Position numbers and translations under genes: made by a program. Positions 1-64,000 of a stretch of DNA of 64,000 nucleotides are shown piece by piece. The stretch comes from Marsupella aquatica. Taxonomy: Eukaryota > Plantae > Marchantiophyta. The stretch covers positions 248,001 to 312,000 of the forward strand of contig OZ316894.1 of assembly GCA_973895155.1 (NCBI GenBank). The letters are read 5' to 3'. Numbering within the stretch: position 1 is the stretch's first letter; each line of letters opens with the position of its first letter. The notes beneath the pieces are model-generated. The model saw nothing but the letters and a program-made list of their open reading frames with translations, made no database searches and had not been told where the DNA came from.

Positions 1-2100
1 GATGAGTTGCGGATTAAGCGGCATGAGCTAAACATCATGCAGGGGCAGTTGGATACCGCTCAGCCTGACAATCAGATTATCAAAGATAAATTGACTCGGA
101 CCCAAGGAGAGTTGGCCGACGCAGTCAAAGAAAGAGAGAAATGGAAGCGGGAGCTAAGGGATGCAGAGGAAGTCCACTTAGCAACCAACAATCGGGCCAT
201 GGCAGAGAACCAGAGAAGGAAGAGGGCGTTGAAAGGAGAGCTCGAAGATATCCGCGGAGCCCTTGAGCAGAAGGAAGCAGAGTTAGGGAAATCCTATCAA
301 GGGATTATTGCAGCAGGAGCTTGCGTCCCTGACGGCCAGCTTCAAGGCCGACCTGCGTGAAAAGGATGACCAGCTCGACCAGACTTATGCCAAGATGAAT
401 AAGATGGAGTCTGTGGTCGTAGCAGAGCTCGACAAGGAGCTAAGAGCAACCCAGGAGGAGAGGGCTACCTTGAAAAAAGAATTGGAGGAAGCCAATAAGG
501 AGCTGGAGGAGGTGCACAAGGACCTGGACGAGACCCAGGAGGAGTTGGAGGAAATCACAAGGAAGATGGAGAACCTACAGCGGCGGGCCGACAACCAAAC
601 GGAGCGGCTGAAGACACAAGCCGCAGTATTTAAATGCTTGGCTTCATCAGGTCCAACTCCAATTGGGGGAACCCAGTTACCAAGGGTAGTATTGGCCGAA
701 GGACAAGCCGTAACACTCACCCCGGTGCCGGAGGTGAGTGGCAAGGGGAAGGAACCGGCTGTCGAAATAGGGAAGAAGAAGAAGCGGAAACCTTCTAGGT
801 CTGGGAGTTATACGGCTTCTCAAGCCGTTGTGACCGAGAAGATAAACCCGACACCAACTCCGGCATCGGCACGGCGGTGGATCCACCAGTCCTAGGAAGT
901 GGAGATGGCAAGGCCGAGGCCGGGAGAACCAGTAATGCTGCCGAGGTACCGGATCCTCCACTAGAACATACCGGGGACGCCATAGCCGTATTAGAGGCCG
1001 TAGCCGTAGCAGAGGCCGTGACCGATGCTGAGGCCAAAGCCGAGGGTGGACCCAGTCAGGCCAATGAAGAGTTGACTCGGTCAGGGGCAGGTAATCTGTC
1101 AGAGGATGGACCAACGGCAGTGGCTACGGAGGAAGCGTTGGGGGCGTCCATTGAGGACTAGCCACCAGTGTCGTGACGGTGTAAGGGCACCGTCCCTTTT
1201 AGGGAGGGCGGACGTGGAGGTAGGAGGCGTGAGTGGGTAGGACGGGCGCTGATCTCCAAGTTTAGACTTAGGATCAGGATCAGGAGATGGCCCTGACACT
1301 TAGATTAGTGGGATTTCGGATCCACGGGTGTGGACGACACTTGTGCTCCTGCCTCGCTGTACATAGGTAGATTACAGTTAGGTAGATTATAGTAGGTAGA
1401 TTAGGCTTACGCTGCAAGGAATCAGGCGGATTCACAACCAAGATAAGTACCTGGGCTGCGGGGAGTTCAGGGCCTCTTCTTTAGCAAGTTTCTAGTTGCA
1501 CCAGTAGGGCTAGGATCAAGTAGTAAGAGAAGCTCTCGGTTAGTTATACAGTGACCCTTGTGTATATTCATGTTTCCTCATACTTAAGAACTGAATAGAG
1601 TTGGCCTCATGGCTTAGTTCGCAGAGCTTGTGTATGAGATGTACTGTTTGTATGGCAAGTGCATGGTATAACTCAGTCAGAAGGAGTCATTTTGCTATTT
1701 GTGTGTCGTATTAACTTGTGTGAAGAGTGCCCACATCAACTAATAGAGGAATAGAAGTAAGCAGGGGAGTGAGAGTTGGATGTGTCGAGCTGAGAGAGGT
1801 CTTAGCGGCTTAACCAAGCCAATTGGGGATCATTCCGGCGGCGGAATCCAAACATACCTAATGGAAGACCAGGAGAGGAATACAAGGGAGGGACTAGAAT
1901 AGGCTGGCTAAGTATCTCATGACCCGATGAAGGATCTGTCCAGTATATGTGTGTAAAATGTTAATAGAAGTAGTTGAAGGAGAGTTAGCAGCGTCCCATG
2001 CCGCTAAGCCGCGGAAACGGCCTCGCCAAGGACGAAACCTGCGGGAATCGGCTTGAGCAAGGAGGTTTCTTGGGTTTGGGCAGGCAAGGGACGCACCACA
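1..2100 (+). mobile_element. Partial giant LTR of Ty3/gypsy family A (3' part, cut by the window edge), with frameshifted C-terminal half of the LTR ORF
   Basis: Aligns to 10730-12808; ends ...ACGCACCACA at 2100 like the other family A LTRs; ORFs 7-360, 308-895 and 877-1161 are pieces of the coiled-coil/acidic tail. Confidence 0.9.
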
Positions 2101-2230
2101 GTATGCTGGATCTTCCTCTTGATGGAGAATTCTCTCCAGTGGGGTTTCCTTTTCTCTATTGATACATCTTGCTTATAAAGCGCCATCTTACTTATGGAGG
2201 ATGTTGTATGAATTTTTTTTTCATAATTAT

Positions 2231-2706
2231 TGTGACACCGCTAGCACGGCGGTTAATGATTGATTTGGCCTAGCCCGTGCTTAGCACGCCCATTAGGGGC
2301 ACCGTAGGCCGTAGTTATGAGCATAATGACACTAAGTAGGTAGTACTTATGACTAGGGAATCATTAGTTAATAAGGAGCATTTACGTTCAGGATGGTGGC
2401 GGAGCATCATTCGTACTCCCGGGTTACAAGCGTGTAAGGGGGTCTCCTCGGGTCCGTATAACAAACTCATGAAGGCGGCCGCTGACACGCTCTGAACCGG
2501 ACCCGCGGAGTGACTGGTACGCTGCAAGCGTGAAAGGCTCGGCCTATAGGAAGGAAGGAGGGGCCAATCAACCGACGAGCCCTCAGAGTATAAAAGGAGG
2601 GCCATTCTTTCGCATTGCACCAACACTCCACTCCGCGCGCCAGCTTTGACCTCAGCCGCTTCATCCCTCCTTAGTTGCCCACCGTCACTCCTGGATGTCT
2701 GTCACA
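2231..2706. mobile_element. Probable small solo LTR (~476 bp) of an unrelated family
   Basis: Perfect 7-bp terminal inverted repeat TGTGACA...TGTCACA; TATAAAAGG at ~2590; flanks ATTAT/ATATT are not a clean TSD. Confidence 0.5.
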
Positions 2707-2791
2707 ATATTGTCCAGTTTGGCCCTTCAATTTTGGCTGCAATTCCTATCTGTGGGAAGTCACTTAGCCAAGTCCTTAGCCGAAGTCAACC

Positions 2792-3190
2792 GAGGTTTTT
2801 CCCCATGACAGGAAACAGAAAACAGTAACAATCATAACAGGAAAAAGAGAGGAACAAAACAGGAGATTTGGTACTAGCATACACAAAAGATGACATAATT
2901 TTGGACAAAAAAGGAGGCCAATTTCAATAGGAACTCCAATATGTTCAGAGTTCTCTATAGCAATTATGGAAAGAAAAGTTTTACTAGCGCCGAGCGCTAA
3001 CCAAGAGTTTGTTGCCGTTCAAAACAACATTAACAAAATGTCCATTCAACGTATCGTCGAATGATCAAAATTCCTATTAACCATGCAGATTCTCCCTTCC
3101 TAAGATGAACTGGAGTTCTCCGACATTCACAATTGGCTGGCTCGGTAAGACCGAATACATCGGATCAAGCTTAAAGATCGTTTTGTCACA
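2792..3190 (-). mobile_element. Right-end fragment of a Mutator-like (ParB-MTase family) element: transposase C-terminus, 3' UTR and terminus
   Basis: Minus strand 3078-3180 translates TIFKLDPMYSVLPSQPIVNVGELQFILGRENLHG*, homologous to NVFKLEVEESTLCSQPIWTVGEVRLVLERQNLNGL* at 60780-60882; terminus GAGGTTTTTCCCCATGACAG resembles GGGTATGATAGCCATGACAG at 61552; palindrome at 2985. Confidence 0.7.
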
Positions 3191-3645
3191 GGGCTTTCCA
3201 TCTGACAGGGACCCGATTCCAGTAACATGAAACAACCAATTTAAACAATAAAAAAGCCACGCATAGTATTCGCAGCATATTTGGAGGACACTAGAAAAAA
3301 GAGAGATGAAAGAAACAATTGTATAGAGGCGGGTTTATATAATTGTGGAGGAGAATAGAACATAAAATAGTAGCGCCAGGCGCTAGCAACACGCGCTACT
3401 TGAAAAAGAAATTACATTGATATCCAGAAGATAATAAAAGTCCATAACCTTCGAGAAAAAGAAATAACCCTAATAACATACTCAAAAAACCTAATGCGAT
3501 AACAAAACGGAAGAAGCAATAAAGCTAACTCGGCCGAACCGGAGCCCCCATTCAAAAAGATGACATGAATCAAACTCATGAACGACTCCAACGATGAGAT
3601 GAAAGCTAGCGCCAGGCGCTAGCGTCGAGAAGAAATCCACACTCT

Positions 3646-4116
3646 CTAGGAAGTAGAAGACAAGCAGTCGTCGTCCAACCCAACTTTGAACCTATCCTCA
3701 TCCTGTCGAAACCCATCCTCTCGATCCAGAAAAAAACGAGGTCTGGGATAGCGACTCCGACTTCGGTCGTTCGGGATGTTCGAATCGGAAAAGCTCACAC
3801 GTCCGGTGTCTGCTTGGATGTCTCTGAAAAAAGCTGTCCTTTCCACCCGATACACATTCGAAGGATCAGGGTCGTGAACAGAGAACCTCTCTCGGAAAGG
3901 AAGTGGAGGCGAAGGATCACGCGATGGAAGGTGTCCAGTTCTGTGGCTAATACCCTCATCCGTGGCCAGCCACAACCTGTTCCTCTCGGTCGACGTCTCC
4001 GGGCACTGTGTAAAAGATGGAGTCAAATCTAAACCCGGATCTCTAATCGACCTCCAAACCATCGCCTTTGGCGGATTGCAGCTCTCCGATTTCGCTATTT
4101 GCTTTCCCTTATCCAT
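3646..4116 (-). CDS. Transposon ORF3, 156-aa protein of unknown function
   Basis: Shares blocks with 46266-46727: TSTERNR..DEGIS/TSTFRNR..DEAIS, SPPLPF/SPLLPF, GRVSFSDSNIPND/GRVDFKDNNIPNE, GLDDDC/GLEDDC. Confidence 0.65.
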   Translation of the reverse strand: MDKGKQIAKSESCNPPKAMVWRSIRDPGLDLTPSFTQCPETSTERNRLWLATDEGISHRTGHLPSRDPSPPLPFRERFSVHDPDPSNVYRVERTAFFRDIQADTGRVSFSDSNIPNDRSRSRYPRPRFFLDREDGFRQDEDRFKVGLDDDCLSSTS

Positions 4117-4577
4117 TCAGTCGATGAAAACAACGGATGCAAAACTCAGGGAGAAGAGAAGAGGTGAGTCCGGGCAGACCAGAAATGAAACAAAGGGAAG
4201 AGGTGAGTCTGGGCAATGCACAAACGAAACGAAGCGAAGAGGTGAGTCGGCGCGTCACAGAAATGAAAGGGAGAAATCCGTTTATGGTTGAACAAACTCG
4301 AAGTTGACCAATCCCAAAGTTCAACAAACACTACACTTTGAGAGAGTCCAAACGATCATATCCACCACAAACCAAAATACGTACAGACTGAAGGTATAAT
4401 TATTCACCGTACAACTGTACGAGTACATGCATTTTTGATATCTGCACAAATATGCACTCAGGAAAGAGACTCCCGGTGCGTCTAACTCATTTAAAGTCTC
4501 AGATCCGAACACCCTGTTTAATAGCGCCGGGCGCTAGTACAAGGTTCCAAAGAAAACCTTAGAAATTCCCAGTCAAC

Positions 4578-7500
4578 CTATTCCAAGTCATAAGACTCGG
4601 ACTCGCTACTGCCAGACCTATCAGTAGACTCAGCTTCGTCATCTATAAATTTGCTTCTAGGTCCATCGTTGAGTAAAGGCTGATGGATGAATTTCCTATC
4701 TGAACCTCTTCTTAACCTTAAGCCCTTACTCTCCCAAGTAAGGGTTCTCCTCTGTTCTTCTTTTCGGGCAGCATATTCTGCATATGATGGCAACACGAAA
4801 GGCTTCTGAGGAGAAACAAGAACTTTTCTCGAGGATTTCCTCCGAAGATTAAAACGTTCTTGAAGATTCCACTCCGATCTGGAAGAGGAACGGAACCATA
4901 TTAGAATTGAAAATGAAAATGGGATAGTAACAAAATCGATAATGTAAAGTGAAGTAGCTTACGGGCATTACTCAGAAGAATCTGAATCTTCTGTTTCTTC
5001 CATCGTATGCCTCTCCTTCTCATCTCCGTCATTTTCCTCTCCTTGTCCTCCTGAAGCATCATCTCCAACAGCATCTCCATCCTCTTCATCTTCAGAGTCA
5101 AAATTTAAGACAGAACGAACTTTATCTTTTTGTTTTCTTCCCACATCTTTAGCGGGAGATGAGGAACTGACATCCTTTGGAATCAATAAATCCATCCATG
5201 TCTTTTCCGCAATCTCAACAAACTCTTTTCGGTTTTCTATACCAAGAATAAAACGTCCACAATAGTCACCAGCAACAAATGTACTTCCCGAACCCACAGT
5301 CCAGTCCATGACAATGTCACCCGGACGAGTGATTAACTCTAACACAGATTGCATGAACCCAACGGACAAGCGTCCATTGCCAGCAAACGCTGCTGAAGGA
5401 GTTGGATCCTTCTTCACACTCGGGAGACCAATAAGGTTAGTGATAGAAGGATCTTCAGTCGCAGAGAGGGGTCGAAACTTGGGGTCCTTTGGAACCTTAA
5501 CCTTTGACAAAATACGACTGAACAGATCCAATCTCAATGTGAAAACCTGTGAAATCCCAACAAAGTCCATTGTTAAGATGCCGACGATCCAACCAGAAAA
5601 TCATTCAAATCATGGCATAACAATGAATTTTGGATAGCGCCAGGCGCTAACAAAGAATATCCCCTTAACTGAAGGGTAATGAAAACATTTTTAGCTAGCG
5701 CTCGGCGCTAACAAAGGACAGCACGAAGAGTGAGAGAATTTACCTGGCAATCACTTCAGGCCATGTACATTGGAACTCCCATAACCACGTTCAGGGTTTT
5801 CACACACTGAAACTTTTGAGACTCCTGGCTCGTGGCAATGACCTGCGAGATCTGATCATACTCGCCAGTATGCAAAATGGCCAATATACCATCATCTGCT
5901 AGAAACGGGTCCATTGCGCGAAAGAATGAACCAACAATTCTGTGATCTGGGGAATTCCATTTTGGAGACTTCTTCTCTAAAAGGGATGGACGCAGTCCAG
6001 TTGGGAGGTAAACGAATCCAGCATCAACTCCAAATGATCTTATCTTTCCTCCTCTTATGACTCCTTTCTCCCTTAGACCAAGCAAGACTAGGTCTTTCAC
6101 CCACTTCTCCACATTTGACACCCAAGCTGGTTTCTGCTCTTTCGTGAACACACTCTCAAAGAAGTCCATTACACTGGACTCAACAAAAACATGCCTAGAA
6201 GTCTTACACTTGAACTGTCCAACATCTCGTTGAACACCAGTAGAAGCGACCGAATCCCGAGAGGAAAATCCATGATCCGAAGATTTCTTTTTCTTCTTCT
6301 TTGTGCTGGTGGCATCTGCAGGTCGCACCATCTTCTCCGTGTTGGGAGGAGTCTGTTCATCAGGGAATCTTGTTCCCCCGTATCAGCTTCAGAGACTCCA
6401 GGAGTGACAGTCGTCTTTGCATCTTGTGTTTCTTCTCCATCCGATTTCCGTCCACCTAGAAAAAGATACAAAAGTTTCCAAGATTACGGTCCACATAACA
6501 CCAGCGCCGGGCGCTAACCAAATTGCACTCCCGGGTGCTAACCAAATAGACAACTTGATCTGCAGCGCTCGTAAAAAAAATACAGAATGCCACTGGAAAA
6601 TAACATAAGCGCCGGGCGCTAACCAAAATGCACAAAAATCAAGCAATAAAGGCACACCAACATATGTGGCGCTTAACAAAAAGTCACCTAAATATCCAAA
6701 CTAGTGAAGAGAAAATACTGAATGCCAATGAAAAATAGAAGAATCTCACGTTTCTTCCCAGATCTCGTTGATGGGCTGGTTACTCCAGTGTCTACTTTTG
6801 CTTTCGCCCTGGGTTTTCGACTCCTGTCTACATGCAAAACTTCTGTTTCGCAATGTTTCTGCAGCTCGCTCGCCGAGGCATCTACATCTTCCGATAAACC
6901 TTGTTTCATTTCAGAGAGAACTTTCCGAGGCACTAAAGACTTTGATAATTTCAGAAATGCATCCTTTTCAGCTTCATCGAAAGGGGTGTCCCACTTATCT
7001 GTGTCAAGATACCATGGACAGTGGGTTATCTCCCACAATGAAATTTCACGTGGTGGAACGTCCCCTTCGGCAGGGTACATTGAGTAAACTTCGCTAGAAG
7101 CATCCCCCTCTAGAACGGACCATTTCTGGAATGCAGGAGGTAAGCCCAAAAATACTCTAGAGAACTGGTCTCCATGGCCATGTAGAAGCGATACAGATAT
7201 CTCTTGGCTCGCTTCTGGTTGCGAATGGTATAGTCTTCCTTGTCTTCGTACTTGGACTGCCAAATTGTGCTAAAAAACTTCGCCTTCACTGTTTCACCGT
7301 ATGTCTTGAAATCATTGGTGATGTTCAAGACCAATGCTTCAAACGTCTCCACTCCTCCTAGCGTTAGACGATCAGCAGGTAGGATCGACTGGACTTGCAA
7401 AAGAGATGTCTGTAACATTGCAATTGCAATTCCTTCCACCAAACTCCACATGTGCCATGTATGACACCACTGTTTAACAGGGTCATCATTCACACTCGGG

Positions 7501-8146
7501 GGATGGTAAAATTGTTTTCTGAGCTCTGGTGTACAGTGAGCGACAAGAAGAGTACAACGTAGTTGTGGATCCAAGTAGGAGACAACAGTGAATAGACGCG
7601 CGCGGTCCATTGTACATACTACAGAGTCCGGCTTCTTTTCTCGTTTGTTCCTCTCCGTAAGAATGTACATTTCTGCACAAGTTGACAGAAAATCACCAAA
7701 CTCTGGGCTTACAGGGGGGTAATCTTGGATGTCTTTATGCTCCACTCCTTCGTTGCCTCCTTCATCATGGCAGCATACCGCTTACCTCGGGGGTTTCACT
7801 TCCACAAAAATGGCATATCACGTGCGACGAATGATAGGGTCATTTTATTGGTTCTAAGGGAAGACTTAAGAATTTTTGTAGAAGAACAATAGGGTCTTTT
7901 AAATTCAATTTTGAGACTTATAAGAACATTAGGGTCTTTTTAATCCAAATTTTAGAATATTCCAAGAATATTCCAACTTTATAGGGGTTAAAAAATAAAT
8001 TTTTTTTCTTACATTTTAGGGGGTCCAAGGCCTAAAAACGTCGCAGGCGATGGGGAGGTCCCCATATAGTGAGACCCCCGAGCCGCTTACCAGTCTCTTC
8101 AGATGACCACGGGCGACCTTGACTTGCCGCAGCAGCCAAGTCAAGC
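4578..8146 (-). pseudogene. 3' part of the spliced ParB-like/DNA-methyltransferase-like gene (diverged copy; frameshifts, stop, MITE and LTR insertions)
   Basis: ORFs 7110-7745, 6688-7263, 5756-6331, 4968-5570 and 4578-4796 are colinear with 47426-50516; GT-AG introns at ~6456-6749 and 5547-5743; motif ELITRPGDIVMDWTVGSGSTFVAGDYCGRFILGIE. Confidence 0.8.
7786..8082. mobile_element. MITE, 297 bp, 15-bp TIR, 8-bp TSD
   Basis: CTCGGGGGTTTCACT...AGTGAGACCCCCGAG; TSD CCGCTTAC at 7778-7785 and 8083-8090; removal restores the reading frame GKRYAAMMKEATKEW. Confidence 0.9.
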
Positions 8147-11100
8147 TGTGATGCCTAGACAGGAATCACTCGGCCAGTTAAGTGGGTAAAGCAGGAAGGC
8201 ACCCTAGGAACACCTTAGTATAGGGACAAAACAAGGAAAATATAAACAATTAGGGGCAACCATGGAACCCGGGCCGAGGCCGGAGGTAAGGACGCTGAGG
8301 GTGAAAACTCGATTAGGGTTAGGGCGCGTTAAGCGTCGGCGGCTAGGAAGGATCAACGGGAAGAAGGACCGGCAGAGGAGAGGGGTAAGGAGCGCTTGCA
8401 GGAGATGGTGGCTCATTTGCGAGCACAGACTAGGCAGACGACTACGGGAGGCCAACTACTGTCAGCTGCTTAGCCAAGCACTCGGGGAGAGAGTAGATAC
8501 CGACGATCGACCTAAGGAGGGTATGAGCAACGTCAATCAAGCGGCACATTTCTGGGAATGCCTGTTCGAACGGGAAACTCAGTACATCAAGACTTACGAG
8601 GACGAGGAATCAGAAAGGGCAGCTCGAGAACGGCAGGAGCTCGCTCGATTGTGGGAGCTGCAGAAGACGGCTTTCTTAGGAGGTGAACTCATCAAGGACG
8701 AGTTCCTGTGGACGCCTACTTCCAATCAACTCGACGATCTTCTGTTTTGCAAAGACAGCATCGTCGGCATCCGAGAGGCCATCAAGAACTGCAACGACAT
8801 ACACTGGGAATTAAAGGGTAGCACGGAAAGGTGGACCCAGGCAACGGTGCTAGGAGAAACCTCCACGGCAGCAGAGATGAAGAGGAAGGGAGCCGTCAAC
8901 GATGAAGCTACCCCGGCAAAAAGAACGAGGTCGGCGGCACCAAAGAAGCCAGCCGAGCAGCAGAGCAGGAGGCAGGGAGAAGCCGAAGAGGAGGAGGTCG
9001 ATCCCATCAAGGCCATTCCAACCAGGGATGACACCTGGAAGGGCTGGGCGGCAACCCTACCGGTGGAAGTGCAACTACATTTTGCACGGGAGGAGGATGC
9101 ATGCTTTACGGCCATGCAGACCAAGAAGTATCAAGGCTTCATGGCCGGATCCGGCTTAGAGGCCTTTGTAAGATTACCATGGCTGAAGCCGAAGGTACCG
9201 GAGTCAGACCTATTAGAATTCGTGGGGTCATGGGAACCCGAGACCAATTGCACGAGGATATATGGGAAGGATTTCTATCTTACTTCCAAGGTAATTGCCA
9301 AAGTGTTTTGCTTGCCGATAGGCAATAAGACCAAAGTTGATACCAGGAAGACCTTGCCTGACAAGGAGTTCCGGTCGTTCCCCGGGCCATCAACGAAGAA
9401 TGGCTTCTTTCGGAACACCTGCACCAACCCGCACATAGGAGAGATGATCGACTTCTTGCGGGTGACCATGCATTGTAACTTGCCAAGGGCAGAGATCGGC
9501 AAGGCACAGGTCTATCTGGCAGAGAGGCCAGACCCAAGCCGGGACTACAACGGGTACCTCCTCAACCAATTGAAGAAGATCTTAAAGGAGGAGCAGCAGG
9601 TAATCGGCATGGGGAGCGTGTCGCGGCTTGGCTATCACATGTCGCTGTTGTGCCGGTATGCCAGAGGTCAGACTTTTGCCCCAGTACTTCCCCTGCAGGT
9701 AAGGGCACCCGAGGAAGCTCCAACGCCGAGGCCGTTGGCTGAGAAGCCTCAACCACCTGTTAGCCCTACGATCGAGCAGGTGTGTAGGCCCAGGAAGGAG
9801 GACTTGCCGATGCAGCAACCAAGCATGCAGAGTCTGCTGAAACTACTGGAGAAAGAAAAGAAATCGGCATCGGCAACAACAACGACAACGGCAACAATGT
9901 AGGACACTACTACAGAGGTAGGCCTACACCGGCTCACAAGAGAAAACCCCTTTGCTGGAGACAAGGAGAGAATCAGGCCGGAATCCAAGCCAGGTGTTCG
10001 AATGTATGTGGGAATCTCAAGCTCCGAATCTGAGGCAGAATTGCCTGAAGCTCCTACCGACGAAGAGGAGAGGGAGAAGCCGGACGTCCAAGAAGTAGAG
10101 GAGGCAGTGGAGGACTACAGCCATGATAATTCCGGCTATGGGTCGGACCATCACGTTCCAGGAGTAAGGACCTGTGGCCGGTTTGTCCCCACACTTCCAA
10201 GGGTAGTGCGAGGGGACCCCAACCAATAGAGTAGCCCTGAGTCTCCCCCACCAGATGTTGCTCCCCCGAGCTTTGACGGCATAAAACAGACGGTGCAGGA
10301 ATTTCAGGAGCGAATCAGGCAGGAAGAGGAGGCAGCCCTAGCTAAGGAAAAGGATTTACCAGGAGGAGATTGGCCGGAGGACATCAGGCGGCTAGCCGAA
10401 AAAGGAAGCAAACCTCTAGCCACGATTGAAGAGATCCGCAGGACGGCTTGGGAGCAGAGGCCGCGATGGGCGATGCCAATCACTTCTACTTACTCCACCT
10501 ACGCTAAGAATAGAGCCATGGAGTATGGTGAGATGTGTGGGGAACTTGCGCTCGGCATCTTTGGAGAGGAGTTGGAGGTAGGACCCTTTTTCCATAGGGA
10601 GCAGTTGGAGAAGCACCAATTAGAAGAAGCGGTGGCTTTAGAGAGAAGCAAGAAGGACGAGGTCATTCGACGGCTTAGGAGGATGGAAGCCGAGATTGAA
10701 GATCTAAGGGCGGCCAAGAAAGCCCAAGATGAACTGCGGATTAAACGACATGAGCTGAACATCATGCAGGGGCAGTTGGACACCGCGCAGGCTGATAATC
10801 AGAATATCAAGGATAAACTGACTCAGACGCAGGGAGTGTTGGCCGACACGATCAAAGAGAGGGAGAAGTGGAAGCGAGAGCTGAAGAATACAGAGGAGGC
10901 CCACATAACAGCCAACAGCCGGGCCATGGCGGAGACCCAAAGAAAGGAATGGGCGTTGAAGGGGGAGCTCGAGAAAATCCGCGGAGCCCTTGAGCAGAAG
11001 GAGGCCGAGTTAGGGAAATCCTATCAAGGGATTATGGCGCTGCAGCAGGAGCTTGCGTCCCTGACGGCCAGCTTCAAGGCCGACCTCAGGGAGAAGGATG

Positions 11101-12808
11101 AGATGCTCGAACAGACTTACGCCAAGATGAACCAGATGGAGTCTGTCATCATTGCAGAGCTCGACAAGGAGCTAAGAGCAACCCAGGAGGAGAGGACTAC
11201 CTTGAAACAAGAACGGGAGGAAGCCTAGAAGGAACTAGAGGAGGCACGCAAGGACCTGGATGAGACCCAGGAGGAGTTGGAGGAAATCACGAGGAAGATG
11301 GAGAACCTCCAGCGGCGGGCCGACAACCAAACGGAGCGGCTGAAGAAACAAGCCGCAGTATTTAAGTGCTTGTCTTCATCAGGCCCAACTCCAATTGGGG
11401 CAACCAAGTTACCAGGAGTGGTATTGGCCGAAGAAAAAGCCGCGCCACCTGCACCAGTGCCGGAAGTAAGTGGGAAGGGGAAGGGACCAGCTGCCGAACC
11501 AGAAAAGAAGAAAAAGCGGAAACCTTCAGGGTCAAGGAGTAATCCGACTCCACAAGCCGTGGTGACCAAGGAGGTAGAACCAGCACCATTCTCCGGCATG
11601 AATACGGCAATAGATCCCGCTATCATCACAGGTGGGGGTGGTGCGGCCCAAGCCGAACTACTCAGTAATGAGGCCGGTATTCCAGATCCGCCTCTTGAGC
11701 AGGCCGGGGAGACCGTAGCCGAGGCTGAGGCCGTAACCGATTCCCGAGCCAATGCCGACGCCGATGGTGGACCCAGTCAGGCCGATGGAGAGTTGACTCA
11801 GTCAAGGGCAGGTAATCTGTCAGAGAATGAGCCTACGGCAGTGGCTGAGGAGGAAGCGTTGGGGGCGTCCATTAAGGATCCACCACCGGTGTCGTGACGG
11901 TGCAAGGGCGCCGTTCCTTTTAGGGAGGGCGGACGTGGAGTTGGAGGCGTGAGTGGGCAGGGCGGGCGCTGATCTCCAAGTTTAGGATTAGGATCAGGAC
12001 CAGGAGAGGCCCTGACACTTAGCTTAGTGGGATTGCGGTCCCACTGGTAGGAGCAACACTTGTGCTCCTGCCTTGCTGTACATAGGTAGACTCGGGCAAG
12101 TAGATTACTGTTAAGTAGATTAGGCTTACGATGCAAAGAATGGCGGATCCACTACCAGGATAAGTACCTGGGCAGCGGGGAGCTCAGGGCCTCTTCTTTA
12201 GCAAGTTTTTAGTTTGCACCAGCCGGGCTGGGATCAAGTAGTACGAGAAGCTCTTGGTTAGTCATATAGTGACCCTTGTGTATATTCATGTTTCCTCATG
12301 CCTAAGAGCTGAATAGAGTTGGCCTCACGGCTTAGTTCGCAGAGTTTGTGTATGAGATGTACTGTTTGTATGGCAAGTGCATGGTATGACTCAGTCAGAA
12401 TGAGTCATTTTGCTATTTGTGTGTCGCATTAACTTGTGTGAAGAGTGCCCACATCAACCAGAAGGAAGGAAAGTAAGCAGGGGAGTGAGAGTTGGATGTG
12501 TCGAGCTGAGAGAGGTCTTAGCGGCTTAACCAAGCCTATTGGGGATCATTCCGGCGGCGGAATCCAAACATACCTAACAAGACGGAGGGGAAGACAGGGG
12601 AAGGCCTAGATTAGGCCGGCTACGTATCTCATGACCCGATGAAGGATCTGCCCAGTATATGTGTGTAAAATGTTAATAGTAGTAGTAGAAGGTTAGCAGC
12701 GTCCCATGCCGCTAAGCCGCGGAAACGGCCTCGCCAAGCGCGAAACCTGCGGGAATCGGCTTGAGCTGGGGGGTTTCTTGGGTTTAGGGAGCCATGGGAC
12801 GCACCACA
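8147..12808 (+). repeat. 5' LTR of family A (4662 bp)
   Basis: TGTGATGCCTAG...GACGCACCACA, directly followed by the PBS; near-identical to 18821-23492 and 50690-55319. Confidence 0.92.
8262..11897 (+). pseudogene. LTR-encoded ~1200-aa ORF with three CAG>TAG stops
   Basis: ORFs 8262-9902, 10002-10229, 10293-11228 and 11277-11897 lie in one frame and match the intact ORF at 50805-54398. Confidence 0.85.
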
Positions 12809-12812
12809 TTTT

Positions 12813-12830
12813 TGGCGCTAGATGGAGGGG
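12813..12830 (+). promoter_or_regulatory. Primer-binding site complementary to tRNA-Asn
   Basis: TGGCGCTAGATGGAGGGG 4 nt after the LTR; one mismatch to the complement of the plant tRNA-Asn 3' end (CCCCUCCUUCUAGCGCCA, recalled rather than searched). Confidence 0.8.
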
Positions 12831-12877
12831 GCATTTCTTAAGCCGTGAGATATGAAGTTAGAACGGAAGCGTAGGTA

Positions 12878-15500
12878 ATGACTGACCTTACGCCGAGGGA
12901 AGAAAGAGTGATTCAACGGGAGAGAGCTCAACTGCAGCAGCTCGTCGGGTGGCATGATACACAGCGACTGAGAGGGGTAGAAAGAGCTGGTAGCTCCGAA
13001 ACTGGAAGTGGCGTCGAAGAAGACATACCAGAAGAAGAGTCGGTAAGGAGAAGTGAGTCTCCAACCGACATGGGGGAACCAGAGGCACGGCCAGACGAGA
13101 GGCCAGGGACCAGACTGAGCCAGCGGTCACGCATACATTACTAGGCATTTCATGGGAGAGGAGATGAGGATCCGGACGAATGGTTGGATGATTTCGAGGG
13201 AACCGCTGCAGCAAATGGAGAATCAGCCATCAAGATGCAGATTCTTCCCGGCCTGTTCAAGGGTGAGGCTAGGCCTTGGTACAGAGCATTAGATGTGGAA
13301 GATCAAGCCATCTGGGATATCTTCAAAACACTCTTTGTTAAGGAGTTTTGACCAATTGGAACTTCAGAACTAGCAGTGCTGAAGTTGGGACGACTTTGGT
13401 TCAAGGAGAACAAATCCTTCAGGAAGTTCTTGCAACGCTTTCAGAAACTGGTAAGACGTACAAAGACCAATGCATCTGAAGGTATGCAACTTCAATGGCT
13501 GGTGAATGCTTTGCCATAGAAGATGAGTTTTGCAATTAGGAAGGAGAACCCGGAGACTTTAGCCGAAGCAATTAAGGATATTCAATTATACATTAATGCA
13601 GATATCACAAGCCGGAAGAAACAGCTTCAGTCTGAGAGTTCCTCATCAGAAGAGGGATCACCCCATAAGAAAAAAGATAAGAAGAAGAAATGTTCTAAGA
13701 AGTCTAGAAGTGATAAGTCAAGCTCGGATAGTGGGAGTAGCAAGAGTGAGTCATCTTCTAGTTCTGAAGAAGAAAAAACTACCAAAAGGAAGGGCAGAAG
13801 GAGAGGGAAGACGAAAGTCAAGCTGGAGGCTAAGCCACCAGATAACATCGTAGCCCTTACCGAGCAACTTAAGGCTATCATTGCAGAGGTAAAACCGAAG
13901 AAGAAGGTAGTACAGGAGGATAGCTCTGTATGGTGTGCCTTATGTTATAAAACCAGACACCATAAAGATGCGTGTCCTAAGCTTAATACTAATCATGTTC
14001 GGCATGTGGCCGAGATCAGACCATGTCAGGGAGAAGTAGAGTACTTTTTAGGAGATGCCGCTGATAGTGTTTTCGGCATCAGTGAGACTGGAGCACGAGA
14101 CCTATCCAACAGACCTGCATCTCTATGGTCAGGGTTAAGGAACAATCCAGGAGAGATGTATCCTCGGATTATTCAGAACCCGCCAGTACCTCCTAGGCCG
14201 AATGTGCAAAGATTTGCGGCGTGCTATAATTGTGGTCAACCTGGCCATTTTGCTAGAGAATGCCCGAATGCACGCAAACAGGGTGATGGACAACCAGCTC
14301 AGCTATGTATGGGATGCCGACAGGAAGGTCATATGCTAGGGCAATGTCCTACTTGGTTGGCAGGCCTGGCCGCAAATCATAAACTTTTGCCGGTCAAGAT
14401 CTTACCGCCAGGTACTACCCCCGGAGGAGTTCAAATCAACCACATCGAACTAGGATGGCAAGAGGATGCCGAGGCAGAGTTCGTACCATCTGATGATGAG
14501 GCCGAAGCCCTATCAACCTTCTCAGAGGAGGATTTAGATCATGATTGCTACCGGGTCTCTACTCGATCTACCAGAAGGAAGGAAAGGTGGGATGGGCTGG
14601 CCAAAAATAAAGGGAAGGTTACGGAGGAAAAGATCGACTCTTCGTCAACATCAACGGAAGGAGAAGGGAGGGCTCCGGCAATACAGGTAAGCCATGAGCC
14701 CACCAGTGAACCCAATCCTTCACAAGATAGCGACTTCAATCGAGATCATCCTAAGTTGTTCTACCCCTCTGTTACGGCTAGTGTTAAGGAACAACTAAGA
14801 GAATTAGAAACCCTGGAGAATACCGAAGCCATTGCCAAGGATGTAAAACGAGCAAAAGCATTGTTTGCTTCGGAAGACCCAACAGCTGTGGAGACTAGCG
14901 TGGCAAAACTGGCCGAATCCAAGACGGAGACACCACCAGAGGAGAAGCCGATTGTTCCCTATGACCTGGCTAAAGATGTACTAGAATCTAGAGTCTCGGC
15001 AACAGTAGGTCAACTATTGAAAAATAGCCCGTACTTCCGGAAGCAATTAAGGAAGGCTATTCTCGGCAAGCCGAGATTACCCAAGGTAGCAACCAGATCC
15101 GACGTACTAATGATAGAAGAAGATCAAGGAGCCCCAGCATTACCATTAATGATTCAAGGAGAATTATTACTACGGGTACCCATCGATGGAGGATCAGGGG
15201 TATGTATTATGATTGATTCAACAGCAAAAGGGTGGGGTCTAACACCGGAGATGACTGGAAGAGTGTTGAACATGGCCAATGGATATCAGGTCATTCCCAC
15301 GGGAGTGTTAATCGACATCAAGACAGAGATAGGAGGTATCTTCTTAGCATTAACTATGTAGTAATGAAGCCGGTAAATCCTACGTCATTCCGGCTATTGA
15401 TTGGTAGGCCATGGCTGTACCTAGCCGAGGTAATAGAAGATTGGGGTAAAAAGCAGTTCACTTTCGGGACCCCCTCTATCACGGTATCCTGGGACACTAA
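12878..15500 (+). pseudogene. gag: Gag with three zinc knuckles and aspartic protease (frameshifted)
   Basis: CALCYKTRHHKDAC, CYNCGQPGHFAREC, CMGCRQEGHMLGQC; protease VPIDGGSGV and LLIGRPWL; frame breaks near 13140 and 15350. Confidence 0.85.
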
Positions 15501-16199
15501 GGATGACCGTAGGAAAAGCATAAGGGAAGTAGATGGGTACGACAGTGGACTGGAGTCAGCCGATGAAGTACGTTGGTTAGAATGCCTCACTGACCTAACC
15601 GAAGAAAGTGTCTTTGGACCAGAGGTACCCCCCAGCGGATTATGGCAAGAACCAATGGAAGGTGACTTGGAAGAAGAAGACGAAGAGGTCGAGGACTGCT
15701 TTACAATAGAATCCACCTTTTTAGCTGCAATTCCGGAGGAAGTAAAGGATGTAGACCAATTGGATGAAACGGCTAAGTGGGGAGCAGTAGCAGGGACAGT
15801 GGATTTTCTGCAGGCGTTGTGGCAGAGCCGGCAGGGTTCACAACGCCATCGATCATCGGCAAGGAATTAAATACCAAGGGATCGGCATACAAGCCGATTA
15901 CGAGGGCAGAACAAATTGAGGCCCTATTAGAAGCCGAGAGAGCACAGCGGCCTGACTCTCAGGAGCAAGAGGTGGATGAGATGGATAGACACAATCCAGA
16001 GCCAAGGCAGGAAGGGGAGCCGACCACCAATTCAAAACCGAATAGACCGGCAAGGGGACAATCTATGGACACCAAGGAAGGGACCGACTCGGCTAGTCCA
16101 GCCGAGATTCCAGTTTATGGAGGTATGAGATTGGAGAGACTGGAAGCCGAACTGGACCCGAATTTGAAGAAGCAGATTAATATGATCCAAGCACGGAAA

Positions 16200-18820
16200 T
16201 ATCGGAAGCTCGACTTAGGAGAGGGAAGAGAACTGAACTTAGGGAGAAACCTAGCACCTGAGCTCGAGAAAGAGATCAGTGACTTATTGATTGAATTTCA
16301 GGATGTGTTTGCATGGAGTCACCAAGATCTAAAGGGAGTAGATCCAACACTAGGGGAACATCGAATTGATCTCATGTTAGGAGCCAAATCATTTCGACAA
16401 CCAATTCGAAGGATGAACCCGAAGTATTCCCTGCTGGTCAAAACAGAAATCGACAAACTAGTGGAAGCTGGATTCATCACTCCAGTCCTGCATTCGGACT
16501 GGGTGTCTCCAATTGTGATAGTTCCCAAGAAAGCTGGACCCGATGGTAACCCAAGATTCGGGTTTGTCAGGATTACAGGAAACTGAATGAAGCGACGTTA
16601 AAAGACCATTTTCCCTTACCCTTTACTGATATGGTACTAGACATGGTAGCCAGTCATGAACTATATTCATTCATGGATGGGTACTCTGGTTATAACCAAA
16701 TCAGGATTCGGCAGGAAGACCAAATCAAGACGGCCTTCATCACGGAATGGGGGATCTATGTCTTCAATCGTATGCCGTTTGGACTCTGCAACGCACCAGC
16801 TATGTTGCAACGATTAATGGTGAACATTTTTCATGATTACTTGAGAAAGTTCATGGAAATCTTCATGGATGACTTTGCAGTATTCGGGAAGGCATCGAAA
16901 CATGCTAAATACCTCAGGAAAACCTTCATGAGATGTAGAGAGGTGGGTCTCAAGTTACACCCAGATAAATTTTTCTTTGCAGTAACCGAGGGGGTGCTAC
17001 TAGGTCACAAGGTATCAAGGAAGGGCATTGAGATTGACAAAGGTAAGCTAGCAATATGGCTAGATATCATGCAACCTAAGAACATAAAGGATGTAAGATC
17101 CTTCTTGGGATGCATTGGTTACTATCGCCGGTTCATCAAGGATTTTTCCAAACTAGCTTTACCATTAACCAACATGCTCAAGGCAGGAGCAGACTTCGAA
17201 CCCACACCCGAACGAGTCACAGCGGTGGTAGAATTGAAGCAGATGTTAGTAGATGCCCCAGTCATGATAGCACCGGACTGGAACAAAGATTTTCATGTTT
17301 TTGTAGATGTCTCGGGCTTCTGTATCGGCTCAGTACTAAGTCAGTTGGATGAGAAAGGAAGGGACCATCCCATATACTTCGCAAGCCGTCAGCTTGCCGA
17401 TGCCGAACGGAACTACTCCACCACAGAGAGAGAAGCATTAGGAGTCATTTATTCTTGTAAAAAGTTTAGGCATTATTTACTAGGGTACAAGGTAATCTTT
17501 CATACCGATCATGAAAGTTTGAAGTACCTAGTCAATAAGCCGGACCTTACAGGCAGAGTAGCAAGATGGATTTTGCTATTACAGGAGTTTGACTATGAGC
17601 TGAGGATCAAGCCGGGAAAGTTACACGCCAATGCCGACTTCTTTTCAAGGATCACAGGTGAACCTGCCACGGATTGCATCGATGATCGATTCCCCGACGA
17701 GGAGCTATTCGTTGTGGAAATAGCTGATACATGGTACCCTGAGATTTTACAATTTCTCAACACTTCCAGATTACAGCCAGGATTAAGCCGAGAGCAAGCC
17801 GCAGTCTTTGTGCGGAAGGTCAGACAGTATCAGTGCATTAAAGGCATACTGCACAAGCATGGAATCAACGGCACGATTCAAAGGTGTTTGGAAAAGGGAG
17901 AGGTAAAACGAGTCCTACGGGCCATGCATGGAGAGGAGGCCGGAGGACATTTTGCCCCAGTAACCACGTCTAAGAAAATATTAAATGCCGGTTACTGGTG
18001 GCCCACTTTGCACAAGGATGTCTATCAGTTTATCAAACAATGCGATCCTTGTCAACGAGCGGGAGGACCAAGGGCGTCCACCAGACATCCACTGCACCCT
18101 ATTCTACCTCTGGCACCATTCGAGAAGTGGGGTATTGATTACATTGGACCTCTGAAACCACTGACCCATCCTCGACGGAACAAGTACATAATCCTGGCTA
18201 CAGATTATGCAACTAAATGGGTAGAGGCCAGACCAACAACGAAGGATGATGCAATTACTACGGCTAGATTCATGTATGAGCAGATCTTCACCAGGTATGG
18301 AGCACCCCTAGAATTAGTTAGTGATAGAGGAACCCATTTTTTGAATGATATAATTAGTCGTTTAAATGAGCAGTATTTAGTTAAACATAGGCCTACTACT
18401 CCCTACCATCCAAAGGCAAATGGGTTGACCGAACGAGCAAACGGAATTATAGGAAAGATATTGAACAAAACAGTAGCTCAGAACAAACTTGATTGGGATG
18501 ATAAATTGTTTGCTGCTGTTTTTGCTTACAATCTTGCCTATAAATCCACTACCGGTCATACACCCTTCTTCTTAACCTTTGGACAAGAAGCCCTGGTACC
18601 CATGCAACTTGAGATACCGACATTTCAAGTTACAATTGAGGAAAGAGCCTCAGCGAAGGAGAGCCTAAAGGAGCGAGAATATAGGTTAGAAGCTTTAGAG
18701 GAGGCGAGAATGATTTCAGCCGAGAGAGTAGAATATAGACAGAATATCATGAAGCAGCAGTATGATAAAAAGTTGAAAGTAGTTAGTATTCATACCGGTG
18801 ATCTTGTGCTACTTGAGCTA
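16200..18820 (+). pseudogene. pol: Pol: reverse transcriptase, RNase H, integrase (C-terminus truncated)
   Basis: FMDGYSGYNQI, MPFGLCNAP, FMDDF; DVSGFCIG, NYSTTEREALG, TDH; H..GHF..CDPCQ, WGIDYIGP, SDRGTHF, NGLTER; frameshift near 16550; frame runs into the LTR after GDLVLL. Confidence 0.92.
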
Positions 18821-21800
18821 TGTGATGCCTAGACAGGAATCACTCAACCAGTTAAGTGGGTAAAGCAGGAAGGCACCCTAGGAACACCTTAGTATAGGGA
18901 CAAAACAAGGAAAATATAAACAATTAGGGGCAACCATGGAACCCGGGCCGAGGCCGGAGGTAAGGACGCTGAGGGTGAAAACTCGATTAGGGTTAGGGCG
19001 CGTTAAGCGTCGGCGGCTAGGAAGGATCAACGGGAAGAAGGACCGGCAGAGGAGAGGGGTAAGGAGCGCTTGCAGGAGATGGTGGCTCATTTGCAAGCAC
19101 GAACTAGGCAGACGACTACGGGAGGCCAACTACTGTCAGCTGCTTAGCCAAGCACTCGGGGAGAGAGTAGATACCGACGAGCGACCTAAGGAGGGTATGA
19201 GCAACGTCAATCAAGCGGCACATTTCTGGGGATGCCTGTTCGAACGGGCAACTGAGTACATCAAGACTTACAAGGACGAGGAATCAAAAAGGGCAGCTCG
19301 AGAACGGCAGGAGCTCGCTCGATTGTGGGAGCTGCAGAAGATGGCTTTCTTAGGAGGCGAACTCATCAAGGACGAGTTCTTGTGGACTCCTACTTCCAAT
19401 CAGCTCGACGATCTTCTGTTTTGCAAAGACAACGTCGTCGGCATCCGAGAGGCCATCAAGAACTGCAACGACATACACTGGGAATTGAAGGGTAGCACGG
19501 AAAGGTGGACCCAGGCAACGGTGCTAGGAGAAACCTCCACGGCAGCAAAGATGAAGAGGAAGGGAGCCGTCAACGATGAAGCCATCCTGGCAAAAAGAAC
19601 AAGGTCAGCGGCACCAAAGAAGCCAGCCGAGCAGCAGAGCAGGAGGCAGGGAGAAGCCGAAGAGGAGGAGGTTGATCCCATCAAGGCCATTCCAACCAGG
19701 GATGACACCTGGAAGGGCTGGGCGGCAACCCTACCGGTGGAGGTGCAACTACATTTTGCACGGGAGGAGGATGCATGCTTTATGGCCATGCAGACCAAGA
19801 AGTACCAAGGCTTCATGGCCGGATCCGGCTTAGAGGCCTTTGTAAGATTACCATGGCTGAAGCCGGAGGTGCCGGATTCAGACCTATTAGAATTCGTGGG
19901 GTCATGGGAACCCGAGACCAATTGCACGAGGATATATGGGAAGGATTTCTATCTTACTCCCAAGGTGATTGCCGAGGTGTTTGGCTTGCCGATAGGCAAT
20001 AAGACCAAAGTTGAGACCAGGAAGACCTTGCCTGACAAGGAGTTCCGGTCGTTCCCCGGGCCATCAACGAAGAATGGCTTCTTCCGGAACACCTGCACCA
20101 ACCCGCACATAGGAGAGATGATCGACTTCTTGCGGGTGACCATGCATTGTAACTTGCCGAGGGCAGAGATCGGCAAGGCACAGGTCTATCTGGCAGAGAG
20201 GCCAGACCCAAGCCGGGACTACAACGGGTACCTCCTCAACCAATTGAAGAAGATCTTAAAGGAGGAGCAACAGGTAATCGGCATGGGGAGCGTGTCGCGG
20301 CTTGGCTATCACATGCCGCTGTTGTGCCGGTATGCCAGAGGTCAGACTTTTGCCCCAGTACTTCCCCTGCAGGTAAGGGCACCCGAGGAAGCTCCAGCAC
20401 CAAGGCCGGTAGCAGAGAAGCCTCAACCACCTGTTAGCCCTACGATCGAGCAGGTGTTTAGGCCAAGGAAGGAGGACTTGCCGATGCAGCAACCAGGCAT
20501 GCAGAGTCTGCTGAAACTACTGGAGAAAGAAAAGAGATCGGCATCGGCAACGACAACGGCAACGGCAACAATGCAGGACACTACTCCAGAGGTAGGCCTA
20601 CACCGGCTCACAAGAGAAAACCCCTTTGCTGGAGACAAGGAGAGAATCAGGCCGGAATCCAAGCCAGGTGTTCGAATGTATGTGGGAGTCTCAAGCTCTG
20701 AATCTGAGGCAGAATTGCCTGAAGCTCCTACCGACAAAGAGGAGAGGGAGAAGCCGGACGTCCAAGAAGTAGAGGAGGCAGTGGAGGACTTCAGCCATGA
20801 TAACTCCGGCTATGGGTCGGACCATCACGTTCCAGGAGTAAGGACCTGTGGCCGGTTTGTCCCCACACTTCCAAGGGTAGTATGAGGGGACCCCAACCAG
20901 CAGAGTAGCCCTGAGTCTCCCCCACCAGATGTTGCTCCCCCGAGCTTTGACGGCATAAAACAGACGGCGCAGGAATTTCAGGAGCGAATCAGGCAGGAAG
21001 AGAAGGCAGCCCTGGCCAGGGAAAAGGATTTGCCAGGAGGAGATTGGCCAGAGGACATCAGGCGGCTAGCCGAAAAAGGAAGCAAACCTCTAGCCACGAT
21101 TGAAGAGATCCGCAAGACGGCTTGGGAGCAGAGGCCGCGATGGGCGATGCCGATCACTTCTACTTACTCCACCTACGCTAAGAATAGAGCCATGGAGTAT
21201 GGTGAGATGTGTGGGGAACTTGCGCTCGGCATCTTTGGAGAGGAGTTGGAGGTAGGACCCTTTTTCCATAGGGAGCAGTTGGAGAAGAACCAATTAGAAG
21301 AAGCGGTGGCTTTAGAGAGAAGCAAGAAGGATGAGGTCATTCGGCTGCTTAGGAGGATGGAAGCCGAGATTGAAGATCTAAGGGCGGCCAAGAAAGCCCA
21401 AGATGAACTGCGGATTAAACGGCATGAGCTGAACATCATGCAGGGGCAGTTGGACACCGCGCAGGCTAATAATCAGAATATCAAGGATAAACTGACTCAG
21501 ACGCAGGGAGAGTTGGCCGATACGATCAAAGAGAGGGAGAAGTGGAAGCGAGAGCTGAGGAATGCAGAGGAGGCCCACATAACAGCCAACAGCCGGGCCA
21601 TGGCGGAGACCCAAAGAAAGGAATGGGCGTTGAAGGGGGAGCTCGAGAAAATCCGCGGAGCCCTTAAGCAGAAGGAGGCCGAGTTAGGAAAATCCTATCA
21701 AGGGATTATGGCGCTGCAGCAGGAGCTTGCGTCCCTGACGGCCAGCTTCAAGGCCGACCTAAGGGAGAAGGACGAGATGCTCGATCAGACTTACGCCAAG

Positions 21801-23492
21801 ATGAACCAGATGGAGTCTGTCATCATTGCAGAGCTCGACAAGGAGCTAAGAGCAACCCGGGAGGAGAGGGCTACCTTGAAGAAAGAACGGGAGGAAGCCC
21901 AGAAGGAACTAGAGGAGGCGCGCAAGGACCTGGATGAGACCCAGGAGGAGTTGGAGGAAATCACGAGGAAGATGGAGAACCTCCAGCGGCGGGCCGACAA
22001 CCAAACAGAGCGGCTGAAGAAACAAGCCGCAGTATTTAGGTGCTTGTCTTCATCAGGCCCAACTCCAATTGGGGCACCCAAGTTACCAGGAGTGGTACTG
22101 GCCGAAGAAAAAGCCGCGCCACCTGCACCAGTGCCGGAAGTAAGTGGGAAGGGAAAGGGACCAGCTGCCGAACCAGAAAAGAAGAAGAAGCGAAAACCTT
22201 CAGGGTCAAGGAGTAATCCGACTCCACAGGCCGTGGTGACCAAGGAGGTAGACCCAGCACCAACCTCCGGCATGAACACGGCAATAGATCCCGCTATCAT
22301 CAAAGGTGGGGATGGTGCGGCCCAAGCCGAACTACTCAGTAATGAGGCCGGTATCCCAGATCCGCCTCTTGAGCAGGCCGGGGAGACCGTAGCCGAGGCT
22401 GAGGCCGTAGCCGATAATGATTCCCGAGCCGATGCCGACGCCGATGGTGGACCCAGTCAGGCCGATGGAGAGTTGACTCAGTCAAGGGCAGGTAATCTGT
22501 CAGAAAACAAACCTACGACAGTGGCTGAGGAGGAAGCGTTGGGGGCGTCCATTGAGGATCCACCACTGGTGTCGTGACGGTGCAAGGGCGCCGTTCCTTT
22601 TAGGAAGGGCGGACGTGGAGGGAGGAGGCGTGAGTGGGCAGGGCGGGCGCTGATCTCCAAGTTTAGGATTAGGATCAGGACCAGGAGGCGGCCCTGACAC
22701 TTAGCTTAGTGGGATTGCGGTTCCACTGGTAGGAGCAACACTTGTGCTCCTGCCTTGCTGTACATAGGTAGATCCGGGCAAGTAGATTACTGTTAGGTAG
22801 TTTAGGCTTACGCTGCAAGGAATTAGGCGGATCCACTACCAGGATAAGTACCTGGGCAGCGGGGAGCTCAGGGCCTCTTCTTTAGCAAGTTTTTAGTTTG
22901 CACCAGCCGGGCTGGGATCAAGTAGTAAGAGAAGCTCTCGGTTAGTCATATAGTGACCCTTGTGTATATTCATGTTTCCTCATGCCTAAGAGCTGAATAG
23001 AGTTGGTCTCACGGCTTAGTTCGTAGAGCTTGTGTATGAGATGTACTGTTTGTATGGCAAGTGCATGGTATGACTCAGTCAGAAGGAGTCATTTTGCTAT
23101 TTGTGTGTCGCATTAACTTGTGTGAAGAGTGCCCACATCAACTAGAAGGAAGGAAAGTAAGCAGGGGAGTGAGAGTTGGATGTGTCGAGCTGAGAGAGGT
23201 CTTAGCGGCTTAACCAAGCCTATTGGGGATCATTCCGGCGGCGGAATCCAAACATACCTAACAAGACGGAGGGGAAGACAGGGGAAGGCCTAGATTAGGC
23301 CGGCTACGTATCTCATGACCCGATGAAGGATCTGTCCAGTATATGTGTGTAAAATGTTAATAGTAGTAGTAGAAGGTTAGCAGCGTCCCATGCCGCTAAG
23401 CCGTGGAAACGGCCTCGCCAAGCGCAAAATCTGCGGGAATCGGCTTGAGCTGGGGGGTTTCTTGGGTTTAGGGAGCCATGGGACGCACCACA
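18821..23492 (+). repeat. Second LTR of family A (4672 bp)
   Basis: TGTGATGCC...GCACCACA; direct repeat of 8147-12808; no polypurine tract in front. Confidence 0.92.
18936..22577 (+). pseudogene. LTR-encoded ~1200-aa ORF with one CGA>TGA stop (20883-20885)
   Basis: ORFs 18936-20885 and 21030-22577 are in the same frame and match 50805-54398. Confidence 0.85.
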
Positions 23493-24441
23493 CTCCTCCC
23501 GGGAAAAATGCAGTTGCACCTCTTCTGGTAGGGTTGCCGCCCAGCCTTTCCAGGTGTCATCCTTTGTTGGAATGGCATTGATGGGATTGACCTCCTCCTC
23601 TTCGGCCTCCGCCTGCCTCCTGCTTCCCTGCTCTGCTGGCTTCCCTAGTGCCGCAGACCTTGTTCTTTTTGCCGGGGTGGCCTCTTCGTTGTTGTTTCCT
23701 TTCCTCTTCATTTCGTCTGCCGTGGATATTTCTCCTAGCACGTTTGCCTTTGTCCACCCCTCCGTGCTACCCTTCAACTCCCAGTGTATGTTGTTGCAGC
23801 GGTTGATGGCTTCCCGAATGCCAACGATGCTGTTTTCGCAAAACAGAAGGTCGTCAAGCTGATTGGCAGTAGGAGTCCACAAGAACTCGGCCTTGATGAA
23901 TTCTCCTTCTAAGAAGGCAGATTTCTGCAGCTCCCACAGTCGAGCTAGCTCCTGCCGTTCTCAAGCTGCTCTCTCTGCTTCTTCATCATCGTAAGTTCTA
24001 ATGTACTCAGCTGCCCGTTCAAATAGGCATCCCCAAAAATGTGCCGCTTGATTGACGTTGCTCATACCCTCCTTGAGTCGTTCGTTGGTATCTGCTCCCG
24101 CCCAGAGTGTTTGTCTAAGCAACTGACAGTAGTTGGCCTCCAGTAGTCGTTTGCCCAGTCCGTGCTTGCAAATGAGCCACCATTCCTCGCAAGCTGTCCT
24201 TACCCCTCTCCTCCTTGATGCTTCCCTACCGTTGGTTACCCCTAGCCGCCGACACTTAGTGCGCCCTAACCCTAATCGTAATCTCTCCCCCGACGTCCTT
24301 ACTTCCGGCCTCGGCCCGGGTTCCATAGTCACCCTTACTTGTTTATATTTTCCTTATTTTTGTAACTATACTAAGTTGTTTCTAGGGTACACTTCCGTTT
24401 TCCCATTTAACCGGCCTAGTGATTCCTGGTTAGGCATCACA
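23493..24441 (-). mobile_element. 5' fragment of a diverged family A LTR in reverse orientation
   Basis: Minus strand begins TGTGATGCCTAACCAGG at 24441; encodes MEPGPRPEVR...VQLHFSREE with many synonymous differences. Confidence 0.88.
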
Positions 24442-25123
24442 GTATTTAGTGCACCCCTCGGTAGAGGTAGAGGGGGTTTTTAGTCTCAGAGTCGGACATC
24501 TGTGGTATGTGCGGGGAGTCCCAACCTCTGTGAATGAAAGAGTACCAAGGGGAGGAAGTACGACTAAGCTCGTTGGGCGAGTGCGGAGCCGGGTTCCGTT
24601 GTAGTGTACGCTCCTCGGCCTTGAACCTGTTCATTCAAGAGCTGTCGGGTCAACCAAGCGTAAGTGTATGTCGACCCGTGTAGTAAAATCCTTTCCCATC
24701 ATTTCCTTCGTGTAAATCGAGATTGTATGCTTGCGTGTATGTGTGTGCGTGAATCTCGTGTATGGGCGCCAACGCTTGGCCAAACAAACTGCCCGAGCCA
24801 TGCACGGGGTGCAGCTTGCGGGTAAGTGGTTGCGAGCTCGGGTTGAGTGCTCGTATCATCAAATCCGGATCGAAGGCGGACAACACGAAGGCTTAGAAGC
24901 CCGTAAGCCGGGGTCGACCATGCTATCGACTAAGGTACGTTCCGGCGGCGGAACACAAATCATACCTAGGAAGTGTCCGTAGGTAATGGTAGACGCACTT
25001 AGCGCTAGTTGACGGGAGTTAGGAGCATTCTGTACGTCCCTCCCTGCCCGAACCCTCATACAAACGAAGGATGTGCCTGTCTAAGCCGAAGCTCGGGTTA
25101 AGGCCCAGGCTGATGACGTGACA
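24442..25123 (+). mobile_element. 3' fragment of a family B LTR
   Basis: Aligns to 42127-42811; ends GATGACGTGACA. Confidence 0.8.
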
Positions 25124-28100
25124 ATTATTACGGGTCTAGTTATTACGGGTCTAGTTAGAGACTCCTGTAATCCTGGAAATTCTGTGAAAAATACACATCA
25201 TTTCATAAATTCTAAACCATTGGATCTGTGTAATTGGACCATCTAGATTATTTTTATGCGGGAGCACTTGTGTGAACACTCATGTGGGACAAAAATGAAA
25301 ACTTGATTCTCAGCCATTGGATTTTTTCTTATTGAAACATCTAGATGCCTTGCATGTGGGAACATTTATATGCATAATCATGTGGGACAAAAATGAGAAG
25401 TGGTGTCAGATTGCATTAGATGTCCATGCATTCATGTCATACCAAAATAGATCCATGTACATTTCTCAACCATGCCATGCCAAAATGACTAAATGAGTGA
25501 ATGTACATGTCCAATTAACCTACGCCCATTCCATGCCACATCTATTTTACATCAACTCATCAAACACTATAATACACTAGCCACCCAAAAAGTACGTACT
25601 CTAGTCTTTTACAAAATCAGGAAAAAGTGAGAGTTAATCGTAGCTCTTCATCAAAAATTGATTTTTTGGGTGCCATCAGATCCACCTAAACACTCCTCCC
25701 ACCTCAAATGTGTCCAGTGCCTGTCCGCACATGCCCAAAATGGAAATATAATAAAATTTTGGAATTTTGGAGAAATCTGAATATGTATTCAGAGTGACTT
25801 TAAAATAAAACCAAGCAAAACTACAAAAAGCACTCCCTCATATTGTGCAACCATGCCCAGACAGCTACACCAAATTTAAAACACAAGACCATGGTAGTGC
25901 ATTTTTACTTTCATTCCTACTTGATTTAAACGTTGAAATTTTTGGGGCTCATAGAATAGACATTGTGACCGTTTACTCTGGCAAAAATCTTAGTACCAAT
26001 GGAGCATGGGGTCAAGAATTAAAACAGGCAAAGATTGCCAACATTGTCTGATTAGTTTGCAGCAAAAGACATAATTAAATGCCTTCCAAGCTTAAATGAC
26101 CTATATAGGCAGATCTGACCTGAGCCAACCTCACCTAAGATGATTTGACCTAAGAGTACTTAAAGGGAAACAATTTTCATTATGGGAGTGCTTGCGCTCT
26201 TGTTTGTTTGGGTTTCACAGGTCCTTGCCCTCTTTCCCACTTTATCCTCAAACAAAAGGGTTTCACAGGAACAAAAAAAGACAAAAACAATTCAATCAAT
26301 CTATGAATCAATGTGGCATGGAGCATTTAGAAGAAAAGAAACCTAAGAACTCTTCCCAGGACATGTGAAGGGTTGGGAAGTGAATAACTTTTTGCATATG
26401 GATGGACATCCTCAATATTGCTAGTTGTGTTGAGATACATGTGTTGAGAAACCAATGTATCTTGACGTAGAGACGTTTGGTTCACCCAGTTTAGGGTGTG
26501 TCCATGACCAAAAGAAAAAATTCCACTATATATTAACATAGTACATTGGCCATAGCTTTGGCAAGTCACAAGCTGAGCTCCATGACACAATACTCTTCTC
26601 TCTTCACTCTCCAAATCTTGACCATTGATATCTAGTGTGAGCACAATGAAGTGTTCCTCCAAGGTATAGGCTCTTTCCACTAGTTTAACCTCAGCAGCAC
26701 TTAACCATGGTTAAGTTGTGCTTAGACAGTTTAACCTATTTAACCACTTGCTCGAGTTAAGTATTGATACGCTATTAACCTTTGCTACTCTCAACAATGC
26801 TGTAATGGATTGGGCACTTGTAAACGAACCCTACACCCTAATCGCCCTTCCCCGCCCCCCCAACCACATCCAACAACTTTCCTGATTTTTAGCACCAAAC
26901 ATATTTTGCCTTTTGGTAGAGTCCATTTGATAGAAAAGTGGTTGGAAAATTAAAGCTCAATGCTACTAACAAATCCCAACTAGACCCACATACTGGTTTT
27001 TGTGATGATTGTGTGCAGCATGGTAATGGAGACTAAAGCGGGAAGCTTATACACCATGTCACCTTGGTCACACTACTTGAACCTGGATGATGATATTTCA
27101 TATCATCATCCAAGGCAGTGTAGTAAAGGGCCGCCATCTACAGGTTTACCGTTTAAGCATTGGTAGCCATCACGGACTACTGTAGCTTGGACAAACAAGA
27201 TCGTTCTTGGAGATGAATTACCTTAGGACACAAGGAATGGAAAGGTAGGAGGTAATGCTGAGGTGTCCGGGGCACCAAAGAAGGCTAGGTCCGCTTAATC
27301 AGTCAAATAGCCAGGCAACAACAACACCAAGCCAAAAGGAGCCAAAACCAGATCCTGAGCTTGAAGCAACAGTGGAGACTTCACCACAAGACGATGATAA
27401 GTGGTTGGGCTCAAAGCATTCCAGTGGATTTGCAGATGCAGTAGGGTTTTGCCTCGTCGGCCATTTCCACACTTGCTAGCAAATATTCCTGTTTGCTCGC
27501 ATCATACAATACCTCATTGGTTGAGTTTTGACTGCCAACAATTGAGGAAAACAACTCACATTGGCATTCCATTGTCAAGAAGATGCACAAATTAAAGTTC
27601 AAGATTGATTGCTGCCTGGACTGGTTACATTAGTTCAAAGGAAGAATGGTGTCCTTCCACCACACATCTTCAACATCATTCTCACCCAAGCAAATTCAAA
27701 CCAAACCAAAAAAAAGAGATAACAGATTAATCTCTCTTAAGACCTCCTTCTCCAAGATGAATCGATTTTCTTGAGGTAGGCATGGGCCCAGCAGAAGCAA
27801 CAGACACATGTTAATCCACTATTCCTTGCAGAACTGTGCTCCTTCTCCGTTCACGTGCACTGTCTATGAGCTTGCAGATTTCTATCATGCCTCAACGTAG
27901 AAAAATTTCTACTGCGAATACAGCCCACTTTCCTGCCTTGTCCGTTGACCCTTGACGATAGCAGTGTACAGTGCATCATTCTCATTCTCACATAATTTGA
28001 GGACTTACTCCTTCCCTAAAGCCGGAGTAGTTAACATGCTTTAGAGCACCTTTCACGACCATATCTTGTGAATCTGCGAAGCTCAGAACAGTTGAGTTGC

Positions 28101-28721
28101 GGATTGAACTTCATGTTGTTGAATTCAACTGTCGACGACTAAGTTCGAAGCAGAAGAACACGGCCACCTTCCTAGAATTGAATTGTCTAGTCTCCCACCT
28201 ACATCATCAAGCTGTATCAGATCTGGACACATCCATACTCTGGGAGCCAAGGGCTTTCTCTCCAAGTCAATGAACTCTGAAACTGATTGCTTAAAGTTTT
28301 ATGATAGTGGAGGTTGCCATCAGCGAATTTTATCTTCATGCCCTTGATTTTACCGTCTCATGTCAGCAAAGTGAGTTCCCTTCCAGTACTATGTTCATGG
28401 CAAGGCAGCTACTGTATGCAAACCCTTCTTCTAATCTAACAACAAAATGTAACGAAGAAATCAAACAAACTTTCTACATAGCAGGCTAAGAGCTTGATTT
28501 CACGCATCTACGATTTCGACTCTCCACTAAACTCGCGTAACATTTCTCTTACATGAACAGGTCTTTCAGCCAGAAGAGTGCTACTTACAACTCCTAATTG
28601 CAGAATCTCAAATTAATGTTACAGAATTGCAGCAACGAAAATCTGACCTGTATCTGCACAGCCAGCGAGTACTGCTTTAGAGTCACTTTCCAGCCAGCCC
28701 AACACAGCTTTCAGTCTGGAT

Positions 28722-31700
28722 TCACCAGTAATCACCACAAGAACACATTCCATCTTTGAAATGGTGGAACCGATTTGCATCCCTCGCAATAATCTCGCGT
28801 CCGGTCACCTTAGAGATATACTTGGTTGCTGAGTGGCAATCCGAACACACCCGAAGGTTCTTACTTACACGAATTGGTTCTCCCCAAGGTAGGTGCATGA
28901 GTCCGTAAACAATAGCCAACTTCTCACTATGAGAGCAAAGAGCTAGCTCTTTATCCTCCTCATTCATATCATGCAACACAAGCTGGGTATCCGGAATGTA
29001 GCCTTCAGCCTTCAGTTTTTCACTCAATTTATTCAGCTCAGTATAGATCGCCTCGGCTTCTGGGTGAGATGTATCCCCCACAACAAATTCATGGATCTTG
29101 TTATCAACTTCAATCCAGCTACGCCCTGGCTCCTTCCAAACACCTCTCTCTTGCATCATAGTCCGCACAGATGACACCTTCTCCCACTTCCCAGCTGCAG
29201 CATAGATATTGGAGAGCAGCACATATGTAGAGGCCTTACCGGGCTCCAACTTGAAAAGCTCGTTAGCGGCCAGTTCGCCCAGCTCCACGTTACCGTAAGT
29301 TCGACAAGCCCCAAGCAAAGCTGTCCAAGTTACATCATCTGGTTCGATCGGCATCTCACTGATGAACTGCTTTGCTTCCTCCATCTGTCCCGCCCGCCCA
29401 AGAATATCCACCATGAGGTTATAGTGAACAACAGTACGCTCGATACCATAATCTTGCGTCATAGCTGAAAAGATTCTACGGCCATCATCAACAAGGCCTC
29501 CATGAGAACACGCTGACAACACAGCTATGAATGACGTCTCGATGGGCTTCACATGGTCTGCATTCATTTTTCTGAAAAGTTCCAGGGCTTCATGCCCATG
29601 TCCGTGTTGTGCAAGTCCACCGATCATTATGTTCCATGTGATTACATCTCGTTTCCCGAGTCTGTCAAAAACTTGTTGGGCGTCATCTATACTGCCACTC
29701 TTTGCATACATGTGAATGAGTGCGTTGCCCACACGCAAATCCGACTCCAGTCCGGCTTTGCTAGCGTGGCCATGAACCTCCTTCACCCACTTCAAAGCCC
29801 CCGCACTTGCAGATGCATTCAGGATGCTCAGATAAGTAATTGCATCTGGTTCGAACCCTTCCAGTCTCATTTGAAGAAACAACCGATATGCTTCATGCCC
29901 ACATCCATGTTGTGCAAGTGCTCCTATCATTACATTCCATGTGACTGCATTGCGTTTCTCCATTCTGTCGAAAACCAGCCGGGCATCATCTATACTGCCA
30001 CTCTCTGCACACATGTGAACGAGTGCACTACCCACACGCAAATTGGACTCCAGTCCGGCTTTGCTAGCGTGGCCATGAACCTCCTTCACCCACTCCAAAG
30101 CCCCCGCACTTGCAGATGCATTCAGGATGGTCACATAAGTGATTTCATTTGGTTCGAAGCCTTGGCGTCTCATTTCAAGAAACATTCGATATGCTTCATG
30201 CCCAGATCCATGTTGTGCAAGCCCTCCTATCATTACATTCCATGTGATTACATCACGTTTCTCTATTTTGTCGAAAACCAGTCGGGCATCATCTATACTG
30301 CCAATCTTCGCATACATGTGAACGAGTGCATTGCCCACACGCAAATTGGACTCCAGTCCGGCTTTGCTAGCGTGGCCATGAACCTCCTTCACCCACTCCA
30401 AAGCCCCCGCACTTGCAGATGCATTCAGGATGCTCAGATAAGTGATTTCATTTGGTTCGAAGCCTTGGCGTCTCATTTCAAGAAACATTCGATATGCTTC
30501 ATGCCCAGATCCATGTTGTGCAAGCCCTCCTATCATTACAGTCCATGTGATTACATCGCGTTTCTCCATTCTGTCAAAGACCAGTCGGGCATCATCTATA
30601 CTGCCAATCTTCGCATACATGTGAACGAGTGCACTACCCACACGCAGATCCGACTCCAGTCCGGCTTTGCTAGCGTGGCCATGAACCTCCTTCACCCACT
30701 CCAAAGCCCCCGCACTTGCAGATGCATTCAGGATGCTCGCATAAGTGATTGCATTTGGTTTGAAGCCTTCGCGTCTCATTTGGAGAAAAAATCGATATGC
30801 TTCATGCCCACATCCCTGTTGTGCAAGTCCCCCGATCATTACGTTCCATGCGACTACATTGTGTTTCTCCATTCTCTCAAAAACAAGTCGGGCGTCATCT
30901 ATACTGCCACTCTTTGCATACATGTGGACCAGTGCAGTGCCCACACGCAAGTCTGACTCCAATCCCGCTTTGCTAGCATGCCCATGAACCTCCCTCACCC
31001 ACTCCAAAGACCCCGCACTTGCAGACGCATTCAGGATGCTCACATAAGTGACTGCGTTTGGTTCGAAGCCTTCCCGTCGCATCTGGAGAAGCAATCGATA
31101 AGCTTCATGCCCACTTCCGTGTTGTGCAAGTCCACCGATCATTACAGTCCATGTGACTACATCGCGTTTCTCCATTCTGTCAAAAACCAGTCGGGCGTCA
31201 CCTATCCTGCCACTCTCTGCATACATGTGAACCAGCGCAGAGCCCACACGCAAATCTGACTCCAGTCCCGCTTTCCTAGCGTGGCCATGAACGTCCTTCA
31301 CCCATCCCAAACCCCCATCACATGCGGATGCATTCAGGATGCTCGTATAGGTGATTGCATTTGGTTCGAAGCCATCCCGTCTCATTTGGAGGAATAGTCG
31401 ATATGCTTCCACACCATCACCACGTTCTGCACATGCTCCAATCATAACATTCCATGTAATGACATTTCGATTAGTCAACTTTTCAAAAACTTTCCTTGCC
31501 TCGGTGATGCACCCACATTTAGCGTACATCAGTACGAGAGCAGACCCTACACGCACGTCCGATTCAAAGCCGGCATGTCGAATACCCTGATGAATTTCTT
31601 TTCCCCAATTGAGAGCTAATGGGCTTGAACATGCATTCAGGATGCTCAGATACGTGATCTCATTCGGCTTCACGCCTTCTTGGCGCATTAGATTGAAAAT

Positions 31701-32192
31701 TTCGAGTGCAGATTCAGCATGATCACTCCTAGCGTATCCCGCAATCATGCTGGTCCAAGTAATAACACTCTTCTTCTGAATTTCATCAAAAACTCTACGT
31801 GCATCCGATAAACCTCCGCATTTGATATACACATTCAAAAGCGTGTTTGCCACATATGGATTTTCGTGAATTCCACTCTCGATGATGCAATCATGAATTT
31901 GCTTGGCTCCTGAAAGGTCTTTCTGTTGCAAGCACATTTGCAGAACTTTAACATAAGTGTACGAGTCTATAGCAATGCCTCGCTGTAGACGATCTTTCAA
32001 CATAGCAATTGTTTGACCCGTGGTACCAGGATGCATATGCCTACTGCCAATCCCTTTTGCAGTGACTTGAGACCGATCTCTCGTGCAATAACTAACATTA
32101 GATGGAAATCTGCAGTGAGTAACCAAATTCGCCCTTGCCTTAACCCACGCTGGGGTTGACCATCCATCCACCCAAAGTGCTAGTCTTGTCAA
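28722..32192 (-). CDS. PLS-class PPR protein with E and DYW cytidine-deaminase domains (organellar C-to-U editing factor; resembles Physcomitrium PPR_45-type proteins). True start uncertain
   Basis: Uninterrupted 1156-codon ORF; repeated P-L-S triplets; PGRSWIE box, HSEKLA, CSDCH, terminal CSCGDYW; ORF caller starts at a TTG, first in-frame ATG is ~50 codons in. Confidence 0.95.
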   Translation of the reverse strand: MTRLALWVDGWSTPAWVKARANLVTHCRFPSNVSYCTRDRSQVTAKGIGSRHMHPGTTGQTIAMLKDRLQRGIAIDSYTYVKVLQMCLQQKDLSGAKQIHDCIIESGIHENPYVANTLLNVYIKCGGLSDARRVFDEIQKKSVITWTSMIAGYARSDHAESALEIFNLMRQEGVKPNEITYLSILNACSSPLALNWGKEIHQGIRHAGFESDVRVGSALVLMYAKCGCITEARKVFEKLTNRNVITWNVMIGACAERGDGVEAYRLFLQMRRDGFEPNAITYTSILNASACDGGLGWVKDVHGHARKAGLESDLRVGSALVHMYAESGRIGDARLVFDRMEKRDVVTWTVMIGGLAQHGSGHEAYRLLLQMRREGFEPNAVTYVSILNASASAGSLEWVREVHGHASKAGLESDLRVGTALVHMYAKSGSIDDARLVFERMEKHNVVAWNVMIGGLAQQGCGHEAYRFFLQMRREGFKPNAITYASILNASASAGALEWVKEVHGHASKAGLESDLRVGSALVHMYAKIGSIDDARLVFDRMEKRDVITWTVMIGGLAQHGSGHEAYRMFLEMRRQGFEPNEITYLSILNASASAGALEWVKEVHGHASKAGLESNLRVGNALVHMYAKIGSIDDARLVFDKIEKRDVITWNVMIGGLAQHGSGHEAYRMFLEMRRQGFEPNEITYVTILNASASAGALEWVKEVHGHASKAGLESNLRVGSALVHMCAESGSIDDARLVFDRMEKRNAVTWNVMIGALAQHGCGHEAYRLFLQMRLEGFEPDAITYLSILNASASAGALKWVKEVHGHASKAGLESDLRVGNALIHMYAKSGSIDDAQQVFDRLGKRDVITWNIMIGGLAQHGHGHEALELFRKMNADHVKPIETSFIAVLSACSHGGLVDDGRRIFSAMTQDYGIERTVVHYNLMVDILGRAGQMEEAKQFISEMPIEPDDVTWTALLGACRTYGNVELGELAANELFKLEPGKASTYVLLSNIYAAAGKWEKVSSVRTMMQERGVWKEPGRSWIEVDNKIHEFVVGDTSHPEAEAIYTELNKLSEKLKAEGYIPDTQLVLHDMNEEDKELALCSHSEKLAIVYGLMHLPWGEPIRVSKNLRVCSDCHSATKYISKVTGREIIARDANRFHHFKDGMCSCGDYW
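29680..31290 (-). repeat. 303-bp tandem repeats (PLS triplets) inside the PPR gene
   Basis: GCTAGCGTGGCCATGAAC (or a close variant) recurs at ~29760, 30063, 30366, 30669, 30972 and 31275, i.e. a 303-bp period. Confidence 0.9.
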
Positions 32193-34408
32193 CTTCTGAT
32201 TGAACTCAGGTGCTCTGGGCTTCCTCTGTCAGCACCACAACCCACGATCAGATCTGCTACCAGGATAAAATCCAGGAGATTCCACGAGGTGCAATGAATT
32301 TGTAGTTATTTCTTGACGACTATGTTTCCAGTGATCTTTCTACAATGAGTGTTCAGAAATGGATAGCAGACCAGTAAGCCTCTCGAGTTCTAGGGTGCAT
32401 TCCTACCTCCGTCCAAAGATGTATTTTCTTGTCTCCCTTGCTCTGCTGTGATCTTTGGTACAGATAACTTGCAAAAGTTAAATGACTCCTTTCCAACTGA
32501 GAGTAACGGCTATCTGTCAAGAATGCAATGATCTTAGAATAGAATATTGAAATAATTGTGAAAGGCATATCCAGGTATCAACAAGCTCGTTCCTTCTCCC
32601 GTATTTCACTGTACCCACAGAAAGGACAGAGTCAAGAGCCTATCGAATTGGTACTAAAATACTTCAGCCAGAAGTCACATGTTATCCTTGGGTTGTGTAC
32701 AGGACAGACTCTTAGGGCATCTTGACAGGCGTTCATTTGTAAGTTGCCTACACTGTCCTTTCTGCGCTATACACAAACCAGAATCTCAGGTTTCTGAAAA
32801 GAGACTACTTAGAAATAAAGCCTAGCCATCATCTGTAGAATCCATCGTGATTAGACACAGATGACATGAACGTGAAAGCGCTTCCCTCCCTCTCCTACAA
32901 TTCAGAAATAAAGGCTATCCATCATTCTTGAACTTGGCTCTTATACAATCATACCCCCCCCCCCCCCCCACCCACCCTGCTTCTGAACACGAAAAAGGAA
33001 TCAAACTTGAAGTTCAACTCAAGTCTTGATCACATAAGCCTCATAGCAGGAAATTCCCGCAACTATAAATGTCACACCGTGGTGCTGGAACAAGAGTTTC
33101 TGTTTAAAAGTAGCTACGCATAACGTTGAAATCGCTCTTCAGTCTCATTACCTGAAGGCCGTGTACAAGAACAATGGCGGATGCCAATATCAATCAAACC
33201 GGAAGATGAAGGATAAACTCTGCAAATCAAACGTCTTTGTTGAGAATGTATTCAAGGTCGTTTGGTCGCATCAAATCCAACAAAATGACATTCATACAAA
33301 ATTTATCATACCTGGCTGAGGACTGTTGCCTAAGGCGGTCCATATCCAAAAGTTCCATCGAGTCAGCTCCGTTCCCGTGCCGGGAATACGGAGCTCAATG
33401 GTACAGTTTTGAGAAATACGATCTTACCTGTTTGACAAAGGTTCAAATCAGTCTAAGTAGTGCAATCTTGCAGAGCCCCTCAAATTTCAAGTCTCATCTT
33501 TCCTTCCCATGGGCTAAGGAAAGAATATTCATTACGCGAAGGCTCTGTTGGCGAAACCTTGCCCGGGCAGAGGAATCTCAGCTCAGCGTAACAGTTGGAG
33601 CAAGCCCTAGAAGCATAGCAGTAGCGGTATCTTCTCCAGGATCAATTCCTCCTGCTGGACTCTTTTACGAATCATCCCAGCTTTGCCATCAAAACTTGAG
33701 AATCAAAACTTCAAGTTTTGAGAAGAAAAAGTATGAGAAGATCATCCATCCAAACCCCAAAGCAATCCACCGTCATACCTGCACATTGCCCTCTGAAAAA
33801 CTATGGCGCGAGCGCTCTTGTTTATCGCCCTCCAAGAAAGAACCCTTTCCAACTGAAGTGTCCTGCATACCAAACGAAGAATTGACGACATTTCTTCAAA
33901 GAAGAACTTGTGAACAAGTGTTATGCAGACCGTGTAAGTAGCAAATTGGGCAGGCTCGACAATTCGTTCAGAACAACAAGCTGAAGCAAGTGGCAACAAA
34001 ATTGATCTAGATTGTGACGGGAAATCAGGAGACGGGCAGCAGGAGACGTCATGCAAGAAATGAGCAGGACTTGAACCAGGATGGACAGTATCCCCGGCTG
34101 AAAAAGAGATTCTGTCCCGTTTCCTTGGGCGCTCAGAGGTGAGAAGTATAGTTGCCCAGCAATCTAAGATCGAAACGCAGAAGAACATCCAGTATAGCTA
34201 GGGCCTTACTAGGAATTCTCTGCCCAAAGGACATGACGAGAGGCCGTGTAAAAGTGGTAACGCGAACCTAACAGGGATCACTGGATTCGTCAGCATGTAG
34301 CTACGCACAGCTCGATACCAACTCCCCGAGAAGCAACTATAGCAATTCAGCAATCCGAAGCCACTACGACAAGTAATTCTTAGCAGATTGTGAATTCTAC
34401 AAGGATTG

Positions 34409-35228
34409 TTAGCTCATTAAATTAACTGCTGAACCACCATCCAATACTACATTCTTAATCTTGGTTCCTTTTATATTTAAGTGTACCATTGCTCCCTTAC
34501 CAGCTAATATTGTCTTTTCCAGCTTATAAGTTGGTGTTAGTGGTAATTCCTGCTGATTATCTTCGTCATTTCTTGTTGTAATTGTCCTTTCCCTTACCTC
34601 ACTGGTATTTGGTACTGCTGTCTCTTGTGCTCCCTCACTCATTTTCTTGAACACTGCTTCTCTGCATTGTGGAGCTATACATAACAATTCTTCAACTTAC
34701 AGTTAATTCCACTTTAGCCTTTGAAATAACCTCTACCAATTTCCTTATTATCTCTTGCTCTCTTTTCTCTCTGATTTGTTACGTTCTCAATGGTTCTTCC
34801 CTTACTGATTCATCACTTATTGGTCTTCCTCATGTGTAAAGGACTCTCTGATTTCTTCTTTAAAACTCTCATCAGATTCTAAAATTTCAGCTCCATCTTC
34901 TATTCTATCATCCAAACCCATTAATCTCTCTGGTCTTGGCAGCAATTCACTTTGTTGATGTTGTCAGATTTGTTCGATCTGCTGTGTCTCATGTTGTAGC
35001 GTCCAATTGTTCCCAACTGGTACTCGGTACTCCACTTGTGGACGGTAGAGCTAACACGATTGGTGGCTCTACCTGTTGTGACCTAGTCACTATATTTACA
35101 TCCATTGTCTGAATTCTTACATGCTTAACTGGTGCTTTAGTTTGTGCTTCGGTTCTTTCTTTATTATGTTGCACCCATAATTCACACAAGCCCCTCTTAT
35201 ATGTCCGGGCTTCCCACAATAATAGCAA
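34409..35228 (-). pseudogene. Degenerate gag/protease remnant of another LTR retrotransposon
   Basis: NVVLDGGSAVNLM protease motif, LLCIAPQCRE and VNIVTRSQ segments; many stops. Confidence 0.65.
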
Positions 35229-35283
35229 GTAAGGGGAGGTCTTTCTCCCTCTTCCCTGAAGTTCCTCTTATTTGAATAATGTC

Positions 35284-37254
35284 TGTAAGAGGAATTTGAA
35301 AATAAATTCCTTGGAATTTATTTTTTCTTAAATAAATAATGAAATAAATAATTATACTTCGGGATATATTCTTTATGTGTGTACGACCCCCTAAATTTTG
35401 TTGCTCATAGTAAAGTAATCATTAAAATGCTAAACCCTTTCAAGGTATTGCAAACACTTAATGAACAGCTGTTGTTTGGCTCCTACCCAGAACAATCTTT
35501 ATGGTACAACCCCTGGCCGAGTTATGAGTATATACCAGGCTGCAAGTAGTCAATTCAGACCTGTGGCAGAAGAATAATCATTATGCCTCGAGTAACTCTG
35601 AAGTGTGACTCATTTATGCCCTGTTTGGCCTTGATGGGCAAATGAGGGTCTGGACCCCGTCATTTGTCATCCGGCACACCCGGTCGTCCCACCCTGTCCC
35701 GACACCGTCCCAACCCTGTCCCAACCCGATCCCGACCTGGTCCTCACCCCGCCCAGTTGGGCAACACGTAAACTTGCCCGTTAGCTCAAACCTTTATTCT
35801 TCATTTCCCTCACGTAGAGGAACAAGCCAATACCCACGTTTGACCTGGGAATAGTAAACTCTCAAGAACACCTGAACAGCTGTTGTTTGGCTCCTAACCA
35901 GAACAATCTTTATGGTACAACCCCTGGCCGAGTTATGAGTATATACCAGGCTGCAAGTAGTCAATTCAGACCGGTGGCAGAAGAATAATCATTATGCCTC
36001 GAGTAACTCTGAAGTGTGACTCATTTATGCCCTGTTTGGCCTTGATGGGCAAATGAGGGTCTGGACCCCGTCATTTGTCATCCGGCACACCCGGTCGTCC
36101 CACCCTGTCCCGACACCGTCCCAACCCTGTCCCAACCCGATCCCGACCTGGTCCTCACCCCGCCCAGTTGGGCAACACGTAAACTTGCCCGTTAGCTCAA
36201 ACCTTTATTCTTCATTTCCCTCACGTAGAGGAACAAGCCAATACCCACGTTTGACCTGGGAATAGTAAACTCTCAATAACACCTGAACAGCTGTTGTTTG
36301 GCTCCTAACCAGAACAATCTTTATGGTACAACCCCTGGCCGAGTTATGAGTATATACCAGGCTGCAAGTAGTCAATTCAGACCGGTGGCAGAAGAATAAT
36401 CATTATGCCTCGAGTAACTCTGAAGTGTGACTCATTTATGCCCTGTTTGGCCTTGATGGGCAAATGAGGGTCTGGACCCCGTCATTTGTCATCCGGCACA
36501 CCCGGTCGTCCCACCCTGTCCCGACACCGTCCCAACCCTGTCCCAACCCGATCCCGACCTGGTCCTCACCCCACCCAGTTGGGCAACACGTAAACTTGCC
36601 CGTTAGCTCAAACCTTTATTCTTCATTTCCCTCACGTAGAGGAACAAGCCAATACCCACGTTTGACCTGGGAATAGTAAACTCTCAAGAACATGCCGGGT
36701 GTCTAGCTGCATGTGCTAATTATGCTATTTATCACTTGTAAAATACCTCATGCTTAGAACCAATTCCCTTGAGAGTCTTGTCCCCTCCCGGCCATTTTTC
36801 AAGTTCCTTGGGTTCCCCTGTGCCTCTTGCAGTTTTCTCGAGATAAATTGGGTGGGAAGGGCGTACCCTTTTATGCAAGGACTCGGTGGATTGCATGATT
36901 GAGGACTACCATTTTTGTCCTTTTTTCTCCTAGACAAGGACTCAAGTCCTTTCCATGTTGCATTAAATGTGCAACATATCCCTCAATGGCCAAGATTGAA
37001 AATTCACAGATCAAAGGCTAGAATTAAATGATTGAGAAATGATTCCATTATAACCATTTTTGGATTTAGTAGCCTAGAACTCTAATTTAAGTCATAAAGT
37101 ACTTACATGCAAGAAGTGTTTAATAAATGTCCTCGGGGAAGTAGCCTGCATGAATTGACTTTGGAAAGTGGACGATAATTATGTCCTATTGTCCCGCGTC
37201 ATCAAGGACTATTTGAAAACAAGGACTCTGAGTCCTTCCATCCTAGCCGCGACA
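35284..37254. mobile_element. Probable solo LTR containing the 411-bp tandem array
   Basis: TGTAAG...CCGCGACA termini; flanks ATGTC/ATGAC (4/5 TSD match). Confidence 0.45.
35462..36692. repeat. Tandem repeat, 3 x 411 bp, nearly identical
   Basis: Units begin TGAACAGCTGTTG at 35462, 35873 and 36284. Confidence 0.97.
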
Positions 37255-37626
37255 ATGACAATAGTGGTAAGGACTTGCGGACGCGGCAAGTTTTATCAGC
37301 ATTCCACAATTTCTCAAACTTTTTGATGGTGAAAACCGAGCTTGAAAACCATAGTTGCCAAAATCAGAAAGTAGTGAACATTTCAACGTCGGGTGAGGAA
37401 GGGAGAGTGACGATGGTTAGCAAGATAATCTGAGGTCTACCTTCCATGGACGCATTGATTCACATTGATCGCAATTGATTTAGAGGACTCTCGTTCAAAC
37501 CATTGAGAATACAGGGGAGCTTTCATTGTGAAATAGCTTGAAGCTAGACATCAGCAATCAATGGAGGAGGTTCGAAAGGAGCTTTGTTGGCAACACAGGC
37601 AAGGTAGTGAAGGAAGTTCAAATTGA

Positions 37627-39530
37627 GGGGAGCTTTTTCGACAGTCGAACTGTACAATACTCTGGTATGTTAAACATCATTTGCAAATTCTGGATTAAGT
37701 TTGAATTGAACGGGTATACTAACGATGTTAGGAAAAAGGAGAAATTTTACTGTTATTAGGAAAAAACTCCTGGTATAAGGAAAATTTGTGCAATTTTGGG
37801 GATAAATTGTCCTCATATGTTCACTTTGCAGCATTGTAATTAAGCCAGGATAACAAGAATATATCCTCGCTAGCAATATTAACATCTACTATTGTCGAAT
37901 GATTTAGTGTATCAATTACCGAGTACACTCTCATATTTTGTATGTTCTATAGGGAGACTTATTGTTAGCGAAGATCACCAACAATATTAGACCCCAACAT
38001 TGATCACTCCAAAAACTTTACACATTAACCATTCATGGACAATAAAATAGATTCAAAGATCAAAAAAACTTTCATAATAAGCCGGATATAATTCTTGGCT
38101 AGGCATGAAAATCAAATTTTCATGCAATACAACTTTTCCCTACATCTTCAAAATATACCTCACCTCAGACAAGCTAAAGGCTGGTTGGTTGATTTCTCCT
38201 CGAACACTAACATTGAAGCGATAACAAAAAACCCAATATAAATGTTTGCACGGAACATATGAAAGACCTCTTGTATGGCGATTGAAGAAATTGTCACAGG
38301 AGCATGATGGAAAACAGCAAACTTGGACCCAATATCTTTTTGGTATCCTTCCATCTGTTTCGTGTGTTGCAACAAACAATTGTTTTCCCCAACCATTTCC
38401 CAACTCGATGATGTTCTCTGTCAACACTCGCATCTGCTCCTCCTCTGATGATTTGATGCGTTTCAAATGCTCTGACGAAAGAGTGACCCTCATGCAAATT
38501 GACTTCCCATTTCGACTTCAAAATCAATGCAATGGGTCATTCATGTTTACCATCTCACGAAATGTACTCACATTAATTTGTAACTCCATAGGTGAAGGGG
38601 CACTCACCGATGGGGAGACATTTGTCACATGTTCTCTTCCAGAGGGATGAGTTTGTATGCCTAAATCCAAGGAAAGCCCTTTCTCAATGAGGAACGTAAT
38701 TTCCTCACTAGCAAGACTGGTCCCTAGCATAATAGGCAAAACATTAGGAATTGGTGGTAAGGAAACAATGGAACGTCGTGGCTTTCCTCGAAAACAAACA
38801 TTATTTGGACAGAACCAAGTAACTCGAGGTACGTTTGATCCAAAAATCCTATGTGTAGCAAAAACCGCAATAGCCATGCGGCCCCTTGGGTCCAAAAATG
38901 ATACTTTTTTCACACAATTTTGACATTCCTCTCGAGTTGCAGACCTACCAAGAAACCCACGGCACTTTGGGCCGACCCCTTTGGAAGACATTCTACCTAT
39001 ATACCAACTCCCTTGGGGAACTCTCACTTCATGGCATGTCAATGGAGCACTTGACTCGGCAACGGGCGGTGGGACTACAGGTGTAGGGGAAGGAGTAGGA
39101 GTTGAACAAGTAGCGACGCATCTGGGCGGAGTCCAAAGGACCTCAAACGATTCACTCTCAGACAAATTGACAACCTCTAGTATCGAAGCTCCCTCGGGCC
39201 GATCCATTGATGTTGGCGGCCCTCTCGTATAATTAGGACTAAACTCAATAGAGTTTAGATTTCGTCTCCTTGACGTAGTCTTAGCAAGGGATGTAAGAAG
39301 AACTGTGTCATGTCGATGAGAGTCTTGGTCAGAGATTTTGTCACTCGCAATTCCCTTCCTCTTTGTTGATTTTGTTTGCAAATCACCATTTAATGGCCCA
39401 GTCCATAGAAGATCAAACTTCCCATTAGCTTCCATCAAATAATTGGTTACTTTCTCATGAGCGGAAGCAGAACCAACCATATCTGCATGGCAAAATGCAA
39501 GCTCAAAAATTGTTGGCCCTGTACCTCTAC
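37627..39530 (-). mobile_element. 3' part of a more diverged Mutator-like element with transposase C-terminus (38140-39530, frameshifted)
   Basis: RGTGPTIFELAF, QDSHRHDTV, WFCPN, SWIM finger CSC...PCKHLYWV, all homologous to 59500-60882; possible terminus GGGGAGCTTTTTCGACAG at 37627. Confidence 0.75.
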
Positions 39531-42500
39531 CTGGGAAGCATTGCTTCGGCTTCCGGACGAGGTCTTCAATATCCCGGGTACGATCGACTTGCAGCGACAT
39601 CACTTCGACCACATCCCTGCTCAAGTTCGGGCTATCATCAACAGCGAGTCCAACACTACCCGTTCGACAAGGTCGTCTGCACTCGCTTCGGAGAACTTCT
39701 ACCAGCACCTACAGAGCTTCATAGGAACTCGGCCAGCAACCAACATGACCAACTCAGTTGTACCCGTACCCGTACCGGTACAACCTCAGGCTCAGCTTCA
39801 GCTTCAGCCTCAGCCGCAGCCTAGCCAAACCCCACCACCGATCGCCCAGCCAGCACAAGTACTCTCCAACATCAACGCTGTGGATCTTAGCGATGACGAC
39901 GAGGCTACCCTACCCTTGACCAGGCGGCCCAGAGGAACAAGCGCTCAGGGGGCCGATACTATATCGTCCCCACCCCCTGCTCTGACCCCAGGAGCGGCCC
40001 CGGCAGACAACATGGTGACCGTGGCCGATCCGGGCCCGTTACTAACAGCAGTAGCACTACCCAGGCCCGATTGGGAGGATGGGGAGGTGTCACCTTCCCC
40101 AAGCCAGTCACGGGGGAAGAAGAGGAAGGAATCCGCCACTGCATCCGGGTTACCATTGGCCACGGTAGCCGTGGCCAAGATGACAATGCACCGCATGGGG
40201 GAAAACGTTCACAAAAACATCCTCCATCCCAAGCATGCGGTGTACCTGAAGACTCAGGGATTCGAGCACCTCGCCTCCCTCCCCTGGAACACTTGCAGGT
40301 ACTACGGGGAGGACATGACGGAGTTCGTCAGGAATTATGACGACGCGCGTCAACATACTCGGCTACGGGGAAGGAGTATGTCCCTCACGGAAGAACGGCT
40401 CAGGATGATCTTTGGGTTACCTGAAGGTGATCATCGAGTCGAATCACGGGCTCCCGGGGGCAAGGGAGCCAAGTACCAATCTTCAAGTTTTCCCTCAGAG
40501 GGAGCAGTGGACAACGGGTTCGTGATGAAAACCTGCCTCATCCCCGAGATAGCTGAGTGACTGGAGTTCCAGAGGTACGCCCTCCACATGATGGAACCCC
40601 GGGGGGAGATCTCCGCCGCCCAGGTTATCCAGGTCGAGAACTATCGACCTAGGAGGTGGGCGTCATACTTCGCTAAGAAATTCCATGAAGAAATGGAGCG
40701 GCGAAGGAAGACGCTGTACATTGGCGGGAAGGCGTATTTGGCTAGCCACATCGAGATCATTCTTGAGTGGTACGCCCGGTTTGATCGACGAACCCTTCCC
40801 CGTGTCAACGTTACAAAGCTGGTCCCAGCTAGGTGGGTTTTCCCGGCCTTGGAGAGACGGCCCCAGCCCGAGGCCCGAAGTCCAGCGGACACGCTAGCTT
40901 CACCCACCCCACCTCCACAAGTAGTTGTAGTCGTAACCGAGGAGGTACCGGATGGGTCGGGTGTCGCAACCGTTGATGCGACCCAACAAGCCGGGCTAAG
41001 TACAGAAGTCGGTACGGCGGAGGTCTTACCCGAGCCCGGTTCTCCCAAAGACCCACCGGTGGCTATTCCGGAGAACCGGACATTGCTACAGGAGGACGCT
41101 CCAGCCCCTTCCAACGTTACGTCCCCAGGGCTGGACGTCACTGCCCCGGCCCCCGCGCGTGTGGACGTCTGCCCGTGCCCAACTCCGGACAGGCACAACC
41201 TGGATCACCCGGAACTCTTCGTACCGGGTACATTTCTGAACGGGCTTCTGGGAGATTTCTCTCATCAAATTGCCCGGGATACCGGGGAGTTCATGGCCCG
41301 GAAGGTAGCCTGTTTCTTCAATCAGGAGTTGGTTGCCGCAGTAAAGGCAGGTTGGGCCCAATCAGAGGCCCTTCAGAGGATAGAACGGTACCGGGTGGAG
41401 TCCGTGTACCTAAAGAATGAAGTTGCGGCTCAAGAGGCTGAGCTTCGGCAACTACGACCCAAGGTTGCAGCCACCGATGAGTTGTTAGCAAAGGCGCACG
41501 CTCTTACCGCCCTAGCCGAACAGGCCAAAGCTAGGAACGAAGCCGAGATTACACGACTCCGGAACCAGATTGACAGTTTGAAGAATCAAACTGTCACCTG
41601 GCAGAGAGACCTGGAGGAGGCCGAGGAACGGGCCCAGCGGGACACGGCGGAGATAGCCACGCTGCAGGCCGAGGTGGCGCGTCTCCAAACCGAGGCCGAG
41701 AAGCAGGACCAGCTGGCGGGTAAACTGACAAGTGACGCCCAGCAGCTGGAGGAGGCTTGTCAGGAGGCAGCAGAGGAGACGGACGCGGCGAGGCGAGAGA
41801 ACGAATCTCTGCTGGACCAGGTCCAGCTCCTCAAGGCGGACAATGACAGGCTTCGAAGGCAGCGGGATGGCCGCTCCCATTCAGGTGGCTCTGGCAAGCG
41901 TGCCAGGCATTAGCAGCGGAGTAGGAATAGAGTAGGATTAGGACTAGCTTAGTCAGGCTCTTGGGACAGGCACCTGCCTTAGGTACAGCATCGCTGCCGT
42001 GCTGTCCAGCCTGCATAGATTAGGATCTTCTAATAAGACACAGCCGTTTCCGGCCTGACTGTCAGCTTAGTTAGGACCGTGGTCAGTGAATCTTCGGCGA
42101 GAGGACACCCCATTCCTCGGCCCTTAGTATTTAGTGCACCCCTCGGTAGAGAGAGGGGGGGGAGTTTTAGTTGCAAAGTTGGGCGTCCGCGGTATGTGCG
42201 GGGAGTCCCGACCTCTGGGAATGAAAGAGTACCAAGGGGAGGGGGTAGGACTAAGCTTGCCGGGCGAGTGCGGAGCCGGGCTCCGTTATAGTGTGCGCCC
42301 TCGGCCTTGAACCTGTTCATTCCGGGGTTGTCGGGTCAACTAAGTGTACGCATATGTTCCCTTTGTAGTAAAATCCTTTCCCATCATTTTCCTTCGTGTA
42401 AATCGAGATTGTATGCATGTGCGCATGTATGTGTGTGGGTTTCTCGTATATGGGTGGCAGCGCCAGGCCGAACGCACTACCCAAGACTTGCACAGGGTGC

Positions 42501-42811
42501 AGCCTGCTGGTAAGTGGTTGCGAGCACGGGTTGAGGACCTGTATCATCGAATCTGGATCGAAGGCGGACAGCACGAAGGCTTAGAAGCCCTTAAGCCGGG
42601 GTCGATCCTGCTATTGACTAAGGTACGTTCCGGCGGCAGAACACAAACCATACCTAGGAGGTGTCCGTATTTAGCAGTATGCGCACTTAGCGCTAGTTTA
42701 CGAGAATAAGGTGCATTACGTGCTTCCCTTCCTGCCCGAACCCTCAGATTTACGAGGGATGTGCCCGTCTAAGCTGAAGTCTGAGTTAAGGCCGCAGCCG
42801 ATGACGTGACA
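39531..42811 (+). mobile_element. Family B ORF-bearing LTR-like unit, 5' truncated
   Basis: Long ORF, then ~900 bp non-coding ending GACGTGACA; abuts the MULE transposase on the left and a family A LTR piece on the right. Confidence 0.75.
39532..41913 (+). pseudogene. Family B homolog of the LTR-encoded protein (one in-frame TGA at 40558-40560)
   Basis: GFEHLASLPW..EFVRNYD..TRLRGRSMSLT..IFGLP..NGFVMKTC..PRGEISAAQV aligns to GLEAFVRLPW..EFVGSWE..TRIYGKDFYLT..VFGLP..NGFFRNTC..PRAEIGKAQV; C-terminal coiled coil. Confidence 0.8.
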
Positions 42812-44292
42812 GCAAGCCGACAACCAAACGGAGCGGCTGAAGAAACAGGCCGTAGTATTTAAGTGCTTGGCTTCATCAGGCCCAACTCCAATTGGGGCAA
42901 CCAAGTTACCAGGAGTAGTACTGGCCGAAGGACAAGCCGCGCCACTCGCACCGGTGCCGGAAGAAAGGGGCAAGGGGAAGGGGCCAGCTGCCGAACCAGG
43001 GAAGAAGAAGAAACGAAAGCCTTATGGGTCAAGGAGTAATACGGCTCCTCAAGCCGTCGTGACCAAGGAGGTAAACCCGGCACCGACCTCAGGAAGGGTC
43101 ACGGCAAAGGATCCAACTGCCCTAGAAGGCGGGGATGGCAAAGCCGAGGCCAAGATACTCGATGATGAAGCCGGGGTACCGGATCCACCACTAGAGCATG
43201 CCGGGGAGGCCGTACCCGTATCAGAGGCCGTGGCCGATGCTGAGGCCGAAGTCGAGGGTGGACCCAATAAGGCCAATGGAGAGTTGGCTCGATCTGGAGC
43301 AGATAATCTATCAGAGGATGGGCCTACGGTAGTGGCTGCGGAGGAAGTGTTGGGGGCGTCCATTAAGGATCAGCCACCGCTACCATGACGATGGTGGGGG
43401 GCCGCTCCTTTTAAGGAGGGCGGACGTGGAGGGAGGAGGTGTGAGTGGGCAGGGCGGGCTCAGATCTCCAAGTTTAGAATTAGGATCAGGACCGGGAGGC
43501 GGCCCTGACATCTAGCTTAGTGGGATTGCGGATCCATTGGTAAGAGCAACACTTGTGCTCCTGCCTCGCTGTACATAGGTAGACTACAGTTAGGATAGAT
43601 TAGGCTTACGCTGCAAGGAATTGGGCGGATCCACTGCCAGGATAAGTATCTGTGTAGAGGGGAGTTCAGGGCCTTCTTCCTTAGCAAGTTTTTAGTGCAC
43701 CAGCATGGCTGGGATCAAGTAGTTGAGAAAGCTCTCGATTAGTTATACTATGACCCTTGTGTATATTCATGTTTCCTCATGCCTAAGAGATGAATAGAGT
43801 TGGCCTCACAACTTAGTTCGCAGATCTTGTGTATGAGAAGTACTGTTTGTATGGCAAGTGCATGGTATAACTCAGTCAAAAGGAGTCATTTTGCTATTTG
43901 TGTGTCGCATTAACTTGTTTGAAGATTGCCCACATCAACCAAGAAGGGAGTAAGCAAGGTAGTAAGAGTTGGATGTGTTGAGCTGAGAGAGGTCTTAGCG
44001 GCTTACCCAAGCCAGTTGGGGATCATTCCGGCGGCGAAATCCAAACATACCTAAAGGAAACCAAGAGAGGAGGACAAGGGAAGGCCTAGAATAGGCCGGC
44101 TACGTATCTCATGACCCGATGAAGGATCTGTCTAGTATATGTTAGTAAAATGTTAATAGTAATAGTAGTCATGAGGTTAGCAGCGTCCCATGCCGCTAAG
44201 CCGCGGAATTGGCCTCGCCAAGAGCGAAGCCTACGGGAATCGGCATGTGCAGGGGGGTTTCTTGGGTTTAGGGAGCCATGGGACGCACCACA
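42812..44292 (+). mobile_element. 3' fragment of a family A LTR
   Basis: Starts within ADNQTERL of the LTR ORF; ends GGACGCACCACA. Confidence 0.9.
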
Positions 44293-45862
44293 AGTGCCGA
44301 GCGCTCTTAAATATAACACTCGCAAGATTCAAAGAAGGAACCGGAAAAGAACGAGAACTTACTGATTCACGATGTGCATAGCTGCCTCAATTTCAATAAG
44401 AGATCCCTTGTCTCCCTTAAATATTGTGCAGAGCACTCGAGGATGGTATTTTGGATTGTCCGGGTTCTCCTCGGTAACAAGCGTCCATGAGTACAGCCTA
44501 TGATTTCCATCAAAGACAGAGAACATCTTATCCTTCAATACAAGAAAATCTGGGTCGGCCTCGCATTCAGCCTCAAACTTCTCGTTCTCCAATTGCCAAA
44601 TTGGATCCCATGACTCACGAATCTCCTGGGTACAGGTCAGAACAATTCCATTCTCATCCGTTGGCTGCACATAGAAACACATTCCTATGGATGAATTATA
44701 ACCCATACTGCAAAATGAGTCTTTCAGCTTCTCGATGGAAGAGCTGTCTTTCTGCAAAGTACGAACCACCTCCATGTGAACCAATCAGCATAGAGGGATT
44801 CGAGGCGGCTCCTTGTCAAATCCACGAGAATCCTTTCCAAAACACATGACATGTTTTGAGATGAGATCAGTCTCCACGAGTGCGCAGTCCAAAACATCCT
44901 AGATCACAATCGTGTCGAGGTTCTCCATCTTTCTACGCAGAGATTTAGGAACCAAACAACGCTAACAGAAGTAGGAGGCAACAATTTTGTGGAACGAGTT
45001 ACACGACGTGTATAAACTGAACTAGTAAACGAAGACTACGAGGATTCAGAATAAGCTCGCTCCTGGTCAGGAACTGCACTAACCCTCTGGATGAAGAGGG
45101 GAATACCTCCATCGTCTTCCTTCCAAAAGCGTATGAACTATTGTACAATGAAATTATGGAACTCTAATCAACTCTCAACGTGTAATATATTCTAGAAGGA
45201 GGGTGGAGTTCAGCGGAACTCTTCGATTAAAGCGAGAAGCTCGTAAGTTTGGCGGATTCCAACGTATGTATGCAGAGAACTTAATTAGCTAAATCAAGCG
45301 GTAGAAGAAGTGTAACACACACGGAACTCATAAGTTACTGTTAAATGTTACCGTTATGACCGTTTTCCTCCCTCACTTGGAATACTAGCGTCGGGCACTA
45401 TTATAAACACCGTCCCTTGAAGTAGATAATTGGGATGATTGTCATGGCAGTGCCCGGCGCTAGTAAAAACAACAGCTATAAAATAGGTCTACAATGGTGG
45501 CTCTAGTACATAAATTTCATCAAAACAACCCCCATATTTAAGGAAATGTCTATTGTTTTAATGGTTTTTGGGAAACATTACTTGCATCCTATACTAGCGC
45601 CCGACGCTAGTGAAAACTAGAATTTTTCATCCATAGTTCTAAAAGAGTTCACATTTTCATTGACCATTTAAATCCAATTACCTCATAGTATTGATGTATA
45701 CTGGAGAGTTTTTTCTATACTAGCGCCAGGCGCTAGTATGGAATATCGAGATTTGGGGCACATTATGTTTGAGGTATTTTAGTTAGCGCCATGCGCTACT
45801 CAAATTGTTCCAACTATACAATATCTTAGGGTCTGTTAAAGATTTTTGTGGTGTCTTTTTTG
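44293..45862. mobile_element. Mutator-like copy (outer): ParB exon and left half of the divergent promoter; interrupted by the complete copy
   Basis: Close nucleotide match to 55373-56936; FDGNHR in ORF 44359-44784; continues at 61553. Confidence 0.88.
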
Positions 45863-46265
45863 GGGAATTTACAAACGATAGCAAACAGATAATAGTAACA
45901 GCAAACTGCCATATATAATTGCAAAGTGCATAACGCGTTCGGCGCAGGTCCAACAAACGCCCATATAAGTTACAACCTGCAGGCCTAGAAATCTGATATA
46001 CAGAAGCCACGGTCGACCCCGGCTGAGGATTTCCAGTAAAACAAAAGTAGCGCTGGGCGCTAGCCAAGAACTGCAGGAAAAACTATGGAATTCCTGAAGA
46101 CAACATCTGGGAAAAGTCCTAACAACTAAGCCGAGGGCGACTCCATCCCAAAACATCAAAAGAGCTTAAGCAGCGCTCGGTGCTAGCTTAAAGTGATCAC
46201 CAAACTGAACAATGCGATGCCGTTCTTCGTGAAAAACCGGAGGAACAAGCAATAAGTGATTGCAT

Positions 46266-46727
46266 CTAGCTTTCAGAGTCGCAATCATCCTCCAATCCTG
46301 CCGCTTCTCTCCTCCAATTTTTCTTGAAACCAAGACCACGCAATCAAATGTATCTCTCAGAAGGACCCCGACGCACTGCCCTCGTATAACCTTCATTGGG
46401 AATGTTATTGTCCTTAAAGTCAACTCGCCCAAACATTTCTTGAACTCTCCTATCAATTGGCAGTACACCATCAACAGGAACAGCCTGATGAGACAAGAAC
46501 GTGCTTGCAAATGGGAGCAGAGGAGAATCGACAATCCATGGGATGTTGTTTTCTCCAGGACTAATAGCCTCATCATACGGTAGAGCGTGACGGTTCCGGA
46601 AAGTAGAGGTTTTAGTTTCCTCAGTCTCCATCTGTGACTCAAAAAAACTGAAATGGCTCTCTTCTGGACGCACACGAGAAGGGAGGAACGTTGCCTCCCA
46701 ATCCATGAGCTCACCGTTTCTCACCAT
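46266..46727 (-). pseudogene. Transposon ORF3 (premature TGA at 46344-46346)
   Basis: Homologous to 3646-4116, including GLEDDC beyond the stop. Confidence 0.65.
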
Positions 46728-49700
46728 GTTTAATGAATCCAATCTAGTGGCAACTTTCCCTTTGAAAAAATGCGAAAACTGTTTGCAAAAGGCCCGCAAA
46801 GGTTTGAAAATGGTCGTGGGTCCGAAAGATCTCGTCTGGGAGGAATGTCTCCCTCGAAACACCCGAAATGTATCTCCAAAAAAGGGGCCGCAATCGGGTG
46901 TCTGTCCCAAAATAGTCGCCTGTCCAAAAACTTGTGGTCCGCGACAAGTGTCGTCCTTGAAAACCGTCATCAAAAAGAGATCCTAAAATATCGTCCGAGA
47001 GAGATGCCGCCAACAAGAGATCCTAAAATGTCGTGCAAAAAAGTTGTCAACAAGAGATCCGAATGTCATCCAAGAGATCCGAAAATGTCGTCCAAATATA
47101 GCCGATGTGGGTATCTTTGGAAAACTAATGGACCTAAATGAAATGGCCGTTGGTATCCGAAACGTCTATTATACTATGTATTTACTACTATTTGTCTAAT
47201 TATGATGACCGTTGGTAGGACACGACAAAGACCAAACGGCCGTGTTACACAAAGAAGAGCTGGAAATATTTACTTTACGAATCACCATTTGGCGAGCGCC
47301 TAGCGCTTCTAAAAACACAAGGAATCAGACATTAATTTAGAAGGAGTCAATGAGAGGATTTGAATACAAGTTGGTACTACGCCAGGCGCTGGTAAAAAAT
47401 TACTCCCTAAACTCCTCAATACGTGTCACAATTCTGCAGATTCTGATTCGGAACCAGAATCTGAACTCTCGGATTTGTCCGTGGACACAACCTCATCATC
47501 TATGTACTGGCTGCGGGAGAAGTCATCAACAGAAGGATGTTTCATGAACATCCTATCAACACCCCTTCTTAACCGAAGACCTTTGTTTTCCCAGCAAAGC
47601 GTCCTTGTACTCTCGGCTTTCCTTGCGGCTTTCTCTGCATAGGAGGGAAGAACAAAAGGTTTTTCTGGTGTTTCTATGTTGTGTCTAGCAACCCTCCTTC
47701 ACAGTTTGAAACGTCTCCTTGCATTCCACTCTGACCTGATCAAACAAAATCCAGCAAGTTAGGAGCCTCGGTTTCATCAGGAGATCATCACTCTCGGTTT
47801 CATCAGGAGATCGACGAGGTTCTTCCTTTTCCTCCTCCGAGTCCCTTGTACCTTGTTCATCTCCATCTCCACTTTCACTGGACTCATCACCAGAATCAAA
47901 ATTGAGTACCGACCGAAGCTTATCTCGCTTCTTTCTGTCGGCAATAGGAACAGGTGGAGGTAAAACCACAATCTCTTTGGGAGACAACAAATCCATGAAA
48001 ACCTTTGAAGTGGTTTCAATAAATTCTTTTCTATGTTCTATCCCGAGCACAAACCTCCCGGAGAAGTCTCCAGCAATGAAGGAGCTTCCAGCCCCAACGG
48101 TCCAATCCATAAAAATATCACGAGGTTGGGTGACAAGCTCTATGACAGATTGCATAAAACCAACAGACAGGCGAGCATTTCCAAAAAATTCCATTTGCGG
48201 GAATGGATCGGATTTGAGAGAAGGGAGTCCGATCAAATTGGTGACCGAGGGGTCCTCACTAATGGAGAGTGGACGGAATTTAGGGTCTTTGGGAATTTTG
48301 CATTTCCCATTAATTCGACCAAATATGTCCAGCCTGAGGGTAAACATCTGCGGAAAGCAATCCCAAGTGTCAGTTGGCAACTCCAAGTTAAACGAGTTAT
48401 ATTTCAAAATGCGACATTGTTAAGAGTACATAATTACCTGACGGTCTGTCTTTGCAGCGTACATCGCGACAGACATTACAACATTATGCGTGCATGCATA
48501 CTGAAATTTTCTCGATTCCTGACAGGCAGCAATGACTTGAGACATGGGATTGTACTCCCCATTGTGTAGAATTGCTAGGAATCCATCATTTGATAGAAAT
48601 GGATCCATGGACTTGAAAAAAGATCTAGCCATGGAGTGATCTGGAGTGTTCCATTTAGGAACCTTCTTATCTATGATTGTTGGTTTGAACCCGGTCGGTA
48701 GGTAAATGAAACCGGCATCCACTCCAAACGATCTTTCTTTTCCTCCCCGCACAACACCCTTCTCTTTATATCTCGACTTAACGAGATCCTTCCCCCACTG
48801 CTCCACATTACTAACCCAATCAGGTTTTTCCCCCTTGTTGAAAGTCGAGTCAAAAAATTTGGATATGCTTGTCTCAACCATGGCATGATGAGACACTCTA
48901 GTTTTGAAGTTTCCAACTTCACGTTGGACACCAGATGCTGCAACACTCTCCCTTGTAGAAAGTCCACCTTCAATAGCTCGCTTTCGTTTCTTCCTAGTAC
49001 TTGTGGCGTCAACCGGAACTATTACTTTCCCCTTGTCGACAGGAGTAATGGGGTCCAATTGGGCTCCGGTGTTTGCCTCAGAAACTTCAGGTGTAGCATC
49101 TCCAAATTATATCCCGTTCCTTTAGTATCTCCTGTTCCCGCTGTATTAGACTTCCTCCCTCCTAAATTATCAATAGGTCCTAGTTAGAACAAGTAAATCC
49201 GGAGTATTGAAACAAGCTAGCGCCAGGCGCTAACCAAATGAAAATCACTTAGGTCTCAACAAAGGCCTAAGAATCTAGAAAGAAATGTGAATTCGAATGA
49301 CAGTTCTAGCCAGCACTAGGCGCTGGCCAAACCACGGAACATTATACTCACTTTTCCTCCCAGATTTCGTTGACTCACTTGGTGCTGCTAACTCCGCTTT
49401 TGCTTTCGCTCGAGGTTTTTGACTTCGGTCCACATGAACAATAGTCATTTCACAAATACTTGGCAAGTCTGTTGCAGACTTGTCTACATCGTCTATCAGG
49501 CCCTGCTTCATGTCGGACACAATTTTTGCTGGTATGTGGGACTTTGAAAGCTTGTGGAATGCATCTTTCTCCTTTTGATCAAAAGGAGAATCCCATCTAT
49601 CTGTATCTAGATACCATGGGCAGTGAGTTCTCTCCCATTCTGTCATAGGTCTCGGAGGAAATATGCCCTCCGCTGGGTACATGGAGTACAAATCAGCTAT

Positions 49701-50689
49701 AGCGTCATCCTCACTTATTGTAATCCACTTCATGAAAGTTGCAGGATATGCCCAAAAGTAATCAGGTTTGGTTACCTCCATGTGCATGTAGAACCTGTAA
49801 AGATACCTTTTAGCCCGCTTCTGGTTTTTTTGGGTGTAGTCTTCTTTGTCTGGATACTTTGAAGGCCACATCGTGTGAAAGAACTTACTCTTCACAGAAT
49901 CACCATATCTCTTGAATTCATTTGTAACAAACTGAACGAGATCATCAAACGAACCACAATTCCACTCTTCTAATCTAGTCGCGGGCATCGTCTGCTCTAC
50001 TTCACGCAGACATGAATGTAACATGCCGACAACAATTCCCTCTACACTATTCCAAGTGATCCAAGTATGACACCATTGTTTGACTGGGTCGTCGTTAACA
50101 CTTGCCGGGTGGAAAAACTGTCTCCGCAGCTCAGGATTGCAATGTGCCACAAGTAGGGTGCTTCGCAACTTTGGGTCTAGGGCAGAAACAACAGTGAACA
50201 ATCGGGCGCGGTCCATTGTACATACGACGGCGTCAGGCTTCTTCTCTCTCTTGTTTCTCTCTGTGACAACATACATTTCTGCACATGTACTAAGAAAATC
50301 TTCAAATTCAGGACTTAACAAGGGCGTAATTTTTGAGGACTTCACTGCCCAGTCTTTGGTTGCGTCCCTCATCATGGCCGCATGGCGTTTGGAAATCTCG
50401 TCCACCGACCAGGGACTCCCTTGAGCCTTGGCTGCCTCCATATCAAGCTTGAATTGGTGAGAATATGACTTTATCTTATTCTCACATAGAATGTAAACAA
50501 GAGCTTCCTGTGACATCTTCTTCGTATACCATGACCCCTTCCGAGTCTTTAGCCGAATGCTCTCAATCTTCTTGAAATTAGCTGGATCAATCAGTTTACT
50601 GTAATACTCAAGGTCATGCGCCAGAATTTGTTTGATTCTATCTGCATCGAGAATCCAGGATGGCTCAACAACGGCTTGGCCAAGCCTAC

Positions 50690-53600
50690 TGTGATGCCTA
50701 GACAGGAATCACTCGGCCGGTTAAGTGGGTAAAGCAGGAAGGCACCCTAGGAACACCTTAGTATAGTGACAAAACAAGGAAAATATAAACAATTAGGGGC
50801 AACCATGGAACCCGGGCAGAGGCCGGAGGTAAGGCTGAGGGTGAAAACCCGATTAGGGTTAGGGCGCGTTAAGCGTCGGCGGCTAGGAAGGATCAACGGG
50901 AAGAAGGACCGGCAGAGGAGAGGGGTAAGGAGCGCTTGCAGGAGATGGTGGCTCATTTGCGAGCACGAACTAGGCAGACGACTACGGGAGGCCAACTACT
51001 GTCAGCTGCTTAGGCAAGCACTCGGGGAGAGAGTAGATACCGACGATCAACCTAAGGAGGGTATGAGCAACGTCAATCAAGCGGCACATTTCTGGGGATG
51101 CCTGTTCGAACGGGCAACTGAGTACATCAAGACTTACGAGGACGAGGAGTCAGAAAGGGCAGCTCGAGAACGGCAGGAGCTCGCTCGATTGTGGGAGCTG
51201 CAGAAGACGGCTTTCTTAGGAGGCGAACTCATCAAGGACGAGTTCCTGTGGACGCCTACTTCCAATCAACTCGACGATCTTCTGTTTTGCAAGGACAGCG
51301 TCGTCGGCATCCGAGAGGCCATCAAGAACTGCAACGACATACACTGGGAATTAAAGGGTAGCACGGAAAGGTGGACCCAGGCAACGGTGCTAGGAGAAAC
51401 CTCCACGGCAGCAGAGATGAAGAGGAAGGGAGCCGTCAACGATGAAGCCACCCCGGCAAAAAGAACGAGGTCGGCGGCACCAAAGAAGCCAGCCGAGCAG
51501 CAGAGCAGGAGGCAGGGAGAAGCCGAAGAGGAGGAGGTCGATCCCATCAAGGCCATTCCAACCAGGGATGACACCTGGAAGGGCTGGGCGGCAACCCTAC
51601 CGGTGGAGGTGCAACTACATTTTGCACGGGAGGAGGATGCATGCTTTACGGCCATGCAGACCAAGAAGTACCAAGGCTTCATGGCCGGATCCGGCTTGGA
51701 GGCCTTTGTAAGATTACCATGGCTGAAGCCGGAGGTACCGGAGTCAAACCTATTAGAATTCGTGGGGTCATGGGAACCCGAGACCAATTGCACGAGGATA
51801 TATGGGAAGGATTTCTATCTTACTCCCAAGGTGATTGCCGAAGTGTTTGGCTTGCCGATGGGCAATAAGACCAAAGTTGATACCAGGAAGACCTTGCCTG
51901 ACAAGGAGTTCCGGTCGTTCCCCGGGCCATCAACGAAGAATGGCTTCTTCCGGAACACCTGCACCAACCCGCACATAGGAGAGATGATCGACTTCTTGCG
52001 GGTGACCATGCATTGTAACTTGCCGAGGGCAGAGATCGGCAAGGCACAGGTCTATCTGGCAGAAAGGCCAGACCCAAGCCGGGACTACAATGGGTACCTC
52101 CTCAACCAATTGAAGAAGATCTTAAAGGAGGAGCAGCAGGTCATCGGCATGGGGAGCGTGTCGCGGCTTGGCTATCACATGCCGCTGTTGTGCCGGTATG
52201 CCAGAGGTCAGACTTTTGCCCCGGTACTTCCCCTGCAGGTAAGGGCACCCGAGGAAGCTCCAACGCCGAGGCCGTTGGCTGAGAAGCCTCAACCACCTGT
52301 TAGTCCTATGATCGAGCAGGTGTTTAGGCCCAGGAAGGAAGACTTGCCGATGCAGCAACCAGGCATGCAGAGTCTGCTGAAACTACTGGAGAAAGAAAAG
52401 AAATCGGCATCGGCAACAACAACGGCAACGGCAACAATGCAGGACACTACTACAGAGGTAGGCCGACACCGGCTCACAAGAGAAAACCCCTTTGCTGGAG
52501 ACAAGGAGAGAATCAGGCCGGAATCCAAGCCAGGTGTTCGAATGTACGTGGGAACCTCAAGCTCCGAATCTGAGGCAGAATTGCCTGAAGCTCCTACCGA
52601 GGAAGAGGAGAGGGAGAAGCCGGAAATCCAAGAGGTAGAGGAGGCAGTGGAGGGCTGCAGCCATGATAATTCCGGCTATGGGTCGGACCATCACGTTCCA
52701 GGAGTAAGGACCTGTGGCCGGTTTGTCCCCACACTTCCAAGGGTAGTGCGAGGGGACCCCAACCAGCAGAGTAGCCCTGAGTCTCCCCCACCAGATGTTG
52801 CTCCCCCGAGCTTCGACGGCATAAAACAGACGGTGCAGGAATTTCAGGAGCGAATCAAGCAGGAGGAAGAGGCCGCCCTGGCTAAGGAAAAGGATTTACC
52901 AGGAGGAGATTGGCCGGAGGACATCAGGCGGCTAGCCGAAAAAGGAAGCAAACCTCTAGCCACGATTGAAGAGATCCGCAGGACGGCTTGGGAGCAGAGG
53001 CCACGATGGGCGATGCCGATCACTTCTACTTACTCCACCTACGCTAAGAATAGAGCCATGGAGTATGGTGAGATGTGTGGGGAACTTGCGCTCGGCATCT
53101 TTGGAGAGGAGTTGGAGGTAGGACCCTTTTTCCATAGGGAGCAGTTGGAGAAGCACCAATTAGAAGAAGCGGTGGCTTTAGAGAGAAGCAAGAAGGACGA
53201 GGTCATTCGGCGGCTTAGGAGGATGGGAGCCGAGATTGAAGATCTAAGGGCGGCCAAGAAAGCCCAAGATGAACTGCGGATTAAACGACATGAGCTGAAC
53301 ATCATGCAGGGGCAGTTGGACGCCGCGCAGGCTGATAATCAGAATATCAAGGATAAACTGACTCAGACGCAGGAAGAGTTGGCCGACACGATCAAAGAGA
53401 GGGAGAAGTGGAAGCAAGAGCTGAAGAATACAGAGGAGGCCCACATAACAGCCAACAGCCGGGCCATGGCGGAGACCCAAAGAAAGGAATGGGCGTTGAA
53501 AGGGGAGCTCGAGAAAATCCGCGGAGCCCTTGAGCAGAAGGAGGTCGAGTTAGGGAAATCCTATCAAGGGATTATGGCGCTGCAGCAGGAGCTTGCGTCC

Positions 53601-55319
53601 CTGACGGCCAGCTTCAAGGCCGACCTAAGGGAGAAGGACGAGATGCTCGAACAGACTTACGCCAAGATGAACCAGATGGAGTCTGTCATCATTGCAGAGC
53701 TCGACAAGGAGCTAAGAGCAACCCAGGAGGAGAAGGCTACCTTGAAGAAGGAATTGGAGGAAGCCCACAGGGAGCAGGAGGAGGCCAAAAACGAGCTGGA
53801 GGGGGCACGTAAGGACCTGGATGAAACCCAAGAGGAGTTGGAGGAAATCACGAGGAAGATGGAGAACCTACAGCGGCGGGCCGACAACCAAACAGAGCGG
53901 CTGAAGAAACAAGCCGCAGTATTTAAATGCTTAGCTGCAGCAGGTCCATCTCCTGTTGGGACAAACCAGTTACCAGGGGTGGTAATTGCCGAAGGACAAG
54001 CCGCGCCACCTGCACCAGTGCCGGAATTAAGTGGGAAGGGGAAGGGACCCGAGCCACCAACGAAGAAGAAGCGGAAACCTTCAGGGTCAAGGAGTAATAC
54101 GACTTCACAGGCCGTGGTGATCAAGGAGGTAGACCCAGCACCGACCCCAGACAGGGTCACGGCTAAGGATCCAACTACCCTAGGGGAAGGGGAAGCCGAA
54201 GCCGAGGGAGTGGCTGAGGCCGAAGCCGTGGGTATTGTCGAGGCCGGTGTCGAGGCTGAAGCCAAAGGTGGACCCAGTCAGGCCGAGGGAGAGTTGACTC
54301 AGTCAAGGGCAGGTAATCTGTCAGTAGGCGGGCCAACGGCAGTGGCTGAGGAGGAAGTGTTGGGGGCGTCCATTGAGGATCCACCACCGGTGTCGTGACG
54401 GTGCAAGGGCGCCGTTCCTTTTAGGGAGGGCGGACGTGGAGGGAGGAGGCGTGAGTGGGCAGGGCGGGCGCGGATCTCCACGTTTAGGATTAGGATCAGA
54501 ACCAGGAGCGGCCCTGACACTTAGCTTAGTGGGATTGCGGTCCCACTGGTAGGAGCAACACTTGTGCTCCTGCCTTGCTGTACATAGGTAGATTCAGGCA
54601 AGTAGATTACTGTTAAGTAGATTAGGCTTACGATGCAAAGAATGGCGGATCCACTACCAGGATAAGTACCTGGGCAGCGGGGAGCTCAGGGCCTCTTCTT
54701 TAGCAAGTTTTTAGTTTGCACCAGCCGGGCTGGGATCAAGTAGTACGAGAAGCTCTCGGTTAGTCATACAATGACCCTTGTGTATATTCATGTTTCCTCA
54801 TGCCTAAGAGCTGAATAGAGTTGGCCTCACGGCTTAGTTCGCAGAACTTGTGTATGAGATGTACTGTTTGTATGGCAAGTGCATGGTATGACTCAGTCAG
54901 AATGAGTCATTTTGCTATTTGTGTGTCGCATTAACTTGTGTGAAGAGTGCCCACATCAACAGAAGGAAGGAAAGTAAGCAGGGGAGTGAGAGTTGGATGT
55001 GTCGAGCTGAGAGAGGTCTTAGCGGCTTAACCAAGCCTATTGGGGATCATTCCGGCGGCGGAATCCAAACATACCTAACAAGACGGAGGGGAAGACAGGG
55101 GAAGACAGGGGAAGGCCTATATTAGGCCGGCTACGTATCTCATGACCCGATGAAGGATCTGTCCAGTATATGTGTGTAAAATGTTAATAGTAGTAGTAGA
55201 AGGTTAGCAGCGTCCCATGCCGCTAAGCCGCGGAAACGGCCTCGCCAAGCACGAAACCTGCGGGAATCGGCTTGAGCTGGGGGGTTTCTTGGGTTTAGGG
55301 AGCCATGGGACGCACCACA
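50690..55319 (+). mobile_element. Solo LTR of family A (4630 bp) with 5-bp TSD
   Basis: CCTAC|TGTGATGCC...GCACCACA|CCTAC. Confidence 0.96.
50805..54398 (+). CDS. Intact 1197-aa LTR-encoded protein: Arg-rich N-terminus, plant-mobile-domain/Athila-ORF1-like core, long coiled coil, KKKRK, acidic tail
   Basis: Open frame from GCAACCATGG; EFVGSWEPETNCTRIYGKDFYLTPKVIAEVFGLP resembles the PMD W.PET...T..D/V....GLP pattern; no evident transmembrane segment. Confidence 0.85.
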   Translation: MEPGQRPEVRLRVKTRLGLGRVKRRRLGRINGKKDRQRRGVRSACRRWWLICEHELGRRLREANYCQLLRQALGERVDTDDQPKEGMSNVNQAAHFWGCLFERATEYIKTYEDEESERAARERQELARLWELQKTAFLGGELIKDEFLWTPTSNQLDDLLFCKDSVVGIREAIKNCNDIHWELKGSTERWTQATVLGETSTAAEMKRKGAVNDEATPAKRTRSAAPKKPAEQQSRRQGEAEEEEVDPIKAIPTRDDTWKGWAATLPVEVQLHFAREEDACFTAMQTKKYQGFMAGSGLEAFVRLPWLKPEVPESNLLEFVGSWEPETNCTRIYGKDFYLTPKVIAEVFGLPMGNKTKVDTRKTLPDKEFRSFPGPSTKNGFFRNTCTNPHIGEMIDFLRVTMHCNLPRAEIGKAQVYLAERPDPSRDYNGYLLNQLKKILKEEQQVIGMGSVSRLGYHMPLLCRYARGQTFAPVLPLQVRAPEEAPTPRPLAEKPQPPVSPMIEQVFRPRKEDLPMQQPGMQSLLKLLEKEKKSASATTTATATMQDTTTEVGRHRLTRENPFAGDKERIRPESKPGVRMYVGTSSSESEAELPEAPTEEEEREKPEIQEVEEAVEGCSHDNSGYGSDHHVPGVRTCGRFVPTLPRVVRGDPNQQSSPESPPPDVAPPSFDGIKQTVQEFQERIKQEEEAALAKEKDLPGGDWPEDIRRLAEKGSKPLATIEEIRRTAWEQRPRWAMPITSTYSTYAKNRAMEYGEMCGELALGIFGEELEVGPFFHREQLEKHQLEEAVALERSKKDEVIRRLRRMGAEIEDLRAAKKAQDELRIKRHELNIMQGQLDAAQADNQNIKDKLTQTQEELADTIKEREKWKQELKNTEEAHITANSRAMAETQRKEWALKGELEKIRGALEQKEVELGKSYQGIMALQQELASLTASFKADLREKDEMLEQTYAKMNQMESVIIAELDKELRATQEEKATLKKELEEAHREQEEAKNELEGARKDLDETQEELEEITRKMENLQRRADNQTERLKKQAAVFKCLAAAGPSPVGTNQLPGVVIAEGQAAPPAPVPELSGKGKGPEPPTKKKRKPSGSRSNTTSQAVVIKEVDPAPTPDRVTAKDPTTLGEGEAEAEGVAEAEAVGIVEAGVEAEAKGGPSQAEGELTQSRAGNLSVGGPTAVAEEEVLGASIEDPPPVS

Positions 55320-56191
55320 CCTACACGAAGAGATGCAGCGAGTTAGAGTCGAAGTACAATTTATGTATAACCAGCGCCGAGCGCTCTTAAATAGAACACT
55401 TGCAAGATTCAAAGAAGGTACCGGAAAAGAACGAGAACTTACTGATTCACGATGTGCATAGCTACCTCGATTTCAATAACAAATCCCTTGTCTCCCTTAA
55501 ATATTGTGCAGAGCACTCGAGGATGGTATTTTGGATTGTCAGGGTTCTCGGTAACAAGCGTCCATGAGTACAGCCTATGATTTCCATCAAAGACAGAGAA
55601 CATCTTATCCTTCAGCACGAGAAAATCTGGATCGGCCTCGCATTCAGCCTTAAACTTCTCGTTCTCCAATTGCCAAATTGGATCCCATGACTCACAAATC
55701 TCCTGGGTACAGGTCAGAACAATTCCATTCTCATCCGTTGGCTGCACATAGAAACGCATTCCTATGGAGGAATTGTAACCCATACTGCAAAACGAGTCTT
55801 TCAGCTTCTTGATGGAAGAGCTATCTTTCTACAAAGTACGAACCACCTCCATGTGAACAAATTGGCATAGAGGGATTCGAGGCGGCTCCTTGTCAAATCC
55901 ACAAGAATCCTTTCCAAAACACATGACATGTTTTGAGATGAGATCAGTCTCCGCGAGTGCGCAGACCAAAACATCTTGGATTGCAATCGTGTCGAGGTTC
56001 TCCATCTTTCTACGCAAAGATTTAGGAACCAAAACAGCGCTAACAGAAGTAGGAGGCAGCAGCTTTGTGGAACGAGTTACACGACGTGTATAAACTGAAC
56101 CAGTAAACGAAGACTGCGAGGATTCAGAATAAGCTCACTCTTGGTCAGGAGCAGCACTATACCCTCTGGATGAAGAGGGGAATACCTCCAT

Positions 56192-57149
56192 CGTCTTCCT
56201 TCCAGAAGCGTACAAACTATTGTACAATGAAATTATGGAACTCTAATCAACTCTCAACGTGTAATATATTCTAGGAGGGTGGAGTTCAGCGGAACTCTTT
56301 GATTAAAGCGAGAAGCTCGTAAGTTTGGCGGATTCCAAGTATGTATGCAGAGAACTTAATTAGCAAAATCAAGCGGTAGAAGAAGCATAACACACACAGA
56401 ACTCATAAGTTACCGTTAAATGTTACCGTTATGACCATTTTCTTCCCTCACTCGAAATACTAGCGCCGGGCGCTATTATAAACAACTTCCCATGAAGTAG
56501 ATAATTTGGATGATTGTCATGGCAGCGCCCGACGCTAGTAAAAATAACAGCTATAGAATAGGTCTGAAATGGTGTCTCCAGTAAATAAATTTTGTGAAAA
56601 CAACCCCATATTTGAAGAAATATATATTGTTTTAATGGTTTTTGGGAAACATTACTTGCATCCTATACTAGCGCCCGACGCTAGTGATAACGGGTATTTT
56701 TCATCCATAGTTTTAAAATAATTCACATTTTCATTGATCATTTAAATCAAATTATTCCATAGTATTGATGGATATCTGGAGGGTTTTTCGTATACCAGCG
56801 TCTGGCGCTGTATGAAATATCAAGATTTGGGGCATATTATGTTTGAGATATTTTAGTTAGCGCCAGGCGCTACTCAAATTGTTCCAACTATACAATATCT
56901 TAGAGTCTATTAAAAATTTTTGTGGTATCTTTTTTGGCATTATGTACGTGTCTGACATCCGGACTTATCGGGGAAAAACGACAAAATTCATTTATGGCGC
57001 CAACGGATCCTATGTCGACTATGTTTTATGTCTTACACAAACGGATATGTTAACGTGAAGTTCCCATGTTCGACTGATATAAGCTCCATATTACCATAGA
57101 CTTTTCTTCCTCGAAACATTACAGCCCTCGTTATTTGTTTTCGATTGCA
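56192..57149. promoter_or_regulatory. Divergent promoter region with five TAGCGC-NNN-GCGCTA palindromes
   Basis: Lies between the two ATGs; palindromes at 56461, 56523, 56669, 56796 and 56858. Confidence 0.7.
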
Positions 57150-60100
57150 ATGTCTCGGTCCATCGTTCTATCCTGATTCGGGACTGGGGATATTGTGACC
57201 ATCCCCGTCCCTGTGGAAGACACGTACAAGCAGGTCCGGGAGAGATACCTTTGCGAGAGATTTGATTTGAAGATGAATGATATTGAGGCCATTCTTCGAG
57301 AGCTCAAAACCAGTGATGACATTGAAGATGCAACAACATTCAATGTGGATGATGGTGAACGATTTTGGCATCTATATGCAGGGATTTTGTACTCACTTCG
57401 AGTAAGACACCATGAAGGACCGTCCAGTGTCCCCCAAGTTCCATTTGATGTTGTCGAGATTTCTTCTAGTGAAGATGGGGATCACACTCCAAGTCCTACG
57501 TTGAAAATGAAAGTCCCGCAACATGCTATTGTTAAAGGTGAGACTCTAGGAAGCTCCAACCAGTTGGAGGTCGTGTATCGGCGCAGTGTGATTGATACGT
57601 TACTCAAATCCACTGGTCATAGCGAGTTATCAAGGTTCATATCAGCGGGTGATTTCAGACATGAGCAAGTCTCCTGTCTGCCAACTAAGTATAATGGGAA
57701 CGTCGTGTTTGAATTGCCACCAATTGACAAGATGCTCTCTAAAGGCTTTAGGCTTAGGGACATGGACCGTGCCAAAGATTGCTACATTTGGACACGCATA
57801 TTTCCAACTACCGCGAACGTCCAGCCAAAAAAACTTTGGCAATTCGGTAAGGTTACCTGTACGGGATTCATTGAATGTCGGAACAAGTCTTGCGAGTACT
57901 TCCAAAGGAAGAATAAGGCAAATGCTAAGGCATGGCAGGGTACTCCAAAGCTTAGTGGTCAGTATGCTGTCGGATCTTTTATCGAAGAGGGCGGTGTTGT
58001 GTGTCATTATTGTGATCAGATTCCTTTTTGTGTCAAGTACTTCCCTGCCCGGTTGCTCTATATGTACCTGCAAGTATTACTTGATGCGGACACATGTAGT
58101 CATATGTCCCACCTGGCAATTCATATATAGGTGAGCATAACCATCCAGGTAGAAAAATCTTCTGTAGGAGTGCGAAGAAGATGGCTGAGGATTTAATTTA
58201 AAAAAATCATGAAGCCAATCCTCTGGCAAAACCAGTTGGGATCTTGAATTCTGCTATAGGCCTGGGTCCATAGTGAAAGCTATCTGCGAACATGTTGACG
58301 ACATGGTTGATATTGAAGAAACTGAAATATGGAAGTCTCTGATGGTACTTTCCACTCCCCATAAGTTTGCATCTCTTTGTCGAAGCGTTAGGATAGACCA
58401 AAAGGGTCGGGGTGAACTTGATTTTCTATCGCAAATGCAGAAGAAGATTAACCTGTCGTTTCTCCAGAGGTATTTGCTCCCAGGTCAGGGATGTCAAGAG
58501 GACAGGCCTCACATCTTTAAAATGACCACGAAGGGTCACGGTTCCGGTGTGGATCTTTTGAGATAGATGCAACCTGGTGGAAGACTCGAAGGAGCCTGGG
58601 TCAGTTTCGATGTCATGCAACATATCACAACCGATTGGTTTACTTTTAGCGCACATGTCTACGACCATAACTTCCGTGCACTTTGTACAATTTTCACATG
58701 CGAGTTGAAAGGTGAAGACACTGAGTCTTTCGGAAAGGCTTGGAGAGTTATGATTGAGGTTTGCAAGGAGAATGGATTACATGAGGTTGTCATCCAAGGG
58801 TTTATGGCGGACAATGCATAAGCTGGATGGAATGTTGTGCGGAATGTTTTTTTGGTGGACACCCAGACCCGGAGAGGGAGCGCTCTGATGCATTTCACTT
58901 TTATCAATCTTTCCATCGGCATTCCAAGGAAGGAGTACTCGAAGAATGTCAATCGGAACATCGGAGACTTTGGGAGAAACTAAGAAACGCTCCAACGTTT
59001 GTGGTAGCCTATCGCGTGTCCTGAGAGATTGTGGTTTGGTGGCAATCAGGAAATTGTGTCCCTGGAAAGCTCATGATGCTACAAAGCTGGATATCCCGCT
59101 GGGTTGTTTGATGGTGCTAGTGGGGAAATTTTATTCAAGTGGTATGACAACCATCTCCTCTCTTGTCTTTCATTTCCATCAACTTTATATTAGCGCCAGG
59201 CGCTGGTATGATTTGCTCGTATTTGAGTCCAACATGTCCATAAAGTTCCAGAATCATACTTGCAATTGTATTTCACGTATGTTATAAATACTTGTCGGTG
59301 TCAGCGCCGGGCGCTGGTAATACAATGCTAGTACTGATTATTGCATTTGGACTATGGCAGAGCAAAAGCGCAGAAGAAGGTGCCTTGATTCCCAACTGTA
59401 CAGGGTCAGAATCAAGGCATGCGTCTATGAAAGCCTGGGCTACAAAGAAAAAAGTTGGTCTTTTTGAAGCATGCAAAGTGGACCAAAACCGAGCCTTGTC
59501 TCAAGTTGCGGGATACAGTGCATATTGGAAAGGGTTGAACAGAGGAAAGGGACCAACTATATGGGAATTGGCGTTCCGTTCCGCCGATCAAGCAGGTTCG
59601 CCGAGGTTATTTGAAGATGTGACCAACATGCTTCTTTCCAACGCGGCGGACTTTGATTTGGAAAGAAGTACTCCCCTTAACGGAGATATTGTGACCAAGT
59701 CAATGAAGAGAAAGGGACATGCAACTGGGACTGTCTCTCCACAAGACTCCCACCGGCATGACACCGTTCTCATAACCACACCAAATACTCGTGGTTTGAA
59801 AAGGAAAAACCTAAACAGAACTGACTTTGCCTCCATTCCCTCAAATTCTAATGATCCTGTGACAAGAGTGGTGAATCTCTCTGGTATGGACACATCAGAT
59901 GGTGATACTGATTCACTGGACAATACCCCTCAAACAACCCGTACAACAAGATCCACAAAACCTCCACTCAGTGCACCAGCCTCACTTCAAAATCCACTTC
60001 CACGGACGATTGTGCTAGAAAAGGATGTCCCTCTGGGGCAGTGGCAGCTGCGACGGACGTCCAAGTATGGAGCAGGTCCCCAGTGTAATGGGACACTCAA

Positions 60101-60882
60101 TGGGAGTTCTGATCACAATGAGTGTCGAAATCGTATCAAGAAGGTTGGCTTCCATTCGTCTGACGGTGTTGTTGGAATTGTTGTGAAGGGCCATCGTCTC
60201 TTCAGGGGCGAACCAATCTCCGGAATGATTTGGTTCTGCCCAAACCAAACCTGTTATAAGAGTCGTCCGTGTCGTGGTGTTCATCAGCTTCCTCCTCTTC
60301 CTGAAATTTTGCCTGTTTTGAACGGTACGAGCCTATCTCCTTCTGAAATCACGTTCCTCGAGGAGCAAGGACTTGTCTTAGCCCGAATCGAGTCGATCTA
60401 TGCCATCTTTGTTTGACCTCAGGATAAATGTGAACGTGTTCCCAGAAACGATAAGGTTTTTGGAGCCAAATGTCCGGCTGGGTAGTCGGAATGGGAGGAA
60501 CTCAAGACCTCGGTCTAATCTCACTGTGGGTCACACTAAGCGAATGGAGTCTGCACGACAAGAAGAGATGAGTTTGGATGGGGAATGGAATGTTCGGACT
60601 GGAAATGCTTTTGGAAAACAATTTCAAATTTGAACCCATGAGAACCTTCGATCACCAAGCACGTACTTCATGCAAATCTGTATCTTCCCTGCTTGCTCCT
60701 GTGAGGACTTCTTCCTATGACATTCGCGTGGCAAGTCGTACATGCCTTGTAAACATCTATACTGGGTGTACATAAATGTTTTCAAACTTGAGGTTGAGGA
60801 GTCGACTCTTTGTAGCCAACCAATTTGGACTGTGGGCGAAGTCAGGCTTGTCTTGGAGAGGCAGAACTTGAATGGCTTATAA
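57150..60882 (+). pseudogene. MULE/MuDR-like transposase with Cys-rich N-terminus and C-terminal SWIM finger; several stops and frameshifts; intron ~59141-59360
   Basis: VSFDVM, GFMADNA-AGWNVVRNVF, ERERSDAFHF, PNCTGSESRHA, CSCEDF..PCKHLYWV. Confidence 0.82.
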
Positions 60883-61552
60883 TAGGGGCCGAAACTTCCG
60901 TATAGGTCGTTCAATATAACGGATAGTCACTATTTTGTCTTTACCGAACGGATATGTTACTTGTTTTATTCAGTATTTTTTGGTTAGCGCCGGGTGCTGC
61001 TTCCAAAAATCTTATTTTTCTTGCTTTTTTATGTACGCGTGTAGTGTAAGCATTACAACATGTTTTATTTAAAATGTGTAAGTTGATATCATTATGTTTT
61101 ATCTTTCAAGCCACGTTTATTCAATTATTCTGAAATGAATTGTTAGGTGGTGTTTTGTCATTTGTTTGTCACGGTACTCGGTCCATTTAAGTGAACTCAT
61201 TTTGATTGAGTTCATTTGGACACTACTCTTCACTTGTTTTGTGGTGGGTCCCACCCTAAGGTTCACTTTTTAGCTTGGACGAATAGTGATATTTGAATGA
61301 ATGTTTCATTGAGTATAGTCCCCATACCGTGTTATTTATATACCCTAAATAATTGTTTGTTTTAAACCTAATTCACTAAAGAAAAATTCTGTGATTAGCG
61401 TAGTTTTTCATTCGGACCAAAGGGCTATGGTTGATGCAAAACTGGTAACAGGGAATCGCTTATTGGTAACAGTTAAATTTGACTGTTAACAGCAAAAAAT
61501 TTCCTGGTAACAGGTTTTCTGTTTTATGTTTTCTGTCATGGCTATCATACCC

Positions 61553-61880
61553 TCTTTTTTGGCAGTATGTATGCGTCTGACATCCGGACTTATCGGGGAA
61601 AAATGACAAAATTCATTTATGGCGCCAACGGATCGTATGTCAACTATGTTTTATGTCTTATACAAACGGATCTGTTAACGTGAAGTTCCCAGGTTCGACT
61701 AATATAAGCTCCATATTCCCATAGAGTTTTCTTCCTAGAAACATTACAACCCTCGTTATTTGTTTTCGATTGCAATGTCTCGGTCCATCGTTCTATCCCG
61801 ATTCGAGACTGGGGATATTGTGACCATCCCCGTCCCTGTGGAAGACACGTACAAGCAGGTCCGGGAGAGATACCTTTGCG
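61553..61880 (+). mobile_element. Continuation of the outer Mutator-like copy (promoter right half and transposase 5' end), truncated
   Basis: Duplicates 56928-57255. Confidence 0.88.
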
Positions 61881-61919
61881 ATCAGCCTATTCATTAAAAG
61901 TGTATTATTATTTGATTTA

Positions 61920-62242
61920 TGTACATTTGGGCAATGAAAAGTGTACTTTTGGGCTTGGAAAAGTGTACATTTGGCCAATGAAAAGTGTACATTTGGGGAT
62001 AGAAAAGTGTACAATTGGCCTAAAGAGTGTACATTTGGGCAATGAAAAGTGTATATTTGAACATCAAAATAGGTACATTTGGCTTTAAAAATGTACATTT
62101 GAGTACATTTGGCCTAGAAAGTGTACATTTGAGTGAAAGAAACATACATTTGGCTTAAAAAATGTACATTTAAGTGCATTTGGTCTAGAAAGTGTAACTT
62201 TGAGTGCAACAAAGTGTACATTTGGCCTAAAAAGTGTACATT
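61920..62242. repeat. Degenerate ~21-bp tandem repeat (AAAGTGTACATTTGG core)
   Basis: About 15 TGTACA-centred units; probably subterminal repeats of the adjacent DNA transposon. Confidence 0.85.
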
Positions 62243-62550
62243 TTCCTACCAACTCTTATTATAATCATTTAAAAGAAAGAACTGAATAGAAAAATATTTT
62301 TAATTATGCAAAAAAGCAAACATTCATATTCATAACGATCAAAAGTTTAGAAAATGAGGAGATAGTATAACTAACACTCAATGGCATGGTCTCACAGTAA
62401 AACTATTAGAATAGTAAATAACTAGTACGTAAGTTACTATGTTTGAATGAGTGACTATCTTACATAAAAACTAGTCACTATCTATTTAATTATTATAGCT
62501 TCTAACAACTAAGTCTACTTGTCCATCCTTTGAAGATAACTTTGGACAGT

Positions 62551-64000
62551 TTATAGAACATTTCGAGGAATCTTCAAACCTCTGGCCGCCATGTTTTCTT
62601 CTTTCATTCCAGATTTAAAACCATACATTGCAGAATTTGCATACTGCCAATGTTGAGCGTTCTCACTAAACCCTGGATCTCGTTCCCATGTCTTAGTGGA
62701 CATGAAGCAGTTTAGATATCGTGCACTCTCAGTCACATCAAGTTTAGAGTGTTTAGGCCTCCACCATTCGACTGGAAACATTGGAGCATATTTTTGAGGC
62801 AGAGGAGGGTTTGTTGGAGATGTAGTTGGGACTTCATGCTTAGGGTCCACCAAACCCAAAGCTCTCACCAACCAGAAATGACCTCCACCATTTTTATTCT
62901 CCCAGTCATCCTTGGGTCGAAGAAATACAAAGTTCCCTTCACGAATATCCTGTAGGGGAATCCACCGTCCTTGTTCTCTCTCAGCTCAAGATCCAACAAA
63001 TGGTGCTGCTTGATCTTCCATCTCTTCCAAGACCTCATTTTGAAGAGCCGTCATCTCTGCATTCTCCTCATCTTCACTTGGAGGACTACTTTGTTCCGGT
63101 TGGTTGACCTTGTAACCAGTGCCGTGGTTAGTCTTAGGCCAAAATCCATTTTTCAAGGGAAATTGAGTACTTCCCTCCCCTTCTAGTGCGAGCCCATTTG
63201 TCAACAACTCCACAATTCTCTCCCAATATTTCACAAGAGGAAATCTTTCCTTATATGCTATAGATGTCTCATCAGTGCAACTCCTTCTCAAAAAATCAAG
63301 GTACTTGTTAAGAAATGGGATAATCTCTTCAGATTTTTTGTGTATCTCTCCAATGGATTTAGCTAAGGGCTCTCCACTAGGTAAAAGAAGAGAATTTGTT
63401 GTCAGATCTGTTGCCCAAATGCACCTTCCTCCAACTGGAGCCCAAGCTTGCTTTACATGGGACTTATATTGAAATATTGGTACATTATCTCTCATAGAGA
63501 AAAGAAATGACACGGGTTTTGAGTGACCTTGAATATCTTTAACTTTGAAAGTTTGAAGATATTCTTTGTAAGATGCAACTTCTTGTATCAATCTAGAAAC
63601 TGGATGAATGCTCTCACATTCCCAAACCTCTGCCATAAGAGCAAGGAGAGTTGCAACTTCCTTGTGCTGAACTTGATATGATACCTTCAAAAAGAGTGCA
63701 TCAACATCTTCGTGCATATGACCAACCATTAGAAAAGACATTTGAACAGTTTCAAATACTCCTCTACTCACAAGCTCACTACAAAATGCCATGACAGTCT
63801 GGTTTTTGTTATCCTTTGCTGAGTTATCCATTTGTAGTGTTAGGTGCCTTGGCAAGGGCTTGGAAGATGGACTGCCTTGTTCCCCATGCATGTCCCCTCC
63901 TTGATCCTCACCATGTTGGGTGGAGACCGTCTCCGTTTGACTCTCGGCTGCATCTTCAGAACCAATATACCTATTCATTGGAATACTTGATCTTTGGTTC
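62551..64000 (-). pseudogene. Sola-like DDE transposase fragment (frameshift near 62980; runs off the window)
   Basis: LTLQMDNSAKDNKN...VFETVQMSFLMVGHMHEDVDALF. Confidence 0.65.

Follow-up and report, generated by a model that had tools for sequence, protein, structure and literature searches.

VANC, the accessory protein of the VANDAL elements, is given in the available excerpt of 10.1101/2025.02.11.637652 as the one accessory protein of any transposon for which binding and modification of its own element have been described, and the excerpted text of PMC5735166 states that the VANC motif differs between VANDAL families. For Sola1-1_Ec32 of Ectocarpus, the authors propose that the product of the accessory gene binds and modifies its own element, and no cognate site is named in the excerpt of that account (PMC12477816). 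Inverted repeats near PAG3/PAG2 of Plavaka, from Bostrychia, were proposed as ParB binding sites, and PAG3/PAG2 homologues were noted on Mutator elements of Chondrus (10.1101/2025.02.11.637652, same excerpt). ParB-MTase cargo genes and nearby inverted repeats are already published for algal transposons, and the two-part idea of a site and its protein is already in print for those of red and brown algae, self-binding there being a proposal. Phage fusions of ParB with an N6N4 methyltransferase (MTase) exist as well, and sequence does not predict whether ParB-type proteins use CTP, ATP or GTP (PMC12704722, in the part available). The ParB-like VirB is presented in the excerpted literature as an anti-silencer, a precedent for regulatory rather than partition use. 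A search of the openly available literature found the exact motif strings of the present locus in no paper, and no report of a ParB-carrying bryophyte Mutator element.

Organization of the transposon family

The window, that is, the whole 64-kb stretch of DNA analysed, contains several copies of one transposon family, all of them broken. Element B (45863..61552) is a complete-looking but dead Mutator-like transposon of about 11 kb without its solo LTR. It begins with GGGAAT, ends with ATACCC and is flanked by the 9-bp target site duplication (TSD) TCTTTTTTG at 45854-45862 and 61553-61561, inside the 8-11 bp range of the Mutator superfamily (PMC6446971). Its ends are of the non-TIR type, with GGG.AT followed by a short, degenerate similarity of about 30 bp. 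The flanks of B are the two halves of a sister copy, C: the left part (44292..45862), about 86% identical to B, comprises ParB exon 1 and the divergent promoter, and the right part (61553..61881, forward strand), which another element truncates, the beginning of the transposase gene. Element A (2792..8134, reverse strand) belongs to a diverged subfamily and runs from the 3' part of the ParB-MTase gene through the left end, its 5' part being cut off by an LTR element. The proteins of A and B are 59-65% identical, and A was multi-copy in all four runs.

The transposase gene of B (57177..60882, forward strand, inferred intron 59142-59360) has several stops. DDE-like and SWIM-like motifs and a Cys/His-rich N-terminal region were recognized in it by eye, and Pfam gave no MULE match for its broken pieces. 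The solo LTR (50690..55319, forward strand, TSD CCTAC at 50685-50689 and 55320-55324) is inserted where intron 1 of the ParB-MTase gene has its splice acceptor. Two smaller frames lie on the reverse strand: ORF3 (47426..47760; counterpart in A at 4578-4958) and ORF4, of unknown function (46200..46982; in A at 3646-4116; 38% identity over 97 aa between A and B).

Five palindromes were located in the divergent promoter of B (56461, 56523, 56669, 56796 and 56858; span 56461..56872), and their five orthologues in the promoter of C (45386, 45448, 45595, 45721 and 45784; span 45386..45798). Elsewhere in B, two occupy the transposase intron (59191 and 59302; span 59191..59316), one ParB intron 1 (55372..55386; orthologue in C at 44292), two ParB intron 2 (49218 and 49311; span 49218..49325) and two the interval between ORF3 and ORF4 (47294 and ~47377; span 47294..47391), while the subterminal DNA holds two on the left (46048 and 46171; span 46048..46185) and one on the right (60985..60999). 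In A, sites were found in intron 2 (6502 and 6607; span 6502..6621), in intron 3 (5635 and 5696; span 5635..5710) and downstream of the gene (2985, 3371, a weak one at 3384, 3607 and 4522; span 2985..4536). Intron 3 has two sites in A and none in B, which indicates turnover of palindrome sites. Partial palindrome copies are also present in intron 2 of A.

This distribution bears on the possibility that the palindromes are bound by the transposase, either for self-activation or for assembly of the transposition complex in an element whose terminal repeats are all but missing, with the ParB gene as a passenger. Sites do occur near both ends (45863+185 and 61552-567), where the terminal similarity is short, the Cys/His-rich region of the transposase would suit such a role, and a 2026 preprint describes a Mutator transposase as activating cognate copies sequence-specifically (10.64898/2026.08.24.746577, in the excerpt available). 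Most sites, however, are internal, in introns and promoter; the 430 bp of subterminal DNA of D, a diverged remnant of the transposase, contain no full site; and ParB cargo with inverted repeats occurs on an unrelated transposase superfamily, Plavaka (10.1101/2025.02.11.637652, excerpt). Binding by the transposase is, in our estimation, decidedly unlikely.

Form, confinement and conservation of the palindrome

The initial annotation listed about 29 copies of TAGCGC-NNN-GCGCTA, and 25 of the 29 coordinates match base for base. The remaining four are genuine and have decayed further: an LTR end cuts into the one at 44292 (PWM score 9.8), the left arm of the one at ~47377 is short by one base, and those at 49311 and 56796 have PWM scores of 15.8 and 13.5. 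With up to two mismatches, 26 matches were counted in the window against 0.77 expected, the 26th being the weak extra site at 3384, which overlaps 3371, and none of 100 shuffled windows reached this number. The consensus is RNYAGCGCC-N-GGCGCTRNY. The architecture is 7-1-7 with further constraint in the flanks, and not 6-3-6 with a free spacer: the three central bases, originally taken to vary, are constrained to C-N-G with C>T/G>A decay (25 sites: CAG 7, CGG 7, CCG 4, CGA 2, TCG 2, CAT 1, TGG 1, CTA 1), and a purine was found two places ahead of the palindrome's T in 50 of 50 strand readings. Many deviations are transitions, as first described, with 17 C>T/G>A changes, 17 changes at the outer T/A and one other in 27 sites. 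A CG-rich palindrome has been retained within AT-rich DNA despite this C>T/G>A decay. Its two-fold symmetry fits binding by a dimer. The distances from one site to the next tend to be close to integral numbers of helical turns (best period 10.3 bp; family-wise p=0.04 in a post hoc test with n=11).

Throughout the window the palindrome was confined to the transposon family, as had been claimed, with 22 close copies in element DNA and none elsewhere. The 18,302 bp of element DNA contain 8, 9 and 5 sites with 0, 1 and 2 mismatches to TAGCGCC-N-GGCGCTA, the remaining 45,698 bp contain no site of any of these classes, and the Markov expectation is 0 for element and non-element DNA alike. The solo LTR is without the motif, and the host PPR gene lies within the motif-free 45.7 kb, in agreement with the statement that LTR elements and the PPR region lack it. 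The absence from inferred exons was also borne out: none of 27 sites falls in them, although they make up 12,263 of 18,004 bp (68%) of element DNA (P=4e-14 under uniform placement; 3.5e-9 without the copy-C duplicates and with the stop-codon frame barred). Exons were inferred from homology and GT-AG ends, and the site at 46171, about 15 bp from the ORF4 boundary as drawn, could be coding. The motif is spread across the introns, the intergenic and the terminal non-coding DNA of the element.

A palindrome read by a host factor, or one forming an RNA or DNA hairpin that serves as a splicing or silencing signal, could have been captured and multiplied by the element; the symmetry of the motif and its many intronic copies are in keeping with this. 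The promoter and the subterminal DNA carry the same palindrome, however, and it is missing from 45.7 kb of other DNA that includes a host gene. For a hairpin, the would-be loop bases are constrained (C-N-G) and the arms are kept, not co-varied, and another palindrome seems to be in use in related elements. We attach a low probability to this explanation.

The palindrome was retained where the surrounding element DNA no longer aligns. The best local alignment of A with B was the motif itself in all three orthologous non-coding regions tested, which upholds the conservation between subfamilies reported earlier. In other genomic copies (4 runs, 2 studies), 33 places in 481 bp were variable, of which the four inside motif cores all return to consensus; moves away from consensus affected 0 of 70 core places against 29 variable places of 411 elsewhere (Fisher p=0.009, or p=0.04 when the contrast is limited to places where copies are split). 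Between B and C, both dead, the motif was no better conserved than other non-coding DNA (9/84 vs 62/735 differences, 7 of the 9 being transitions).

The same data weigh on a neutral origin of the palindromes through local duplication, excision footprints or mini-insertions. Flanks are shared by some neighbouring sites (e.g. ..GCGCTAACCAAA, intron 2 of A), so that new copies do arise by local duplication, another case being the relative L017 considered below. Against this, the direct repeats around the 19-mer measure 0-3 bp with no constant length at 27 of 27 sites, unlike the TSDs of a mini-insertion, the motif has persisted between subfamilies where its flanks have not, and in other copies deviating places are back at the consensus. 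A neutral by-product is extremely improbable and already largely refuted.

The ParB-MTase cargo protein and its relatives

The ParB-MTase gene of B is read from the reverse strand. Exon 1 (55443..56191) encodes the predicted ParB/Srx-fold domain with DGNHR and has two premature stops, exon 2 (49352..50685) a helical middle region that is the candidate DNA-binding part, exon 3 (48438..49161) a linker and the MTase motif IV region VDAGFIYLPTG, and exon 4 (47781..48347) the motif I region DWTVGAGSS and an acidic tail. The designation of the product as a ParB-MTase stood for the ParB-fold N-terminus (Riccia model) and for the N6/N4-MTase domain (Pfam, DpnA/CcrM), and failed for the catalytic motif, which is degenerate.

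The N-terminus is predicted to have a ParB fold. Exon 1 gave 206 homologues, those named coming from Riccia sorocarpa and Adiantum, and DGNHR or EGNHR was present in 77 of 164 homologous proteins, matching the GxxR box typical of the ParB-CTPase fold (PMC12704722, excerpt). A structure model of a Riccia relative (pLDDT 88.6), a stand-in with 34% identity across the ParB exon, retrieved ParB/Noc/KorB-family proteins in all of the top 8 Foldseek and top 14 VIA rows, the best structural match having Z 8.8 and an rmsd of 2.4 A over 99 residues; no Foldseek row on the models reached E 0.001. ParB was undetected in the element proteins by Pfam and PHROGs, PDB sequence searches gave chance matches only for the ParB exon and none for exon 2, a deep alignment yielded nothing useful, and no ParA-like partner was matched among the element ORFs scanned. 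For the helical region after the ParB fold, alignments extended over ParB DNA-binding domains gave an rmsd of 7-15 A, and exon 2 of the window itself yielded an AF2 model of low confidence (pLDDT 47), whose fold search was empty. No full-length homologue of exon 2 was found among longer proteins, and an Atlas search with it returned scores under 0.9 only; this homologue search was weak, since full-length Riccia proteins surfaced later via exon 1. ORF3 may be the last exon of this gene rather than a separate protein, given that it weakly resembles the C-terminal end of Riccia P0034 (p=0.02 and 0.15 for the two copies).

The MTase domain was matched by Pfam N6_N4_Mtase (PF01555; E=0.003 in B, 1.5e-8 in A) and by DpnA/CcrM, and its SAM-binding motif I region is present and retained in both elements. 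Motif IV reads YLPT in 3/3 family members, aligned to phage DLPY with both D and Y replaced, and DLPT, DMPS or DMPT in 4/4 Riccia proteins, while fern relatives retain D-x-P-F. This assignment was made in a 10-row alignment with Riccia and fern bridges; against one phage MTase, the exon 3 profile gave no significant match (probability 0.1%), yet aligned the same motif. Because its DPPY-type catalytic motif reads YLPT, the methyltransferase is probably dead, and the degenerate motif makes methylation of the palindrome by the cargo protein unlikely. An active element-encoded N4C/N6A methyltransferase that targets the palindrome and marks the element as self would agree with the homology to beta-class phage enzymes (CDLPYG and DNTMGSGTT), with the retained motif I and with the fern sequences, and we take the CCNGG core to resemble bacterial methyltransferase sites. 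The replaced residues of this family and of Riccia count against it, and so does the size of the palindrome, the usual targets of methyltransferases being much shorter than 15-19 bp. Such an activity is judged improbable.

The suggested co-variation of motif and protein received a first hint from relatives at 36% and 40% identity, and met counterpoints at loci L016-L019. The relative at 36% continues past the exon into intron 2 with LLAPGAS, which is the motif in translated form, and appears to share the window palindrome; the read-through represents one cluster, known from protein alone, and LAPGA occurred 0 times in 263,400 shuffled residues. Two relatives at 40% have a different palindrome, CTCGGC-N7-GCCGAG, in intron 1. 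The pattern of the L017 palindrome was derived from L017 itself, where its two copies lie within one 48-nt duplication, and the match of L018 to it was equalled by 6 of 200 shuffles. The closest locus, L016 (54%), offers 575 bp upstream and only 60 bp of intron 1 and has one half-site, and L019 has no GC-rich intronic palindrome. The window motif (<=4 mismatches) was absent from 4/4 metagenome loci, and a metagenome scan with the C-terminal half of exon 2 gave 57 stretches, none confirmed. Scans of viral contigs returned 0 motif pairs, 0/96 stretches for the MTase exon and 0/75 for the ParB exon. In prokaryotic genomes, the motif-pair scan detected 14 loci with near-identical short repeats, none of them with a C-N-G spacer or a relative of the element proteins; thus, no prokaryotic source of the exact site was found.

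A candidate two-part system compared with known systems

Since the family keeps the palindrome and encodes a predicted ParB-fold protein, the palindromes are likely the landing sites of that protein. On balance, we favour their being candidate loading sites of the element's own ParB-fold dimer, which would spread along the element from them and sustain its activity in the way that VANC acts for VANDAL. The dimer would use the helical region that follows the ParB domain to read the two arms of 7-9 bp, and a nucleotide (CTP or another NTP) would close a sliding clamp; the MTase domain, with both catalytic residues lost, may now be a DNA-contact or shielding module and not a writer. The outcome would be anti-silencing or promoter control rather than segregation, and this is the least supported step. 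We consider rather unlikely a true eukaryotic parS/ParB system on land-plant Mutator elements, in which an NTP-gated sliding clamp of phage origin, family-specific and helically phased palindromes and a dead MTase acting as shield or reader would keep the whole element free of host silencing, with a co-evolving protein-palindrome pair in each subfamily.

The locus offers a precise candidate site, evidence of selection and, for swapping, a second subfamily whose palindrome is different, and relatives of full length exist in a liverwort (Riccia) and a fern. Therefore, two questions become directly testable: whether sliding clamps of the ParB type function on the chromatin of eukaryotes, and whether an anti-silencing system has evolved in plants a second time, independently of the first. 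A spreading protein paired with a programmable site of 15-19 bp would, moreover, be of interest to epigenome engineers.

Bacterial ParB/parS, Noc/NBS, KorB/OB and VirB/virS resemble the locus in the ParB-CTPase fold with GxxR, predicted here, and in a multi-copy palindromic site of 15-19 bp; unlike them, it has no ParA among the ORFs scanned, and its gene is eukaryotic and intron-split, with large insertions and with a putative HTH and nucleotide preference. VANDAL21/VANC21 of Arabidopsis is also Mutator-like, with weak terminal repeats, an accessory protein and a short non-coding motif, but the VANC motifs are 8-9 bp long, non-palindromic and in tandem, whereas scattered palindromes of 15-19 bp are found here (PMC5735166, excerpt). 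Anti-silencing is proven for VANC and putative here, and the cargo protein gave no sign of VANC homology, the fold search pointing to ParB. PAG3/PAG2 likewise combine a ParB-domain cargo with inverted repeats nearby, and a PF01555 MTase is found on the same Plavaka element (10.1101/2025.02.11.637652, excerpt). In the excerpted description of Plavaka, the fusion partner of ParB is a 2OG oxygenase and the gene has tandem arrays of the repeats at its side; in the present element, the partner is an MTase domain and single palindromes are distributed across introns, promoter and ends. Sola1-1_Ec32, likened by description, carries a similar cargo of ~1100-1200 aa with ParB-like and N4/N6-MTase domains on the strand opposite to the transposase (PMC12477816, excerpt), and differs from the present locus, which is a land-plant Mutator-like element with a degenerate catalytic motif and a defined, dispersed palindrome.

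The elements and their surroundings

Element B (45863-61552) was bounded by 9-bp direct repeats, TCTTTTTTG, and was nested in its sister copy C, the halves of which continue on either side. Its ends (GGG.AT, with about 30 bp of weak similarity between them) resemble those of non-TIR Mutator elements (PMC6446971). The Mutator label rests on the target site duplication, the ends and transposase motifs seen by eye, as the broken transposase of B was unrecognised by Pfam. In B, the transposase gene is on the plus strand and the cargo gene, with four or five exons, is divergent and followed by ORF4; a solo Ty3/gypsy-like LTR splits the cargo gene exactly at the splice acceptor of intron 1. Element A (2792-8134) belongs to a diverged subfamily (protein identity 59-65%). 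Both subfamilies were multi-copy in public sequencing runs, and every element copy in the window was broken.

Exon 2 of A contained a MITE-like insertion of about 300 bp (7786-8082) of very high copy number, judged by depth and loose ends. Downstream of ORF4 of A, an exon-like piece (3080-3290) was 50% identical over 34 aa to the transposase C-terminal tail, apparently without zinc ligands. Remnant D (37712-39708) ended in GGGTAT and came from a transposase family of greater divergence, 42% identical to B. It had no full motif, only two TATTGYTAGCGARG words resembling half-sites, in inverted orientation, near 37870 and 37960. The Ty3/gypsy-like LTR, about 4.6 kb, was found at 50690-55319, 8146-12808, 18821-23492 and 1-2100, and itself holds a coiled-coil ORF of up to 1215 aa. 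An intact-looking host PPR-DYW gene (28722-32228; 1168 aa stop to stop) contained highly repeated 101-aa units; taken with the named homologues of the cargo protein, it suggests a non-seed land plant, probably a bryophyte, as the host. Three near-identical 411-bp tandem units were located at 35462-36692. Additionally, the end of another element (61882-62260), with a DUF7869 gene on the minus strand (62554-64000), carried 14 copies of a AAATGTACATTT-like palindrome about 21-22 bp apart, so that palindromic subterminal repeats occur in another transposon of the window as well.

A constrained palindrome in non-coding element DNA

The palindrome TAGCGC-NNN-GCGCTA is a real feature of this DNA. A scan of the window allowing two mismatches gave 26 matches against 0.77 expected, and 25 of the 29 positions in the initial annotation were exact, the other four being decayed copies. 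The 3-bp spacer, described there as variable, turned out to be constrained: 18 of the 25 sites read C-N-G, and the others depart from it by one or two changes. The purine two bases outside each arm was invariant (50/50 strand readings), and the consensus over sites was RNYAGCGCC-N-GGCGCTRNY. The proposed confinement to the transposon family held within the window: 22 sites (up to two mismatches to the core TAGCGCC-N-GGCGCTA) were found in 18.3 kb of element DNA and none in the other 45.7 kb (LTR elements, PPR gene and other repeats). As had also been claimed, none of 27 sites fell in exons inferred from homology and GT-AG ends, although these make up 68% of element DNA. A host factor or a hairpin is considered an improbable explanation of the motif.

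Three regions were aligned locally between A and B: intron 2, the spacer between ORF3 and ORF4, and the left subterminal region. In each of them the motif itself aligned best. Site turnover was also observed, intron 3 having two sites in A and none in B. The promoter was compared over 481 bp in four public runs, a place being counted as variable if 25% or more of the depth differed. There were 33 such places, and the four within motif cores all restored the consensus. Places moving away from the consensus numbered 0/70 in the cores versus 29/411 variable elsewhere (p=0.009; p=0.04 for split-copy places alone, classified by eye). In contrast to these signs of selection, the dead copies B and C differed alike in the motif (9/84) and in other non-coding DNA (62/735); seven of the nine motif differences were transitions, as expected for methylated, decaying copies. 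Neutral repeats are a very improbable explanation of the motif. An origin of the motif as a dispersed mini-insertion is also unlikely, since flanking direct repeats were only 0-3 bp at 27/27 sites, without a TSD-like flank.

Eleven neighbour spacings (61, 62, 62, 83, 93, 105, 111, 123, 127, 146 and 236 bp) clustered near whole helical turns, a weak post hoc phasing signal (n=11) with a best-fitting period of 10.3 bp and a family-wise p of 0.04. Two read joints in the promoter comparison imply 63-bp site pairs with other linkers, probably orthologous pairs.

The cargo protein and its relatives

Exon 1 had 206 homologues; the ten looked up were from Riccia sorocarpa (seven), Adiantum nelumboides (one) and unnamed sources (two). 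One member of a Riccia cluster, 1207 aa long, covers ParB through MTase, and DGNHR or EGNHR was present in 77 of 164 proteins scanned. A confident 486-residue model of a Riccia relative (pLDDT 88.6; 111-row alignment including the window exons) gave no Foldseek row reaching E 0.001, and its top eight rows were Noc and ParB. By VIA, the first 14 chains were ParB-family (best Z 8.8, rmsd 2.4 A, 99 residues). The helical region following the fold in this model could be superposed on ParB DNA-binding domains only at an rmsd of 7-15 A, which leaves an HTH there no more than a candidate. 'ORF3' may be the last exon of the cargo gene, given a plausible splice acceptor and weak similarity to the C-terminus of the Riccia protein P0034 (p=0.02 in B, p=0.15 in A).

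The ParB-MTase assignment stood for the predicted ParB-fold N-terminus and for the C-terminal domain, which matches beta-class N6/N4 methyltransferases, but the catalytic motif was degenerate. It reads DLPY in a phage relative and YLPT in 3/3 window-family members. Four Riccia proteins have DLPT/DMPS/DMPT, and two relatives further removed, of which one is named from Adiantum, have DVPF/DFPI; when this alignment was tested with a single-sequence profile, the result was not significant. Marchantia 4mC enzymes retain TSPPY (10.1101/2021.02.12.428880). From its YLPT motif we infer that the cargo protein of the window family is a pseudo-methyltransferase; that the element instead encodes an active self-methylase, as the domain homology might suggest, appears quite unlikely.

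Proteins P0003/P0009, which form a single cluster with 36% identity to exon 2, read through the donor into intron 2 as LLAPGAS, a translation of the motif known from protein alone; LAPGA did not occur in 263,400 shuffled residues. At the P0001 N-terminus, intron 1 read-through gives LRAFFAG where B has LRALGAG across its motif, and beneath this protein sequence there may lie a site that shares the outer arms but differs in its centre. Four short metagenome loci (L016-L019) encode the ParB exon, none with the window motif. L017 (40% to the window) had two copies of another palindrome, ATCTCGGC-N7-GCCGAGAT, in intron 1, both inside one 48-nt duplication. In L018, which is 40% identical to the window and 58% to L017, intron 1 held a single degenerate copy, equalled in 6/200 shuffles; the palindrome arm was the best alignment between these introns (p=0.011). 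L016 (54%) had a half-site alone in 575 bp upstream, its intron being cut short, and no palindrome was seen in L019. The suggested co-variation of motif and protein is therefore a lead resting on two of the four loci. Tandem repeats of 54-57 bp were present upstream of the ParB exon in L017 (1-166). No motif pairs occurred in the viral contigs scanned, and those at 14 prokaryotic loci were rejected as unrelated short repeats.

Proposed function and known systems

Some element-encoded protein quite probably binds the palindrome. In the most likely scheme, held with moderate confidence, the ParB-fold cargo protein would read the site as a dimer, load there, spread and keep the element active. 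This reading draws on the symmetric site, the ParB fold, a distribution like that of VANC, the anti-silencing protein of VANDAL elements (PMC5735166), and the regulatory ParB relatives VirB, a precedent for such use, and KorB, also a structure match to the Riccia model. On this reading the protein would bind the site, use a nucleotide and counter silencing; which nucleotide a ParB-type protein uses is not predictable from its sequence (PMC12704722). Binding by the transposase is rather unlikely, though a Mutator transposase is reported to activate cognate copies in a sequence-specific manner (10.64898/2026.08.24.746577).

ParB cargo with inverted repeats is an already known kind of arrangement, in which self-binding was only proposed. 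In Ectocarpus Sola1-1, the gene for a 1104-aa cargo protein with ParB and N4/N6-MTase parts lies opposite to that of the transposase (PMC12477816), and in Bostrychia Plavaka elements a ParB cargo gene adjoins tandem inverted repeats proposed as binding sites of its protein (10.1101/2025.02.11.637652). Another paper (PMC4738411) discusses ParB-MTase links of a related kind; the available text of the DAM retrotransposon preprint leaves ParB unmentioned. As far as the searches show, four features are new to the literature searched: the carrier is a Mutator-like element of a land plant, its dispersed palindrome is defined and shows signs of selection, the catalytic motif of the cargo protein appears dead, and a related subfamily has a different palindrome.

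Follow-up and report, generated by a model that had tools for sequence, protein, structure and literature searches.

We describe a broken Mutator-like DNA transposon from the liverwort Marsupella aquatica that carries, divergent from its transposase gene, a helper gene of five exons. The helper protein is predicted to join a ParB-like DNA binder to a methyltransferase fold that is likely inactive, and it likely binds a palindrome, AGCGCCNGGCGCT, dispersed over the element. That such a protein shields or switches on its own transposon family is a reading to which we give an even chance. The window, i.e., the whole stretch of DNA analyzed, is 64 kb long, and positions are counted from its first nucleotide (table 1).

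Results

The Element Is Nested in an Older Family Member

As proposed in the original prediction, the element is bounded by target site duplications (TSDs), here of 9 bp on both sides. The same 9-mer occurs singly at the inner copy's unbroken junction (56928-56936), which provides an internal empty-site control. The left flank (42816-45863) matches 53880-56937 and the right flank (61553-61881) matches 56928-57256; both flanks belong to an older member of the family, into which the element is inserted. Two traits of Mutator-like elements were found, a TSD length of 9 bp, within the range of 8–11 bp given for this group (PMC6446971), and degenerate terminal inverted repeats (TIRs). These TIRs of about 45 bp are weak, their observed score being reached by 21 of 1,000 shuffles. 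This copy is broken by stops in exon 1, a frameshift in exon 3, and both stops and frameshifts in the transposase gene.

A diverged copy retaining the motifs of the gene had been placed at 4578-8146. Exons 3–5 and part of exon 2 are indeed there, but the ParB exon is absent, and the copy extends leftward as far as ~2803, where it has a TIR-like end similar to both ends of the element. Its exon 2 is cut at 8146 by a Gypsy element. Intron 1 of the inner copy is long only because a solo LTR sits at its acceptor, and a contig from public run X2, joining 50684 to 55320, represents the form without this LTR. The 4.6-kb repeat was also considered as a site-specific element of the helper gene and rejected, as the insertion sites differ among three copies. 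Contig depth in public runs, which gives no copy number, suggests that the family is amplified.

The transposase had been described as a SWIM-MULE protein. A broken transposase ORF is present, as is a SWIM-type CSC..PCKH motif (~60690-60760), but the Pfam SWIM match is under the cut-off (E 0.84) and the pieces scanned gave no Pfam, PHROG, or NCBIfam match to a MULE catalytic domain. The candidate D, D, DxxH, and E residues were picked by eye against what we take to be the MULE DDE motif. A CSC..CKH motif is also found in a related transposase relic (38146-39528). The third ORF is 42% identical in amino acids to its counterpart at 3664-4011 over 110 codons (pS 0.76, pN 0.44) and matches no family.

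Table 1. Features of the element and of related copies in the window
Feature	Position	Strand	Remarks
Mutator-like DNA transposon	45863..61552		15.7 kb including solo LTR, ~11 kb without; ends GGG...CCC
Left TSD	45854..45862	+	9 bp, TCTTTTTTG
Right TSD	61553..61561	+	9 bp, TCTTTTTTG
Left TIR	45863..45907	+	Degenerate
Right TIR	61508..61552	-	Degenerate
Third ORF	46281..46720	-	Frameshifted; conserved with 3664-4011
Exon 5	47427..47735	-	Basic then acidic tail
Exon 4	47790..48347	-	Predicted methyltransferase motifs X-I-II (DWTVGAGS), acidic linker; 3' end approximate, donor disturbed
Intron 3	48348..48437	-	90 nt, GT-AG
Exon 3	48438..49161	-	Linker, predicted methyltransferase N-half; one frameshift; 5' end approximate; motif IV YLPT at 48693-48704
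Exon 2	49352..50685	-	Helical region; first half aligns with ParB DNA-binding domain in Riccia homologue
Solo LTR	50690..55319	+	4630 bp, Gypsy family of 8147-23492, TSD CCTAC; later insertion, inside intron 1
Exon 1	55443..56191	-	Predicted ParB/Srx domain; DGNHRL at 55571-55588; two stops
Divergent promoter region	56192..57149		Five palindromes (56462, 56524, 56670, 56797, 56859)
Transposase	57150..60882	+	Mutator-like, broken; Cys/His-rich N-terminus, candidate D-D-DxxH-E, SWIM-type motif near end
Palindrome AGCGCCNGGCGCT, 15 copies (≤2 mismatches)	46049..60998		46049, 46172, 47295, 47378, 49219, 49312, 55373, 56462, 56524, 56670, 56797, 56859, 59192, 59303, 60986
Older host copy, left part	44293..45862	-	ParB exon, promoter, 6 palindromes; 93% identity to inner copy
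Older host copy, right part	61553..61881	+	Transposase start; 95% identity
Diverged family member	2803..8146	-	Partial exon 2, exons 3-5, third ORF, 8 palindromes, TIR-like end; Gypsy-truncated

The Helper Gene Encodes a Predicted ParB-Like Protein Fused to a Methyltransferase Fold

The exon structure agrees with that first proposed: VFDGNHRL is located in exon 1, this exon splices in frame (MHIVNQ joined to LGQAV, donor GTAAGT), and the T-P-D-I-MDWTVG motif is found in exon 4. Intron 3 is missing from contigs of high depth in runs X1 and X2. Between the inner and the diverged copies of the window, pN (0.24–0.25) is far below pS (0.75–0.85) in exons 3 and 4, which shows purifying selection. 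A Riccia homologue of 1207 aa holds the whole fusion, and the ParB and methyltransferase parts form one gene model there (P0162), colinear with exons 1, 2, and 4.

Comparison of the exon-1 structure model (pLDDT 91) with 48,161 chains retrieved 13 at Z≥2, all of which, judged by their titles and families, have the ParB/Srx fold. The best is KorB (Z 7.8, rmsd 2.6, 91 aligned), with a slight lead, other ParB-fold chains lying within 1 Z unit. These structure searches bear out the fold proposed for exon 1. Foldseek matches have E-values of only 0.04–0.09. At the sequence level, Pfam gave no ParB match and Pfam and PDB searches nothing significant, the weak profile matches being DUF1015 (E 0.019, one of nine members) and DGQHR (E 0.029). 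Atlas matches of exon 1, which are leads only, are DUF3723 (0.95) and a cluster in which 11% of the members carry ParB_N (0.93); those of exon 2 are all below 0.85. A literature search found no paper combining DUF3723 and ParB.

The box residues R56 (91/105), G141 (110/116), R144 (99/115), and N187 (83/100) are conserved among the homologues. They form a variant Gxx(R)R motif, V-R...DGNHR...N, whose correspondence with KorB, which requires R117 and N146 (PMC11790492), is by motif and not by superposed residues. The catalytic glutamate of the ParB GERRxR motif has no evident equivalent in DGNHR. Two-domain ParB matches (Z 8.6–9.0, rmsd 5.2–6.1) cover residues ~20-380 of the Riccia model: Caulobacter ParB over 176/180 residues (Z 9.0, rmsd 6.1), Myxococcus ParB over 190/194 (Z 8.8, rmsd 5.4), and 6sdk over 196/199 (Z 8.6, rmsd 6.1). 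They were obtained with this homologue, 26% identical to exon 2, within the whole fusion model (pTM 0.47). On these models, the helper protein is predicted to have the N-terminal and DNA-binding folds of ParB.

The Methyltransferase Fold Is Likely Inactive

A beta-class amino-methyltransferase fold, already proposed from the motifs, is predicted by both profile and structure matches. Exon 4 matches Pfam N6_N4_Mtase with an E-value of 0.0029 (1.5e-8 for the diverged copy), and the methyltransferase model aligns with CcrM, MboIIA, and PvuII (Z 7.9–8.1, rmsd 4.4–4.6, 170–189 aligned). The order is that of the beta class, a permuted fold with the catalytic strand before motifs X-I-II. The model of the Riccia homologue matched beta-class amino-methyltransferases after its ParB domains.

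The catalytic motif IV is defined as [DNSH]PP[YFW] (PMC4738411). Its register was set here by alignment to the Riccia D-x-P and by domain order. It reads YLPT in both window copies and in homologues P0183 and P0194, with neither the polar first nor the aromatic last residue, and D[LM]P[ST], without the aromatic residue, in each of the 17 Riccia proteins in which the motif could be located. Two Adiantum homologues are exceptions, with DVPF and DFPI. Motif I is also altered, to DWTVGAG in the window and to DFAGGWG in 14 of 18 homologues. These motifs indicate that the fold is likely inactive, and the degenerate motif IV leaves the self-marking function originally proposed for this protein unsupported. 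We consider it rather unlikely that the protein is an active amino-methyltransferase whose active site is unusual and whose 4mC or 6mA, at or near the palindrome, would mark self and block 5mC. The fold matches, the conserved motifs X-I-II, and the DVPF of one Adiantum homologue are consistent with such an enzyme; in addition, the palindrome core is CCNGG, bacterial N4C enzymes recognizing CCSGG exist (PMC8885841), and a 4mC enzyme of bacterial type is in use in a liverwort (bioRxiv 2021.02.12.428880). The altered motifs IV and I argue against it.

A Dispersed Palindrome Is the Candidate Binding Site

The palindrome AGCGCCNGGCGCT occurs 29 times in the window versus 1.27 expected, a count reached by none of 100 shuffles. 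All 29 lie within family copies and outside the exons as drawn, and they are retained in the diverged copy despite saturated synonymous sites. They provide putative sites for the loading of a ParB-like protein, which the original prediction had called for, and the helper protein likely binds them. Among the mismatches, 20 of 22 are C>T or G>A, which suggests that these copies were probably methylated anyway and counts against our main reading. The palindrome resembles the KorB OB site (TTTAGCGGCTAAA), a likeness to which we give no weight. Its ligand could also be the transposase, which would run against our main reading.

If the helper protein or the transposase bound the palindromes to pair the weak ends or to steer integration, the system would be a transposition cofactor with no role in silencing. 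This would fit the degenerate ends and, in one case, the insertion point, which is ~60 bp from a palindrome of the older copy. The mudrB gene is reported as required for integration (PMC6446971), and a Mutator transposase is able to act on copies of its own element in a sequence-specific manner (bioRxiv 2026.08.24.746577). However, the palindromes are placed in introns and in the internal promoter and do not cluster at the ends, and none was found, even at three mismatches, within 36.5–41 kb around the relic transposase; we regard a cofactor as unlikely. Still less probable is a KorB-like repressor damping the divergent promoter and limiting the element's own activity: five of the 15 palindromes do lie between the two divergent start codons, and KorB, the top exon-1 match, silences at long range (PMC11790492), but KorB is nearly tied with other ParB-fold chains, the family appears amplified, and repression leaves the conserved methyltransferase fold unexplained.

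Relatives Are Found in a Liverwort and in Ferns

The named relatives are from a liverwort (Riccia) and from ferns (Adiantum). No close prokaryotic donor was found in prokaryote genomes, phages, viral contigs, or metagenomes. Prokaryote genomes gave one weak match (L005) among 84 candidates and phages three records (46 aa, E 4e-3); viral contigs contained neither relatives with two alignments nor a paired palindrome. In metagenomes, exon 4 had no match and exon 1 matched four loci, too short to show a transposase and devoid of an exact AGCGC-N3-GCGCT. Exon 2 matched none of the proteins of 824–2350 aa. With no close donor, and with similar cassettes already present in brown and red algal transposons, direct capture of a prokaryotic module by a plant element is conjectural.

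Discussion

The association of ParB and methyltransferase domains in a transposon is already in print for algae, and the element described here is another version of this design, whose novelty was therefore overrated at first. We found no report of it in land plants in a literature search whose coverage of subscription papers was thin. According to its description, Sola1-1_Ec32 of Ectocarpus carries an accessory gene for a 1104-aa protein with ParB-like and N4C/N6A methyltransferase domains; as here, both lie in one ORF antisense to the transposase, and it has been proposed that the protein binds its own element and modifies it (PMC12477816). The same paper cites Iyer et al. 2011 among reports of similar algal proteins. 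Compared by description, that brown algal element is a Sola-1 with a 4-bp TSD and a 282-bp TIR (PMC12477816), whereas ours resides in a land plant and has a 9-bp TSD, a transposase with a SWIM-type motif, a degenerate catalytic motif, and dispersed palindromes. In red algae, PAG2 and PAG3 of Plavaka elements, and also Chondrus Mutator elements, are described with PF01555 methylase and ParB-like domains. Like our element, Plavaka are giant DNA transposons with three accessory genes and inverted repeats proposed as ParB sites; they differ by separate genes (methylase+SET vs. ParB+2OG oxygenase) and by repeats in tandem arrays adjoining PAG3 instead of single sites in introns (bioRxiv 2025.02.11.637652).

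VANDAL elements of Arabidopsis are, as described, also Mutator-superfamily transposons; they carry additional genes, their intron, intergenic, and terminal DNA is enriched for a short motif, and VANC21 binds such a motif in its own element's introns and intergenic DNA (PMC5735166). An enrichment of this kind in the element's non-coding DNA was found here. However, VANC proteins have DUF1985/DUF287, for which the helper-gene exons and homologues gave no Pfam match; their motifs are 8–9 bp, non-palindromic, and in tandem repeats; and their function has been demonstrated (PMC5735166), that of the helper protein only inferred. Bacterial ParB/KorB clamps share the order of N-terminal and DNA-binding domains, predicted in our case, and palindromes over a mobile element (PMC11790492). 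The helper protein differs in having DGNHR in place of GERRxR, large insertions of helices, and a C-terminal methyltransferase fold, and no ParA partner was seen. Marchantia DN4MT1 and bdelloid N4CMT are likewise eukaryotic and have a beta-class amino-methyltransferase fold of bacterial type, but they are encoded by genes of the host, their SPPY motif is intact, and their activity has been demonstrated; the accounts of these enzymes describe no ParB domain (bioRxiv 2021.02.12.428880; PMC8885841).

We propose that a dimer of the helper protein would recognize AGCGCCNGGCGCT as ParB recognizes parS. The clamp would close when a nucleotide binds at DGNHR and would spread over the element, and the methyltransferase fold would transfer no methyl groups but may bind to DNA, to SAM, or to chromatin factors. 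Silencing by host 5mC would thereby be hindered, as VANC proteins do by other means. More broadly, it is possible, if doubtful, that transposons of seed-free land plants run a nuclear system of the parS/ParB type, in which a nucleotide-gated clamp slides from palindromes and tows a catalytically dead methyltransferase fold, by which cytosine methylation of the host is blocked or read. Eukaryotes would then possess a ParB clamp whose load site is defined, and silencing would be countered by a mechanism independent of VANC.

For the algal accessory genes, the available descriptions propose a function only (PMC12477816; bioRxiv 2025.02.11.637652). The present case offers a precisely defined candidate site for binding, a ParB match over two domains, a catalytic motif from which no methyl transfer is predicted, and relatives in a liverwort and ferns. 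If the helper protein methylates, plants would have in it a source of 4mC or 6mA that is carried by a transposon. If the clamp keeps the element unsilenced, plant transposons would have a second route past 5mC, and the protein would be a candidate sequence-targeted epigenome tool.

A Transposon Nested in an Older Family Member

Self-comparison of the window revealed an older family copy split into two halves that are 93% (44293-45862) and 95% (61553-61881) identical to the inner sequence. The 9-mer TCTTTTTTG flanks the inner element on each side but is single at the corresponding unbroken junction within the element; it is therefore a genuine target site duplication (TSD), bounding the element as originally predicted. 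The termini, GGG...CCC, have weak inverted similarity, with a score that 21 of 1000 shuffles matched; both are similar to the terminus at 2803 of the diverged copy. Contigs from each of the four runs cover the element in all 30 bins. The element and its helper gene are a real feature.

Inspection of the transposase by eye points to a SWIM-type motif, residues that are candidates for catalysis, and an N-terminus rich in Cys and His. Profiles lend this little support: SWIM matched at E 0.84, and the scan found no MULE match. Given these motifs and the TSD length, a class criterion in PMC6446971, Mutator-like is the best class for the element, not one proven by a profile. The inner element landed in the divergent promoter of the older copy (45854-45863), about 60 bp from a palindrome of the kind described below; self-targeting by the family is possible from this single case.

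Features of the window
Feature	Position	Strand	Remark
Diverged copy	2803-8146		
Gypsy element	8147-23492		4.6-kb LTRs
PPR-E-DYW gene	28725-32228	-	open, 1167 aa
Triple repeat	35462-36692		411 bp
SWIM transposase relic	38146-39528	-	related, ~40-45% identical
Long ORF pair	39409-41910	+	overlaps relic; similar to LTR ORF
Inner element	45863-61552		
Tandem repeats	46946-47096		~40-bp units, between helper gene and third ORF
Helper gene	56191 to 47427	-	five exons
Intron 3	48348-48437		90 nt
Solo LTR	50690-55319		5-bp TSD, inside intron 1
LTR ORF	50751-54398		open, 1215 aa
Transposase	57150-60882	+	stops and frameshifts
AT-rich tandem array	61900-62250		~22 bp, after older copy
DUF7869 piece	62551-64000	-	Pfam E 2e-36

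Each Gypsy LTR bears the long coiled-coil ORF, whose Pfam matches are weak and to coiled coil only. Contig depth over the Gypsy element is about 40-50x that over the DNA transposon, and related LTRs are inserted at differing sites in all three helper-gene copies. The DUF7869 piece is probably the transposase of another element; the element carrying it probably truncates the older copy. The PPR-E-DYW gene is likely a host organellar RNA-editing factor, and its presence marks the DNA as that of a land plant.

Structure and Relatives of the Helper Gene

The predicted splicing holds: exons 1 and 2 join in frame, MHIVNQ being followed by LGQAV, and exons 3 and 4 are joined across a 90-nt GT-AG intron. 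Precisely these 90 nt are missing from contigs of two public sequencing runs, X1 and X2 (depth about 2200-2300), which come from a subfamily without this intron or, alternatively, from RNA after splicing. An X2 contig lacks the solo LTR. The donor site after exon 1 lies at the identical place in four of four metagenome loci and 41 of 117 short homologues stop there, which argues that intron 1 is old.

Between exons 2-5 and the diverged copy, synonymous sites are saturated (pS 0.75-0.92) while pN is 0.21-0.27. For the ParB exon, inner versus older copy, dN/dS is 0.17 over 129 codons. These values show that the gene was under selection, although the inner copy is now broken. The third ORF is likewise conserved.

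The exon 1 profile matched 436 clusters at E<=0.001; of 20 looked up, 18 have a named source, Riccia sorocarpa or Adiantum. Of 27 methyltransferase profile matches, 25 were Riccia gene models. Riccia KAL3677308.1 (1207 aa) aligns colinearly with exons 1, 2, and 4, and in all seven neighboring Riccia locus-tag pairs, hand-picked from hit lists, a ParB part adjoins a methyltransferase part. Adiantum capillus-veneris KAI5065344.1 combines the ParB-like domain with an FCP1/NIF phosphatase domain (E 2.4e-12). Either the ParB-like domain can pair with other domains as well, or this gene model may be chimeric.

Predicted Folds and Catalytic Motif

The ParB-like assignment of exon 1 was borne out. Its model is confident (pLDDT 91), all 13 chains with Z>=2 in structural comparison are assigned to the ParB/Srx fold, and the top Foldseek rows were ParB, Noc, and sulfiredoxin (E 0.04-0.09). 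The Riccia fusion model (pLDDT 63, pTM 0.47) aligns with ParB structures of two domains along nearly the whole of those chains (Z 8.6-9.0, rmsd 5.2-6.1). The match is moderate and puts a predicted DNA-binding domain of ParB type into the first half of exon 2. Toward its C-terminus, the model matches CcrM, MboIIA, and PvuII (Z 7.9-8.1), in agreement with sequence hits in Pfam, PHROG, and PDB and with the predicted amino-methyltransferase likeness.

Self-marking by methylation, also predicted, fared less well. According to section 7 of PMC4738411, active enzymes require [DNSH]PP[YFW]. At the aligned position, both window copies and two other relatives have YLPT, 17 Riccia proteins have D[LM]P[ST], and two Adiantum proteins have DVPF or DFPI. 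This departure makes methyl transfer in the lineage unlikely, although one fern form may be active. That the protein is an active self-marking methylase, as its fold would allow, is accordingly an unlikely reading.

A Dispersed Palindrome

The palindrome AGCGCCNGGCGCT occurs 29 times at <=2 mismatches in the 64-kb window (1.27 expected): 15 times in the inner element, 6 in the older copy, and 8 in the diverged copy. None was found elsewhere in the window, including near the transposase relic. All 29 sites fall outside the exons as drawn in our analysis, the one at 46172 sitting where an open frame runs out into an unconserved tail. The divergent promoter contains five of them. Non-coding DNA (5152 bp) holds 23; the average over 200 resamplings was 0.02. 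Of the 22 mismatches, 20 are either C>T or G>A. The placement of the sites resembles that of the sites of VANC21, the Arabidopsis VANDAL anti-silencing protein, described in PMC5735166.

By analogy, the symmetry of AGCGCCNGGCGCT would suit binding by a ParB dimer. We give about even chances to a protein that uses the palindromes as binding sites, might also spread in the manner of a nucleotide-gated clamp, and would shield or activate the transposon family it belongs to by means of its inactive methyltransferase fold. A transposition cofactor, or palindromes serving as transposase sites, is as doubtful as the active methylase, if not more so; a repressor like the bacterial ParB-family protein KorB is quite improbable.

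Known Systems and Origin

According to PMC12477816, Ectocarpus Sola1-1_Ec32 carries a 1104-aa ParB and N4C/N6A methyltransferase gene, like the helper gene in joining both domains antisense to the transposase. Red-algal Plavaka and Chondrus Mutator elements, described in bioRxiv 2025.02.11.637652, encode both domains, in separate genes rather than one fused gene, and have inverted-repeat arrays. A gammaproteobacterial 486-aa ORF with VFDGNHRL (L005, 4362-5822) adjoins a C5 cytosine methyltransferase predicted from motifs by eye; its match to the plant family is only short and local. Since no close prokaryotic donor was found among viral contigs, phages, and prokaryote genomes, an old cassette handed from one eukaryotic transposon to another would explain the gene no worse than a fresh prokaryotic capture.

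The literature searched yielded no land-plant report of a ParB-methyltransferase transposon gene. As far as that literature goes, the land-plant occurrence is new, and so are the fusion of both domains in a gene of a Mutator-like element, the predicted match to ParB over two domains, the degeneracy of the catalytic motif, and the exact dispersed candidate site.

Follow-up and report, generated by a model that had tools for sequence, protein, structure and literature searches.

An ORF of about 1,100-1,200 codons inside a 4.6-kb retrotransposon LTR of Marsupella aquatica, and a predicted VANC-type fold in its product

We observed that a 4.6-kb LTR of a Ty3/gypsy element contains an ORF of about 1,100-1,200 codons. 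As the ORF lies inside the terminal repeat, the whole gene is retained in a solo LTR, and the proposal that it survives solo-LTR formation was borne out by the intact ORF in 50690-55319. The DNA analysed here (the window) is a 64-kb stretch of the liverwort Marsupella aquatica (GCA_973895155.1, contig OZ316894.1, positions 248,001 to 312,000, forward strand).

The solo LTR and its ORF

The features of the LTR copies are as follows.
50690..55319, forward: solo LTR, 4630 bp, TG..CA, 7/8 terminal inverted repeat, CCTAC TSD
50805..54398, forward: intact ORF, 1197 aa from the first ATG (50805), stop at 54398
54399..55319, forward: non-coding tail of the LTR, 921 bp, conserved in 5 copies
8147..12808, forward: full LTR copy, 5' LTR of the gag-pol copy; ORF with 3 stops
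18821..23492, forward: second full LTR copy; ORF with 1 stop; right flank inside the inverted copy
23493..24441, reverse: inverted older LTR copy, 84% identical, 5' 946 bp only; ORF with 1 stop
1..2100, forward: older LTR copy, 3' part; ORF with 2 frameshifts
42816..44292, forward: older LTR copy, 3' part

The preliminary description had reported a 4630-bp TG..CA unit with a CCTAC TSD, about 78% of it occupied by one sense ORF, and these values were reproduced (CCTAC at 50685-50689 and 55320-55324; ORF share 77.6%). The unit has the ends of an LTR (TGTGATGC...GCACCACA, with the terminal inverted repeat and a TSD within 4-6 bp), and it is cleanly inserted at the splice acceptor of a minus-strand host gene, with the reading phase matching across the empty site. 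In the 64-kb window the same TG start was seen in all four copies having a 5' end and the same CA stop in all five having a 3' end, the flanks being different. These shared termini, the TSD and the PBS after 8147-12808 establish that the ORF-containing unit is an LTR.

The ORF, which had been described as intact, is so only in the solo copy. Each in-ORF indel separating the 8147 copy (3, 21, 6, 6 and 48 bp) or the 18821 copy (3, 21, 6 and 60 bp) from the solo copy is a multiple of 3, so the full copies do keep the frame, whereas the indels outside the ORF (n=7) are of 1, 2 or 10 bp. Selection on the protein was confirmed by dN/dS values of 0.33-0.45 in five of five comparisons, all with upper confidence limits below 1, which indicates purifying selection. 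For the inverted copy, where the differences had been called largely synonymous, selection is real (dN/dS 0.33, CI 0.23-0.47) but the wording was too strong, as 59.5 synonymous stand against 77.5 non-synonymous positions. The first 87 codons look unconstrained (6 synonymous versus 32 non-synonymous codon differences from the inverted copy) and homologs begin at the position of M87; the conserved part therefore probably starts at M87 (51063) and spans about 1111 aa.

In four sequencing runs, contig depth stayed much the same from one end of the 4.6-kb unit to the other and dropped in the flanks; as such depth does not measure copy number, it gives no more than a hint against a distinct class with short LTRs. 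One contig in these runs departs from the window sequence at 8147. A methyltransferase-bearing LTR element flanked by 42816-44292 and the solo LTR was also considered, and was rejected since the TSD-flanked solo LTR has inserted into that gene and splits it.

The gag-pol copy, the relatives and the route of the ORF into the LTR

The features that bear on the element class and on the LTR boundary are given below.
12813..12830, forward: PBS-like TGGCGCTAGATGGAGGGG after 12808
13520..18820, forward: broken gag-pol in gypsy order (zf-CCHC, protease-like motif, RT, RNase H, integrase)
18815..18820, forward: PPT-end remnant GAGCTA, the only 6 bp of it before the second LTR
54409..54432, forward: decayed PPT-like tract immediately past the stop codon of the ORF, resembling the post-integrase tracts of relatives L001 and L009
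39540..42811, forward: family 2, distant and of the same layout, with a homologous ORF (about 28% identity, one stop, at 40558) followed by a tail of 898 bp that ends in GTGACA
24442-25123: second copy of family 2, ending at the same base as the first

The 8147-12808 copy had been said to be followed by a PBS and gag-pol. Both are present, the PBS directly after the 5' LTR copy at 12813-12830, and its sequence looks like the 3' end of a plant tRNA-Asn. The gag-pol copy is, however, broken: the integrase lacks its C-terminus and stops about 54 aa short, the PPT is mostly lost, and 8147-23492 is flanked by CAAGC and CTCCT, with no TSD (LTR divergence 3.0%). The LTR limits were confirmed by common TG/CA ends and the TSD, while of the PPT only the 6-bp remnant was recovered. 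The order RT-RNase H-integrase and an RVT_1 type RT place the element in Ty3/gypsy, and we read the family as non-chromovirus. No extra RNase H (PF00075/PF13456) was found between protease, RT, RNase H and integrase, the post-integrase region being deleted in this copy, and the gag-pol copy does not show the additional RNase H of the Tat clade (PMC6317226).

Relatives of the element showed the ORF in two positions. In L003 and L006 the LTR starts with TGTGGGA right after the post-integrase tract and ends with TCCCACA before the PBS, and the ORF begins 470-640 bp past the LTR TG; these two relatives are the ones in which terminal repeats place the ORF in the LTR. In L001 the ORF is internal, between two polypurine tracts, followed by a 990-bp TG..CA LTR and then the PBS. 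The junction GAGCTA/TGTGATG found at 18821 also opens the L001 LTR, and in the nearest locus, L010, pol is followed directly by a full PPT. The PBS of L001, L003 and L006 is TGGCGCCGCTGCC, which we take to be Athila-type; Athila reportedly has a double PPT. In the integrase tree, whose rows include liverwort and fern and no reference elements of named clades, the nine rows with a tract directly after pol (the window row labelled from its 6-bp remnant) fall on one side of the key branch (89/88, not starred); L001 lies in the sister group and L012 outside.

These comparisons suggest that an upstream shift of the left edge of the LTR pulled the gene into U3, which we consider likely from the sequences. 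The ancestor would have had the layout pol, tract 1, ORF, tract 2 and a 1-kb LTR; with tract 1 serving as the plus-strand primer, the left edge would shift upstream, and the ORF would therefore sit in U3 and be copied to both LTRs and every solo LTR. The tract at 54409..54432 is a candidate relic of the old boundary; a 4-mismatch PPT pattern matched the 42816 copy (at 43401) and not the solo copy. The 921-bp tail, comparable to the 990-bp LTR of L001, is inferred to be the ancestral LTR of about 1 kb, carrying the genomic-RNA promoter and poly(A) site. Both states of the architectural change, gene internal and gene in LTR, are thus caught, with a simple route between them. The ORF of family 2 is likewise probably inside an LTR, its 5' end lying out of sight in the window.

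It is very improbable that the unit is instead a separate non-autonomous element, or that the true LTR is its last 0.9 kb with the ORF internal. The PPT-like tract adjoining the 3' end of the ORF, the exactly internal layout of L001, and a sole gag-pol copy with neither TSD nor full PPT would agree with this. But four copies begin at one TG amid unrelated flanks and none at the post-ORF tract, and the solo copy has a TSD and lies in a host gene whose reading phase matches across the site. Moreover, the 8147 copy is followed by a PBS, and the last 6 bp ahead of the 18821 copy are identical to the PPT end of the relatives.

Domains and predicted fold of the ORF protein

The following segments were distinguished in the protein.
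51063..51419, forward: conserved N-terminal domain, aa 87-205, of no known family, common to homologs P0134 and P0144
51420..51470, forward: bipartite-NLS-like stretch KRK..KRTR, kept in the inverted copy
51570..52223, forward: central domain, aa 256-473, with a predicted (modelled) VANC (PMD/Athila-ORF1-related) DNA-binding fold
53145..53939, forward: predicted long coiled coil, about aa 781-1045, proline-free and charge-rich

The N-terminal domain is well conserved (dN/dS 0.18 against the inverted copy), is shared with P0134 and P0144 as judged by shuffle tests, and had no atlas match. Direct similarity between the N-terminal domains of families 1 and 2 was not significant; their link runs via P0134 and P0144, in segments chosen after inspection. 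P0139 and P0140, which proved to be HA and Ig domains, were set aside as matching by chance. The N-terminal basic stretch that had been read as an NLS was not supported, as it falls in seemingly unconstrained codons; KRK..KRTR presumably represents a bipartite NLS pattern, predicted from sequence.

The central domain (dN/dS 0.19-0.21) is predicted to adopt the VANC domain fold. One of five models reached a pLDDT of 72 (the others 40-62; a single-sequence model, 32). In Foldseek this model matched VANC21 with probability 0.87 (TM 0.48, E 0.28), the other rows shown having at most 0.05, and comparison by VIA gave Z 9.2 and 8.9 with rmsd 4.0-4.2 over 207 aligned residues. The VANC21-DNA chain was the sole one of 48,161 with Z of at least 5 (Z 8.9, rmsd 4.2, 207/237 aligned; next Z 2.1), at a sequence identity of 9%. 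A fold shared with VANC21 does not by itself show function.

Kinship to the PMD/Athila-type extra ORFs, which had been suggested, is thus seen at the fold level through VANC21 and was not seen by hmmscan with PF10536 and PF03078. Pieces of the window ORF gave no hmmscan hit to PF10536, PF03078 or PF20167 at E <= 10, these families were absent among 20 search hits, and the central domain had no Pfam match. Atlas features pointed, at lead level, to PF20167 (0.89/0.88) and PF03078 (0.87). In hmmscan, judged at each family's gathering score, one of eight relatives, L012, matched PF20167 with E 2.5e-4 at 21.4 bits, below the cut-off of 45; the relatives' ORFs gave a profile match to this family (probability 97.3). 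PF20167 has been linked to Athila ORF1 (PMC11728184) and PMD to the VANC domain (10.1101/2024.09.27.615353; PMC13547354).

Sequence searches of the PDB with the central domain and with its alignment gave no hits, the viral fold library no match at E <= 0.001 (top row probability 0.82, rmsd 20.6), word-index protein searches with the ORF nothing, and a metagenome scan with its N-terminal half 0 confirmed of 29 candidates. The coiled-coil region is conserved (dN/dS 0.22-0.39), with coiled-coil Pfam hits weak and below cut-off. The protein has, as stated earlier, no TM segment (highest 19-residue Kyte-Doolittle mean 0.82), and hence is not envelope-like by this measure.

Enriched words and the proposed function

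We examined short words in the element. AAGCCG was the first-ranked word of the LTR and the third of 2080 in the internal region, which does not overlap the LTR, as against ranks 102-1880 in other window DNA. It exceeded synonymous-codon shuffles in the ORF (14 versus 4.4) and in pol (5 versus 1.0). AAGCCG/GCCGA is a family-specific word enriched in LTR and gag-pol, and relatives carry other words; counting against this specificity, AAGCCG also exceeded shuffles in the tandem PPR gene (7 versus 1.7), and GCCGA reaches 4.9/kb in family 2. A top-3 word of one part ranked in the top 10 of the other part in five of eight ORF-bearing elements (not in L003, L004 and L005) and in none of eight others, these controls being related to each other and possibly including non-element DNA.

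From the modelled fold and by analogy to VANC, we lean towards the ORF protein being a sequence-specific anti-silencing factor encoded in U3, which would probably keep its own retrotransposon family from being silenced as VANC does. The predicted VANC-fold domain would bind AAGCCG/GCCGA-type words repeated across its own element, the protein would oligomerise via the coiled coil, and, bound there, would block or remove repressive marks, as does VANC on VANDAL transposons. The closest solved relative, VANC, lifts silencing and does not impose it. VANC21 (from VANDAL, Mutator-like; PDB 9lnj/9lnk; PMC5735166) resembles the protein in the predicted fold over 207 residues with a coiled coil beside it, in being encoded by the element, and in the family-specific short motifs that VANC targets (PMC5735166), such words having apparently accumulated here in five of eight elements, outside non-coding arrays. 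It differs in low identity, in coming from no LTR retrotransposon of a non-seed-plant lineage with the gene inside the LTR, and in lacking the extra N-terminal domain of the ORF protein, whose activity is predicted. Against the anti-silencing reading, VANC motifs lie in non-coding tandem arrays, whereas here the words are dispersed in coding DNA, 28 of the 30 GCCGA sites of the solo LTR falling within the ORF. Likewise MAIN/MAIL1/MAIL2 (PMC5418596; 10.1101/2024.09.27.615353), alike in the reported PMD-VANC structural kinship and motif-linked chromatin action, are angiosperm host genes, and PF10536 has no sequence match here; since host genes are where these proteins act, despite sharing the fold, they count against reading anti-silencing from fold.

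The same coding bias would suit a mutational origin of the words, for example slower decay of some CG contexts, with the protein acting via its coiled coil on RNA or particles (packaging, export, movement or a non-membrane 'env-like' role). Descent from a sense ORF between pol and the 3' LTR, an env-like position (PMC7264820), and the modelling of Athila-domain proteins as coiled-coil pentamers (PMC13547354) are consistent with such a role. We regard it as unlikely: there is no TM segment, the sole structural match is a DNA-bound protein, and the words vary among related families, include the non-CG AATTGG in L012, and do not rise above codon shuffles in family 2 of this genome. Equally improbable, in our view, is a DNA- or chromatin-binding tether steering integration into particular repeats. 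Its predicted fold is that of a DNA binder, and every identifiable junction in the window falls in another repeat: two insertions, 53 bp from each other, hit the same intron in two copies of a single element that bears a methyltransferase, a third adjoins a diverged paralog, and the remainder are in copies of family 2 or of the family itself. However, plant elements quite generally nest in repeats, ORF and integrase are separate, and the enriched word sits in the element and not in the targets (3.9/kb versus 0.6/kb in 44293-50689). Three insertions at one site were considered and reduced to two, as the 8147 junction does not coincide with the homologous position.

Returning to anti-silencing, it may be, though we doubt it, that across a whole lineage of non-seed-plant gypsy elements a polypurine-tract switch brought a VANC-type anti-silencing gene into the LTR, each solo LTR being a self-contained gene that would bind the family word and de-silence full-length copies in trans. 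If so, solo-LTR formation, the host's main deletion route for retrotransposons, would leave a counter-defence gene behind. The anti-silencing reading as such would extend sequence-specific anti-silencing from eudicot DNA transposons to non-seed-plant retrotransposons. Solo LTRs are treated as non-coding; therefore such genes may be missed or called host 'hypothetical proteins'.

The extra ORFs of Athila/Ogre/Retand (PF03078, PF20167, PMD PF10536, Transposase_28 PF04195; PMC6317226, PMC7264820, PMC11963269) are similar in being sense ORFs 3' of pol in non-chromovirus gypsy elements, with a coiled coil and no enzyme motif, and the atlas and one homolog point to PF20167/PF03078. They differ in that reviews place them internally, and the window protein has neither a Pfam match nor the extra RNase H of Tat. 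The function of plant gypsy extra ORFs is an open question (PMC7264820, PMC11963269), and for one lineage the VANC-fold domain, the candidate word and relatives with different words offer a specific, testable answer. No precedent for a full plant gene within an LTR was found in the open-licence literature, and passages of PMC7466625, PMC6673714 and PMC1142308 offered no precedent. In MMTV sag and HIV nef (PMC12789967) a gene lies wholly (sag) or partly (nef) in the LTR and is copied to both LTRs at reverse transcription; the protein is unrelated, and here a 3.6-kb ORF fills 78% of the LTR of a plant retrotransposon without env.

If the ORF lies in U3, transcription of the 3' LTR copy alone would suffice, and expression would most simply come from it. 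Compatible with the anti-silencing reading, and slightly favoured, is that a functional product comes solely from the ORF in the 3' LTR of full elements, much as for MMTV sag in U3, the 5' and solo copies being passive by-products with no effect on dose, a doubling of which had been suggested. Under the proposed boundary shift the ORF falls in U3 and lies upstream of the presumed former promoter, with only 115 bp ahead of the first ATG; stops occur in three of the four copies having a 5' end, and lineage selection needs only the inherited 3' LTR copy. On the other hand, a promoter and 5' UTR before M87 could be made up of TATAAA at 50784 and codons 1-87, which look unconstrained. A promoter within ~370 bp of the LTR start might let solo LTRs express the ORF; in MMTV, sag can be transcribed from several promoters in U3 (PMC12789967).

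The LTR, its copies and its relatives

We observed that the 4630-bp unit at 50690-55319 starts with TGTGATGC and ends with GCACCACA (7 of 8 terminal bases inverted-complementary), is flanked on either side by CCTAC (TSD), and has 77.6% of its length taken up by one sense ORF (ATG at 50805, stop at 54398, 1197 aa). The window holds five further copies, with an identical TG start in 4/4 copies having a 5' end and an identical CA end in 5/5 having a 3' end, while the flanks differ copy by copy. The copy at 8147-12808 is directly followed by a PBS and gag-pol in gypsy order. The unit is an LTR, and the preliminary description, which had read it so from these ends, the TSD and the PBS with gag-pol, was correct here.

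The solo LTR interrupts a minus-strand gene. To its right are an exon and, near 55441, a GT donor; the TSD coincides with an AG acceptor, and on the left the gene resumes in matching phase. The solo LTR is therefore a clean insertion. It is a mosaic: it differs from the other full copies by 2-5% generally but by 11-20% at 53690-54590 (unit ~3000-3900), suggesting that subfamilies have recombined across the coiled-coil end and the C-terminal tail.

Other features of the window
39540-42811: family 2, a distant LTR-like family; homologous ORF and 898-bp tail, 5' end lost
44293-50689 plus 55320-56937, and 3700-7800, minus strand: host element, repeated and intron-containing
28722-32228, minus strand: intact PLS-class PPR-E-DYW gene
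35462-36692: three 411-bp tandem copies, 99% identical
38143-39530 (minus) and 59244-60860 (plus): uncharacterised ORF pair, two copies of ~41% identity, no Pfam match
57177-58130: cysteine-rich ORF near the ORF pair
62986-63999: DUF7869 transposase-like ORF near the ORF pair

The gag-pol copy at 8147-23492 lacks a TSD, and its two LTRs differ by 3.0%. Its integrase ends at GDLVLL, abutting the second LTR. When 120 relatives were examined, 95 aligned to this integrase end; the integrase extended at least 30 aa further in 86 of the 95 (median 54), and 81 carried GP[YF]. GAGCTA, the hexanucleotide immediately ahead of the second LTR, is identical to the PPT end of relatives. The missing tail and this remnant thus point to a ~200-bp deletion that removed the end of the integrase and the larger part of the PPT. 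A second rearrangement appears to have fused the right end to the inverted copy (24441-23493).

Named integrase matches include liverworts and a fern, and the host is probably a bryophyte. A metagenome scan yielded 67 integrase loci, and a profile of the window family matched downstream sense ORFs in 6 of them. A second profile, from the ORFs of eight relatives, added L006, L008 and L011 and recovered the window ORF with E values between 2e-4 and 4e-4; the profile-profile match between the window family and the relatives' ORFs had prob 97.3. In the window's integrase clade (13 loci), the ORF was present in 10/10 loci with at least 700 bp downstream, the remaining three being too short.

The order in L001 is pol, a purine tract, the ORF, a second tract ending GAGGGGAGCTA, a 990-bp TG..CA LTR and the PBS, and L012 likewise has the second tract 3' of the ORF. 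In eight loci (L003-L008, L010, L011) the tract motif ending GAGGGGAGCTA directly follows pol, and it is absent 3' of the ORF in 3/3 of those reaching that far. The bases after this tract matched those before the PBS in reverse complement (9/9 in L003, 11/12 in L006), so in these two the LTR begins right after the post-pol tract and the ORF is inside it. The ORF lies 470-640 bp past the LTR start in these two contigs, neither of which spans the whole LTR. In a tree built from the integrases of 24 of the 67 loci, nine proteins and the window, the eight tract-after-pol loci and the window's own row fall on the same side of one branch (89/88, not starred). The window LTR has a decayed tract-like stretch just 3' of the ORF stop, and its 921-bp tail is close to the L001 LTR in length. 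We infer that one PPT switch moved the ORF region into U3; on the simplest reading, plus-strand priming would have shifted a single time to the upstream tract.

The family-2 tail is similar to that of family 1, to which the solo LTR belongs (score 112.5, above all 300 shuffles), and ends at an identical base in two copies. Both LTR families have the tail motif TTCCGGCGGC..GAA..CAAA..CATACCTA (~55050-55080 and 42628-42658), despite proteins that are only ~28% identical. The motif is likely a cis-element.

Among non-chromovirus gypsy elements, LTRs of ~5 kb have been described, as have extra ORFs that encode PMD, Transposase_28 or Athila ORF-1 domains (PMC6317226). According to two reviews, such additional ORFs sit in the internal region (PMC7264820; PMC11963269), and retroviruses offer examples of genes in U3 (PMC12789967). 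Tat elements have an extra RNase H, whereas none was detected in the window element, and by this sequence test it is not Tat. In the open-licence literature, we found no report of a plant element with a whole gene in its LTR, or of a VANC-fold protein from a bryophyte-type gypsy LTR.

Selection on the ORF and the working protein

Against the solo copy, the other five copies gave dN/dS values of 0.41, 0.40, 0.33, 0.33 and 0.45 (Nei-Gojobori), with the upper bootstrap limit below 1 in all five. In-ORF indels of the two other full copies were all multiples of 3 (9/9), compared with 0/7 outside the ORF. Frame-preserving indels and selection on the protein, as proposed earlier, were thereby borne out, and we consider it nearly certain that this is an LTR with a selected internal gene. 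The ORF had also been called intact, which holds for the solo copy; every other window copy is no longer open.

dN/dS was lowest in the central domain (aa 256-473), at 0.19-0.21, and in the N-terminal domain, at 0.18 when compared with the inverted copy; the C-terminal tail was under weaker constraint (0.47-0.67). Constraint was absent from codons 1-87 (6 synonymous versus 32 non-synonymous codon differences), a length that chance alone left open in 11% of simulations, and the homologs P0134 and P0144 start at the position of M87, the 87th codon. The working protein is likely ~1111 aa. The N-terminal basic stretch, taken earlier for an NLS-like feature of the protein, falls within these codons and is likely 5' leader.

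With the ORF in U3, genomic RNA would start downstream of the ORF in the 5' LTR and carry only the 3' copy, so a doubling of dose would need a second promoter. The only hint of one is TATAAA at 50784, upstream of the unconstrained leader. Expression of the ORF from solo LTRs is doubtful, with somewhat less than an even chance at best.

Predicted fold, function and candidate target words

A Pfam scan of the ORF returned nothing except weak coiled-coil rows, and no transmembrane segment was found, in line with the earlier description. With aa 256-492 as query, a full HMMER scan retrieved 20 proteins at E <= 0.001, 18 of them plausible; of the ten looked up, the three with a named source all come from the liverwort Calypogeia fissa. 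The homolog P0147 has the same layout as the ORF (N-terminal domain, central domain, disordered linker, coiled coil).

The best of five central-domain models (26-row alignment) had pLDDT 72 and pTM 0.69. Its top Foldseek match was the crystal structure of VANC21, a VANDAL transposon anti-silencing DNA binder, with DNA (prob 0.87, TM 0.48, E 0.28; other matches listed, prob <=0.05). VIA-align against VANC21 gave Z 9.2, rmsd 4.0 and 207 aligned. A separate pass through 48,161 chains that did not use Foldseek put VANC21 at Z 8.9 and the runner-up at 2.1. The ESM atlas offered, at lead level, PF20167 (0.89, 0.88) and PF03078 (0.87); PF20167 is described as related to Athila ORF1 (PMC11728184). Two sources report that the PMD of MAIL1/MAIN resembles the VANC domain in structure (10.1101/2024.09.27.615353; PMC13547354), and the latter also presents coiled-coil pentamer models for VANC and for the Athila domain. 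The central domain very probably has the VANC/PMD/Athila-ORF1 fold. The suggested PMD/Athila kinship thus stands at the level of fold but not of Pfam membership, as by sequence score the protein is not a member of those families.

VANC binds short family-specific motifs and strips methylation from its own transposon family (PMC5735166). PMD-A is gypsy-encoded, and for transposon-borne PMDs an anti-silencing role is proposed rather than demonstrated (PMC5418596). We lean slightly towards the ORF protein being a sequence-specific factor that counters the silencing of its own family or activates that family in trans; that it is an integration tether is improbable, and a role with RNA or the particle equally so.

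The LTR's most enriched hexamer is AAGCCG (z 7.0), which comes third of 2080 in the internal region but takes ranks 102, 445 and 1880 in other window DNA. Both in the ORF and in pol it is commoner than synonymous-codon shuffles would give. For GCCGA the same holds in the ORF, in gag and in the piece spanning protease and RT (p 0.07 in pol), and no such excess was seen for family 2, the host element or the PPR gene. The words of relatives differ: AGCGCT (L001), TCCGGA/ATCCGG (L006, L007) and AATTGG (L012). A word was replicated between element parts in 5/8 ORF-bearing elements versus 0/8 others, with imperfect controls, and replication failed in 3/8 ORF-bearing loci. Counting against a target role, AAGCCG is frequent in the tandem PPR gene as well. 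VANC motifs lie in non-coding arrays, whereas 28 of the 30 GCCGA sites of the solo LTR are in coding DNA. AAGCCG/GCCGA is a candidate target word of the ORF protein. TCCGGA is extremely dense in L003, L006, L007 and L008 (32-57 copies in 3-8 kb, coding and non-coding).

The host element and the PPR gene

Two copies of the host element are 93% alike, and a third is 60-70% alike in protein. An N6/N4 DNA methyltransferase domain (PF01555) was matched at 4971-5600 (35.3 bits, above the cut-off) and more weakly at 47688-48419. An upstream exon carries the motif FDGNHR, which we take to be ParB-like; the exon has no Pfam match. If true, the host element would be a land-plant transposon that carries a 4mC/6mA methyltransferase.

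The repeats of the PPR-E-DYW gene arose by recent tandem duplication of a 303-bp unit (6.2 copies, 88% alike).

A target preference of the family-1 insertions is possible. Two independent ones (44292/44293 and 55319/55320) occupy the same ~120-bp intron in two host-element copies, at sites separated by 53 bp, and a third (8146/8147) adjoins a diverged host-element paralog.
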